From contig NC_043000.1 in NCBI RefSeq assembly GCF_006345805.1, positions 148,490,001 to 148,554,000 of the forward strand: a DNA stretch of 64,000 bases, in the 5' to 3' direction. This document shows positions 1 through 64,000 of the stretch, in pieces. A model generated the notes under the pieces. The model saw only the letters and a program-made list of their open reading frames with translations, did no database searches and had not been told where the DNA came from. Within the stretch, counting starts at the first letter, position 1. Each line of letters starts with the position of its first letter. The DNA is from Octopus sinensis (taxonomy: Eukaryota). The position numbers and the translations under genes were made by a program.

Positions 1-84
1 CGGTACACACGGGGTCACATTTTGAAAGACCGGATGCACGTGAACGTGCACGCATCTTTGTGTCTGCGTTTCACTACCACCACC

Positions 85-280
85 ACCACCAAAGCTTGGA
101 AACCGATGTTGATATGCTTACGTTCCCATAGCTTAGCGGTTTGGCAAAAGGGACCGATATAATAAGTACCAGGCTTTAAAAATATACTGGGGTCGATTCG
201 TTCGACTAAAATTCTTTAGGTTTTGCTCTACCATGGCCGCAGTCTAATGGCTGAAACAAGTAAAAGATAAAAGATAGAGG
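85..280 (+). mobile_element. 3' half of tRNA-derived CORE-like SINE (degenerate)
   Basis: Matches the 3' part of the family at 18485/19168/21317 (cttagcggtttggcaaaagggaccgat...ggctgaaacaagtaaaag); followed by (ATGA)n at about 289-326. Confidence 0.7.
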
Positions 281-590
281 ATACATATGAATGAATGAAT
301 GAATGAATGAATGAATGAATGAATGAAACAGCTGCATCCCTTAGACAGCTTTTCTTCTTCTTTAACAGTATGGGGGAAAGAGCGGGAAGCGACGAGATTG
401 CCGAACATGCGAAATACGTCCTCTCCCACCTCTATTTTTCCCTCCTTCTCTCTCCCTCTTGCATATTGACACGAAGACACAAAGACACGCATATTGAAAA
501 TGGAAGAAAGAAGACAGAATTATTAGGGTCTTATTCAGACTTCAATCCTGCAAATATACTGTCCTTGATTTATTTCGATTACTGAAGCGA

Positions 591-1112
591 TATCAGTTCA
601 TCCCATAAGTTCTGTCCGAATTTTTAATAAAGAAAACAAGTGATTATGATTGTTATATTTAATTGAAATTTAATCATCAATGTACTTTCCCTGATTATCT
701 ATGACTTCCTTCCATCTATTTACAAGCTTTTTAATCCCATCAATGTAAAACTCTTTTGATTTCAAAGCGAAGAACTCTGAAATGTCAGTTTCGACCTCCT
801 CCTGACTTGCGAAAGTTATGTTCCCCAAATGATTCTGTAAACTACGAAACAAATAGTAGTCTGAAGGAGCAAGGTCGGGAGAATAAGGTGGACGAGGAAT
901 TTTTTCCCAACCAACTCTTCGAACTTCTGTAATGTGATCTTTGCAGTGTGGGGTCGCGCATTGTCCTGATGAAACATCACTCCTTTTCGATTCACTAAAG
1001 CGGGTCTTTTTTTCTTCAAAGCTTGATTCAAACGCTCTAATTGATGACAGTAGACTTGAGCATAGATTGTTGCATTTGGTGGTAACAATTCAAAGTGAAT
1101 TACTCCTTTGCA
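591..1112 (-). pseudogene. mariner transposase 3' fragment with right terminal inverted repeat
   Basis: Translations GVIHFELLPPNATI...GVMFHQDNARPH (816-1325 ORF) and, after a frameshift, PPYSPDLAPSDYYLFRSLQNHL...LVNRWKEVIDNQGKYIDD* are the mariner D,D34D catalytic/C-terminal motifs; terminal tatcagttcatcccataagttctgtccg at 591 is TIR-like; 5' part replaced by a SINE. Confidence 0.92.
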
Positions 1113-1234
1113 ATCCCCGAAAGATGAAAGGTGAAGTCGACCTCTGTGGAATTTGAACTCAGGACGTAAAGACGGACGAAACGCCGGTAAGTATTTTGCC
1201 CGGCGCGCTAACGATTCTACCAGCTCACCGCCTT
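1113..1234 (-). mobile_element. Deu/Nin-domain-like tRNA SINE, 5' portion
   Basis: ggcggtgagctggtagaatcgttagcgcgccggg...gagttcaaattcc (Pol III A/B boxes) then gaggtcgacttcacctttcatc. Confidence 0.8.
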
Positions 1235-1267
1235 GAGTAGGTACAAATATAACTTTCACATTTTTAC

Positions 1268-1834
1268 ACAAGACCAGCAATTTTCGGGGAGTGAGTAAGT
1301 CGATTACGCCAACCCCAGTGCTCAACTGGTACTTATTTTATCGATCCCGAAAGAATGAAAGGAAAAAATCGACCTCGGTGGAATTTAAACTCTTAACATA
1401 AAGTCGGACGAAATGCCTATTTCTTTACTACCCACAAGGGCCTAAACACAGAGAGGACAAACAAGGACAGACAAACGGATGGAGTCGATTATATCGACCC
1501 CAGTGCATAACTGGTACTTATTTAATCGACCCCGAAAGGATGAAAGACAAAGTCGACCTCGGCGGAATCTGAACTCAGAACGTAACGGCAGACGAAATAC
1601 CTATTTCTTTATTACCCACAGGGGGCTAAACACAGAGGGGACAAACAAGGACAGACATAGGTATTAAGTCGATTATATCGACCCCAGTGCATAACTGGTA
1701 CTTATTTAATCGACCCCGGAAGGATGAACGACAAAGTCGACCTCGGCGGAATTTGAACTCAGAACGTAGCGGCAGACGAAATACCGCCTAGCATTTTGCC
1801 CGGAGTGCTAACGTTTCTGCCAGCTCGTCGCCTT
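1268..1834 (-). mobile_element. Deu/Nin-like SINE array: head + 2 young units + older distal unit
   Basis: Junctions gacgaaat(a/g)c|ctatttct at about 1415 and 1600; the distal unit has the diverged type-B tail. Confidence 0.85.
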
Positions 1835-2325
1835 GAGAAAAGAAATGAATTTTTAAAAGTTTTGAAGCACGAAATTAAGCGATTTACTTATTCAATTATG
1901 ACGGTCATTTGCATTTATCACGGTCACTGCTTAGTTTCTTTTTGTTTAGTACTCAATAATTCTGATCAATTCAGACTGACAGACTGCGTAGGTCAATCAA
2001 CTTCTCACACTCACTGAATTCCTCCAAGAATCTCTGTAATAGTTGCAGCTCGACTAATATTTGTACTATAACACTAATGAAGTCTAGAACACCCAGTCTT
2101 AGGTCGTTAACAGCATTTATACGTTAACTGCATTATACTTTCCACTCCCTAAGCGAACTACATTGTAGACAAACATTTCCCTTTTGGTCACTCCTGCACG
2201 CTGTACAATTTGTGGCTAATTGAATGTATGTGTGTTTGCGTGTATGTGTATATACGCGTGTGCGTATATGTGTATTTATATATGCGTATGTATAGTGAGT
2301 ATACATACATAATCTATGTATGTGT

Positions 2326-2326
<1 letters not shown>

Positions 2327-2380
<54 letters not shown>
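2327..2380. repeat. (GATA)n microsatellite
   Basis: Direct reading. Confidence 0.95.
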
Positions 2381-2381
<1 letters not shown>

Positions 2382-3257
2382 AGGGCATGAACGCACACGC
2401 ACACACACAAATAAAAAACACATCCATAAATTGATAATCACTGAACATGTGTAAGTAAAATTATAAGTCAACCTAACTATTCTCTCTTTCTATCTATCTA
2501 TCTTTCTCCCCCTTCCTCTTCTCTCCTCCCCCTTTCTTTCTCTCTCTTGATGTAAATAAAAAACAACGACAGTCTCCATATTGAATTGTTTCTACTTAAC
2601 AGTCACACGATTTATCCAATATTATCCTTATATTTCCAAAGCTGCAGCAAGCTTCATCAAATCAAAATTAGTAATTTGTGTTGATTGATACTTCTAATGG
2701 TCTTTAGGTACCTTTATATTGTTCCAGTTACTCTATATTTCGTCTGAATATTGATTGACAAAGTGAAACACGGAGTAACAACTTATGAAGTTATTCAGAT
2801 CTTAGTACTGAGTACTCTTTTCTCTATCTCTTGTTTGCACTTCCATGCTTTTGTATAGATACATACATGTGTGCATGCGCACAAGTGTGTGAAAGTGTAT
2901 TCGAATATACGAGAAAAATGTATCAATCCATACAGAAGAGTTTATTCATTGGAAACTTAGACTTCCTCTCATAGCTACTCCTAGTTAATTATTTCTCGCA
3001 TGTTCTTCAATGCAAGTGGAGGAACATTCCATCGGCCACAGAATTTCAAACATTTCTGAGGTGTAATACTTCGTATATCCATGAACGTAAGTCTTTAGGT
3101 GAAATCCTGCGTATATCCATGTTGGTTGAAGTCCTTATATAGTAGAGATCCCAAGAAAAAGATGCGAACATTCCAACGTTCAAGAATATACTTACTCTCA
3201 TGGATACACGCAGGATTACACCTAAGGACTCATGCTTTGGTTTCTTCGGAAAGCTGA

Positions 3258-3682
3258 ACTCTCTTTACTCTCTCTTTTACTCTTTTACTTGTTTCAGTCA
3301 TTTGACTGCGGCCATGCTGGAGCACCGCCTTTAGTCGAGCAAATCGACCCCGGGACTTATTCTTTGTAAGCCCAGTACTTATTCTATCGGTCTCTTTTGC
3401 CGAACCGTTAAGTGACGGGGACGTAAACACACCAGCATCGGTTGTCAAGCAATGCTAGGGGGACAAACACAGACACACAAACATATACACACACACTTAT
3501 ATATATATACATATATACGACAGGCTTCTTTCAGTTTCCGTCTACCAAATCCACTCACAAGGCATTGGTCGGCCCGGGGCTATAGCAGAAAACACTTGCC
3601 CAAGATGCCACGCAGTGGGACTGAACCCGGAACCATGTGGTTGGTTATCAAGCTACTTACCACACAGCCACTCCTGCGCCTA
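3258..3682 (-). mobile_element. full-length tRNA-derived SINE with CORE-like segment and internal (TA/TG)n microsatellite
   Basis: aggcgcaggagtggctgtgtggtaag...ggttcagtccc head, gtggcatcttgggcaag CORE-like motif, (AAAAGAGT)n tail; near-identical to 19168 and 21317. Confidence 0.88.
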
Positions 3683-3810
3683 TGAAGTATGAACTTTTAT
3701 GCCTCTTTTTTCTTCTCTCTTTCCATCTCCTTATTCTTTTACTCCCTTCCTCTATGTTATCATCTTATTGATATATACCATTCTCATTTTCCATATTTTC
3801 TCCCCAATTT

Positions 3811-3866
3811 GTTTCTGATAACGGAATATCCCATACTCGAGGATATCCCAGAAACAGCTGTAAGAT
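3811..3866 (+). ncRNA. degenerate minimal type I hammerhead ribozyme motif
   Basis: CTGATAA - imperfect stem II ggaatatcc/ggatatcc - GAAA CAGCTG TA; same architecture as the 28577-28628 copy. Confidence 0.55.
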
Positions 3867-4092
3867 TTTGAATTTCTTCCTGTAATAATATTGTATACGA
3901 CTTGAGATGTTTGCCTTGCCTTAATGTTTGTTGTCCTGTTTAACAATTATATATCCGCTGCATCGGAAATCTGCAATGGCTTCCATAACTACCGTCTCGG
4001 CTATAACCTAGGACCCCTAGTAATCCGTTACAGCACTTATCTAGTGTACCTAATCGTTTAGATCACCTGTGAACTAAACCCCCATACTTTGT

Positions 4093-4138
<46 letters not shown>

Positions 4139-4141
<3 letters not shown>

Positions 4142-4356
4142 CGGGAAGCTTTATGAAGATAAACAAAAGACGAAGACAGGTGGAGTACAAACAAACAATT
4201 GTATTAGTATGGCGTTCAGGAATATAAATAAATGAAACAAGTCTTTTACGTTTCGAGCCTACGCTCTTCAACAGAAAGATACACAGAAAAGAAACACGGA
4301 GAGAAACAAGGAGAGAGAAAAAATGCGTGCAGAAGCTAGCGATTCAACATGGCGAT
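4139..4356 (-). mobile_element. solo pseudo-LTR fragment of the Neptune-like Penelope element
   Basis: Reverse complement aligns with 48525-48740 and 53080-53294 (atcgccatgttga...aagcttcccgttat); flanked on both sides by (TA)n; carries a hammerhead motif at 4242-4279. Confidence 0.9.
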
Positions 4357-4406
<50 letters not shown>

Positions 4407-4498
4407 TATGTGTGTGTGTATATTTATATATATTTATATATATGTGTGTATGTGCGTGTATGCGTGTGTGTGTATATGTATATATATTTATATATATA

Positions 4499-4539
<41 letters not shown>

Positions 4540-5987
4540 GTGGGCATTGTTTATGAGAGCTAATGAACCAATCAATTACATTCAGGTTTCGTTAGAACTT
4601 GAAGATATACTTCCCATGTCAATTCAGAGTCACACACACACACACATCTCTGCCACCATCGTCGTCGATGGTAATGCCATGATAACTAACTGCTTTGCAA
4701 AATTAAAATTTGCATGATGCCAGGATTTGGTCTGGCCGTACGACTACAGGAAGAAACGTTAGTATAAACTTAAGAAAAGCCAAGGGAAGAAAATCAGCAG
4801 CGACGAATGTTGCACGAATGTGTTTAATGAAACACACGCCAAATTTTATAAATTTTGCAGATGAAAAGTGGAGTAAGGTTCTTTTATTTTTTTCTTCTTT
4901 GTAATTCCTTGCCTGCCTGTTTGTACTCATTCACTTGTTCAACGGAATTGGGTGACACTGATATAAAACATTACCTCCAGCTAGCGGCAGAAGATTGTTT
5001 TTATTGTTGGTTTTTCGTTGCATTTTTTTTTTTTTGATTTCCTATTCTTCATCTTCCTTTCGTGTCATTTCTTCTGTATACACCAGCGTTACTACTAAAA
5101 GATGTCACGATGTGATGAAGCTTATCTTCGTTTTCACGGAGTTTAAATAGAAGGAACACTCTCTCTCCCTCCCCAATCTCTCTCTCTCACTATCAATATA
5201 TTGCAGGCATTTTTTATGAGAGGTTTTGAGTTCAAAACTAATGAACCAATCGTCACTACATTCAGATTTCTTTGGTTAGAACTTGAAGATATACTTCCCA
5301 TGTCATCTTTTGATAGCTAAGTACACTTGACAATTGAAATTACAAACTTGCATAGCTCCAATATCGTACAGAAACGTGAATTTCTTTCCACTCAAAGCCT
5401 ATAAACTTATTCAAATTTACGCATTTATTGACGAATGTTTGCCAACACCAGCCAATACGACAACCGTAAAACAAGTATTACAAAAGAGACCCAGCCGACA
5501 GCCTAATCTCCTAAGCAACTATGATTTTTTCCTTACCTCGTGTAGCTCTTCTCTAAGTCTTTTATTGTTGCGTTATGGTACTATTGATTAGCGTATACAT
5601 TTCTTTCTTTTGCTTCCTCGTGTTACAAGTAATTAAAAAAAATAATTACGTTTATTTCACGATCGACCAGATATCAATCAGCTAATTAATCAATCACGCA
5701 ATTTCAGTTTATCATATGCTGAGAAAATACTTTGCTCTAGGTTCGATTCCACAGTGAAACAAATTGAGTTGTCTTCAATGATTTTAGTCAATCATATCGT
5801 AATTATATCAGTCTGGTACACATTTAATCAATTGTTTTGGTTATGCATTTTGTACCAGTAAATATTAGCACAAACACACACACACACACACACTAGCTTC
5901 TGCACGGTTTATGTCTGTCAAATTTAATTCAGGTGTTGGTCAATTCAAAGTCACAGCGCTGCGAGATCTAATCATGTGTGTGTGTGT

Positions 5988-6023
<36 letters not shown>

Positions 6024-6700
6024 AAACTCTTTCATTCTTTTCTTCTATTTGAAAAAAGGAATCTTTCTTGAAATATTATAGGATCATTAACCAACCAAAG
6101 TAAGGTAATAATAATATCTTTTCTTTTTGTTTTCATTTATTGACATCACCCAACATATTTTGCCTAATTTCTCACCTGCATTGCTCAATGTTTTTTCAAA
6201 CGTTTACATCATTTACATACATTAAAATACTCCAAGCAAAGTACAATGCAGGAATTTATGTTACTGGAGTTTTAGAATGTTATTGGGCATAGTAGATGGT
6301 GTCAGACTAGAAAAAAAAATTACTGCGATATTTGCCAAAGATCAATTACGATATAGTATTAACATTGCTGCTCTGTTTGAGACTCATTTGGTCGGTGAAA
6401 TTGATCTAAAAGGAGAAGGAAGTAGGCATTCAGTTTTTCTGGATATAAATGCCAGAGAACGAAGGAAGAGATAGTGTGGTTGGATTTGCTATTCGTCAGA
6501 TAATTGAGAAACAGCTAAAGAAGCTATCACGTGAGGTTTGTGACTGCATAATGAATTTGAGTCTCTCACCGGGTGGAAAATGACATGTTAGAGTTATTTA
6601 TGTTAAAATACAGACAGCAAAAGCCAGGAAGGATATATTGACGGCATACTTAATTTGGTGAAGCGAGTATATGAGCCACAGTATTCACACTCGTGATTCA

Positions 6701-6919
6701 GCCGTCCAAGAATTTGGACCTGGAGATCTCCATTTCCAGCGACTTCGGGGGCCACCTCCCAGTGGTGTCGGGGGTCAACAAAGAGCCCTCGACTACAACA
6801 AGACGACCAAAATTTTTTTTTCCAAGGTCTGGGGTCTCCCACCTCTAAGCCCTAGACCATCACCTAATCACCCTTACCCGTCTTGTTGCTTAACAACAAC
6901 AACAACAACAATAACAACA
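6701..6919 (+). mobile_element. short retroposed insert with (AAC)n tail and 14-bp TSD
   Basis: acactcgtgattca at 6687-6700 and 6920-6933 flanks the insert; (AAC)n tail at its 3' end. Confidence 0.85.
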
Positions 6920-7554
6920 ACACTCGTGATTCATAAAGCTGGTTCAAAATAATCTGTGATCCGAATGTATTATGAAATGCAAGACTGAACACTTCACGGA
7001 TGTTTTGAGAAATCTTTCCACTATGCATAGCATTATCAGTTTGTTTTGTCGATCTGTCATCATCAAGAAATAGGTGTTCTAAGTCCGGAAGAAATGTAAA
7101 ACGCTATCAGTTTAAATGAGAACTAGTAAGGTGCTTAGCATTGATGAAACTCCCTCGGAAATTCTGTTATGTAGAAATGATAAGTGAGCTGGTACTATTC
7201 ATTGACTAGGTGATATTTGGCAGGAATTGCCAGCCTATCAAGAGTGAAAGTTTGCTAATATGCTGTCACCATAAGGGTGAAGGTAAGAAAGAGAATATGA
7301 AAACATTCGGAATATCTTTCTGTTTTTCAGTCACTGGGAAAGTATTTTCAAGGGTTCCTCGTCATGGCTGACTGTCTATCAAAATAAAAACTAACATAAT
7401 TTTAGAGAAGGAAGGTAGATGCTTTGCGTGATTTTTATTGCGTGGCAATTACAGCAGAAATGCATTGAACAGTGTGATGAATTTTATCAACTGTTTATTG
7501 ATCTTACAAAAGCTTTTGGCACAGTTAGTGGGAACGTAATCTGGATGTATAGAT

Positions 7555-7755
7555 CAGTGGTTTTCAACCAGGGTTCCGCCAGTACAGTCCAGGGGTTCCG
7601 CAAGAAGTTACAAAACTGCTAAAATCGGCAGTAATTTTTAATTCTCCTGTGCAGATATGTGTGCATAAAGCTATTAAATTATTGCACAGGGGTTCCTCGA
7701 ACCAGTGGAATGTTTCCTTGGGGTTCCGCTCCAGCAAAAAGTTTGAAAAACACTG
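7555..7755. mobile_element. hAT (Charlie-like) MITE nested in the RTE relic
   Basis: TIRs cagtggttttcaacc / gtttgaaaaacactg; 8-bp TSD gtatagat / gtatagag; internal ggggttcc motifs. Confidence 0.9.
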
Positions 7756-8425
7756 GTATAGAGAAAAGTTGGCTGCCTACCGAAATTTGTTGACATTTTT
7801 TGATAATTCAATGATGGTACAAAATCAAGGAGACATTTCAGTTGTAAACTACCATGTCTAACTGCTATTAAAAGAGAATGCAGAAAGGAGACATCCCTGC
7901 CCCAACTCTGCTTTCGATCTATTTTGCTGTAACGCATATAACTGCTTCCTGAGACTGTGATACTTGTAGATATCATCGTGCAACAGGAAGTTTTGTTTTT
8001 GTTTTGTTTTGTTTTGTTTTTTATCTACAGTACTTCAAGGCAAAGTCTAAAAGATTTCCTAGATTATGCATTTGATTTATGCAGGCGATTGTGACACGTC
8101 AACGCATCAAAGACATGTTAGACTACTTGAATGTTTTCACTAGAAATGCTAGAAACATTTATTAGAAATATCAAAAAAAGAGTATGATTCCCGATAAGGA
8201 AGTGCTTGAACAATCCAAGAGTTTGCGCATCAAACGTCACATAAAAAGCAGTTTGAGATGGACTGATCACGGGTTACAATCAAACGACTGCCTGGTTCCC
8301 AAACAATTTTTTTATGGAGAGTTAATGGGCCATAGTAAATATATCGGTGAAAACTATAAACTGGTGCTTTCAAACAAAATTACCCTCTAATACTTGATCC
8401 ACTTGACTTGCGCAGACGCTGCCTT

Positions 8426-9424
8426 GGCGGCGAGCTGGCAGAAACGTTAGCACGCCGGGCGAAATGCGTAGCCGTATTTCATCTGCCGTTACATTTTGAG
8501 TTCAAATTCCGCCGAGGTCGACTTTGCCTTTCACCCTTTCGGGGTCGATAAATTAAGTACCAGTTACGCACTGGGGTCGATATAATCGACTTAATCCGTT
8601 TGTCTGTCCTTGTTTGTCCTCTCTGTGTTTAGCCCCTTGTGGGTAGAAAAGAAATAGGTATTTCGTCTGCCGCTACGTTCTGAGTTCAAATTCCACCGCG
8701 GTCGACTTTGCCTTTCATCCTTCCTACGTTCTGAGTTCAAATTCCACCGCGGTCGACTTTGCCTTTCATCCTTCCGGGGTCGATTAAATAAGTACCAGTT
8801 ACGCACTGGGGTCGATATAATCGACTTAATCCGTTTGTCTGTCCTTGTTTGTCCTCTCTGTGTTTAGCCTCTTGTGGGTAGTAAAGAAATAGGTATTTCG
8901 TCTGCCGCTACGTTCTGAGTTCAAATTCCGCTGAGGTCGACTTTGCCTTTCGTCCTTTCGGGGTCGATTAAATAAGTACCAGTTACGCGCTGGGGTCGAT
9001 ATAATCGACTTAATCCGTTTGTCTGTCCTTGTTTGTCCTCTCTGTGTTTAGCCCCTTGTGGGTAGTAAAGAAATAGGTATTTCGTCTGCCGCTATGTTCT
9101 GAGTTTAAATTCCGCCGCGATCGACTTTGCCTTTCATCCTTTCGGGATCGATTAAATAAGTACCAGTTACGCGCTGGGGTCGATATAATCGACTTAATCC
9201 GTTTGTCTGCCCTTGTTTGTCCCCTCTGAGTTTAGCCCCTTGTGGGTAATAAAGAAATAGGTATTTCGTCTGCCGCTACGTTCTGAGTTCAAATTCCGCC
9301 GAGGTCGACGTTGCCTTTCATCCTTTCGGGATCGATTAAATAAGTACCAGTTACGCACTGGGGTCGATCTAATCGGCTGGCCTCCTCCCGCCAAAATATG
9401 GGTCTTGTGCCTAGAGTAGAAAAA
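8426..9424 (+). mobile_element. Deu/Nin-like SINE tandem array (head + 4 type-A units + unit with type-B tail)
   Basis: tatttc unit starts at 8475, 8659, 8894, 9078, 9262 (184-bp period; second unit has a 51-bp internal duplication). Confidence 0.93.
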
Positions 9425-10851
9425 ATTCAAAGCACTGATTGCTCGTCGGAAACCTATAATCAACGACGCTGTTGTTAAGATGTAATGCAAAATAAAAAGT
9501 AAAAAATATAGTAAAAACCACGATAAACAATCAATCATAAAGTCTCTGCATTTTCTTACATTTCTTCAGCAGGGGGCTCCATTAATAGTTCTGACCACTA
9601 ACTTCAAATGTGTGTGTGTAGTTATTTATTTGTATGTGCATTTATGTGTGTAAAAATGTATTCCTGTTCTCTGCTTGTATTTTTGCTTTTTTGTGTGTGT
9701 GTGTGAGTGAGTGAGTGTGTTGGTTTTATTTCTGACTAATTCAGAGTGTTTGACGGTGACAGAAACGGTTTTTTTCGAAAGCCACCTATAATTTCCCAAA
9801 CAACATTGTTTTGAAATGACTGTCATTTTCTGTAATTATATGTTATAGAACATTTGTTAATTCTAGACAAATACAATTTGTCAAAAAAATTGAAATGAAA
9901 AAAAATGGACAGCAATGTTAGACATAAAAAAAAAAACATTTGTAAATCGATGCTGAAATTCTAAATCTTTGAATATGTGTGTATTTGCATGTGTGTAAGC
10001 ATGTGTGGGATAGTTAAATACAATGGACAAATTATAGATTACATTGATTTTATGATTTATTATTTTTTCAGATATTTTTTTTTCTCTGCTATATATTGTC
10101 TTTCCTTGAAAACTTCATCAGGTGTAAATAATGTATAACATTGTTATTCAATCCCATCCCCCAATCTCTACCATTCTCCTTCAGATGCATAAAAAGTTAA
10201 AATTAGAAAAAAAAACTGCCCGGGAATATAATTCCTAAAGCCAAATAATATTTCTAATATTTCTGAGACGAATGACGTGTGCCCGACTGACAGATAAAAT
10301 CGATAATGAAGTCATTGTGCAATATTTTGGTTGGAAACCGGTTCATTGTTTTTATGTAAGGAAAATTAGAATGAAGAATGCTAAATCATGAATAAAAGGA
10401 CGCAGAGGCATAAATATCTGAAAGACTTTGTTGGTAGAGCAACGATAGGCATATTGATCAAAGAATGAATTTTTATTCTCCATACTAGCCACCACCTTAA
10501 AATCAATGAATACGCTAAGTTTTTATGCTGCTTCACCGTTTCGATGGAAATGAAAGAGGAAAAAGAAAAAGAAAAATTGCACCAAAAGCGGAATGGCTGG
10601 TGTTTGAATAAATATTAATCTCTTTTGATTAGGAACGAGGCCAACTTTTCATGGGAATGTGTAAAATCGATTAAATCGACCCTGGTACATTACAAGTATT
10701 TACTTGATCGAATCTAGAGTGATAAAAAGCAGAGTCAAAGCTAACAGGTTTAGGCCCACGTCTACAGAGGGAGAAAAGTAAGATATAGAATATTTAGTAT
10801 GGTAGTCCACCGTACTTTTACGCACACTGTGTGTGTGTGTGTATACATACA

Positions 10852-11405
10852 TGGTGGCTGCCCCCTCGTTATCGAGTATGGCCATTGCACGAAGCTTAAT
10901 CAATGTTGTTATCGTGCAATGCCTGTGCAAGAAGATTTATTTTTAAAGTGAGGAAAGGCTGTGCACTGTGTCAATCCCACTCACTAAGCAACAACAGCCA
11001 TAATCCGAAAAGAATAACAAGTCAACATCATCGGTAACCACTGAGCCGCTAGTTTTATGTTGGAGTTATCCCAGTTTCCTGAGTTACCTTCTCCTAGAAG
11101 GATCCCCCAACAAAGGCTAGGAGTGCTTCACTCCCAATGGTTTAACCACGCGATCGGGTATTCAGTCCGATTATTTCTATGTCCCCGCGCATGATACAGC
11201 CTTAAGACATTTATTGGATGGCCATTGACTCTCAAGAGTTCCTCCGCTCTTTGACGGGTTTTGTTTTTCATCCCGCAGGGTGTCCAATAAAAACCCTCCT
11301 CACCAAGCAAGCTGGGTGGGGTTGCCGGTTTAGTCGCCGACGACCCGACCATGCAACAGATTGTACTGGGTTACATGTTACCAGTAGCACTCGAAAGTGA
11401 CCTGA
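10852..11405 (-). mobile_element. non-autonomous RTE-related element (5'UTR-like part + 3' tail) in ACAT microsatellite
   Basis: Non-coding; contains ggagaaggtaactc, similar to the RTE 5'UTR motif, and ends cgataacgagggggcagccacc-atgtatgtat; flanked by (ACAT)n/(TG)n. Confidence 0.5.
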
Positions 11406-11425
11406 CATACATACATACATACATA

Positions 11426-11566
11426 CTAGCGTAGCTCGTGGAGGGTAGTGGCGGTCTGCCGCCCGGGCGGCACCTTTGGGTCTGCTGTAGGCAATATGTG
11501 TTTTTTGAGGGGTCCTGTGGGTGGCAAACGAAAGGGCCGCCCCGGGCGGCACTACTCTAGCTAGTG
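11426..11566. mobile_element. GC-rich small MITE-like element
   Basis: Ends ctagcgtagct / tagctagtg; two gccgccc(c)gggcggcac subterminal motifs; embedded in (ACAT)n. Confidence 0.45.
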
Positions 11567-11575
11567 TACATACAT

Positions 11576-11682
<107 letters not shown>

Positions 11683-12375
11683 CACACACGCACACACGTT
11701 GTTGGCCGACCAGAATCTTGTAAGTGAATTTAGTAGACAGAAACTGTATGGGAATCCGTCATATACATGTGAATGTATGAGAATGTGTGTGCATGCGTGT
11801 GTGTGTACCTGTCTTTATGTTTGCCTGTCTCCTTCACAACCGGTCCTGCTTTGTTTATGTCTCCATATACATTAGCAGTTCAATAGAAGAGGCCAACAGT
11901 GTAAGTACAGACTTAGAATATAAGTAGTAAAGTCGATTTGTTCAACTAAATCCTTCGAGGTAGTGCCCTAGCATAGCTGCATTCCGTTATAACCTCTGGT
12001 ATGAGTTGGCGTTTTTTTTTTTTAGACATGGCAGAGAACATTACTCTCCTGCACTGACCACAGTCGATTTCTTCCAGAAAGAGAGACAGGTTGAGAGAGA
12101 GAGAGAGGGGGGAGGGAGAGAGAGAGAGAAGAATCAATCCAGTACAGGACTGGTACTTTATTTATCGTTCCTGAAAAGAAGAAATGCAAAGTTGGCCTCC
12201 ATACTACTTGAACTCAAAGATCCGGAACAACTACTGCAAGGCAACCTACCCAACGCGCTAACCATTCGGCCAAAGCGCTACTTTATATCATCATCATCAT
12301 CATCATCGTCATCGTCATCGTAATCATCGTAATCATCACCAAAACTGCTATTAAGGTAATAATCAGTCTAATATA

Positions 12376-12608
12376 TATTTCTTTACTGCCCACAAAGGGC
12401 TAAACATAGAGGGGACAAACAAGGACAGACAAAGGGATTAAGTCGATTACATCGACCCCAGTGCGTAACTGGTACTTTATTTATCGACTCCGAAAGGATG
12501 AAAGGCATAGTCGACCTCTGCGGAATTTGAACTCAGAACGTAACGTCGGACGAAATACGGCTACGCATCTCGCCCGGCGTGCTAACGTTTCTGCCAGCTC
12601 ACCGCCTT
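12376..12608 (-). mobile_element. monomeric Deu/Nin-like SINE with 15-bp TSD
   Basis: aatcagtctaatata at 12361-12375 and 12610-12624. Confidence 0.92.
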
Positions 12609-12719
12609 CAATCAGTCTAATATAATTACATGAACACCTTGAACGCCAACACCAATGGTACCAACAAACCCCCTCACACAAAATTAAAAACAAGAAAACA
12701 GTTCAGCACCACTAACAAT

Positions 12720-13860
12720 GCTATTTCTTTATTACCCACAAGGGGCTAAACATAGAGGGGACAAACAGGACAGACATAGGTATTAAGTCGATTATATCGA
12801 CCCCAGTCGTAACTGGTACTTATTATCGACTCGACTCCGAAAGGATGAAAGGTAAAGTCGACCTCGCGGAATTTGATCTCACAACGTAACGACAGCCGAA
12901 ATACCTATTTCTTTATTACCCCCAAGGGCTAAACACGAGGGGACAAACAAGGACAGACATAGGTATTAGTCGATTATATCGACCCCAGTGCGTAACTGGT
13001 ACTTAATTTATCGACTCCGAAAGGATGAAAGGTAAAGTCGACCTCGCGGAATTTGATCTCACAACGTAACGACAGACGAAATACCTATTTCTTTCTTATT
13101 ACCCACAAGGGGCTAAACACAGAGGGGACAAACAAGGACAGACATAGGTATTAAGTCGATTATATCGACCCCAGTGCGTAACTGGTACTTAATTTATCGA
13201 CTCCGAAAGGATGAAAGGTAAAGTCGACCTCGGCGGAATTTGATCTCACAACGTAACGACAGACGAATACCTATTTCTTTATTACCCACAGGGCTAAACA
13301 CAGAGGGGACAAACAAGGACAGACATAGGTATTAAGTCGATTATATCGACCCCAGTGCGTAACTGGTACTTAATTTATCGACTCCGAAAGGATGAAAGGT
13401 AAAGTCGACCTCGGCGGAATTTGATCTCACAACGTAACGACAGACGAAATACCTATTTCTTTATTACCCACAAGGGGCTAAACACAGAGGGGACAAACAA
13501 GGACAGACATAGGTATTAAGTCGATTATATCGACCCCAGTGCGTAACTGGTACTTAATTTATCGACTCCGAAAGGATGAAAGGTAAAGTCGACCTCGGCG
13601 GAATTTGATCTCACAACGTAACGACAGACGAAATACCTATTTCTTTATTACCCACAAGGGGCTAAACACAGAGGGGACAAACAAGGACAGACATAGGTAT
13701 TAAGTCGATTATATCGACCCCAGTGCGTAACTGGTACTTAATTTATCGACTCCGAAAGGATGAAAGGTAAAGTCGACCTCGGCGGAATTTGATCTCACAA
13801 CGTAACGACTGACGAAATACGGCCACGCATTTCGCCCGGCGTGCTAACGTTTCTGCCAGC
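12720..13860 (-). mobile_element. Deu/Nin-like SINE tandem array, 6 units of about 184 bp
   Basis: Repeated gacgaaatac|ctatttct junctions at about 12905, 13085, 13270, 13453, 13637; all units share gatctcacaac, ggtaaagtc and acataggtattaag variants. Confidence 0.95.
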
Positions 13861-14295
13861 ACCAATACCTCCTTCTCCTCCTCCTCCGCCTCCTCCTTTA
13901 TCACAATCAACGCCAACATTATTTCCAAACCTGCACAGCCACCAACCAACACCGCAAATAAACCAAACAGAAAAATAACAATGTCAACTCAACAGTAGCA
14001 GCAATTCAGCACAGGCATCTATCTCAGCGTAAGCAGCAACATTTGCAGCTGTAACAAGCAGAAGAGACCACGTGATGAAAAAATAATAACTTAGGTGAAG
14101 GAGTGCCTCGTTTATTATTTTTTTTCCCCTTCTAGAGTCCTACTATTATTGTTCAGTTATTTGCTACAAGAGAAAAATGAAGGAAGAAAAAAAGAGTAAG
14201 GAAAAGGAAGAAGGAAAAAAAAAAGACATAAGCTCAACAAAAGAACTTAACAAATAAACAAACGAATGGAATTTATTACATACTAATTCACTTAC

Positions 14296-14331
14296 GTTGC
14301 TAAAACCTCTCCAACTTAATTTGGCCGCCAT
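14296..14331 (-). CDS. putative first coding segment (MAAKLSWRGFSN) of a host gene, in candidate exon 14296-14521
   Basis: Minus strand: ttttttttctAG acceptor at 14522-14523, caacATGG Kozak context, 12 codons, phase-0 donor CAAC|GTAAGT; unique non-repeat sequence. Confidence 0.45.
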
Positions 14332-14801
14332 GTTGAATTATTTGCAGCCTTGTTAATTGAAGAACAGTTAGACGGCCGGCTTCTGGTGTTGAAGAAAAGT
14401 GTTCCCAATACGGCCCATTCATACAGCGTTCAAATGGTCAGTGATAATGAAATTCATAATTCGACCCAGTGAACTTGGTATGCGGTAGAATTACAGGTCT
14501 TGCGGGGCAAAGATATGGCTGCTAGAAAAAAAATAAATATGAAATAGCGTTAGAGAAAAACGTTAGCGATAGTTATAGGAATTAAAGGTGATCGATACAT
14601 TGTTCAGTGTTATGATTAGTTTCAATACTGGTGGTATATCATATTCTCCTTCGGCACACACACATACACACACACTGCCCAGCCTTCTTGACCGCCTCTC
14701 TTTACTGCTACTATACACACAAGTACTTACTGCTATTGTACATACAGACACGGGTACGCACCTACACATGCACACACACACGTGCTCAGACACACCCACT
14801 C

Positions 14802-14857
<56 letters not shown>

Positions 14858-15527
14858 TTTATAATAAAGGGCTAAAGAAGATATTTCTAAAGCCAATATA
14901 CTGATTATCCACTTATAATCCACTTGCTACAGGAAAAAATGAACTGAAAATTCCTGATGGAATTCTCTTCTGTAGAGAAAAGGGCTTCATCCTATATTTG
15001 TTAGTATATATATATATATATGGGGGGGGGGGGCACAGCCGTGGCATATGAAATCGATAGACTAAGTACTAGGATTACAAAGATTAAGTCTTGGGGTCGA
15101 TATCTTCGATTAAAATCCCTTTAAGGCGGTGCTCTAGCACGGCCGCAGTCGTATATATACATAATTGAATTAATTACATACACATGTACCCTCACACATA
15201 AGCGCGCGTGCGCACATACACACACATCACACATCACACACAATCAATCACTCTTGTATAACTCTCTTGTCATTAAAACCACAATTACCCCTCACACTTC
15301 CGACTAGTCAGCGATCAATAATATGAACCTAACCCACATGCGTTTTTTGTTTGTTTGTTTTTTAGTACTCTTCTCTTTTTTATCCCCTTTCCTCTCTTCT
15401 TTCCCTTTCTAGTTTCTTCTGGACTTTCTTCAAGTATGCGACGAAAGACTCAGTCCGAAACGTTCTATTTCTCCGCTATAACTTTTACTCTATATCATAT
15501 ATCCTTCTTTGAGCGTCAACTTAATAA

Positions 15528-15742
15528 TAATCCTTTCCAATATATAAGCACATAGTCTGAAATTTTGGTGGAGTGGGCTAGCCGATCACAACGACCCCAT
15601 TGTGGTACTTATTTCCTCAACCCCGGAACGATGAAAGGCAAAGTCGACCTTGGCGAAATTTGAACTAAGAACGTAAACACGGAACGAAATGCCGCTAAGC
15701 ATTTTGTCCGGTGTGTTAACGGTTCTACCAGCTCACTGCCTT
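15528..15742 (-). mobile_element. older Deu/Nin-like SINE (type-B tail) with TSD
   Basis: gcgtcaacttaa at 15513-15524 and 15743-15754. Confidence 0.8.
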
Positions 15743-15950
15743 GCGTCAACTTAACGATATTAACTGTGAACTGGGACTTTTATTGTTTTTTATTATTTGT
15801 TTTTGTTTTACTTTAGTATCGCACGCACAAGCAAACTTTCCACTTCTGTCTGATCAATATTTTGGAGTACCATAATTCTTGGATTATGTTACACCTTAGA
15901 TATTACCACTTCAGATTACTTCTGATCTTCCCCCTTTGTGTTGTGTGTGT

Positions 15951-16006
<56 letters not shown>

Positions 16007-17100
16007 AAGTATATGCCACTTTGTATGTATGACATCAAAGACGTATCTTTGTCAAGGACATTAACGCTAGTTCCTTCATTGAGCTCTAGACTGTGACCTT
16101 TAACTTTTTGTGTCTTCATTTTATCATATAGTCCTCTTTTGTGCTACAGATCATATATCATTCGTTATGACATCAAAATATCACATTTGAAATTTCCAAA
16201 CATTTTCTTTTATTGCCAATTTTTGCGGAACCGGGTTGCTGAGATGTCTGACTTATGTATTATAAATTGATTTGAAATTCGTGCATCGCTTGAATAACCA
16301 CTTCAAGTTCCAAATATTATCAGCTCCAATCATTTTTATTTGCACCTCGTTATTCAAAACTTTTCGAGGGTTGTGTCGGAGTTTCATGTGCTGTCTTTAC
16401 ACGAAATTCAAAACCGGGAGATGACATGTACTTTCAAAAATAGTGGACCGTCTCACTAAACGCCACATCATATTTTATTAGCAACTGAAAATAATTTTCT
16501 GTCTATTTAGAATGGTTATATTTTGGGAATCATCTTAATCTCTTTATCAAAAGTATAGGCAGACGTTCATATACTTTTATCTTTTGCTAGAGATAAAAGT
16601 ATATAAACGTGGAGTCATTGGTAAAGGAAATATAGGCGTCGGGTGAGATATTTTTCTAAGTGTTTATTTTCTTGTCTTTCTTTTCATTCACTGTAAAGTA
16701 AAACAAGCGTGTTTATTTTTCTTTCTTCTTTCATGAAGTAGTTCTAAAATATATTAATAACGCTGTTGATAGTGCATTCCTATGTGCTCATCATCGTTGA
16801 AGAAAACATTTTAATGACAGAAAAGTTAAGATACAATACATAGTGACATTTTACTTGATATTTGTAGTGAAAAGATATGGTTGACAGAGATAATCTTACT
16901 AATGTCTGATATCTATTTTATCGAATACAGTGAGTTAAAAGCAAAGTCACCTCAACAGGATTTGAACATTAAGAGATGAAACATTTACTATGGTGCTCTC
17001 GGGTATCTGTCACTCACTGCCGTCTGTAAGAGTGGGTCGCTGGATAACCGCACACAGTTTCGTCTACGTCTAGTGTATATCAAAACAACTTAGATTGGCT

Positions 17101-17201
17101 GTTGAATGCATCGGTTCTCGTCTGATCACCGAAGTTAAGCAACGCCGAGCCTAGTTAGTACTTAAACGGGTGACCGCTCGGGAAACCTGGGTGCTCTAAG
17201 C
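17101..17201 (+). pseudogene. 5'-truncated 5S rRNA pseudogene
   Basis: gttgaatgcatcggttctcgtctgatcaccgaagttaagcaacgccgagcctagttagtacttaaacgggtgaccgctcgggaaacctgggtgctctaagc matches metazoan 5S from about nt 18 to the end; box C is mutated (aaacggg vs ggatggg); no oligo-T terminator directly after. Confidence 0.9.
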
Positions 17202-17340
17202 AACTCACATTATTACAATTATTTTTTTTTTACCGGAGCAAAATGCAAAGAGGCATTTCGTCCGTCTTGACGTTTTGACTTCAAATTTCGCCGAAGCCGA
17301 CTTTGATTTTCATCTTTCCGAGGGTCGATAAAATAAGTAC

Positions 17341-17465
17341 CTATTTCTTTATTACCCACAAGGGGCTAAACACAGAGCGGACAAACAAGGACAGACATAG
17401 GTATTAAGTCGATTACATCGACCCCAGTGCGTAACTGGTACTTAATTTATCGACCCCGAAAGGAT
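17341..17465 (-). mobile_element. type-A Deu/Nin-like SINE inserted in an older + strand copy (17240-17340), cut by the assembly gap
   Basis: taagtac|ctatttctttattacccac junction. Confidence 0.8.
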
Positions 17466-17565
17466 NNNNNNNNNNNNNNNNNNNNNNNNNNNNNNNNNNN
17501 NNNNNNNNNNNNNNNNNNNNNNNNNNNNNNNNNNNNNNNNNNNNNNNNNNNNNNNNNNNNNNNNN
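17466..17565. other. assembly gap (100 N)
   Basis: Run of n. Confidence 1.
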
Positions 17566-17570
17566 TATAT

Positions 17571-17601
<31 letters not shown>

Positions 17602-17683
17602 CATACATATATATATATATATATATAATAGATTATATATATATTATAGATATATATATATCTATATATATATATATCTATAT

Positions 17684-17716
<33 letters not shown>

Positions 17717-17717
<1 letters not shown>

Positions 17718-17960
17718 TGGGTTGGTGCCTAATTATTGCGCCGTTCTTTAACAAGTTTTATTCTACAAGAACAATAACAACATGTAACAAAAACATCTTT
17801 AAATGATTATTCCGGAACTTTTCACCACCTACTTCAATTACTGCTTCCCATTTGCTTGGCAGACGGTCAGATCGTCATTTAAAGATGTTTTTGGTAAATA
17901 TTGCTATTGTTTTTGTTGAATAAAATTTGGTGAAAAAAGCCGCAATAATTATGCACCAAC
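17717..17960. mobile_element. palindromic mariner-derived MITE
   Basis: TIRs ttgggttggtgcctaattattgcg / cgcaataattatgcaccaac (Hsmar1-like); interior encodes RLPSKWEAVIEVGGE (mariner C-terminus) on minus; inserted in (TA)n; followed by a SINE 3' half (17961-18130). Confidence 0.8.
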
Positions 17961-18484
17961 GCTTGACAACCGATGCTGGTGTGTTTACGTCCCCTTCACA
18001 TAACGGTTCGGCAAAAGTGACCGATAGAATAAGTGCTAGGCTTACAAAGAATAAGTCCTGGGGTCAATTTGCTCGACTAAATGCGGTGCCTCAGCATGGC
18101 CACAGTCAAATGACTGAAACAAGTATAAGAGATATATGTAAATATATATATGTAGATATGTATATGTGTGTGTATGTATATATTTATATGTATATGTATG
18201 TGTGTGTGTGTGTGTGTGTGTGCGTGTGTGTAAATGTATATATATATGTATGTGTTTGTGTGTGTAAGGAATTCATAAATGGAATAATATCCCCTTACAC
18301 AGCACAGCTAATTAGCGCTCTAATTTATCAACTTGTAATTTTTTTCTAAAAATAATTAGTTTATATGATTTTAACCTAGTTACCTTTTATGCATTTGGAT
18401 ACATCTTAAAACAGTATTATCTATAGCTTCAAAATTTATTTAGACATGTAATTTTAACTCTTATTATATTATCAGCCTGAACAG

Positions 18485-18900
18485 TAGTGGCTGTGTGGTA
18501 AGTAGCTTGCTAACCAACCACATGGTTCCGGGTTCAGTCCCACTGCGTGGCATCTTGGGCAAGTGTCTTCTGCTATAGCCCCGGGCCGACCAATGCCTTG
18601 TGAGTGGATTTGGTAGACGGAAACTGAAAGAAGCCTGTCGTATATATGTATATATATGTATGTATGTATGTGTGTGTGTGTGTTTGTGTGTCTGTGTTTG
18701 TCCCCCTAGCATTGCATGACAATCGATGCTGGTGTGTTCACGTCCCCGTTACTTAGCGGTTCGGCAAAAGAGACCGATAGAATAAGTACTGGGCTTACAA
18801 AGAATAAGTCCCAGGGTCGATTTTCTCGACTAAAGGCAGTGCTCCAGCATGGCTACAGTCAAATGACTGAAACAAGTAAAAGAGTAAAGAGAAAGAGAGA
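18485..18900 (+). mobile_element. CORE-like tRNA SINE
   Basis: Same family as 3258-3682. Confidence 0.9.
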
Positions 18901-19006
18901 GTAACAGTATGTTCCGACACGGCATTCAATTTTTAAAAATTCTTAAATTTCTCATGTTTCTTAATACTTTAAGATTTAAATAACTCTTTTATGAATCCTT
19001 TAGATT

Positions 19007-19095
19007 AACTCTGATGAGAGAAATATAGATGATTGTCATGGTTAGAATTAACTCGCCCATACCAACCTATATCTTCTCGAAACAACTGTCAGACT
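19007..19095 (+). ncRNA. type I hammerhead ribozyme motif with canonical core and long stem II
   Basis: CTGATGA (19011) - GAGAAATATAG...CTATAT(C)TTCTC - GAAA CAACTG TC (GUC triplet ending 19090); stem I weak. Confidence 0.65.
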
Positions 19096-19167
19096 TTGCA
19101 CCTGCTCAAGATTCCTTTTAAAATCATTTTATACCAACTTTCACATCTATTTGGATTACCGCTATAT

Positions 19168-19578
19168 AGGCGCAGGAGTGGCTGTGTGGTAAGTAGCTTG
19201 CTAACCAACCACATGGTTCCGGGTTCAGTCTCACTGCGTGACATCTTGGACAAGTGTCTTCTGCTATAGCCCCGGACCGACCAATGCCTTGTGAGTGGAT
19301 TTGGTAGACAGAAACTGAAAGAAGCCTGTCGTATATAGTAATATATAAGTGTGTGTGTATATGTTTGTGTCAGTGTTTGTCCCCCTAGCATTGTTTGACA
19401 ACCGATGCTGGTGTGTTTACGTCCCCGTCACTTAGCGGTTCGGCAAAAGAGACCGATAGAATAAGTACTGGGTTTACAAAGAATAAGTCCCGGGGTCGAT
19501 TTGTTCGACTAAAGGCGGTGCTCCAGCATGGCCGCAATCAAATGACTGAAACAATTAAAAGAGTAAAGAGTAAAGAGT
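19168..19578 (+). mobile_element. CORE-like tRNA SINE
   Basis: Full head, internal microsatellite, (AAAGAGT)n tail. Confidence 0.9.
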
Positions 19579-19787
19579 AATACATTCACCATCCGCATAC
19601 TTTAATATCCTCATAGATTTTAATACAGACATACAATCTCGCGAGTACATTTATGTATTTATAAATTCTTATATTATATCTTGTGTATATGAATGCACCT
19701 ATGTATGCTGTGGAGTATTCCGACGCTTTGAAATATATTGAGTGAATATGAACACTGACCTTTGACATTTGTTCCCTCTTTCTTGGT

Positions 19788-19841
<54 letters not shown>

Positions 19842-19845
<4 letters not shown>

Positions 19846-21095
19846 GTTAGCACGACGGGCGAAATGTGTAGCCGTCTTTCGTCCGCCGTTACGTTCTGAG
19901 TTCAAATTCCGCCGAGGTCGACTTTGCCTTTCATCCTTTCGGGGTCGATAAATAAAGTACCAGTTATGCACTGGGGTCGATGTAATCGACTTAATCCGTT
20001 TGTCTGTCAATAAATTATATACCAATTGCGTACTGGGATCGATGTAATCGACTGGCCCCCCACTCTCCAAAAATGTCAGGCCTTGTGCCTGGAGTAGAAA
20101 AGAGTAATCCTTTCTTCTATAGGCACAACTGGTACTTATTTTATCGACCCCAAAAGGACGAAAGGAAAAGTCGGCCCTGGCGGGATTTCAACTCAGAACG
20201 TAGCGACGAGTGAAATACCACAAAACATTCCGTCCAGCGTGCTAACGATTCTGCCAGCTCGCTGACTTCACCAATGTTATAATAATCCTTTCTACTATAG
20301 GCACAATGCCTGAAATTTTGGGGAAGGGGGGGGGCAATCGATTAGATCGATCCCAGTACGTAACTGGTACTTAATTTATCGAGCCCGAAATGATGAAAGA
20401 CAAAATCGACCTCGGCAGAATTTGAACTCAGAGCGTAGTGGCAGACGAACAAATCTTATAATAATATAAAAAAACCTTTCAAATTTTTGACGTGATTAAG
20501 GAAGATTTCCAGAGGCTCGACGTCATCTTGGAGGATGCAGATGGGCTGGCACAGGAGGACTGCTAGCGATAGGGAGCACTGGTGGACCTGGTCGGCTCTA
20601 CGTACGATGACACCTCTGAGACCACTAAACTGGGATGATGCCAGCCCCACCAAGCAAGAACGTGAAGCAAGCAACTTTAAAATTTCGCGACAATACTATC
20701 AAGTTTAGAAGGATGAGGTTAATCAACTGCATCGATGCAGTACTTGACTCGCACTTCATTTTGTTGACCCTGAAAATATGGAAAGCAAAGCTGACCTCAG
20801 CAAGATTTGAACTCAGAACGTAAAGAAGCGGAAGAAATACCATAAGGCATTTTTCCAACACCCTAACGATTCTTGCAATCCATCGATCTAATAATTGCAT
20901 CAAATTTTGGCATAAGGCCTGAAATTTTAAGGGGAAATACAAGTTGATTACATCAACCCTAGTACTTAACTGGTACTTTATCTTATCGACCCAGAAAGGA
21001 TAGAAAGCAAAATTGACCTCGACAGGATTTGAACGGAGAATGTAAGGAACCAGATAATGTGTCGACGGGCTACAAATTCTACCGATTCATTGTCT
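19842..21095. mobile_element. cluster of Deu/Nin-like SINE copies in both orientations
   Basis: + copy 19842-20105; - copies at about 20106-20270, 20283-20450, 20700-20885 and 20905-21095. Confidence 0.8.
20510..20675 (+). mobile_element. probable RTE-type LINE 3' terminal fragment
   Basis: ASDREHW-like C-terminal peptide followed by a short-repeat tail (gcaa)n. Confidence 0.4.
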
Positions 21096-21316
21096 GCCAT
21101 CGATCTCAAAATAATAATACCCTTGTCATTTATTTTCCACAGGGCCTATTCAGACATACTATAGACATGTTATAAAATTGACATACAACGTGAGTAAGTA
21201 CAACAAAGTTATATAAAAACGAGCGGTGAGTTCAGAAATGTTACAAATGTTACACTATATATTAAAACATATTTTTAAAAATTTCAATTCGCACATATCA
21301 CATAAATATATAATTT

Positions 21317-21740
21317 AGGCGCAGGAGTGGCTGTGTGGTAAGTAGCTTGCTAACCAACCACAGGGTTCCGGGTTCAGTCCCACTGCGTGGCATCTTGGGC
21401 AAGTGTCTTCTGCTATAGACCCGGGCCGACCAATGCCTTGTGAGTGGATTTGGTAGACGGAAACTGAAAGAAGCCTGTCGTATATATGTATATATATATG
21501 TGTATGTGTGTGTGTATGTGTTTGTGTGTCTGTGTTTGTCCCCCTAGCATTGCTTAACAACCGATGCTGGTGTGTTCATGTCCCCGTTACTTAGCGGTTC
21601 GGCAAAAAGAGACCGATAGAATAAGTACTGGGCTTACAAAGAATAAGTCCCGGGGTCGAGTTGCTCGACTAAAGGTGGTGCTCCAGCATGGCCGCAGTCA
21701 AATGACTGAAACAAGAAAAGAGTAAAAGAGTAAAAGAAAA
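21317..21740 (+). mobile_element. CORE-like tRNA SINE
   Basis: Same family as 3258-3682. Confidence 0.92.
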
Positions 21741-22157
21741 GCCATCTGAGTGTTGAACGTCCTTAGGAGTATTGCAGATTATTGAGTCTTAGTATAGATG
21801 TTGATTAGCCTAAGATCAGTCTTGATCGACCAGGTCTTTGAGCGCAAGACATTCTATTCATCGTTATTCTGCTTTAATGACATATCGGACTAATATACCT
21901 AATATATAATTTCCTGATAATACCTAACATTTATTTTCCTTATTTAAAAAGTGAGTCATTTGAATGAAATTTGGCCGCTATTTCTAGCGAGTAGAGTGAC
22001 CATGTTGAGGCTGTTAGTAGTTGAGCCTGGGGGATGCTCTCACCGACAGCCAAAAGACTGGTTTCTAAACGTTAATAATGCTGGCCATTCTTTTGTTATA
22101 TTTTATGGTCGTTGCTGCTGTTTTTAAAATTTTTATTGTGAATATCTTTATTTCAAA

Positions 22158-22552
22158 CTAGCAGTATTGCCCGGCGTTGCTCGGGTTTGTAAGGGGAATA
22201 ACTATATAAGCATTTTTAGAGAGTTATAGCCAAAAAGTAGCAAAAAAATGCATTAAAAATGGAAAAAAAATTATGGTAAATTTTTTTTTAAATCGTTGAC
22301 TCATCGTAGACATTTTTAGAGAGTTACTTCCCTTATATAATAGCGAAAATGCATTAAAATGGAAAAAATGATGGTAAATTATTTTTTAAATCGTAGACTC
22401 ATCGTAGACGCGCGCTAATACCCAGAAGGGCTCGATATGAATCACGACTATAAGATACCCGGTTTTGGTTAAACTGCACCGCAAAATGTGGGAGTAGTTA
22501 GGAATCTAAATCGTAGGAGACAGACACACAACTTCACTTTTATATATAAAGA
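22158..22552 (-). mobile_element. non-autonomous Helitron
   Basis: Minus strand A|TC start, 3' hairpin cccgagcaacgccggg and CTAG|T end; internal ~85-bp tandem duplication; second copy at 45858. Confidence 0.85.
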
Positions 22553-23050
22553 TATCAGGTAATCTGTGTTGCTTCTACTTTTTCTTTAGAAAATATTCAA
22601 ATATAATTACAACTCCTGCAATTATATTTAAATGGGTAAACGTAAATTTGGAACTACATTCTTTTTCTGTTTATGACTTATTCAGAGGAGGAAGGCCAGC
22701 ATACTTGGCACCTTTTAAGACTCTGATTCTGTTGAGAGGAAGAGAGGCGATTATCTACAAATCGGAGAGCTGGTTCCAATACTTACAATAGAAAAAAAAA
22801 CTCATCAAAAGGCATCCTAGAAGAAGGTGGTGATATTAAACCGGGAGATGGAATAAGTATATTACCTAAGAATAGGAACGGTTTACCTCATAGTTTCCAA
22901 AAATTAAATTCCACTCACAATGATTTGTCAGACCGCTGCAATGGTAGGAGACATTGTACCGTGCTGTGTAATAGACCCCAAAACCACATATCATCTGCAA
23001 GCAAAGCTAATTAAACATTCAATAATTTGGTTTTAAGCTTTGAATACTTT

Positions 23051-23330
23051 GGAGGCGCAATGGCCCAGTGGTTAGAGCAGCAGACTCGCGGTCGGAGGAT
23101 CGTGGTTTCGATTCCCAGACCGGGCGTTGTGTGTGTTTATTGAGCGAAAACACCTAAAAGCTCCACGAGTCTCCGGCAGGGGGTGGTAGCGACTCCTGTT
23201 GTACTCTTTCGCCTCAACTTTCTCTCACTTTTTCTGTCCAGTTCAGCTGGGGGAAACACATACGTCACAGAAACCGGGAAACCGGGCCCATGAGCCTGGC
23301 TAGGCTTAAAAGGGGCGCATAAATAAATAC
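23051..23330 (+). mobile_element. tRNA-derived SINE (ggaggcgcaatggcccagtggttag family; octopus OR-like)
   Basis: A box tggcccagtggttag, B box ggtttcgattcc; (TAAA)n tail. Confidence 0.85.
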
Positions 23331-23391
23331 TTTCGATTATAACATAATATATTTAAATGTTTTATATAACAATATATATTTTTATTTACTT

Positions 23392-23800
23392 AGGCGGTGA
23401 GCTGGCAGAGACGTTAGCACGCTGGGTGAGAAGCTTAGCTATATTTCTTCTGTCTTTATGTTCTGAGTTTAAATTCTGCCTAGGTCGACTTTGCCTTTCA
23501 TCCTTTCGGGGTCTATAAATTAAGTACCAGATGCATACTGGGTTCAATCTAATCGACTGCCCCCCCTCTTCCAAAATTTCAGGCCTTGTTCCTAGAGTAG
23601 AAAAAAATCGTTAGCTTGCCGGGCGAAATACTTAGCAGTATTTCGTCTGTCTCTACGTTCTAAGTTCAAATTCTGCCGAGGTCGACTTTACCTTTCATCC
23701 TTTCGGGGGCGATAAACCAGTTGAGTATTGAGGTCGATGTAACAGACTGTCCCTCTTCTTCCAAATTTCAGGTCTTGTGCCTAGATTAGAAAGGATTATT
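23392..23800 (+). mobile_element. two tandem type-B Deu/Nin-like SINEs
   Basis: Heads at 23392 and about 23608; tails aatttcagg(c/t)cttgt(t/g)cctaga. Confidence 0.8.
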
Positions 23801-23846
23801 TACTTATCCAGTTTCTTCCTCGTTTGGCCTTTTCCATTTGAGAAAT

Positions 23847-25543
23847 TCAAATATATATAAAATTGAGGATGTGTGTGTAAACCCGCAGAACTTCTGAAGT
23901 TCGCAACTGATTTTATCCAAACTGGGAACATACATTACTTATGTTCCAGAGAAGGTTTTAGACACTTAAACATTTTCACATAATGAGTAATGGGGTACCT
24001 GGGGACAGAAAACCCCCTTTCCTGGGGTACGCACGACTACCCGCATGGTCCACGCATTGCTTCTGTTCAAACTGAAATGATGTAAGTAGGTTATATTAAA
24101 TGGATGAACCGATGTAGACTTAAGACTGCGTTGTTCAAGTGGTAACAATAATAACCTGTTCCCGTAGTATCATAGGTATCAATTTGTTGGAATAAAAACC
24201 GCTTGGAACGCACTATGTTTATTATGAAAAATATGCTAAAATATGTTAAATCTTGAGCAACTATTCAACTATTTTCAGCTATTGATTTGAAATCGAAATA
24301 TTGCATATGCAATAACCTACTAATATATATAGTAGCTAAGACCTAACCACGTATCCTTAATGTGATCTTGCGTACCCGGACGCTACATGCAGAATTGTTT
24401 TCATTTGGGAGCTGAGTTGTCCTAACAATGGTCGCATGCTGTTTACGCGAAGTAGTTCACAGTTGAGCCACGATTATTGATTCCAAACCAAAATATCGCA
24501 TGGCAGTGTTGTTTTCAAGCATAATAAACATAGTGCGTCCCAAGCGGTTTTTATTCCAACAAATTGCTACCTATGATACTACGGGAACAGGCTATTATTG
24601 CTACCACATATCATCATCTGGAAAAGATTTTCTAACTAGAAAGGGTATGGCCTGGTCAGCCTGTAATGACATGCATAAGATCTGGTCATCAAATCTAAGT
24701 AGAGACTTCAAACTTGAAATCTTCAAAGCCACAGTCGAACCAATTCTACCATATGGCTCAGAAACCTGGACGTTATCAAAGAAGCTTGAGAGGCGGTTGG
24801 ATGGAACCTACACTCGCCACCTTATGAGAGCTCAAAATTTCTCGTGGAAGCGCCATCCAACCAAAATGCAAATATATGGGAAACTACCACCTGTGTCATC
24901 TCTTGTGAAAGGTAGAAGAGTCCAGTTTGCTGGACATTGTTGTAGAGCTGAAAAAGAGGTAATTTCTACTCTTCTCCTCTGGAAGCTATCTACTCGCAAT
25001 GCCAGAGGGCGCACGCTCTCCTACCCTGATGTAATCTCCAGGGATACAGGCATCCAGCAACAGGACCTCCGTAATGCCATGATGGACCGTGAAGTCTGGC
25101 GTAGCATGGTAAATTCCATTGTCTCGACCACGGTCGAACAACGATGATGATGATGTTTTCAAGCACTTCCTTGCTAATCTCCACCTTACCACGTGATTTC
25201 TTTCATGTAAATTTCTCTCATGTGGTGCTGTTGAGCGCGCACACAAGCTTCATTTTCACATAGATGTAATTCCTATGCTGATTGTTCAGCGTGATTGTCC
25301 ACTGAGAGCTTTTTGGTGCGTTCAAAAATCACATACCCCCCGCCCACTTTTCCATGACAAGGTTAGGGCCTGGAATCTTCCAAACAGACGCATGACATGT
25401 CCCTTAAACGAATTAGCCCTTCATTTACTCCACAAATGTTTTGTCGTCAATGCCGCACTTCCCGTATGACGTTTCAACTGAACTGTACCATATATACAAA
25501 TTATGTCATTTAAGTCCCGAGCAACGCCGGGTATGTCTGTTAG
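23847..25543 (+). mobile_element. larger non-autonomous Helitron-like element carrying an RTE insertion
   Basis: 5' tcaaatatatataaaa resembles the 22552 start; 3' cccgagcaacgccggg...gttagt is the same hairpin with a degenerate CTAG. Confidence 0.6.
24606..25153 (+). mobile_element. 5'-truncated RTE LINE (C-terminal ORF region, (GAT)n tail)
   Basis: VEPILPYGSETWTL...RRVQFAGHC...MMDREVWRSMV; open frame; tail gatgatgatgat; 12-bp TSD tgttttcaagca. Confidence 0.92.
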
Positions 25544-26345
25544 TTTTTCATAAACCGAAATGAAAAAAGAATCTGATCTAGAATTAAAATTTTGATTCAT
25601 ATTGAATGTCAATTAAAAATTGAATTTTAAAAATCTAGCGTCTCTCTTAAACTTGAATTATGATTTTAGTTCAAGATGCAATTTTACGTAAAGAAAAAGA
25701 AAATTATTCAGCTGGAACGACTATATTCCAGTTATGGTTTATGATAACATCTTCAGAAATATTGCCGGAAAAAAAAATTGAAAAATAAAACAAGCAAACA
25801 AACGGTAAAAGAAGTGCACCGAAAATATTTTCATTGCAATAAATATAGTGTTAGAAACTCATATTAGGTGGTTTGATAAACATTAAAATAAACCTGAGAA
25901 AAGACATTTGGTGTCTATTTAGAAGAAAATTTAATGAAAGAAAAATTTTTGAAAATATTTATGTACTTTTATATAGCATAACAACTTGGTTCCACCTTCT
26001 TTAGTATCAGGTATTACCAGAAATGGAAATACTTGAATCAACAAGAGAACCAAAACTTTAGAAATATCGACTTTCCCTTTAGGGTAAATACGTTCGTAAA
26101 TACCAGAGTTAACAAGTGGGGAGAAAGAGAGAGAAGAAAATGTATTTTACTGGTGAAGGCAGTGGGAACATCATAACATTGACAAATGTCTCCTTGACGA
26201 GAAGTTCTGAGCTGGGAGCGTCATCCATTGAGAAAGGAAAAAAAAAACGAGATATGACAAAAAATGGTGCTGCGACAATAGCTTAGCAGTATCAGTAACA
26301 ACAGCTGGAGCAGCCGTAGCAGCAGCAGCAGCGGCAACAACCAGT

Positions 26346-26535
26346 GGAGGCGCAATGGCCCAGTGGTTAGGGCAGCGGACTCGCGGTCGTAAGAACACGG
26401 TTTCGATTCCCAGACCAGGTATTGTGAGTGTTTATTGAGCAAAAGCACCTAAGCTCCACGAAGCTCCGGCGGGTGGTGGTGGTGGTGAACCCCGCTGTAC
26501 TCTTTCACCACAACTTTCTCTCACTCTTTCTTCCT
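26346..26535 (+). mobile_element. OR-like tRNA SINE, 5' part
   Basis: Same head as 23051. Confidence 0.85.
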
Positions 26536-26544
26536 ACTTCTGCC

Positions 26545-26845
26545 ACAAAGCAGAGGAACCATGGTGTAACGCACTATGGTGTGGTAAACTTTCAGACCCT
26601 AGTCTAGATTGCGAATCCTCTGTAACCCAGGATGGTCCAGCTCTCCACCCGTTAAAAGCCACCGTTTACGGAATGAGGATAGCAACGTAGCTTTCGAACC
26701 CGTGCAACCGCCAGTCTATCGCGTGTGGTGGGTGGATCTTCAAGTTGCCACACGCATTCTTAGTAGCTTAGAGTAGGCTCGAATTAGAAATTATTCTTTG
26801 TGGCTAATGGCGTGAGTCCTGATTGGAAGAAGAAGAAAGAAGAAA
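26545..26845 (+). mobile_element. unclassified retroposon 3' fragment with (GAA)n tail
   Basis: GC-richer segment ending cgtgagtcctgattgg-aagaagaag; fused to the SINE head. Confidence 0.35.
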
Positions 26846-27710
26846 GTAGCAACAACCAGTACATTCGTACTTAAACTTTCTGGATATTATATGGAGTAAA
26901 GCAGTGGAGTGGTAGAATCGGTTGGATGAAATTCTTTGCGTTATTTATTCGGGTTCTTCACGATCTGAGTTCAAATTCTAACGAAGTCAACTTTACCGTT
27001 TCGTACTTTCAGAGTTGATAAAATAAAGTACCAATCAAGTATTAGGGTCGAGTTATTTGACTGTTGATATGTGCTATTATGTAACGGATTAGAGCCCAGA
27101 TCCCTTCCCAACTTTGGGGGGCCCGAGGTCAGGTGAACTGAGACACCACTTAGAGTACACTGCTGTTACGTCAGCATTATCTATCAGTAACTATGTACAT
27201 AACTGCTAACGCAACACACACACACACGTACGCACATTCTGTCAAGCACATACACGTATGCACACACTCTCTCTCTGAAAGTGAAATTCCATTAAAAACT
27301 AATAAAAGAGAAAGGTTTACATCAAGCGAAGTAACTAAGCAACAGAAATCTAAATTGAATTATTAGTTTAACGAAATGTTGTTAAAAATGTCGAAACGAA
27401 TTCATTTCTTCTTGCTAACAAGACTGAAACACCACCCTCACACACAATAAAACTGAACTATCATAGTGTTATATTCATTTGTTATTCAGTAATTTGAACG
27501 CGGCTAAGGTGGAGCATCACGTTGAAGATTTAGTCAGTCATATTCGACATCAGTATTTAATCTGGTACTGATTTTATCAATATTCTTATCGAAAGGGGTA
27601 TTTAACTTTAGGGAGTTACCTCCCCTTAAGAATTAAACACCGAAAAGAATCTACACCGATTTACACTGGTTTATACAAACACGGATTCACACACACTCGG
27701 GTGCATGCGT

Positions 27711-27764
<54 letters not shown>

Positions 27765-27920
27765 TGGTTGGATAAGTCGTTAAAGAGGAAGTCTGAAGTT
27801 CAATTCAACTCAGCATTATCAATAAATTCTACTCTACGAAGTGTATAACTTCTCAACATCAATAAATGTTTTGTTGTTTTCGACAAATTGACCAAAAATT
27901 CCAAATAATACATTCAGACA

Positions 27921-27951
<31 letters not shown>

Positions 27952-27993
27952 TTATCCATCCATCCATCCATCCATCCATCCATCCATCCATCC

Positions 27994-28039
<46 letters not shown>

Positions 28040-28131
28040 TTATCTATCTGTTTGTCTGTCTGTCTGTCTATATATTTGTCTGTTTTCTTGCCTTTCTTTC
28101 TTGTATATTTCTCTCTCTCTCTCTCTTTCTA

Positions 28132-28178
<47 letters not shown>

Positions 28179-28468
28179 TGTTTTAACTTTATCACAACGA
28201 ATTTTCTATAGAGTTCAGAGCCCAAACTGAAAGTTACAGCGTTTCGTATACGAATACACCTATGTAAACATCTATGTTTAGATGTTTACGTTGCAACTTT
28301 CAGTGCTGAATCTGAATAGTATCGCAAATCTGTAGAGATAAACTTTAAAATGAGAACATTGCACTGCTAACACAGTAGTAAGTCACAATATTAACTTCTA
28401 AACGTTTAATATACTTGTTAGTATAATATGTTTGCGAAACTAAATACAGTGTCCTTGCTAGCAAAACA

Positions 28469-28509
<41 letters not shown>

Positions 28510-28576
28510 ATAATTTTTTGCGTAATAAGATAAAAAACCAAGGCTGTGTGGATATTAGAGCATTTATAGACAGAAG

Positions 28577-28628
28577 GTCTTACAGCTGTTTCTAGGATAT
28601 TTGTTAATTATATCCCTTCATCGGAGAC
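28577..28628 (-). ncRNA. minimal type I hammerhead motif in a ~210-bp (TA)n-flanked element (about 28505-28715)
   Basis: Minus: GTCT CCGATGA AGGGATAT-aattaacaa-ATATCCTA GAAA CAGCTG TA AGAC. Confidence 0.7.
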
Positions 28629-28712
28629 GGTGTGAGAGGATGGTTAAGTCATAGTTACCTGACACCTTTGGGTCTCAATGACACCATTATCTCTTATAAC
28701 CTCAACTTCTCG

Positions 28713-28748
<36 letters not shown>

Positions 28749-30389
28749 CTTTACTGCCCACAAAGGGCTAAACATAGAGGGGACAAACAAGGACAGACAA
28801 AGGGATTAAGTCGATTACATCGACCCCAGTGCGTAACACACAGAAGAAAATAGGTACCAGTTGAGCAAGGTCGGTGTAATCGACAAGCTCGCTCTCCCAA
28901 AATTTCAGACTTTGTGCCTAGGGTAAAAAATATTATTATGAGATCAGTTAATAGGCAGAATCGTTATGGGCGTCTGAAAAATGTCATACAGTATTTTTCT
29001 GGCTCTTTGCGTTTTAAGTTCAATTCTCACTCAGTACAATGTCGCCTTTCATCCCTTCGAGATTCATAAAATGAAATATTAAGAATTAGAATCGATGATA
29101 TCAATTCACCGATCCCCCATAAGACTGTTGACTTTGTGCCTAAATTAGAAACAATTTTTTTCATGCAACGAAAGAATCAACAGAATGTCTAACTAAATGC
29201 TTTGTGGTATTCAAATACGTCTTCTACGTTCTATGATTAAAACCCGTCTAGTTCTGTCTTTCCATTGTCAATAAATCATTAGTACCATGTTTATATTTGA
29301 GTTGATTAAATTGGGTATATTCCACTCCTCTATGTATGCGTGTATTTTGATTTCTTTTCATTATAGATTAGATATTTATTAAGCCACGAAAGACCTCGGG
29401 ACACGCTCGTCTAACGAAAATCTCACACAGGAGACCTGTTTTGCACCACCCCGCCATGACTAGATGGAGGGATACGAGAAGACCTCAATTTCTTTAGGCT
29501 GGAGACTTAGTCTAAATGACTGTAACAGTGGACACCATTAAAGATAGCCAAGAATGAGATGGTGGTGGTATTAAACAAGGTGACGAGTTGACTCTACCAC
29601 ACAAGGAAAAGAAAGACAAATAGTTGTTTTTATTACTTCTACCTTATTACTACTTCTTCAAGCTGTTCATCTTTTTAATTCTAATTTACGCCATTCAGAT
29701 ACATCTAAACACCTGCTGGATAACGGTATAACTGACACGAACAATCCATAATTTAGATTACTAATTAATTATCTTTCCATAAAGCTTTTCTCGTCAAATT
29801 TGCCTGGCTAATTTTAATCCTAGAGATTTTCATTTAATTACATGGTTGAAATGTGTTTTTTTTTGTTTGTTTTCTTTTTTTACCTTGATAATATACCGTA
29901 AAAGTATTAATGCGAGTGTACTTGTATGTCTTTGCATGTCTATACATATATGAATATGTGAGTGAGAAAAAGAGAAAGGTAGGGAAGAAGGGAGAGAGGT
30001 AAATATTATTTTTATTATTAAGTCTGATGAAAATGTTGGGTAGAAGTTGTTATCATATAACAAAAGTTTTACGATCGATTATGCCCAAAATACACATACG
30101 ATATCCAAAATAAACATTCTGAAACCGATATTAAACAGGCTACACAAATAATTTCATTATAGTAAATCTAAATCAACTTAAACCAACATTTCTTCTCGTG
30201 TTCGATGTTTTAAAGCGGGAATGTGGCAGTCGTACCAAGTAGATGAATAACCTTTTACAATTGATTTCATTGAGTGTTTAATTTGTTTTAATTAAATCTT
30301 TGGTGTGTAATGTCTGATATTGGCCTCAGAATATTAATTTTTCGTGAAGATATATGTATATTTTGGTTTAATCGACGACAGTCTTGGGT

Positions 30390-30710
30390 CTGGTACTCCG
30401 TCGGTTACGATGACGAGGGCTCCTGTTAATCCGATCAACGGAACAGCGTTCTCGAGAAATGAAATTAACGTGCAAGTGAGGGGACACTCCATAAACACGC
30501 CTACCCTTAACGGGTAGATTCTCGGGAAGATTCAGCGTGACACAGAATGCGACAAGGCTGGCCCTTTGAAATAGAGGGTTACTCATTTTTTTTTTCCATC
30601 TGAGTGAACTGGAGCAATGTGAAATAAAGGACACAACTCGCCGTTGGGAATCTAACTCATGACCTTACAATCGTGAGCCGAATACCTTAACCACTAAGCC
30701 ACGTGACTTC
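30390..30710 (-). mobile_element. tRNA SINE with Meta-domain-like body and OR-like tail
   Basis: Head gtggcttagtggttaagg...gagttagattccc; ctttatttcacattgctccagttcactcag body as in 36903; tail as in 57245. Confidence 0.75.
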
Positions 30711-30869
30711 ACTAAACTTTGAAAAATAGTTGAGTTGACATATTTAATGTAGGGAGAATTTAGAAAAAAAAACAACTTGAAACAATTATACGGTCAGGAA
30801 GAAACGATATTAATTATTAGTGTAATCAACTAGTTTAGTCAATTTAACTATTTCTGCAAGTAAGGAAAG

Positions 30870-31228
30870 GGATCTTTTCCCTTTGAACGGCGGATCGAGA
30901 AATAAATTTTTTATAACCAAACAGTTTCAAACTTCGAACACTGGTAGAATGTGTCATATAAAACATCTTTTACTCTTAGTGTTGTTGAGAAAAGTTTGTA
31001 TTTTCAAAGTTATTTTGTATTAAAGTTGTCGTATTTCGGTAATTTCAACCAATCAATGACGTGTATTCAGCTGAATAAAATTACTGCTGTTGTTTGTCAA
31101 CAACAACTTCCGGTGGTGTATATTTCGTTTGTCACACTATATGATACATTCTACCAGTGTTCGAAGTTTGAAAGTGTTTAGTTACAAAAAATTAATTTCT
31201 CGATCTGCCGTTCAAAGGGAAAGGATCC
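30870..31228. mobile_element. long-TIR MITE (MULE/Merlin-like)
   Basis: ~90-bp TIRs starting ggatcttttccctttgaacggc; degenerate 8-bp TSD aaggaaag/gagggaag; second copy at 61028. Confidence 0.85.
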
Positions 31229-31284
31229 GAGGGAAGTAACTACGGACGTGTTTTTCGCCTCATTACAACTTTATAAAGAGCCGG

Positions 31285-31500
31285 GTAGCGAGCTGGCAGA
31301 ATCGTTACCGCACCGAAGAAAATGCTTATCGAGATTACTTCGAACATTATCTTCAGAGTTCAAATTCCGCCGAGGTCGACTTCGCCTTTCTTCTTGAAAT
31401 TGCGATAAAAAAAAATGTACCAGTCAAGTATTGGGGTCGGTGTAATCGACTTGCCATTCCCCTCAAAATTACTGGCTTTGTTCCAAAATCAGAAAGAATT
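31285..31500 (+). mobile_element. old Deu/Nin-like SINE
   Basis: gagctggcagaatcgtt...gagttcaaattccgccgaggtcgac. Confidence 0.75.
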
Positions 31501-32419
31501 GTAACTTCGCATGTGTAATACAGTCTACACTGTTTTTACTGAAGTAGTGGTAATAGAATCACTAAGTGATAGGTGAAAAAATAATAGAATTACATTGAGA
31601 ATAAAATATATGTACTGATAGTAAAAGCTGAATGACTAAGTGAATTACAAATATATCGATAATGATTTCACGCCTACGGCAAGCAGCCTGTTGTCATTAG
31701 ACATGGAGACTTAAGACCTGGAGTTTTAAGTGTACCTATTCTCTCTTGAAAACAGAGAATACATGCAAACTCTTTTGGAAATAAGTGATAAATGGGTGTT
31801 ATGATAAAATGGTTTTAATGAACCCTACTATTCGAGAACATATTTATCATTTTTACGATACTTTCAAATTTCTCGGCAAACATTTTATGTCCAGTGACTG
31901 TATGCATCACATTCCGGCTAACATTTCTTTCTTTCATTTTCTCTTTCGTTTCTTCAGACCTTGTGATTTGCCAGCAGAAATAGAATGCAAACCAAAGAGC
32001 AACAGGGTTGCAATGCAAGCCGAAGTCAGTTTAGTGCATCTGTGAAGAGCAAAACTGTTATGTTTACGGATGCATTCTAATTGCATGCTCTCTACCGGAT
32101 ATTTCTGCTGTGCACTGAAGGTATTGTACTGTGAGAAGGCAACCGACACATGCACATGTCTTATTACAGCAGCAGCGGCAGTAGCAGCAGCAGTAGTAGT
32201 TGTTGTTGTTGTTGTGGTGGTGGTGGTGGACGAAATAAAGGAAAAATATAGGAAATTATTGTTTATTATTGTCTGTCATCTTTATCAACTACAATCATTA
32301 TCATAGCAATCATCATCCTCAGTATCATCATTATCATCATCGTCGTCGTCGATGTTACCTTTGTATCATAATTTTCGCCATTATCAGTATTATTATTATT
32401 ATTATTATTATTATAATTA

Positions 32420-32890
32420 TTGAGTGAGAGAGCAGTGCATGCCATCAAAGTGACACTGGGGTAAAATATACGAAGCCCAGTATACCCATCATGACTACCC
32501 ATCTGATAAGGGTACACCAGGCACATGCATCACAACCATATATGCGTGACATGGTGATCTCATATCAAGATAAACAGCACATGACCTTGCAGGTGGGGCC
32601 CAGTTAGAATTTTCTTCTGGTCGAGTAACCCATCCCGCTCAAAAGGTCCTTGAATAAGGGTTGTTTAAGAATGTTGAAAAAACCACCCATGTTTCCAGAG
32701 GGGAATTATTTAAACCCCAAATAATCCCTCTCAACACATGGCTATGATGCTCCCCCATTATTTCTGCTCGTGATCAGAGATGCACATATCGTCAGCCACT
32801 AAGGGACATGCTCAACTGGTTAAGGTCAAACAACTGACAAGCAAATCTGTGGTATTGAGCAGAATATTTGCTGTAGCCCATCTTTTATAA
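32420..32890 (-). mobile_element. non-coding retroposon-like element ending in (AAT)n
   Basis: Discrete GC-richer ~470-bp block whose minus-strand 3' end ttgatggcatgcactgctctctcactc runs into (AAT)n. Confidence 0.5.
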
Positions 32891-33154
32891 CCTAGGGGTA
32901 TGGTTAGGGTGTTCGGCTCAAGAGCATAAGGTCATGGGTTCAATTCCTGAATCAGGAAGCATATTGTGTCCTTGAACAACCCGCTACATTTCAGATTGCT
33001 CCAGTCTACTCAGCTGTAGTGAGTACCAACCGGTTGCTAATGCAACCCTCTCTTCCGCCAGCTGCCACATTTTGTGTGTTTCGCTGGTTAAAAAGTAAAG
33101 TGGGGACCAAAACAATATCTACGACTGCTTGCCATTCTGGAGACACCTAAAATA

Positions 33155-33564
33155 TATTTCTTTACTGCCCACAAGGGGCTAAACACAGAGGGGACAAACA
33201 AGGACAGACAAACGGATTAAGTCGATTACATCGACCCCAGTGCGTAACTGGTACTTAATTTATCGACTCCGAAAGGATGAAAGGCAAAGTCGACCTCGGC
33301 GGAATTTGAACTCAGAACGTAACTGCAGACGAAATACGTATTTCTTTATTACCCACAAGGGGCTAAACAGAGAGGTGACAAACAAGGACAGACAAACGGA
33401 TTAAGTCGATTACATCGACCCCAGTGCGTAACTGGTACTTATTTAATCGACTCCGAAAGGATGAAAGGCAAAGTCGACCTCGGCGGAATTTGAACTCAGA
33501 ACGTAAAGACAGACGAAATACGGCTACGCATTTCGCCCGGCGTGCTAACGTTTCTGCCAGCTCG
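33155..33564 (-). mobile_element. Deu/Nin-like SINE dimer
   Basis: Junction gacgaaatac|gtatttct at about 33338. Confidence 0.9.
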
Positions 33565-33908
33565 ATAATTAGCCAAAACAGTACGCGACACCAAAACATA
33601 CTCATTCGCGGTGACGGCTGGCAACTACTACTACTACTACTACTACTACAACTGCAGCTGTTGCTACTGAAACTACTACTACTACTGCCACCATCGTTAT
33701 CAATGCCATGATCCTTAATTTTGTATCATGTTATCTTAAAGAGGTAGCATGAAATAGATTCAGTGATATTATAGATGTCTATTCAAACAAACAGGAAATC
33801 ATTCGTATAGAATGACAGCAAGAAATCGGCATTATGGTGGACAATTAGTAACGGGGATATATGACAGAGCAACTTGGACAAATTACTACCCACCACTATC
33901 CTCACCAT

Positions 33909-33986
<78 letters not shown>

Positions 33987-34172
33987 ACTACTACTACTAC
34001 TACTACTATTACTACTACTAATGCCATGATGGACCGTGAAGGATGGCGTAGCATGGTAAATTCCATTGTCTCGACCACGGTCGAACAATGATGATGATGA
34101 TGATTACTACTACTACTGCTGCTACTACTGCTACTACTACTGCTACTACTGCTACTACTGCTGCTGCTGCTG

Positions 34173-34215
<43 letters not shown>
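33909..34215. repeat. (CTA/CTG)n microsatellite containing an ~85-bp RTE 3' end (34020-34103)
   Basis: aatgccatgatggaccgtgaag...ggtcgaacaatgatgatg is nearly identical to 25073-25153. Confidence 0.9.
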
Positions 34216-36902
34216 ACATGATAATGATTAATAATAACTTGCGGGACCCGTGAATATTTGACGGAATTAATGGTAAACTTATTGGGTTATTTCTGAAAAC
34301 TTTATCCCCAAAAACCTGAAAGCGTAGTCTGTGTTGTGTCTGTATCAAAAGATAGTCGCTCATCTGTTAATCATTGAAAAGTGAAGGAAATTGGAATACG
34401 ATGATTACTTAATGCACTTTATATATACACTTTATATACTTTATGCACAATTTTATTGGCATAATACACAGCACTCTCCCTCTTTCTCTCTCACCACTCT
34501 TCACCTTATCCTCTTTTTCGCTCTCCTTTTTCTTTCTCCTTTTTCTCCCGCTCTTCGACTTTCCCTTCAACTAATCGCGTGAAAGCGTTACAGACGGGAG
34601 AAAAACTTAGTTAAAAGAAAATTACATTTCACTCACCTTCCCCTCTCCGCATTCTTCCGTCTCCCCTTCTCCATTCTTCCCTCCCCCCACCCTGTCTCCC
34701 CTCCTCTCTCTCCCTTCAACTAATCGCGCGAAAGCGTTACGGACGGGCTAAGTAACGGAGAAACAAGCAAGATTATTATAAGATCCTTTCTGCTATAGAT
34801 ACAAGCCTGAAATTTCTGGGAAGGAGGCTAATCGATTACCTCAGCAAAGAAAAACAAGGTCAACATCGCCAGAATTTCAACTTAAAACTTAAAGCTTGAA
34901 GAAATGCTGCTGAGCATTTCGCCCGGCGTGCTAACGATTCTGCCAGCTCGCCGCCTTAATAATAATAAGAATAACACTAATAATATGGCCACATAGACGT
35001 ATCATACAAAAAGGACTACAAAGCACATAGGGATGAGCATGGTGTGTGTGTGTGTGACAAACAGAGGTAGTAAGAACATAATGCCATATGTTAAGACAGA
35101 TTTTTAAAATATTGATACGCAACACGAAGGACATCCCCACCAATACAGAGCTGAGAAGCCGATAACAGAGTAGAATTAAGAAAACTTCACTTTTTTTTCC
35201 GATCATATTCTGAGAAAAGGTTGCTACGAAATTATCTGTGATTATTTTCTTCCTTAACTGAACCCTCCTGTCGGCCGAGATTCCTTTAAAAACCTATTCT
35301 CTTCTAAGAGCTCCTGGTTATTTATCCCCCATTTCCTCAATTGGCATAATGTTTGTGCAATTACCTTTTAGGCCCAACATCACGTCAACCAAGCTAGGGT
35401 TCTCCTTTTGAATTATCATAAAGTTCCGGTACTCAGTGGGTATGGATGCTCTTCCCGAGTGATTTCAAGCCTCTTGTTTTCCCTTATCTAGGTCCACTTG
35501 TTTATTCGTCTCTTTCTTCTATTTCTATTTCTGCTATCCTCGGAGCTACGACAAGCGGTGATCTAAAAACTGCGACTGTAGCAATCAATGTCATAATCTT
35601 TACTGGAGAAATCAGCTATTGTTGTTGCCGCCTCTGTTGATTCAGCTTTTGATTCTCAGTTTCCTCATCCTTTTAATAAAACACTTTTAAATGTTCTTTA
35701 CAATTATATTTGTATCTATTCGTTCTTCAACCAATATGATTTACCTCTCCAATCCCTCAATGGAATTTAACTCCAGACTAGCCACGCGTTCATAACGGGT
35801 CATTAGGAACTGAAAGTTCATGCTCACGCTTACACGTTATTACAGACCATCTTCAAGTTTTTCAGAAAGGTAACGGCAAGTCAAAGGCCTACATCGATAC
35901 CAATATCTTCTGAGACCCACTTAGTGCGACACCGGCGTTTGAACAAGCGTATGATGTGCCAGTTCTTGCCTGATTCTCGGTCTTGAAACACAAATTTCCA
36001 TTTTCTCTGCTTCACTTGAGAAAACATAGAATCCAGAGTTCGGTCCAGTTCTTTTGAGTATACGAAGTAAAACATTCCATTGCTTGAAAAAATTGGGATA
36101 TGTCATCTTCCATTCGTTCATTCCCGGATAACTTTGTCTGACAAGGAGACACTATTGTAACATATTTCACCTATTCCTTTTCCTTCAGTTGGTTCATATC
36201 AAGGAACCCCTGATGGCCTTCAAAGATTGCAAAGGATGAACTGTTGTTTTTATTGGTATTTTAGAGTCGTTTAAAAATGCGTTTTCGCTGGTCAGACTAT
36301 TTTTCTGTTTTTTTTCTGTTGGTCTTTTAATTTTTATCTCTGCGCGCGCGCGTGTGCGAGAGAGAGAGAGAGAGAAAGAGAGAAAGAGACAGACAGACAG
36401 GCAGACAGATTGAGTATGTGTGCGCGCAGACGATTGCTTTCAAAAATTTCAAAATCTTGGATAGGTCGTATTTGCTGTTACGATTCTTGTGCAAAGCATC
36501 TCCTTCCGCTACTTCAGAGCGGTTATATTTAATCATTAATGAACAAAACAAAATGGGTGTTTACAAAAATGATTTTTTCAATAAAAGATAGCGTAACCGT
36601 TCAAATATTCCAAAGCCGTTTGTTAGTAAAACAAACAAAATTTTTTCCATCGAATATTCCGCGTAGAAAACATTATGTAAGCAGAGCTCTGCGAAACGTT
36701 ACCGATTGCAATATATAATAATGATAATAATAATTCTTTCTACTAAAGGTACAAGGCCTGAAATTTGTGGGGAAGGGGTCTAGTCGATTACAACCTCGGT
36801 GGAATTTGAAGTCAGAACATGAAGACAGACGAAAATGCCGCTAAACATTTTGCCTGGAATGCTAACGATTCTTTCTACTAGCTCGCAACCTTAATAATAA
36901 TA

Positions 36903-37241
36903 AGGGTAAAGACCCCCTTCGGTCATGAATGACCATGGGATTGCACCTAGAAAGTTACCTTCCTAGATACAAGTCCGGGCAAGGTTGTTTATGGAAGGCC
37001 AGCAGTCGCCCATGCATACCAGCCTCCCCCTCTCCACGCCACCAGTGTTATCCAAAGGAAAGACAAAGGTCGATACAGCTTGGCACCAGTGACGTCGCAA
37101 CTCATTTCTACAGCTGAGTGAACTGGAGCAACGTGAAATAAAGTGCCTTGCTCGAGAACACAACACGCAGCCCGGTCCGGGATTCGAGCTCACAACCTCA
37201 CGATCGTAAGCTCGACGCTCTAACCACTGAGCCATGCGCCT
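36903..37241 (-). mobile_element. full-length tRNA SINE with Meta-domain-like body
   Basis: Head ggcgcatggctcagtggttagagcg...gagctcgaatccc; gtgttctcgagcaaggcactttatttcacgttgctccagttcactcagctg; flanked by taataataataa on both sides. Confidence 0.82.
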
Positions 37242-37589
37242 TAATAATAATAACAACAATAATAATATAGTGTCTTTTCTTTTTGCCCTTTTTTTTTTGT
37301 TATATATCACGTAGATAAAACAACCAACACGGGAGCCTTTACGGGGTCAAACAACAAGAAATTCCTCAAATCATACTGTCTTGTCTTGAAAAAGAAAATA
37401 AACACATCGGATAATTGATAGACTATGCCTGAAGAATTAAGACAGGAAATGGTTTGAACTTAAAGCAGAACAAGAGGCAGGATAAAATTTTTAAAAAACT
37501 AAAATAGAGACAAGCATTTAGATAGATTTATGTTCGAAACTCTGGCTATAGATATCGCTTTATGTAAAATTTGACATTCTCAACCATAC

Positions 37590-37822
37590 CTATTTCTGTA
37601 TTATCCACAAGGGGCTAAACACAGAGGGGACAAACAAGGACAGACAAACGGATTAAGTCGATTACATCGATCCCAGTGCGTAACTGGTACTTAATTTATC
37701 GACCCCGAAAGGATGAAAGGCAAAGTCGACCTCGGCGGAATTTGAACTCACAACCTAACGGCAGACGAAATACCGCTAAGCATTTCGCCCGGCGTGCTAA
37801 CGTTTCTGCCAGCTCGTCGCCT
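37590..37822 (-). mobile_element. monomeric type-A Deu/Nin-like SINE with TSD
   Basis: tttgacattc(t/c)caac flanks at about 37570 and 37822. Confidence 0.9.
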
Positions 37823-38236
37823 TTGACATTCCCAACGTTTTATAAGTTAGCTGAGAGGACATTTTTCTTCCACTTCATCTTTCCTTTGTGTAACACATGA
37901 AAAAGATGAAGTTGGTTTTTCACTTGAGAAGAAACGATGTTTTCAGCCTTAGATCTGTCACAACAGCCCACATAAAAATCACTTAGCTATCTTTATCAAA
38001 GGCGATTATTATGGTTCTCAAGTAATTCATGTGATAACATCCTACATATATTAGCTATTAGCTTAAGCCTACCGGCAACTGAGTAACATGCATTAAAATA
38101 CGAATTCATGTAAGAGTTTGTTATTTTTCCCTCCTTCCTCTCTGACGTCAAGACATCTTTTCCTACCAATCCCAGATATTTCAGTCCCACTTATCCTTAT
38201 TCATTCAACATTAAATCAAAAAGAACGGGGGGGGGG

Positions 38237-38504
38237 GCTGTGTGGTAAGAAGTTTGCTTCTCAATCACGCGGTTCCAGGTCAAGTGTCACTGCATGGCAT
38301 CGTGGGCGACTGTCTTCTACTATAGCCCCAAGCCGATCAAAGCCTTGTGAGTACATTTGGTAGACGGAAACTGTGTGGAAGCCTGTATATATATGTATTA
38401 TATATATATATATATAATATATATATATATATTATATATATATATATATAATATATATAATATATATACAAATACGCATACATATATTTATAGACATATA
38501 TTCG

Positions 38505-38545
<41 letters not shown>

Positions 38546-38569
38546 GCATACATATATATATATATATAT

Positions 38570-38614
<45 letters not shown>

Positions 38615-38674
38615 ATATATATATAATATATATATATATGTATATTATATATATATATATGTATATATATATAG

Positions 38675-38727
<53 letters not shown>

Positions 38728-38805
38728 TATATATATAATATGTATATATATATATATATGTATATAATATATATTATATATATATGATATATATGTATAT
38801 GTATA

Positions 38806-38868
<63 letters not shown>

Positions 38869-39540
38869 GTATATGTATATAGCTACTTACAAGGTGAGCA
38901 AAAGTGTACGTACGCCGCTATATGTATATATAAATCTAAAAAATGGAAGAAGAACGCAACAGATGACAATAAAACATCCGGACAGATAGATGATACAAAG
39001 ACGGACATGAAAAAACCAGGACAGGTCATTCGTGGCTTTCTCTCCTCGGTCAAGTTTCCACCGGTGTTCGGTCCAGCATGATCCTTCTTTTTGGGTGTGA
39101 CTGCCGGCCGCCAAGCATCTCTGATATTCCTGTCTCATGACCTACATCCCTTATGTTCATCTATGTTCCTGCCTCAAGGCTTTCACTCTACACGTACCAG
39201 CTCAATTTGATTCGTCTCTATTAGTCGAAAGACACCTGTTGTTATTTGCTTCTTGTTTGTATTTGTAATTGTGTTACATTTTCTCCGTTTTTTTTTTTGT
39301 CTTTGTTGTTGTACACATTCGCTTGCTTTCTTCCAAAATATTTAATGCTCTTAGCTTAGATTTTGGGGGCCAGCCAGATTCGAACAGTCTCAAGTGTAAC
39401 CGGGCAAAACTGTAAAGATAATCTGGAAACTTGACTGAGGAGAGAAGGCCACGAATAACCCGTCTTTAATTTTTCATGTCTGTTTTTGTATCATTTATCG
39501 GTCCGGATGTTTTATTGTCATCTGTTACGTTCTTGTTTTA

Positions 39541-39618
<78 letters not shown>

Positions 39619-39788
39619 CATACATACATACATCATACATACATACATACACATACATATTCATTTATGTATATATGCATATACATATATATTTATATAT
39701 GTATATATGCATATACATATATATCTATATATGTATATATTCATATACATATATATCTATATGTGTGTGTGTGCGTGTGTGTGTGTGT

Positions 39789-39833
<45 letters not shown>

Positions 39834-40025
39834 GTTTGTCTATCCTTGTGATTGTTTGTCCTCCACCACCGCTTGACAACCAGTGTTGATCTGTTTACGT
39901 TCCCGTAACTTAGCCGTTCGGCAAAAGAGACCGATAGGGTAAGTACCAGAATGTCAAATAAGTGAGCTGGTGATGATGTGCTCGACTAAGCCCTACAAGT
40001 CGCTGCTCCAGTATGCTCGCAGTTC
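38237..40025 (+). mobile_element. CORE-like SINE split by an expanded (TA)n tract and a nested element
   Basis: Head 38237-38390, tail 39836-40025, microsatellite and 38890-39545 insert in between. Confidence 0.7.
38945..39540. mobile_element. element with ~115-bp inverted terminal arms inserted in (TA)n
   Basis: 38950-39061 is a diverged reverse complement of 39424-39535. Confidence 0.75.
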
Positions 40026-41236
40026 ACGCGTGAGTCAGAATTCGGTCCCACTGCGCGGTAATTTGTACAAGCGGCTTCTACCATAGCCTCGGGTTGGACA
40101 GTGCCTCCTTCCGCTTTTATGACATTAGGATTGATTTTTGAAAATTTGGTTGCTTATTTTTTCCAAGCATCCATGAAGAGGTTTCCTCATTGACGGATAA
40201 GCACCTTTACTGCTATTGTTACTGAAAATAAAGCTCCTTGAAACAACTAAAATCCATATTCACTATTTTGACTTTTGTAATTTAAACGACAATCTTCTTG
40301 TCTCTATTTTTTTTTTCCATTTTTATCAGTTTGATCTTGAAGGCTGTACCTATGACTTTCGTAGCTGCCTGACATCGCTGAAATTGATTCAGCCTATCTT
40401 TTTTATTGGTTAGTAACGAGGATGGACAATGGTCCTGACACTTTCAGGGTTTCTGAGACTGGTGTGGGCGAGAAGCAAATGTCCTCTAATTGGAGGACTG
40501 ACCCGAATGCTTAGAACAGAACTGATTCCAGTAAAGGCACCCAAGAACTAGGTGTGAAACCGAGCAACTGATTAAGCGTACCACCAATGAAAGCCACGTT
40601 CGGATTTGAACTCATAACACAGAAAGCCGGAACAAATACCGCAAGACACTAATAATTCCACCAGTTCACCGCCCTAGACTCTTACTTTATTTATCAACCA
40701 CAGAAGAATGAAAAATAAAAGTGACCTCGCTCGGATTTGAACTCAGAATGCGGGAATTTAGAGGCTCTAACGACTCTGCCAATACGTTGTTAATTGTTAA
40801 TGTTCCTCTTGAACAGTTGTAGGTTGGCAGAAGGAGGAAACAGTGTGCAAGTACAGAATTCCAGATGAACAACGTCTTAAGAAAGAAAAAATGGACGTAA
40901 GAGTTAGTGTGGGGAAAACACAAGTGAGCCAAGAGTGACAACCCAGATTCTGGTAGTAGAGACCATTTTAGTAATAGTAGAAAAAGAAGTGTCGGAAGTT
41001 AGTGGATCAGATTGGAAAGTGTTGGCGAGCAACTTCTAGCTAATTAGTCGGATGACCTTCCCCCACCAAGATATCACGAAATAAGATGTCATACCAAAAA
41101 ATTAAACCCAAATATGTTACGAAATAGGAAAACTATCATTGCGACTTAAGCTTTACAATGTCAGATATGATCGTAGAGGTTTGGTGCACTACAAACATTG
41201 ATATTACTAAATCTTAACAGTTGGAGAGAGAGATAC

Positions 41237-41279
<43 letters not shown>

Positions 41280-41692
41280 CAGACACTGAGAGAGAAAGAA
41301 ACATTATACCTTTGCTTAATACACCTTATTATGCGTCCTTCACCGGAAGTGTGGTTTCAAGTTTGCCAGACTAATTGACTCCGCGTAAATAAATCATTTC
41401 CATTTTTATTACCTCTTAAAAAGCAGAGGCAAACTTATCCTTAGTTAAATTCAACGGATGTGAAGCTGGATTTTATGTATTTATATTTTTAATTAAGCTG
41501 TGATGATTGACAAATGCAAAAATAAGCAAATATAACATGAATAGTGCTTTTTTTTTTTCTTTCTAGAGATACTGTAAACATAAGTCTTCTCCCATCTTGA
41601 TTTCCGCAGAAAGTCGCTTAAAATCTCAAAACTTCGACAAAAATAATAATTTTTCCTAATTTTGGCACAAGGCCAGCACAAGAATATTAATA

Positions 41693-41925
41693 TATTTCTT
41701 TACTACCCACAAGGGGCTAAACACAGAGGGGACAAACAAGGACAGATAAACGGATTAAGTCGATTAGATCGACCCCAGTGCTTAACTGGTACTTAATTTA
41801 TCGACCCCGAAAGAATGAAAGGCAAAGTCGACCTCGGCGGAATTTGAACTCACAACGTAACGGCAGACGAAATACGGCTACGCATTTCGCCCGGCGTGCT
41901 AACGTTTCTGCCAGCTCACCGCCTT
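41693..41925 (-). mobile_element. monomeric type-A Deu/Nin-like SINE with 17-bp TSD
   Basis: gcacaagaatattaata at 41676-41692 and 41926-41942; abuts an older type-B copy (41943-42068). Confidence 0.93.
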
Positions 41926-42848
41926 GCACAAGAATATTAATAATCCTTTCTGCTATAGGCTCAAGGCTTGAAATTTTGGAGGCGGGGACAGTCGATTAGA
42001 TCGACCCAGTACGCAACTGGTACTTATTTCATCGACCCCGAATGGATGAAAGGTAAAATCGACCTCGGAATTTCCGTACAGCGTTAGTAAAACCGCAAAC
42101 ACTCGATGTGTTAATCGCAGTGTTTTGATTTTTTTAATATGGTGGTGTTAATGCTGCTGGTGGTGGTGGTCACGGCGGTGGTGGTCGTTACCGTTGTTAC
42201 TGTAATTTGCATGGAAGTTGAAGAGGAAGTTTAAATTTTCGTCTTTCTGTTCCCCATTTTCATTGTTGTTGTGGTTGTTGCTTTGGTGGGCACGATGGCG
42301 GCGGCGGCGGTGACGGCGGTGGTGGTGGTGGTGGTGGTGGTGGTATGATGGTGAGGGGATGGGGGGGGGATGGGGGGGTTGATGGTGGGGGGTAGTGGTG
42401 GTGATGGTGGTGGTGGTGGTGGTGGTGATGGTGGTGGTGGCGGCGGTTGTGGTGGTGGTAGTGGTGGTGGTAGTGGGCTGCTGCTGCTACTGTTGATGCT
42501 GCGCTGCTGTTGCTGTTGCTGCTGCTGCTTTGATTTAACATAGTAAAAGTAATGTTAACTATGCCCTTTTAATCGGCGATCACATTCCCTTGGTTTTCCG
42601 TCGAATAATTTTATACTTTATAATTTTTTTTTTTTAAATATACAAATTTCACAGAGATAATCGCAAATTTCACCCCGAAGGGCGAAAACAGAATGGAGCT
42701 AACAAGCTCTTGGGAATGTTTTGCATTTAGCAGATAAAAACAGAGCAAGAAAATCCGAACGTTGACATTCGTAAAATAATTAAAATAAGCAAAACTTACG
42801 AGCGACCCGGGACGATATGATGCTGATACCACCACCACAACAACAACA

Positions 42849-42897
42849 GGAAGAAGAAGAAGAAGAAGAAGAAGAAGAAGAAGAAGAAGAAGAAGAA

Positions 42898-42944
<47 letters not shown>

Positions 42945-42955
42945 AGAAGAAGGAA

Positions 42956-42990
<35 letters not shown>

Positions 42991-42992
42991 AG
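42849..42992. repeat. (GAA)n microsatellite; GC-rich (GGT/GGC/GCT)n tract at 42260-42530
   Basis: Direct reading. Confidence 0.95.
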
Positions 42993-44169
42993 ACGACTAG
43001 TGATTGTCTCCGTCGACAGAAATTTTTTTTCTACTCTAGGCACAAGACCCGAAATTTTTGAGGTGGGGGCCAGTCTATTAGATCGACCCCAGCATGCAAC
43101 TGGTACTTAATTTATCGACCCCAACAATTATAATAACAACAGAAATAGTGGCAGTGATGCTGGATATAACATGATAAATAAACAAGAACAACAATATAAT
43201 TGAGATTTTCTTTGGCGTTATCACAAGTTATTTATTCTTTGATGCATAGACGATAAATCGAACGGTTCTAGAAACTAGAAATATCCCTGCGTAGTTTATA
43301 ATAGTTCTGAATACATCGTATTAATGTTTAGGACTGGTCACTGTGACATAAAATCAATATTCGTTTAAATCGATACACTATTATTAATGTGTGTAGATAG
43401 GTAACTCTATTGCGGTCGGATATGCTTAATAAAGTTAGATGAAAATAAGCCGCTAGCAATTATGATTTTTTGAACAACTTTTTTCTTTTTAATTTTCAAC
43501 GCTCGTTATGTGAATTTTGGTAATAACGCATTTCCAACACATGTTATTGCCACGGTTTAATATGCAATGAAGTTTAAATACTATCACGTAATTGCTACTA
43601 TTCGCATTCGCCCGTTTTATTTCCAATGGCTTTTTGCACAAACTCACAACGTTTACTTTCTTTAAAGATGATTAATGCAAGGTGCGAGATTTGGAGATTT
43701 GCCACGGGACTCAAACTACTTATTTATTTGTTGAATATTCTAGATTGATGGAGTCAGGCACAAGTGTTTTAACTAGTTTCCAGGATTTGGATGATATAAA
43801 GTATCTCGGAAAAAAAGTTCACAACTTTTAAATGAAATCTCTCTCGTAGCATACGGCCGTTGATTATTTGAGTATACAACTGTACTTCTTATGTCTTACG
43901 AGTGAAATCATCATTTGAATATTCCTTTTGTGGTATCATGCGTATGGATATATCCTTATGTCTGTGTGTGTTTGCACAGATGTGTTTTTATGTGTAAGGG
44001 TACAACTGAAAGTAAGATTAATGCCAGGAGACCACAAAACTGATCCGTCAACTTTACCTGACCCCACAAGATAACTTTATGATTAGTACATTTCCTACTG
44101 TGTAATACGAATGCATATGTACACACTTATATACTTATGTATATACAAATGCACGTGCACACAAAAATT

Positions 44170-44551
44170 ATATGTGTATGTGTGTGCGTGTGTGTGTGTG
44201 AATATATTATATGTGTATGTATATGTATATATGTATGTATACGTACGTATATGTATGTGTATGTGCCTATATATATGTTTGTGTATATGTATATATATAT
44301 GTGTATGTATATGTATATATGTATGTATATATATATGTGTATGTATATGTATATGTGTATATATATATATATATGTATATATATGTATGTATATATATAT
44401 GTATGTATACGTACGTATATGTATGTGTATGTGCCTATATATATGTTTGTGTATATGTATATATATGTATGTGTAGTTGTGTATATGTATATATATGTAT
44501 GTATATATATATGTGTATGTATACAGATATATGTGTGTGTATGTATGTATA

Positions 44552-44601
<50 letters not shown>

Positions 44602-44709
44602 ATATATGTATATGTGTGTGTGTGTACGTATGTTTATATATATATATATATACACACACACATAAATACATACATATTATATATATATATATATATAAAT
44701 ATATATATG

Positions 44710-44780
<71 letters not shown>

Positions 44781-44916
44781 ACCAATCAGTGATGCGTAAA
44801 TCGTTACATTATGTGAGTAAATTATTAATGATCGTTGATCGATACACACATAAACTCAATAAACACGAAAACACATAATCTCTATCAACTTTAACCTTAT
44901 ATAGATATAGATATAT

Positions 44917-44967
<51 letters not shown>

Positions 44968-44974
44968 TATATAC

Positions 44975-45052
<78 letters not shown>

Positions 45053-45105
45053 CCATACACACATACACCAATATATATTGAATGTGTGTGAGTGTGTGTG
45101 TGTGC
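44170..45105. repeat. compound (TA)/(TG)/(TATG) microsatellite block
   Basis: Direct reading; source of many spurious ORFs. Confidence 0.95.
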
Positions 45106-45824
45106 CCGTGTCTGTACATGTGTACGCGCGTTCTGACAGGTACCTACAGAGCTAGTCTTATTGTGCCGATATTCTGTAACGATAGAACTGTGAAAAAAAA
45201 TGAGAAAATCAAAATAGATTTATGTTATATTTTTCCTTTCTATCAACATTTTGGTACATTCACATGATTGGAGTTTATTTTAAGACGTAAAAATCGATAT
45301 CTTTTGCATACTGTAACCAGAATGTTGGCACTGAAGATAGTTTGTCTAAGATTCCTATTTGCTTCTGTCCAGAGACAAAGAAGTATTATGACTGCCCTTT
45401 CTCAAATATAAACAGACACTCGCTTTTCCCCTTACTATTCTATTTCCGCAAGTGCAGATTTGATATGTAAATGGTCTTAGGGTTTGTTCTACTGCCATCC
45501 TTATCACAGTTTGTCAACTTAAGGTCGAAGGTAAATATTAGCCGTCCAGATACCAACCGTATAATCACGAACAGCATTGCTGCGTACAAAGTTTGGGTAA
45601 CCGTTTACACCCACCTCCATGAGAAAAATGCTAACAATATCTACTGCTAATAACAAATATGATAACAAACAATAGATAAAACAAATTCGCAAATAGGAAA
45701 GGGGTGAGAAGAAGAGAAAGGTAGCAAAGAGGAATTGAATATGGATGTACTCTTCCCTATAAGTTCTAAATTCAAATAGAAGAAGGTCACTCATATACAG
45801 AAAAGAGACAACTTATGAAAATAT

Positions 45825-45857
<33 letters not shown>

Positions 45858-46250
45858 CTAGCAGTATCGCCCGGCGTTGCTCGGATTTGTACGGGAAATA
45901 ACTATATAAGCATTTTAGAGAGTTATAGCCAAAAAATAGCAAAAAAATGCATTAAAAATGGGAAAAAAATGATGGTAAATTTTTTTTTAAATCGTAGACT
46001 CATCGTAGACATTTTAGAGAGTTACTTCCCTTATATAATAGCGAAAAAATGCATTAAAATGGGAAAAAATGATGGTGAATTTTTTTTTAAATCGTAGACT
46101 CATCGTAGACGCGCGCTAATACCCAGAAGGGCTCGATATGAATCACGACTATAAGATACCCGCTTTTGGTTAAACTGCACCGCAAAATGTGGGAGTAGTT
46201 AGGAATCTAAATCGTAGGAGACAGACACACAACCTTACTTTTATATATAT
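45858..46250 (-). mobile_element. non-autonomous Helitron (second copy)
   Basis: Near-identical to 22158-22552; CTAG end in (TA)n. Confidence 0.85.
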
Positions 46251-47308
46251 ATATTACATCAAACTAACATGTAAAAGTCATTAACCTCTCTGATTACAAA
46301 AGAACCACAAAATAAATATTAAAGAATAGAGAAATAAGAATAAAGAACGATATAGCTTGGGCACACTCTTCGAGAAGTATTTTTTAAAGATATTCAGTTA
46401 ATGGGGGTATCATAATTCATTCACTATCTCACTCGTTTGTAACATCTGCAGTTGTTTATAAAGCATATGCAGTGTAGACAAGAGAAAAATTGATGGGTAT
46501 ATATCTAAACTAAGATATAAATCATACCACACAGTATTCAATGGCCAAATGTAATAAATTGTTTTGAGATCATATTTTGTTTGTGTAAGGAAAGCATGCA
46601 ATCCATGTTATGCAATGGAAACCTAGTAACATTTTATAGCAATACTCTTAAAGACGAACACTAATTCAAAGTGCATACAAATAAGCGTTCTTCACATGTG
46701 TAAACTTTTGAAAGAGTTGAAATGTTGGAATATTCTCTGAAAGCTTGAACATTTAGCATCAAAGACTCGTATGCAATATTTTACAAGTTTATGAACCCAT
46801 TTTCATATATAAGTATTACATTTAAAAATAGAATTTATTCCGGGTTATCTTTGATATAAGGGAAACAGCTAACCAGTTATCATGATGAAAAACCAAATAT
46901 ATTTTTCTTGATCCTTTCTCTAATGCGGTATACATCAGTAAAAAAAAAACTAGACAGTGTCTGCTCCGTATATTAATTTATGACTGGTAGTTGGGGAGAT
47001 AAATCTTTCTTCGCAGTTTCATAAAAAAAAAGTATCTACTCCATTTGTGTATTGGATTTAGTGTTCAAGTTTGTCAGCTTTGCATACACAAAATATATTC
47101 ACTGCATATATATATATCATATTTTTCAAAGATTCCAAGTATATATTTCTCCGTCTTAACTGCCTTCTATAATTTCAATAACACAGTGAATAATATAACT
47201 AAATATGACCCATTTCAAAAATACTCTAGAAATGTTCTTTGTCCACAACACCCATATCTTTCCATCACAGTCTTTATCTTCACAGAAAGATATGCAGAAG
47301 GGTACCAC

Positions 47309-47339
<31 letters not shown>

Positions 47340-48601
47340 TGTATGTATGTATGTATGTATGTATGTATGTTTGTATGTATGTATGTATGCATGCATGCAT
47401 GTATGTATGTATGTATGTATGTATGTATGTATGTACGTACGTATGTATGTATGTATGTATGTATGTATGTACGTATGTATGTATGTACGTATGTATGTAT
47501 GTACGTATGTATGTATTTGCGAACGACACACCGGTCTCACGCCATTTCCGCTCCACCGGTCACTCCTTGCAACACCTATCTGTGTTCGGTTTGTCCTTAC
47601 ACAGAGGCCATCCGGATTCCCGTTTGCGCCGTGAACAGGAATTAATCTTCTCTCTTCGCTCTTATACGCCATTTGGTCTCAATTCTCCCCCCTCCTCATC
47701 TAACCTCACCCCCCTCCTCACCTATCCTTTCTCTCCCCCCGACCCCTACTTCTTCAGTCCTTCATCCTTTCACCCCTACTCCCCTTCCCTTCTTCCCTCT
47801 TTCTCCCTCCCTCTTCCCCTTCCCTCTTCCCTCTTTCTCCCTCCCTCTTCCCCTTCCCTCTGCTCCCTCACTCCCTCTCTCCCCTTCTCTCTCCCCCTCT
47901 CCCTCTTTCCTCCTTCATCCCCCTCATCCCCTTCCTTCTCCCCCATCCTCTCCTCTCCCCCTTCTCCTCCCCCTCTTCTTCCCCTCCCCTTCTCTCCGCC
48001 CTCTTCTCCCCCTCCCCCTCTTCTCCTCACTACACCACATGACTTTACACATCACATCACATATGATGTGCCATACTAATACACACACCAACTAATACAT
48101 ACTAATACGTACTAATACATACTAGTACATACTAATACTTACACCAACCCTATACATACACACGTCCAGACCCCGCATACGCACTTATACTCTCTCACAC
48201 ACACACACACACACACACCTATACATACCAATACGTACTAATACATACTAATACATACTAATACATACACCAACCCCATACATACGCACGTCCAGACCAA
48301 TCTTACGCACTAATACTCTCTCATCACACACAACACACACACACACACCACACACACACACACACCCTTATACATACTAATACATACACCAACCCTATAC
48401 ATACACACATCCAGACCCCTCCCACGCACTTTTAGCTGGTCCCTCAACCCGTTTATCAACCCTATTATCTCCCCTTATTTCGCTCTCGCGTCTCATGTTT
48501 GATCTTTGACCTCTGGCCGAAATCAGATCGCCATGTTGATTCGTTAGCTACTGCACGCATTTTTTTCTCTCCTTCTTTCTGTGTTTTTCTCTCTCTGTGT
48601 A

Positions 48602-48639
48602 TCTTTCTGTTGAAGAGCGTAGGCTCGAAACGTTAAAGA
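48602..48639 (+). ncRNA. minimal hammerhead motif in the 5' pLTR
   Basis: TCTTT CTGTTGA A GAGC-GTAG-GCTC GAAA CGTT AAAGA. Confidence 0.75.
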
Positions 48640-49359
48640 CTTGTTTTATTTATATTTCCTGAGCGCCATACTAATACAATTGTTCGTTTGTTTTCCACCT
48701 GCCTTCGTCTTTTGTTTATTTTCATAAAGCTTCCCGTTATATATTATGCGCTCACGTGGTCTCACTTTCATCCTATATTCTACCAATACCACTATCAACA
48801 CTTACCTCTACCTTGGATTTTCTTTACCTCTTGGATACTTACCATTGGCTGCACCTCTCTTTCGCGGATCAAAGTGACTTTGCATTGATGTGAAATCCTT
48901 AAAAAATATACCACGACGTCTACACATTTCTCACCTTGAACTTTCAACCTTGAACTTGTTCGCATAAACTGTCCCGTTTGTTGTTTTTATTTTTTCTCTA
49001 TATTACCACTTTTTTTACATTCATTTCATGCTTCCCACATTTTCCTGAATTTTTGTTCTCCTTTCCGTCTTTCTTCCCTCTCTGGATGTCCATACTCCGT
49101 TTCCTCTGCCTGCACCCCCCTTTTTTTGCCTCCCCCTCTCTCTGCTTCCCTTCTTTCTTTCCCTTTTCCGTTTGCCCCGTCTTTTCTGCCCCTATCGCTT
49201 ACTTATCTAGTTTTTTCATACGATTATTATTTTTTTGTTTTTTTGAACGTTTGTTTTTTCCCCTTTTTTCGCTATCCTTTTTTCTATTTTTTTCATACGA
49301 TAATTTTTGTTTTTTGTTTTTTTTTGTTTTTTCGAACGTTTTTTTTCCGCTATCCCATC

Positions 49360-52269
49360 ATGCCGGATCCTAGGTCCTACCTCCTCACCCTCCATCACCG
49401 TTTGAAGGATCATCTACGTTCGCTTCCTGTATATTGCCTTCAGCCGTCCGTTAATCTCTCTCTACTTCTTTTTAAAAAACCCGCTTCTCTAGCCATGTCT
49501 CTTTCCTAAGCCGCTGCCTACATCACCGACTCATCCCTAAAGGTTTCCGCCTCCACTTCCACCCTGCTCTCCACTCGGATTCTTCCATCTTACCCATACT
49601 CCGCACCACATCTTACCGCCTTATGCGGGCCACCATTCGCTCCAATCTCTCCAAACTACATGCCATCAACCGCCTTCTTCCTCCTGCTTTCTCCACCTTC
49701 TTCTCCTCTCTGCCGCCTCTCTATGCTCCAAACACGCTACGCTTCATTATCCATTTGAATCAACTCTTCCATCAATTTCTTTCTGATACCAAACTTCGTA
49801 AACTCCAATCACTCTTCCATTCCACCCTACCCGACGCCACTACCCCAACTCCTCCACCACCCTTCTCCCCTCCCGATAGGCTCCATCCACCCACACCTAA
49901 CCCCACTGCCCCTCCCTACAACCCCTTCTCCCCCCTCCCGTTAGGCTCCATCCACCTACACCTAACCCTACTGCCCCGCCCAACCACCCCCCACACCTCC
50001 CCAATCCCTCCCCCTCAGACCTCCACGAGACCTACCACCCCTCCTACTACTTCTATTCCATCCACCCCTTCTCCACTTCCGTCTGTTGTTACCATTCCCC
50101 CCGATCTTCCCCTCTCTGCGGCTGAACGCTCCGTCCTTAGTAGGGGTCTGCGTTTCATCCACCTCACTCCATCCTGTAAGGAATTCCAGACGCGAGTTGA
50201 TGTCCACAGCTTTGTGCGCCGTGTCCGGTTGGGTGCGCATTACCACGACTCGCCACCCACACCCATGAAGAGGACGACTGCTTCACTGGCCTGGGCCGCC
50301 GACCATCCCCGTGGACGCCTGCCCCTGGCCAGATCCTAGCAGTGGATCTTTTCGCGGGCGCTTGTCAGCGTGCATTGGAGCGGTTCAACTTCTCCAGGCG
50401 CCAACGCCGCCTCAACATCTCCCCGGCTGAGCTCTTGGCTCTTCGTTCCCTCCAACGGCGCGCTGACATTATCATCAAACCGGCTGACAAGGGTGGAGCT
50501 GTAGTGGTGTGGCGCGCGGACCTCTATAGGGCCGAGGCTTTCCGCCAACTCAATGACACCTCCTTCTATTCCCCTCTGCCCTCTAACCCCACACGTAGCT
50601 ACCAACAGACGGTATCCTCTACTGTCCAAGACCTCATCTCGTCCTCCCGTCTCCCCCGCACCGCATCCAACCTAATTGTGCGAACCCCACGTACCCCCAC
50701 CATTTACTTCCTCCCCAAAATCCACAAACCCAACAACCCTGGCCGCCCCATCGTCTCCGCCTGTAACTGCCCCACGGAGCTCATCTCTAAATACCTCGAC
50801 CGTGTCCTTGCCCCCCTAGTGGCATCTCTTCCCTCCCACATCCACGATACCAACCATGCTCTCCGGCTTTTCAACTCTTTCTCCTTTCCTCCCGGCTCCT
50901 CCAAAATCCTTTTTACTATGGACATCCAAAGCCTCTATACTGTTATCCCTCACCACGAAGGGCAGGCCCTTCGACACTTTCTTGACCTCCGCTCTAACCC
51001 TGTACCTGACACCTCCACACTCATTCGTCTGGCCGAACTTGTCCTTACTCTGAACTGCTTCTCGTTCGCGGGCGAGTTCTACCATCAGGTCTCGGGAGTG
51101 GCCATGGGAACGCGAATGGGCCCCAACTATGCGAACCTGTTCGTTGGCTATGTTGAGGCCCAAATATTCTCTAATTTCACTGGTCCCACTCCTGAACTAT
51201 ATGGTCGTTATATTGACGACATTATCGGTGCCACCTCACTCTCCCGCGAACATCTAGATTCCTTCCTCTCTTCGTCCAATCTTTCCATCCAGCCCTCCAC
51301 TTCACTTCCACTATCTCCAACACCTCTGTCTCCTTCCTCGACATTTCGGTTAGCATTCTTCACTCCACTCTTACCACCTCCATTCACTACAAACACACAG
51401 ACTCACACTCATACCTCAACTTCTCTTCCTCCCACCCAGAACACACCAAGCTTTCCATCCCCTATTCCCAATTCCTCCGTCTACGTAGGCTCTGTAGTGA
51501 CGACCATGACTTTGAGACTCAGTCTCAACGTATGGCTCACCACTTCACCCTACGTGGATACCCCCTCACCACTATCCACACCGCCCTTGCCAGAGCACGG
51601 TCCGTGGACCGTGTATCTGCTCTCTCTCTCCCCGAACCCGCCCTGTAGTCTCCCGCCTCCCTTTTCCCCTCACTTACCACCCCACGACCCTACGTCTCCA
51701 ACGCACCATTCTTCGAGCTTTCCGTCATCTCCAGTCCGACCCGTCCACTTCACACCTCTTCCCTAACCGACCCCTCCCCTCTTTCAAACGAGCCCACAAC
51801 CTTCGAGACCTTTTGGTCCATAGCTCCTTCCCTGACCCTACCTCCCAACCCGGCTCGTTCCCCTGCTCCCGCCCACGTTGCCGCACTTGCCCTTACCTCT
51901 CCAACACCACCCGCCTCACTAGCACCCACCATCGACCCTATCCCATCATCCACTCCTTCACCTGCACCTCCAGCAATATTATCTATTGCATCTCTTGCTC
52001 TCTCTGCAATTCCTTGTACATCGGACAAACGGGACGCCGCTTGGCTGACCGGTTCGCGGAACACCTTCGTGACATCCACCTTGCGAACGACACACCGGTC
52101 TCACGCCATTTCCGCTCCACCGGTCACTCCTTGCAACACCTATCTGTGTTCGGTTTGTCCTTACACAGAGGCCATCCGGATTCCCGTTTGCGCCGTGAAC
52201 AGGAATTAATCTTCTCTCTTCGCTCTTATACGCCATTTGGTCTCAACTCTCCCCCCCCTCCTCATCTAA
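49360..52269 (+). pseudogene. PLE reverse transcriptase + GIY-YIG endonuclease ORF, at least 4 frameshifts
   Basis: HVSFLSRC..LIPKG N-terminus; KPADKGGAVVVW, YFLPKIHK..GRPIVS, MDIQSLYT, GVAMGTRMGPNYANLF, YIDD; CSRPRCRTC linker; NIIYCISCSLCNSLYIGQTGRRLADRFAEH...REQELIFSL..GLN. Confidence 0.95.
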
Positions 52270-52888
52270 CTCACCCCCCTCCCACCTATCCTTCTCTCCC
52301 CCCGACCCCTACTTCTTCAGTCCTTCATCCTTTCACCCCTACTCCCCTTCCCTTCTTCCCTCTTCTCCCTCCCTCTTCCCCTTCCCTCTTCCCTCTTTCT
52401 CCCTCCCTCTTCCCCTTCCTCTGCCCTCCCTCACTCCCTCTCTCCCCTTCTCTCCCCCTCCCCCTCTCCCTCTTCCCTTCATCCCCCTCATCCCCTTCCT
52501 TCTCCCCCATCCTCTCCTCTCCCCCCTCTCCTCTCCTCCTCCCCCTCTTCTTCCCCCCCCCTTCTCTCCCCCTCTTCTCCCCCTCCCCCTCTTCTCCTCA
52601 CTACACCACATGACTTTACACATCACATCACATATGATGTGCCATACTAATACACACACCAACTAATACATACTAATACGTACTAATACATACTAGTACA
52701 TACTAATACTTACACCAACCCTATACATACACACGTCCAGACCCCGCATACGCACTTATACTCTCTCACACACACACACACACACCTATACATACCAATA
52801 CGTACTAATACATACTAATACATACTAATACATACACCAACCCCATACATACGCACGTCCAGACCAATCTTACGCACTAATACTCTCT

Positions 52889-52923
<35 letters not shown>

Positions 52924-53155
52924 ATACATACTAATACATACACCAACCCTATACATACACACATCCAGACCCCTCCCACGCACTTTTAGCTGGTCCCTCA
53001 ACCCTTTTATCAACCCTATTATCTCCCCTTATTTCGCTCTCGCGTCTCATGTTTGATCTTTGACCTCTGGCCGAAATCAGATCGCCATGTTGATTCGTTA
53101 GCTACTGCACGCATTTTTTTCTCTCCTTCTTTCTGTGTTTTTCTCTCTCTGTGTA

Positions 53156-53193
53156 TCTTTCTGTTGAAGAGCGTAGGCTCGAAACGTTAAAGA
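53156..53193 (+). ncRNA. minimal hammerhead motif in the 3' pLTR
   Basis: Identical to 48602-48639. Confidence 0.75.
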
Positions 53194-54122
53194 CTTGTTT
53201 TATTTATATTTCCCGAGCGCCATACTAATACAATTGTTCGTTTGTTTTCCACCTGCCTTCGTCTTTTGTTTATTTTCATAAAGCTTCCCGTTATGTATGT
53301 ATGTATGTATGTATGTATGTATGTATGTATGTATGTACGTATGTATGTATGTATGTATGTATGTACGTATGTATGTATGCATGTATGTATGCATGTATGT
53401 ATGTATGTATGTATGTATGTATGTATGTATGTATGCATGTATGTATGTATGTATGTATGTATGTATGTATGTATGTACGTATGTATGTATGTATGTATGT
53501 ATGTATGTATGTACGTACTATGTATGTATGTATGTATGTATGTATGTATGTACGTATGTATGTATGTATGTATGTATGTATGTACGTACGTATGTATGTA
53601 TGCATGTATGTATGCATGTATGTATGTATGTATGTATGTAAGTATGTACGTATGTATGTATGTATGTATGTATGTATGTATGTATTCAATCTGCAATAAT
53701 ATCAGTTAAGAGTTATTCATATCGCAAAGTAAGTAAGCTAATATCTGCATCGAAATATTTTGACCTACTCCAAATTCCTCCTATCTTTTTTCACTAATAA
53801 GGCTTTACGAAGATATACGCCGTTTCTCTGCTTCTAATTTATTTATTTTCAATCGTAAGATTTGACAAATAACGTAGAATTTTTAAAGGCATTTGCTTTT
53901 TTTTACTGTTACTTTATAAAGGATTTATTTGGGAGTAGGGGTCGGGTAAAAATCATTAATAGAATGCATTTAATACTTACTTAGTAGAAGTTCGTATAAA
54001 TTTCCATGATTTCATAGGTTTAAAATAAATCTAAGAACTCTGTTCAGATAATCTAGCGAAAGTTTTTAATGTTTTCGTGGCAAAAAAGCCTAGAGGATTA
54101 TTATTAATATATTTCTATTTGT

Positions 54123-54510
54123 AAGGCGGCAAGCTGGCAGAAACGTTAGCATGCCGGGCGAAATGCTTAGCAGTATTTCGTCTTACGCTATGTTCTGAGT
54201 TCAAATTCCACCGAAGTCGACTTTGCCTTTCATCCTTTCGTGGTCGATTAAATAAGTACCAGTTACGCACTGGGGTCGATGTAATCGACTTAATCCGTTT
54301 ATCTGTCCTTGTTTTCCCCCTCTGTGTAGCCACTTGTGGGCAGTAAAGAAATAAGAAACGTTAGCACGCTGGTATTTCGTCTGCCTTTACGTTGTGAGTT
54401 CAAATTCCGCCGAGGTCGACTTTGCCTTTCATCCTTCTGGGGTCGATAAATTAAGTACCAGTTGGTACCAGTTGCGTACTAGGGTCGATCTAATCGACTG
54501 CCCTCCTCCC
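54123..54510 (+). mobile_element. Deu/Nin-like SINE dimer (type-A unit then type-B tail)
   Basis: aagaaataa|gaaacgttagcacgctgg|tatttc junction at about 54350. Confidence 0.85.
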
Positions 54511-55099
54511 TATTTTCGAACTGTGTACTTGGAAATTTCAAGTCATTGATATTTCTCGCGAATCTTACTTGGAAATTTCATCCATTGAAATTACTAATTT
54601 ATTTTATGTTTCTTTTTCTATTGTTTCGCTATCGAGCGCCCCAAGAAAGTCTCATAACGTGGCAAGCAATTCTCTGTCTCATAAAGGAATAGCTTCTTTG
54701 CTGAGTACTTGCAGCTATACTGCGCGTCTTTCAGTAAGTGTTACTGTCTTTTTACATAACTGCTCGTAAGAAGAGACATTTAATATCTGACATGATCCAA
54801 ATTACTTGGTTGATTCAAAAAACAAAACAAATTAGTAGAATCAAGATTTCTGCAGATAAACGATAATCTGAACGTTGGCTTAGAGCAGTGTTACTAACCT
54901 ATAGATTAAATCTAAAAGTTTCAAATATATGTAAAGTATAGAAGCCATCTTATCATGGCTAACCACATTGGGGAGGGGGTGTTACTGTAGCTTTATAGCC
55001 CCAAGAGATCTTCGTCTCTAGCTGGCTTTAGACACAATATCAGTGTCCTTGGAGTATTTGAAAAGGGAGGCCATCCCTTCCTCGCAAGCCTGAGTGATA

Positions 55100-55142
55100 C
55101 GCTCGAACTAGTTTCGGGATTGTTGTCCCTCGTCAACGGGCG
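55100..55142 (-). ncRNA. type I hammerhead motif in a ~250-bp GC-richer element (about 54950-55190)
   Basis: Minus: CGCCCG TTGACGA GGGA-caacaa-TCCC GAAA CTAG TT CGAGCG. Confidence 0.72.
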
Positions 55143-56231
55143 GTAACCACCAGGTCGCGATGAAAGTGAAGACCGCTTTGCAAACATATATAAGTTTTTC
55201 TAATGGCGTCTGCCACTGATGTCGAGATTTAATTATGCTTTCAAATATATGTTATACAACAAGCTATAGGCATTAGGCTTACGAAGCAGCGGTTACTGCA
55301 GGCACAAACAGGGGAATTTTTCTCCAAGAAAAGTATCAAATAGTAAGTGTACCTCGTTGGAATATTACAAAAATGGGTTACAAAGGGTCACAGATTTTCC
55401 AGTATTACTATTGTAGACTAGCAGCATACGTAGGTTACTATAGGCTAACTTTTGAAAGTAAATAATACTGTACACTTTCTGGTCCGTACAAGAAGTCTAT
55501 CGTATTCGTAATATTTTATTCATCTAAATCAATGATGAAAATAATAGTAGTATTCAGCTGTTGCTGTTTGTTCGTGTTATTTCCTATTCTGTAAGCGATC
55601 TAGCCACACGTACATGGTACACACTACACATACAGACATATACTCACATATGCATAATAACAGTAACTTAACTGTATGTGGCTAGCACAACAAAAGACCT
55701 TGAAAAGTAAAAAGGTGATTACGTTTATCCGGATACCGCAATCTATATATAGCAAATATATTGTCTAAACATCGTTTGTTTGAAGCTACTTTCCTGACAA
55801 AACATTTGAATGGGAGTTATAATTCGAAACCAGTCGAAAAATAAAACAACTTTCGATTTAACAACTATATAACTTTTGTATCAGTTCGGTATTGTGCTTT
55901 CCGAGAGATTTATTTTCTTTGTGATCGTACGGCTATTGTAGTTTTGACATTCCAGAAGAGAGTCGTCCATTATCACATCTTTTTTTCTATGCATAAATTT
56001 TTATTCAATCATATGTATTTTTTCTTTTATTCAGCAAGCTGTGGAGTTTTATTCACTAGCTTCAAAGTATGATGCAGCTTCTCTGATTTCGTAGGCTATA
56101 GCTGAGAAAAAGCAACTTTCATCCTATTTGTATGATATTTTCTATATTAAAAATTCAGAGTTATTAACTCTAATACCTAATTTTACATTCCTGTTACCAG
56201 CGACTCTTCTCGCATTTTGGTATGAATACAC

Positions 56232-56302
<71 letters not shown>

Positions 56303-56490
56303 CAGACATATATACATACAGACATGCATACATACATACATACATACATACATACAATACATACATACATACATACATATACATACATACATACATACAT
56401 ACATACATACATACATACATACATACATACGTATATACGTACATAAGTACATACAAACATTCATATACATGCGTGCACGTGAATGCATGC

Positions 56491-56567
<77 letters not shown>

Positions 56568-57244
56568 TGTATGTATGCATGTATGTATGTATGTATTGGC
56601 AACAATATGACTTGCTATATTTCGGTTCTCGGTACCTCAGTCTCGAGTTCAAAACTCCACTATAATCAACTTTACTTTAATCATCTAGAAATTCAAGAAA
56701 TATATACCAGTAACCTACTAATGATTCAATAATCGATCCAATCGATAATACACCTCTTTCCTACAAATATTGGCTTTGTGATACAGAAATCAATACTTAA
56801 AAAATCAATATGCTATAACGTTTTTGAAATTATTTTCAACACGAAAAATTTAACTCATGAAAATTTTTTCCTGTAGTTTTCGTTTACATTTTTTAAAACC
56901 TTGTTATCTTCATTTATTTGACATTTTATAATAGCTGAGCATGCACAGAGATGTCTATGTTCAAAATGCTGTTACACATTCCTCTTACCAAGGAGTTACG
57001 CATAGATAAGACTAAAATAAGTAAGTTCTTGTTAAATATACCCTGAATATGTTTTCTATGCTTTTTTGCTGCATGGATAGTTGATATAAACATGGCTCGT
57101 TTGTACTTGTGTCTTCTTCATTTATATAAACACATTTGTTTTTATTCCTTTCGTGTCATGTAGATAGATGACATCCTTGTATATATGAAAACTAACATTT
57201 CATTTTATGCGCAAATAAATGGTAAAGCCATGCGGAGATAGGAG

Positions 57245-57624
57245 GGAGGAGGAAGCACTCCGTCGGTTACGACGACGAGGGTTCCGGTTGATCCGAATCA
57301 ACGGAACAGCCTGCTCGTGAAATTAGCGTGTAAGTGGCTGAGCACTCCACAGACACGTGTACCCTTCACGTAGTTCTCGGGGATATTCAGCGTGATACAG
57401 AGAGTGACAAGGCCGGCCCTTTGAAATACAGGTACAACAGAAGTAAGAGTGAGAGAAAGTTGTGGTGAAATAGTACAGCAGGGATCACCACCATCCCCTG
57501 CCGGAGCCTCGTGGAGCTTAGGTGTTTTCGCTCAATAAACACTCACAACGCCCAGTCTGGGAATCGAAACCGCGATCCTATGACCGCGAGTCCGCTGCCC
57601 TAACCACTGGGCCATTGCGCCTCC
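57245..57624 (-). mobile_element. full-length OR-like tRNA SINE with 11-bp TSD
   Basis: ggagataggag at 57234-57244 and 57626-57636; head ggaggcgcaatggcccagtggttagggc. Confidence 0.92.
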
Positions 57625-58261
57625 AGGAGATAGGAGTATCATGTTGAACAAACAGAAAAACCAGAGTCGCTGTAAATGTAACTCAAAGCAAGCAGTCGGG
57701 GGTCTTTCAAATACAAGTGCGGGAATATGAAATCATAAACACAATGAAATCAAAGCAAAATGGGAATTGAAATATTGCGTAGCTGATATGTACGGATGTG
57801 ATCTCTTGGTTGAACTAAGAATCGCTAAGAATTATTTCCTGAAGATGTAAAGCATCCAATGGAAGTCGGTAGATTCATCAATTGTAATAAGTTACATGAT
57901 GTCATGACAACTTGGTTGGTTACATTAAGAATAATGTTTTTACAGTAAGAATAATGCTTATGATACGAATAACTGAGGCCATGAGAAAAGCTATAGTAAA
58001 CAGCAGCTTATAAAGACATTAACGGTCGCCCATGACACAAGATATGCAAAAAGTGCTACGAAAACATTTGTGGATGTTAAAATCGAGACAAAATAACGGT
58101 TTACTTAAGATATGTGTTTCAGCATCTGTTCTTTTGTCCATATTCTATAATTTATAAGGAGGAAATTCGTTACTTTTAAAGGGATCTTGCCCACTCATCC
58201 TCCGCTCAGTATTAGTAACAAAAAACGTATTGAGATCCTTGCCAGTAATGTAAATGCAAAT

Positions 58262-58294
<33 letters not shown>

Positions 58295-59314
58295 TTCTAT
58301 CTCTCTCTCTCTCTTTCTCTCTCCGTCTCCATCTCTCCATCTCCCTCTCCATCTCCCTCTCCATCTCCCTCTCCATCTCTCCCTCTCTCCCTCTCCCCAT
58401 TCTGCTAGTTATAATATTGAAAAAAAATGTGAAACTGTGATGCTGTTTTTTAGCTTGTTTATTGTCATAAGCACTTTTGTGCTACATTTGCAGTCTTCCT
58501 TGTTTTGAAAACTTTTTTAAAAAGTACACTAATAAGGGTGCCAGTGTTCAGCTTGAACGGTAAGACAACACCCTAGAGATGACCCTGAGAAAAGATTGCA
58601 GTTTGTTATATTTCCTGCTAACTATAACTTTATAACATTTTACATAGGATCAATAGCGAATTCTGTTGAACGGAGCGTCAAACATTAAGAGGTTGTTTAT
58701 AGTGATCACAAACATTTATAATATTCCTTGCGTAATATTGGGTTCAAAACTTGGCACAATGCCAGCAATTTCAGTGCTTCAGTGGTACTTATTTTATTGG
58801 CCCCGAAAGGATGAAAGATAATGTCAACTTCGGCGGAAGTTGAAATTAGAACGTGCAGACAGACGAAATGCCACTAAGCATTTTGCCCGTCTGCCAGCTT
58901 GCCGCCTTACACCCTGTATTATAATATGATTACCATTAATGTCAGCTTGAACACAATGAACCAAAGACAGAGCTTTTATATAGTCGGTGGACCTGCTAGA
59001 AATAGTAATCAGATCCCCTTTAAATTACTTCTTGCCGTCCTAAAAACCGACTAAGACTTGAATAATGTAGTCCTGGACACATTCTCTGAAAATGGTCACG
59101 GCTAGAACGCTTTTTGATCATAAAGCTTATCATTCATTGAAGGTATCATTCATTGCTTTCTTACATAATTACAAGATTTTATATCTAGAAAGAAAAGAAA
59201 TGGGTCTGTGTGACGTTCTCATTTTTCAATGGCATTACAAGTGTATAAAAACGTCATTTATCGAATAGACCTTCCATCTTCAATTCGAAACATCGAAAAC
59301 CTCGATTAACATTG

Positions 59315-60135
59315 TTGTTGTTAGTTAGTTAGTTAATTAATTTGGCTCAAAAGCAAATAGCAAGGCCATGTAGGGGGACATGGAGTTAAGTACAGGGTGG
59401 TGTTCATGTAAAGAGTTCAGGCCACTTGAGGTCCAGGGAGGCTTTGAACAAAGCGGTCGTCGGCATCTTCACCATCTCGTCTGGCAGCTTGTTCCACGGA
59501 TCCGCAACCCGGACGGAGAAAGCTCCTCTCCTTCGATTGAGATGAAATCGTCGCAGGTAGAGCTTTTCGGAATGACCCCGCAGCCGACGCTCTGGAGCAG
59601 GAGTGAAGAACAGCTCTTTAGAGAGGTTACACTTTCCGCTTATGATGTTATGGGCGAGAATGAGATCACCACGGCGGCGGCGTTTTTCAAGAGAATAAAG
59701 GTCGAGCGTCCTCAGCCTTTCTTCGTAGGACAAATTTTTGAGACCATGAACCATGCGGGTAGCCAGCTTCTGGACTCTTTCGAGATGCTGTATGTCTTTG
59801 AGGAGATAAGGAGAAGAGGCTTGAATCCCATACTCCAATATGGGTCTCACCAGCGTGACATAGAGTGGTAGGAATATGGCTGCTGTGAGCATTCCGAATG
59901 ACCGTCGAATCAAGAACAGAGTTCCGCGTGCTTTGTTGGCAGCATGGACGCACTGGGCCGAAGGCGAAAAGGAGGAATCCACCAAGATACCCAGGTCCTT
60001 TACCTGATCGGTCCTCTCCAGCAGCAGACGACCCGGCTCGAAATAAAGTTGAGTTGCAGGAGCAGAGCCGACAGGCAGATGACAGCACTTTGACACGTTC
60101 AGACACAGGTCCCAATCGTTAGATCACTTCCAAAA
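59315..60135 (-). mobile_element. CR1-clade LINE 3' fragment (open ORF2 C-terminus 59404-60096, 3'UTR, (TAAC)n tail)
   Basis: KDLGILVD, LYVTLVRPILEYG, LERVQKLATRMV..LSYEERL..L.LYSLEKRRRRGDLI, RGHS.KL, FSVRV..PWNKLP. Confidence 0.93.
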
Positions 60136-60715
60136 GGCGGCGAGCTGGCAGAAACGTTAGCACGCCGGGCAAAATGCTTAGCGGTATTTCGCCCGTCGCT
60201 ACGTTCTGAGTTCAAATTCCGCCGAGGCCAACTTTGCCTTTCATCCTTTCGGGGTCGATTAAATAAGTACCAGTTACGGACTGGGGTCGATATAATCGAC
60301 TTAATCCGTTTGTCTGTCTTTGTTTATCCTCTCTGTGTTTAGCCCCTTGTGGGTAGTAAAGAAATAGGTATTTCTTCTGCCGCTACGTTCTGAGTTCAAA
60401 TTCCACCGAGGTAGACTTTGCCTTTCATCCTTTCGGGGTCGATAAATTAAGTATCAGTTACGCACTGGGGTCGATATAACCGACTTAATCCGCTTGTCTG
60501 TCCTTGTTTGTCCTCTCTGTATTTAGCCCCTTGTGGGTAGTAAAGAAACAGAAATAGGTATTTCGCCCATCACTACGTTCTGAGTTCCAATTCCACCGAG
60601 ACCAACTTTGCCTTTCATCCTTTCGGGGTCGTACCAGTTGAGTCCTGGGGTCGATGTAATCGACTTAACCCCTCCCCAAAAAAATTTCAGGCCTTGTGCC
60701 TATAGTAGAAAGCAT
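60136..60715 (+). mobile_element. Deu/Nin-like SINE trimer (2 type-A units + type-B tail)
   Basis: gaaatagg|tatttc at about 60368 and 60558; ends aatttcaggccttgtgcctatagtagaaag. Confidence 0.92.
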
Positions 60716-61027
60716 TATTATTATTAGCACTTTTGAATTCATATGTTCCGTATTTATTAACTCCAGGCATTTTAAAATAGTTAAGCTGCTTAAGATTAAA
60801 ACACAGTTTGTTTTTGCGAGTGAAAGGTGTCATTTGTCTTAACTAGCCGGCACAATCAATGAACGAATTTGTTTTAAACAATCTAGATATGAAAAAATGC
60901 GAGAGATAACTCCTCGAAAACTGTTATTTATTTCAGTATGCGTCAAGGTCGTCGTTTAGACCTACGTTGGCCATAATCGAACAAGACATATGATTACAAG
61001 CTTTCCAATTGTGACAATCTCATTATC

Positions 61028-61336
61028 GGATCTTTTCGCTTTGACCGGCAGATTTTTAAAATAATAACAGGAACAATTTCATATGACACCGGAAATTATT
61101 GTTGTTGACAACGATCCGGCAGAAATTGAATTCACCTCAATAGACGTCATTGATTGGTTGAAATTGCCGAAATGCAAGAAAATAAACAAGGAATAGCTTA
61201 CAAACTACAGAATTTTCTTAAGAAAGCCAAGAGAAAAAGATGTTTTATAAACACATTCTACCAGTATACGAAGTTTAAAAGTGTTTAGTTACAAAGAAAT
61301 TATTTTTAAAATCTGCCGGTCAAAGCGAAAAGATCC
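61028..61336. mobile_element. long-TIR MITE (same family as 30870)
   Basis: ggatcttttcgctttgaccggcagatttttaaaataat TIRs; TSD tcattatc/acattatc. Confidence 0.88.
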
Positions 61337-62078
61337 ACATTATCTAATGGCAGGGTAGATTTAAAAGAATTTAATTGCTATTTGTCAGTTCTCCGAAGGT
61401 CTAAGGGAGTCGTAAGCAACAGTCCTTTCTTTCAGACAAATTAGGAAAAAATATATTCGAGCAATATTGTATAGGCTCCCTCGCTGGTTTGTATAAGGAT
61501 GTGCAGGAAAGAGTGACTGGGTAATGTGTTTAGTTTTAACATAGATTACAAATTAAATATGAAAATTTAGTTGACGTGTAAGAAAATCCTAGCATTTTAA
61601 TCTACTATAATACCAAGAAGTAGTTTTATTACATTTTCAAAAGACTGTGTCTACGATGGAACATAAACCTATTAATCATATTTTATGTTTTATGCTTTAA
61701 TTCGAAGCTGAATATATTACATTTGAAAGATTAGTGAAGCGAACATTTTGTTACAAGCATCACATTGTATGACGCAAAACAATGTCGTTAGTTTATGATA
61801 ATATAATACTGATATAACCAGGAGTTTCAGAATCAGTAGGGAAAGACGATTACACAGAATCGGAGAAATCTTATTACGTACAAGGGAAAATATACAATCT
61901 GCGTATTATGCAAGTTGAATATACATACGTATATCTTGTATATACAAACATATATGTATATATATATTGCATATTGTACGAGATATCTTTGTGATTAAAT
62001 ATGCTTATTGTAAATTATATTATTTATGCTACTTGAGATAAACAATATTAGAATGAGATTATCAACAACAACAACAAC

Positions 62079-62146
<68 letters not shown>

Positions 62147-62559
62147 CAGCAGCAGCAACAGCGGATTTTATGATATACTGTTGCTCTGCTCCATTATAGG
62201 GAGAAAATGTTCCTTCGGATTACAACTGATTCGTTTGGCTCAAGCAAAATAAAATGCAATTTTTTTAATAACCTATAATAGTAATTTTTATTAAATAGGG
62301 AAACTACTAATTTAAAATGTAGATTGTCGTAATGAAAATAAAAGGTGTCAATTTGAAAAAACGAAGAGGTTTGCCTCCATTTTGGGATCACGCCCTCTAT
62401 CAAGAAAGAGAATAGAGTTCGTTCTGTTTCAGATTAAATATATCCGTAAGTACTAAGTTTGGATACCCAGAACTCTTCCTAGTCTCCTTTAATAAAAAGC
62501 CTGAGCCTTTGCTTATTACATTTATATAAGCTTCTACTCTTCTTGGATTATTTGATAAT

Positions 62560-63695
62560 GACACAGGCTTTTCTATTGATGTAGAAGCTTTCATCCTGTT
62601 GCCCAAAAAAGGTTATCAAAAACAGATATAACGTCATCATCAGTGCGGTACTAGTTCCCAGCCAAGTGTTTTTTTCCTGTTGGAAACAGATGATAGTCAG
62701 ATGGGGCCAAATCAGGAGAATAGGGAGAATGAGCAACGAGTTCAAAGCTAGAGTCACGCACAGCAGCCATTGAAACTAAGGGCTTGCGTGCTGGAGCATT
62801 GTCCTGATGAAACAAGACCCATTTTCACCAGTTTGGCCTTGACAATATTTCGTAACTGTCTCCGCAAGTTTGCATAGTACTCTCAATTGATGGTGTGGCC
62901 CTTTTGAAGATAGTCAATAAACTCAGTGTTTTTTGCATCCCAAAAAACTGAGACCATCAGATGGAACGACCTTGGCCTTGTTTGGAGCAGGTGAGGATGG
63001 GTACTTCCCCTGCATGGATTGTCTCTTTGTCTCTGGATCAGAGTGACGAACCCAATATTCATCCTGACTTGGGAAATGTTAAAAAAAAACAGTTGGATCT
63101 ACCTCAAACAATGTCAGATTTGCCCCGTGATGTGATCAGCCTGATGTGCTTTTGATCAGGTGTCAGATGTAGCACCCACCGAGAAGAAATCTTCGTCATG
63201 ACAACTTCATTGTGCTGAATATTCTCAACTCTCTTACTGGATGTGCTAATAGCATTGGATATTTGATTTATAGTCAGTCGCCTGTCAGCCTTCAGTATAT
63301 GGTGAAAACGATCAACGTTTTCCTTGGGAGTGGCAGTTGCAGAACATCCAGACTCTCCCTTCTCCTCCTAAATTCAGCTTCCCGCTTTTGCACTGTTGAT
63401 AAATCTAGAACGGCATCCCCTAACGTAGTAACCATGTCTACTTGAATGTCCTTGAGAGCTAAACCCCTTTTCTACAGGTACTTGGTAATACCACGGTGCC
63501 GAAGTTTGCCGATGTTCAAGAGAAGTCGCTACTAGTTACTTTTGAAACCTTCTTTGAATAATTAGAGGTGAGTTTACCTGGAAAGAAACAGAGGAGTTAT
63601 TAACAAGAAGGGTTGAAATAAATGCATACATGATTTCACAGCTCTAACATCACGTCTTCATATTCGGCCTATGAAATTTTCAGCACACTCTCGTA
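62560..63695 (-). pseudogene. degenerate mariner element with left TIR
   Basis: TIR tacgagagtgtgctgaaaatttcataggccg at 63665-63695; N-terminal HRGITKYL..KG; catalytic LFHQDNAPA...HSPYSPDLAPSDYHLFP; multiple stops and frameshifts. Confidence 0.85.
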
Positions 63696-64000
63696 TCACC
63701 CAACATTATCCAATGTAAAGTTGCTTTTTATTTAATAAGAGTAGGTTGGGATTTCAAAAAGGTTTGGCTGCAGTTTCAAGCTGGTCAAGTAACGTCTCTC
63801 TCATTCATATAGATGCGGTTATAGAGATGTTAGAAAAAAATGAAGAATGCAGTAAGGTATCTGGTTGGGTGGCTAAGGTGAACTTATAAGATAGTGAAGA
63901 CAATAAGAGAGGGACAGAGATGCAATGAGTAAGGCAAGAAGATATATTGTCAACAACATCAGTGTATTAGATGACGTTTTAGTAATCGTAGATGAGTCAT

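Follow-up and report, generated by a model that had tools for sequence, protein, structure and literature searches.

How does a SINE with a single tRNA-like head come to carry several 184-bp units in tandem, each joined to the next at the same position? The question is raised by a 64,000-nucleotide stretch of the Octopus sinensis genome (NC_043000.1, positions 148,490,001 to 148,554,000; hereafter the window). The original prediction described five such arrays and one dimer with a variant junction, and proposed either that A-type RNA inserts into existing family members, its 5' end being resolved by homology with one unit added per event, or that the units arise by rolling-circle copying or template jumping. 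We recovered all six loci, and in every unit the sequence restarts at one fixed core position after an A tail; TRF returned period-184 arrays at 1297-1785, 8724-9375, 12721-13820, 33155-33522 and 60183-60631. The features of the window are listed below, the subfamily labels (A, B1, B2, B3) being assigned by our own tail rules.

1268 to 1834, minus strand: array with head (1785-1834), young A units (1601-1784 and 1417-1600) and an old B3-type last unit (1268-1416)
8426 to 9424, plus strand: array with head (8426-8473), four A units and a last unit with an A-like core and a B1 tail
8461 to 8480, plus strand: head stem-loop at the position of a tRNA anticodon arm (stem present in the centroid fold, tRNA likeness judged by eye only)
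12720 to 13860, minus strand: A array of six homogeneous units, its head truncated at the 5' end
17253 to 17465, no strand assigned: A tail inserted antisense in a second copy, at its core GGTAC site; serves as control class
33155 to 33564, minus strand: A-A dimer with a T-type tail on the inner unit and a C-type tail on the last, distance 0.054
37589 to 37823, minus strand: A monomer whose tail continues into GGTAT before the flank
41693 to 41925, minus strand: A monomer with an ordinary TSD
54123 to 54510, plus strand: dimer joined by the second junction type, where the C-type tail meets head position ~14 and a deletion follows; only the start of a B tail on the last unit
60136 to 60720, plus strand: array with head, two A units and a B2-type last unit

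At 1268-1834 the core divergences of the three units are 0.033, 0.022 and 0.133, with an A-A distance of 0.071; at 60136-60720 they are 0.022, 0.044 and 0.073, with an A-A distance of 0.098, and a B2-like core start is common to the first and last units and absent from the middle one. The A-A distances at 8426-9424 (0.06-0.10) likewise indicate heterologous units, the second of which contains a 51-bp internal duplication (TRF). At 12720-13860, five units are 0-1.1% apart, each about 4.4% from the family majority, and the last is 3-4% apart; this array is likely to have expanded locally at a later stage, or to reflect the assembly in part. An older type-B tail had been described at the end of four loci. 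We did find one at 1268 (B3), 9424 (B1) and 60715 (B2), but these are three different subfamilies and not one; the dimer at 54123 holds only the beginning of such a tail, and 12720-13860 and 33155-33564 end in an A tail. The variant junction of 54123-54510 is present as described, but it is a second recurrent junction followed by a deletion.

Genome-wide, the exact 27-nt tail-to-core junction occurs in 33,568 copies and the exact A tail in 90,595 (both pattern counts). The reversed-junction control gave 0 copies, so that the junction is not a product of chance. Among the matches listed, junctions are spread along C1 to C9. The SINE monomer is short (~230 bp), dispersed and of very high copy number, with 646 cores in 0.97 Mb of sequence; the family is also abundant in three other sequencing runs, where the query 59700-61100 drew more than 200,000 pieces per contig run. 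The element may resemble OR1/OR2 and the CORE and Meta SINEs in its tRNA-like head, conserved central part and exchangeable tails. The second junction, in which the tail is joined to head position ~14, has 1,857 exact copies. Junction type goes with tail subtype: the first 100 GGC-variant junctions are T-type in 96 cases and the first 100 second-type junctions C-type in 87. Of the 16 headed A elements in a blindly chosen 400 kb, 7 are arrays. In a sample mostly selected by exact patterns, mainly from C1 and C2, 149 of 160 arrays have 2-3 units and 117 are dimers. As in SINE-derived satellites, the repeated units are a fixed part of the SINE and the terminal unit is longer.

The homing site is the GG that opens the 3' arm of the head stem-loop (8461-8480). 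Box-like motifs, judged against the A and B box consensus, and two stems are visible in the folded head; ARAGORN returned 0 tRNA genes and Rfam no tRNA match, and head plus unit fold with a z-score of only -0.97. It had been suggested that the junction recreates the head stem, the tail mimicking its 5' arm. The inverted repeat is as described, but its loop has just 2 nt, and since none of 423 A tails is joined at the 5' arm, stem mimicry is without support and was dropped.

The ages of the units point to young insertions in old targets. In B3-ended arrays the last unit has a divergence of 0.136 against 0.041 for the adjacent A unit (last older in 32/34); the corresponding values are 0.097 against 0.035 in B2-ended arrays (43/44) and 0.085 against 0.047 in B1-ended ones (20/25), so last B units are 2-3 times more diverged than their neighbours. 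They do not differ significantly from free B monomers, whose divergence is 0.148 for B3 (p = 0.25), 0.116 for B2 (p = 0.055) and 0.107 for B1 (p = 0.34). The nearest-neighbour distance among last units is 0.09-0.15, with a minimum of 0.056. On this star-like pattern we rejected descent from a few master arrays.

We consider it likely, judging from these sequence patterns, that young T-type A units entered older copies at a fixed site, A RNA being reverse-transcribed into a nick and the cDNA annealed to the resident head, which would add 184 bp without a second head. The unit ages agree with the insertion route of the original prediction, as do the head mosaicism, the old outer TSDs and the loci with a TSD at the junction that are described below. 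Target-primed reverse transcription of A RNA would begin at a nick in a resident family copy, and annealing of the new cDNA to the homologous head of that copy would leave one 184-bp unit and no second head. T-type RNA would not stop at its tail but go on into GGUAU and the following unit, the product expected if array masters are read through; 310 of 407 A units lack a T4 run. Such an extension could base-pair with the primer strand in every family member, so that the family would become its own preferred target; a new array may in turn act as a master bearing the same extension. Since every junction remains a target, units could be added serially. Some arrays would later be copied whole or expanded locally at the DNA level, which is the likely explanation of the long homogeneous ones. 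Local tandem duplication, against which recurrence at one site had been held to argue, does contribute as a second step in long arrays.

Target use shows a preference for the family site. The 33,568 sense junctions compare with 654 exact junctions at the family's antisense GGTAC site, about 50-fold fewer, and in 400 kb chosen blind an A tail occupies 7 of 23 family GGTAT sites against 3 of 594 other GGTAT sites. Short microhomology was rejected as the sole cause, the antisense GGTAC and non-family GGTAT sites being used far less. Target use is not near-exclusive: the first 100 exact tails on C1 include 48 at non-family sites. There, the upstream TSD copy begins with GGTA in 7/24, and the match to the supposed RNA extension ends at 4-5 nt, GGTATTT being found in 1/48. 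The RNA-extension test at the second junction gave 4 against 4.

The single head of the arrays is an old/young mosaic, as read from diagnostic bases. At head position 19 a B-type base is carried by 42 of the 68 arrays that end in B2 or B3 and by 6 of the 54 that end in A (p = 8e-9). Along B3-ended arrays the B-type share falls from 18/26 at head 19 and 14/27 at head 36 to 2/26 at core 2 and 1/23 at core 94, and past the junction the last unit has an A-type base at core 2 and B3-type bases from core 11 on. Rare variants common to the first and last units are in excess in core 3-17 (46 against 26.6 shuffled, with 0/2000 shuffles reaching 46) and not in core 61-110 (18 against 18.4).

Such mosaics could also arise at the DNA level, by ectopic gene conversion or unequal recombination in which monomers copy a unit from an array during break repair, the junction being inherited from few founders without any targeting. 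This explanation too would leave the last unit and the outer TSD old and the head mosaic, and unequal recombination is the published account of SINE arrays in the available passages of PMC11481361 and PMC10702118; it likely accounts for the long homogeneous arrays. Old variants common to the first and last units also reach core 18-60 (24 against 12.8, p = 0.001), farther than a normal TSD extends, and this points to DNA recombination in part of the arrays; A-type bases lie deeper in the last units of B1-ended arrays (core 13 B-type in 12/23 against 15/18 monomers, p = 0.05). However, conversion predicts that both crossovers at one register are spread along the element, whereas at B3 targets the 3' crossover lies within ~10 nt of the junction and the 5' crossover in the head. 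Nor does it account for TSDs of 15-17 bp, for full second heads, for the 5'-truncated insert that we found at the homing site or for the preference for GGTA at sites outside the family. As the general origin of the arrays we hold it to be unlikely.

The TSDs bear on both the insertion reading and an origin at the RNA level. Monomer TSDs had been given as 15-17 bp; most are, but the full range is 9-22 bp (A monomers and A-ended arrays). The outer TSD is perfect in 12 of 17 A monomers against 13 of 62 arrays (p = 2e-4), in a search that yielded 79 TSDs from 157 A monomers and arrays and is biased to well-kept ones. In a minority of loci the old head is kept, a 15-17-bp TSD starts at the junction and a second full head follows; an old head with a TSD at the junction was flagged in 7/160 arrays. 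Among 21 loci with old head, core start and new head, 16 have a duplicated piece of 15-17 nt and 11 a matching downstream junction; the other 10 of the 21 lack such a junction, and several of these are 65-bp head repeats. The TSD is directly visible in only this minority, and the headless majority is assigned to the same origin by inference.

An RNA-level origin, by a template switch from family RNA to A RNA at the junction or by retrotransposition of multimeric masters as a whole, appears improbable as a general route. It fits one locus (L362) where a three-unit insert lies between the two copies of a perfect 18-bp TSD at the site, and two C10 arrays that have different flanks and one odd internal junction in common. 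It could also apply to the third or so of B-ended arrays whose head is fully A-type; template switching has been invoked for SINE module exchange in the accessible part of PMC4824008. This origin nevertheless predicts A-type heads, where 42/68 are B-type, as well as young outer TSDs and clustered last units, where we observed old TSDs and star-like last units. Whole-array copying does occur and, together with local expansion, inflates junction counts.

That one event wrote several units, whether by rolling-circle reverse transcription of a circular RNA joined tail to loop or by repeated jumps on one RNA, is very improbable. In arrays of at least 4 units, 19/45 adjacent pairs are closer than 99% of random pairs, 12720-13860 being such an array, and this route may apply to some long homogeneous arrays. 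Dimers, by far the most frequent arrays, instead contain units as unlike as random pairs (0.110 against 0.100; 0.083 in trimers), with no rare variant in common in 32/42. Rolling circles cannot produce an old last unit or an old head, and the changes common to homogeneous units are aged, as local duplication would give. Mis-assembly has a negligible probability: small indels abound in the distal units of 12720-13860, and only the unit number of homogeneous arrays is doubtful in this respect, but it cannot give tens of thousands of junctions on both strands, units of mixed age and subtype within one array, or TSDs around arrays. The data thus favour self-homing, and rolling-circle copying is rejected as a general route.

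A SINE of ~230 bp cannot encode its own sequence-specific endonuclease. An RTE-clade LINE is a candidate partner: 17 nt of tail A stand at the end of one RTE copy but not of two sister copies, and among the matches listed (50 RT loci retrieved) we found no match to the tail at the ends of the RT loci examined. We put a little under an even chance on a broader reading, that of a self-reinforcing homing SINE, in which read-through RNA with a 3' extension from its own body would direct the LINE enzyme that it borrows to one and the same register of every family member and annealing of cDNA to target would complete the insertion, target choice being inherited through the RNA and two tail subfamilies having two homing sites. 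If true, a non-autonomous element would in nature be making RNA-guided insertions that are completed by homology, and satellites could be born directly in this way.

Conversion of SINEs to tandem repeats is usually ascribed to unequal recombination; the octopus arrays hold a datable insertion record (old target, young insert, crossover gradient, TSDs). With self-family insertion at one site in tens of thousands of junctions, it becomes testable whether retrotransposition seeds satellites, whether self-targeting is a safe-harbour strategy of a non-autonomous element, and whether RNA-target pairing steers a non-specific LINE enzyme. Old/young chimeras also distort copy counts, age profiles and consensus libraries of the family.

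The array architecture has already been described in clams and reptiles; in the literature searched, mostly without subscription journals and Repbase, we found neither a paper on the arrays of this element nor a self-targeting SINE or self-homing mechanism. The octopus tRNA-derived SINEs OR1/OR2 and the CORE and Meta superfamilies are named in the available parts of PMC4824008 and PMC4758252, and a motif search in the searchable supplement of PMC4824008 gave no match. According to the accessible passages of PMC11481361, the blood clam Scapharca broughtonii has TSD-(SINE)n-TSD arrays in ~3% of high-scoring copies, attributed to unequal recombination. They resemble ours in having a single complete head, repeated units cut off at a constant position and one pair of TSDs around the array, and in belonging to a mollusc. 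The octopus arrays differ in their frequency among headed A elements (7/16) and in being mostly dimers of unrelated units with a last unit of an older subfamily, and those passages report no mosaic of age or subfamily. Squamate sSats, as far as the available part of PMC10702118 goes, can run to hundreds of units, show a tendency towards subtelomeric positions and are put down mainly to unequal recombination and homogenisation. Both systems build their tandem units from one fixed portion of a tRNA-derived SINE, close with an extended terminal unit and are more homogeneous in longer arrays; the octopus arrays are, by contrast, short and heterologous, with insertion signatures at the unit boundary, and only few long ones have the at least four homogeneous middle units of an sSat.

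In RTE-clade LINEs and Sauria SINEs, the 3' terminal RNA correlates with the first TSD bases and nick sites contain TA (PMC13295347, accessible part), as in the octopus SINE; their 3' ends are microsatellite-like, unlike ours, and that part describes no self-targeting. For R1Bm, SART1 and R2, the available passages of PMC7265360 and PMC11331408 report that priming is helped to be accurate when the RNA matches target sequence downstream of the nick, and that the 5' junction arises either through end-joining ('join') or, without duplication, when the cDNA anneals to homologous target sequence upstream ('anneal'). These elements are autonomous, with sequence-specific endonucleases and host targets in rDNA or telomeres, whereas the octopus SINE is non-autonomous, targets its own family and also inserts widely elsewhere. 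Both classes of 5' junction nevertheless appear to be present in the octopus SINE, which, like the R1/R2/SART type, inserts at one fixed position of a repeated target with TSDs that start at the junction.

The repeat under study is SINE-like, about 230 bp long, and is made of a head of 48 nt, a core of 118 nt and one of several tails; we liken it to the octopus tRNA-derived SINEs. The tail classes, A for the young subfamily and B1, B2 and B3 for older ones, are our own labels, set by tail motifs. The window is located on C4 of the 2.72-Gb genome analysed (G000), where we found the six array loci as they had been described, with the layout head-(core + tail A)n-(core + any tail) and a period of 184 bp. 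Other features of the window are:

17466-17565: N gap of 100 bases, interrupting an A element
47690-48430 and 52340-52920: similar blocks, pyrimidine-rich with 10/122-126-bp repeats and separated by about 4.6 kb; probably duplicated locally

The junction, in which tail A is joined directly to the core start of the next unit, was searched genome-wide as a 27-nt sequence; we observed 33,568 exact copies, against 0 for the reversed control, and 90,595 copies of the exact 19-nt tail A motif. Junction variants add a further 908, plus part of another 5,688. In 400 kb picked blind on eight chromosomes, 7/16 headed A elements are arrays. On C1, the first 100 tails with the exact motif comprise 38 exact junctions and 1 GGC variant; 56 were looked at individually (48 non-family, 6 junction variants, 1 at another core position and 1 antisense) and the remaining 5 were left out of this reclassification. 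The main tests were carried out on about 1.16 Mb in 187 blocks, namely the window, the 400 kb picked blind and a set of loci chosen by junction patterns; the patterns for arrays ending in B3 or B2 matched 218 and 288 places in the genome, and from each set 30 were used, with two duplicates removed. The tested set contains 132 full monomers and 160 headed arrays whose last unit is complete, arrays with a truncated or unclassified one being left out; the head tests additionally exclude arrays in which an old head is still visible (7) or the head itself consists of a junction (3).

We consider it probable that these arrays arise by nested insertion into resident copies of the family, with homologous resolution of the 5' end. 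Divergence was measured on 90 core columns identical between subfamilies. Serial insertion had been predicted to leave an old distal tail. In B-ended arrays, the divergence of the last unit is 2-3 times that of the neighbouring A unit and close to that of the free monomers of its type: 0.136 vs 0.041 (monomers 0.148) for B3, 0.097 vs 0.035 (0.116) for B2 and 0.085 vs 0.047 (0.107) for B1. Between arrays, last units have a mean pair distance of 0.16-0.24, and for B1 and B3 their pairs have private changes in common no more often than monomer pairs do (for B2, 5/946 last-unit pairs vs 1/378 monomer pairs). They are therefore independent old copies, at odds with a descent of all arrays from one multimeric master. 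The outer TSD is perfect in 12/17 A monomers vs 13/62 arrays, with detection biased to well-preserved TSDs.

Homologous resolution of the 5' end is supported by the heads, which are mosaics. Head position 19, whose base is diagnostic for B2/B3 vs A/B1, is B-type in 42/68 arrays ending in B2 or B3 vs 6/54 ending in A (p=8e-9). Along B3-ended arrays the B-type state declines from 18/26 at head 19 and 14/27 at head 36 to 2/26 at core 2 and 1/23 at core 94 of the first unit. On the 3' side, core 2 of the last unit is mostly A-type (B-type in 6/33 vs 18/29 monomers) and B3-type bases are present from core 11 onward. The 3' boundary is thus fixed, and the 5' one shifts along the homologous head. Rare variants are common to first and last unit in core 3-17 and also, which was less expected, in core 18-60; beyond that, sharing is at chance level.

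Direct footprints were also observed. In 7/160 arrays an old head was flagged as kept, with the site duplicated upstream of the new head. The insertion at locus L198 lies at an existing junction, which shows that units are added serially; the insert at L191 is a fragment of the tail, truncated at its 5' end, and its TSD lies at the junction site. A pattern of old head followed by core start and new head matched 78 times, and the first 30 matches fall into 21 distinct loci; the duplicated piece is 15-17 nt long in 16/21 (14-23 permitted), and a downstream junction agreeing with it (at most 4 mismatches) is present in 11 and absent in 10. At L018, one of the seven flagged arrays, the resident head stem-loop has an inverted loop, so that the target motif arises in the other strand, and an A dimer is inserted at this motif with a TSD. 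Units of 65-67 bp, each consisting of the head and the adjoining ~16 nt at the start of the core, are tandemly repeated at L351-L359, L373-L376, C18:40.4 Mb, C3430 and C10988, with as many as 11 exact matches consecutively; they are a second minisatellite type originating at the same site as the 184-bp arrays.

Whole arrays also get copied. Two arrays 10 kb apart on C10 (block positions 25678 and 36314) have different flanks and end tails and the same unusual tail-to-mid-core junction, which suggests whole-array copying plus tail exchange. In arrays of at least 4 units, 19/45 adjacent pairs are more alike than 99% of random pairs; L011, L026, L123, L163 and window 12720 are homogeneous, and L075, L098, L103 and L116 heterologous. 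Five units of the six-mer at window 12720 are within 1.1% of each other and each 4.4% from the family majority, and such alike but uniformly aged units fit later duplication of one aged unit. Rolling-circle copying, the other route of the original prediction, would give identical units and is contradicted for dimers and trimers, whose adjacent A units are at distances of 0.110 and 0.083, respectively, vs 0.100 between arrays.

As to why nested insertion occurs at this junction, the pre-existing target of non-family insertions starts with GGTA in 7/24 TSDs, with T at position 3 in 0.88 and A at position 4 in 0.75 (similar in another TSD measurement), so that tail-proximal RNA sequence or the nuclease favours such sites. 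By itself this preference is too weak to explain the junction excess. At the GGTAC site on the antisense strand of these family copies there are 654 junctions; in the blind sample an A tail is present at 7/23 family GGTAT sites vs 3/594 others. Later expansion and whole-array copying inflate these ratios. Junction type tracks a tail subtype defined by one base: the main junction is T-type in 96 of the first 100 matches listed for its GGC variant (52 vs 0 in sets not chosen on this criterion), and the second, with the tail entering head position ~14 (1,857 copies), is C-type in 87/100 of the first matches listed, from which we infer that the RNA carries a 3' extension that is inherited. In a third junction type (window 23393-23800; C6 block ~41000), a B1 tail joins head position ~17 of another copy via a short common motif. 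Pol III terminates at a T4 run and, since this run is absent from 310/407 A units, it may plausibly transcribe on into the unit that follows. A T-type RNA plausibly extended in this way would pair with target sequence downstream of the nick, as in R1Bm and SART1, for which such pairing is described in PMC7265360. Against pairing guidance, the match to the supposed extension ends at 4-5 nt at non-family sites; the parallel test at the second junction gave 4 vs 4. The excess could instead reflect better completion of insertion events at homologous sites, or a nuclease preference for the stem-loop. We hold the full self-reinforcing model, guided by read-through RNA, only tentatively, at slightly under even chances.

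Among the reverse-transcriptase loci examined, no LINE tail matched the SINE tail. An RTE-like LINE at L330 (G000:C16:34267800-34271300) terminates with an (AG)n run, after which come the final 17 nt of tail A, an ending that two sister copies do not have; this single hint is possibly a template-switch chimera connecting the LINE to the SINE. PMC9115989 and PMC13282606 report octopus RTE elements as potentially active. At L343, the family's distal core and tail A are joined to the 5' portion of another repeat. The best reverse-transcriptase matches (L297-L326) are near-identical intact LINEs on unplaced contigs only, unlike chromosomal LINEs, and are either a very recent burst or another organism's DNA.

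Our literature search found no SINE shown by age and crossover mapping to have its own family as fixed-site target; repeat databases or supplements might already list a dimeric consensus. The component steps are already known from site-specific LINEs, and the 5' junctions at the array site parallel the 'anneal' and 'join' classes described for R2 in PMC11331408. The SINE behaves like a site-specific element, yet it is not one.
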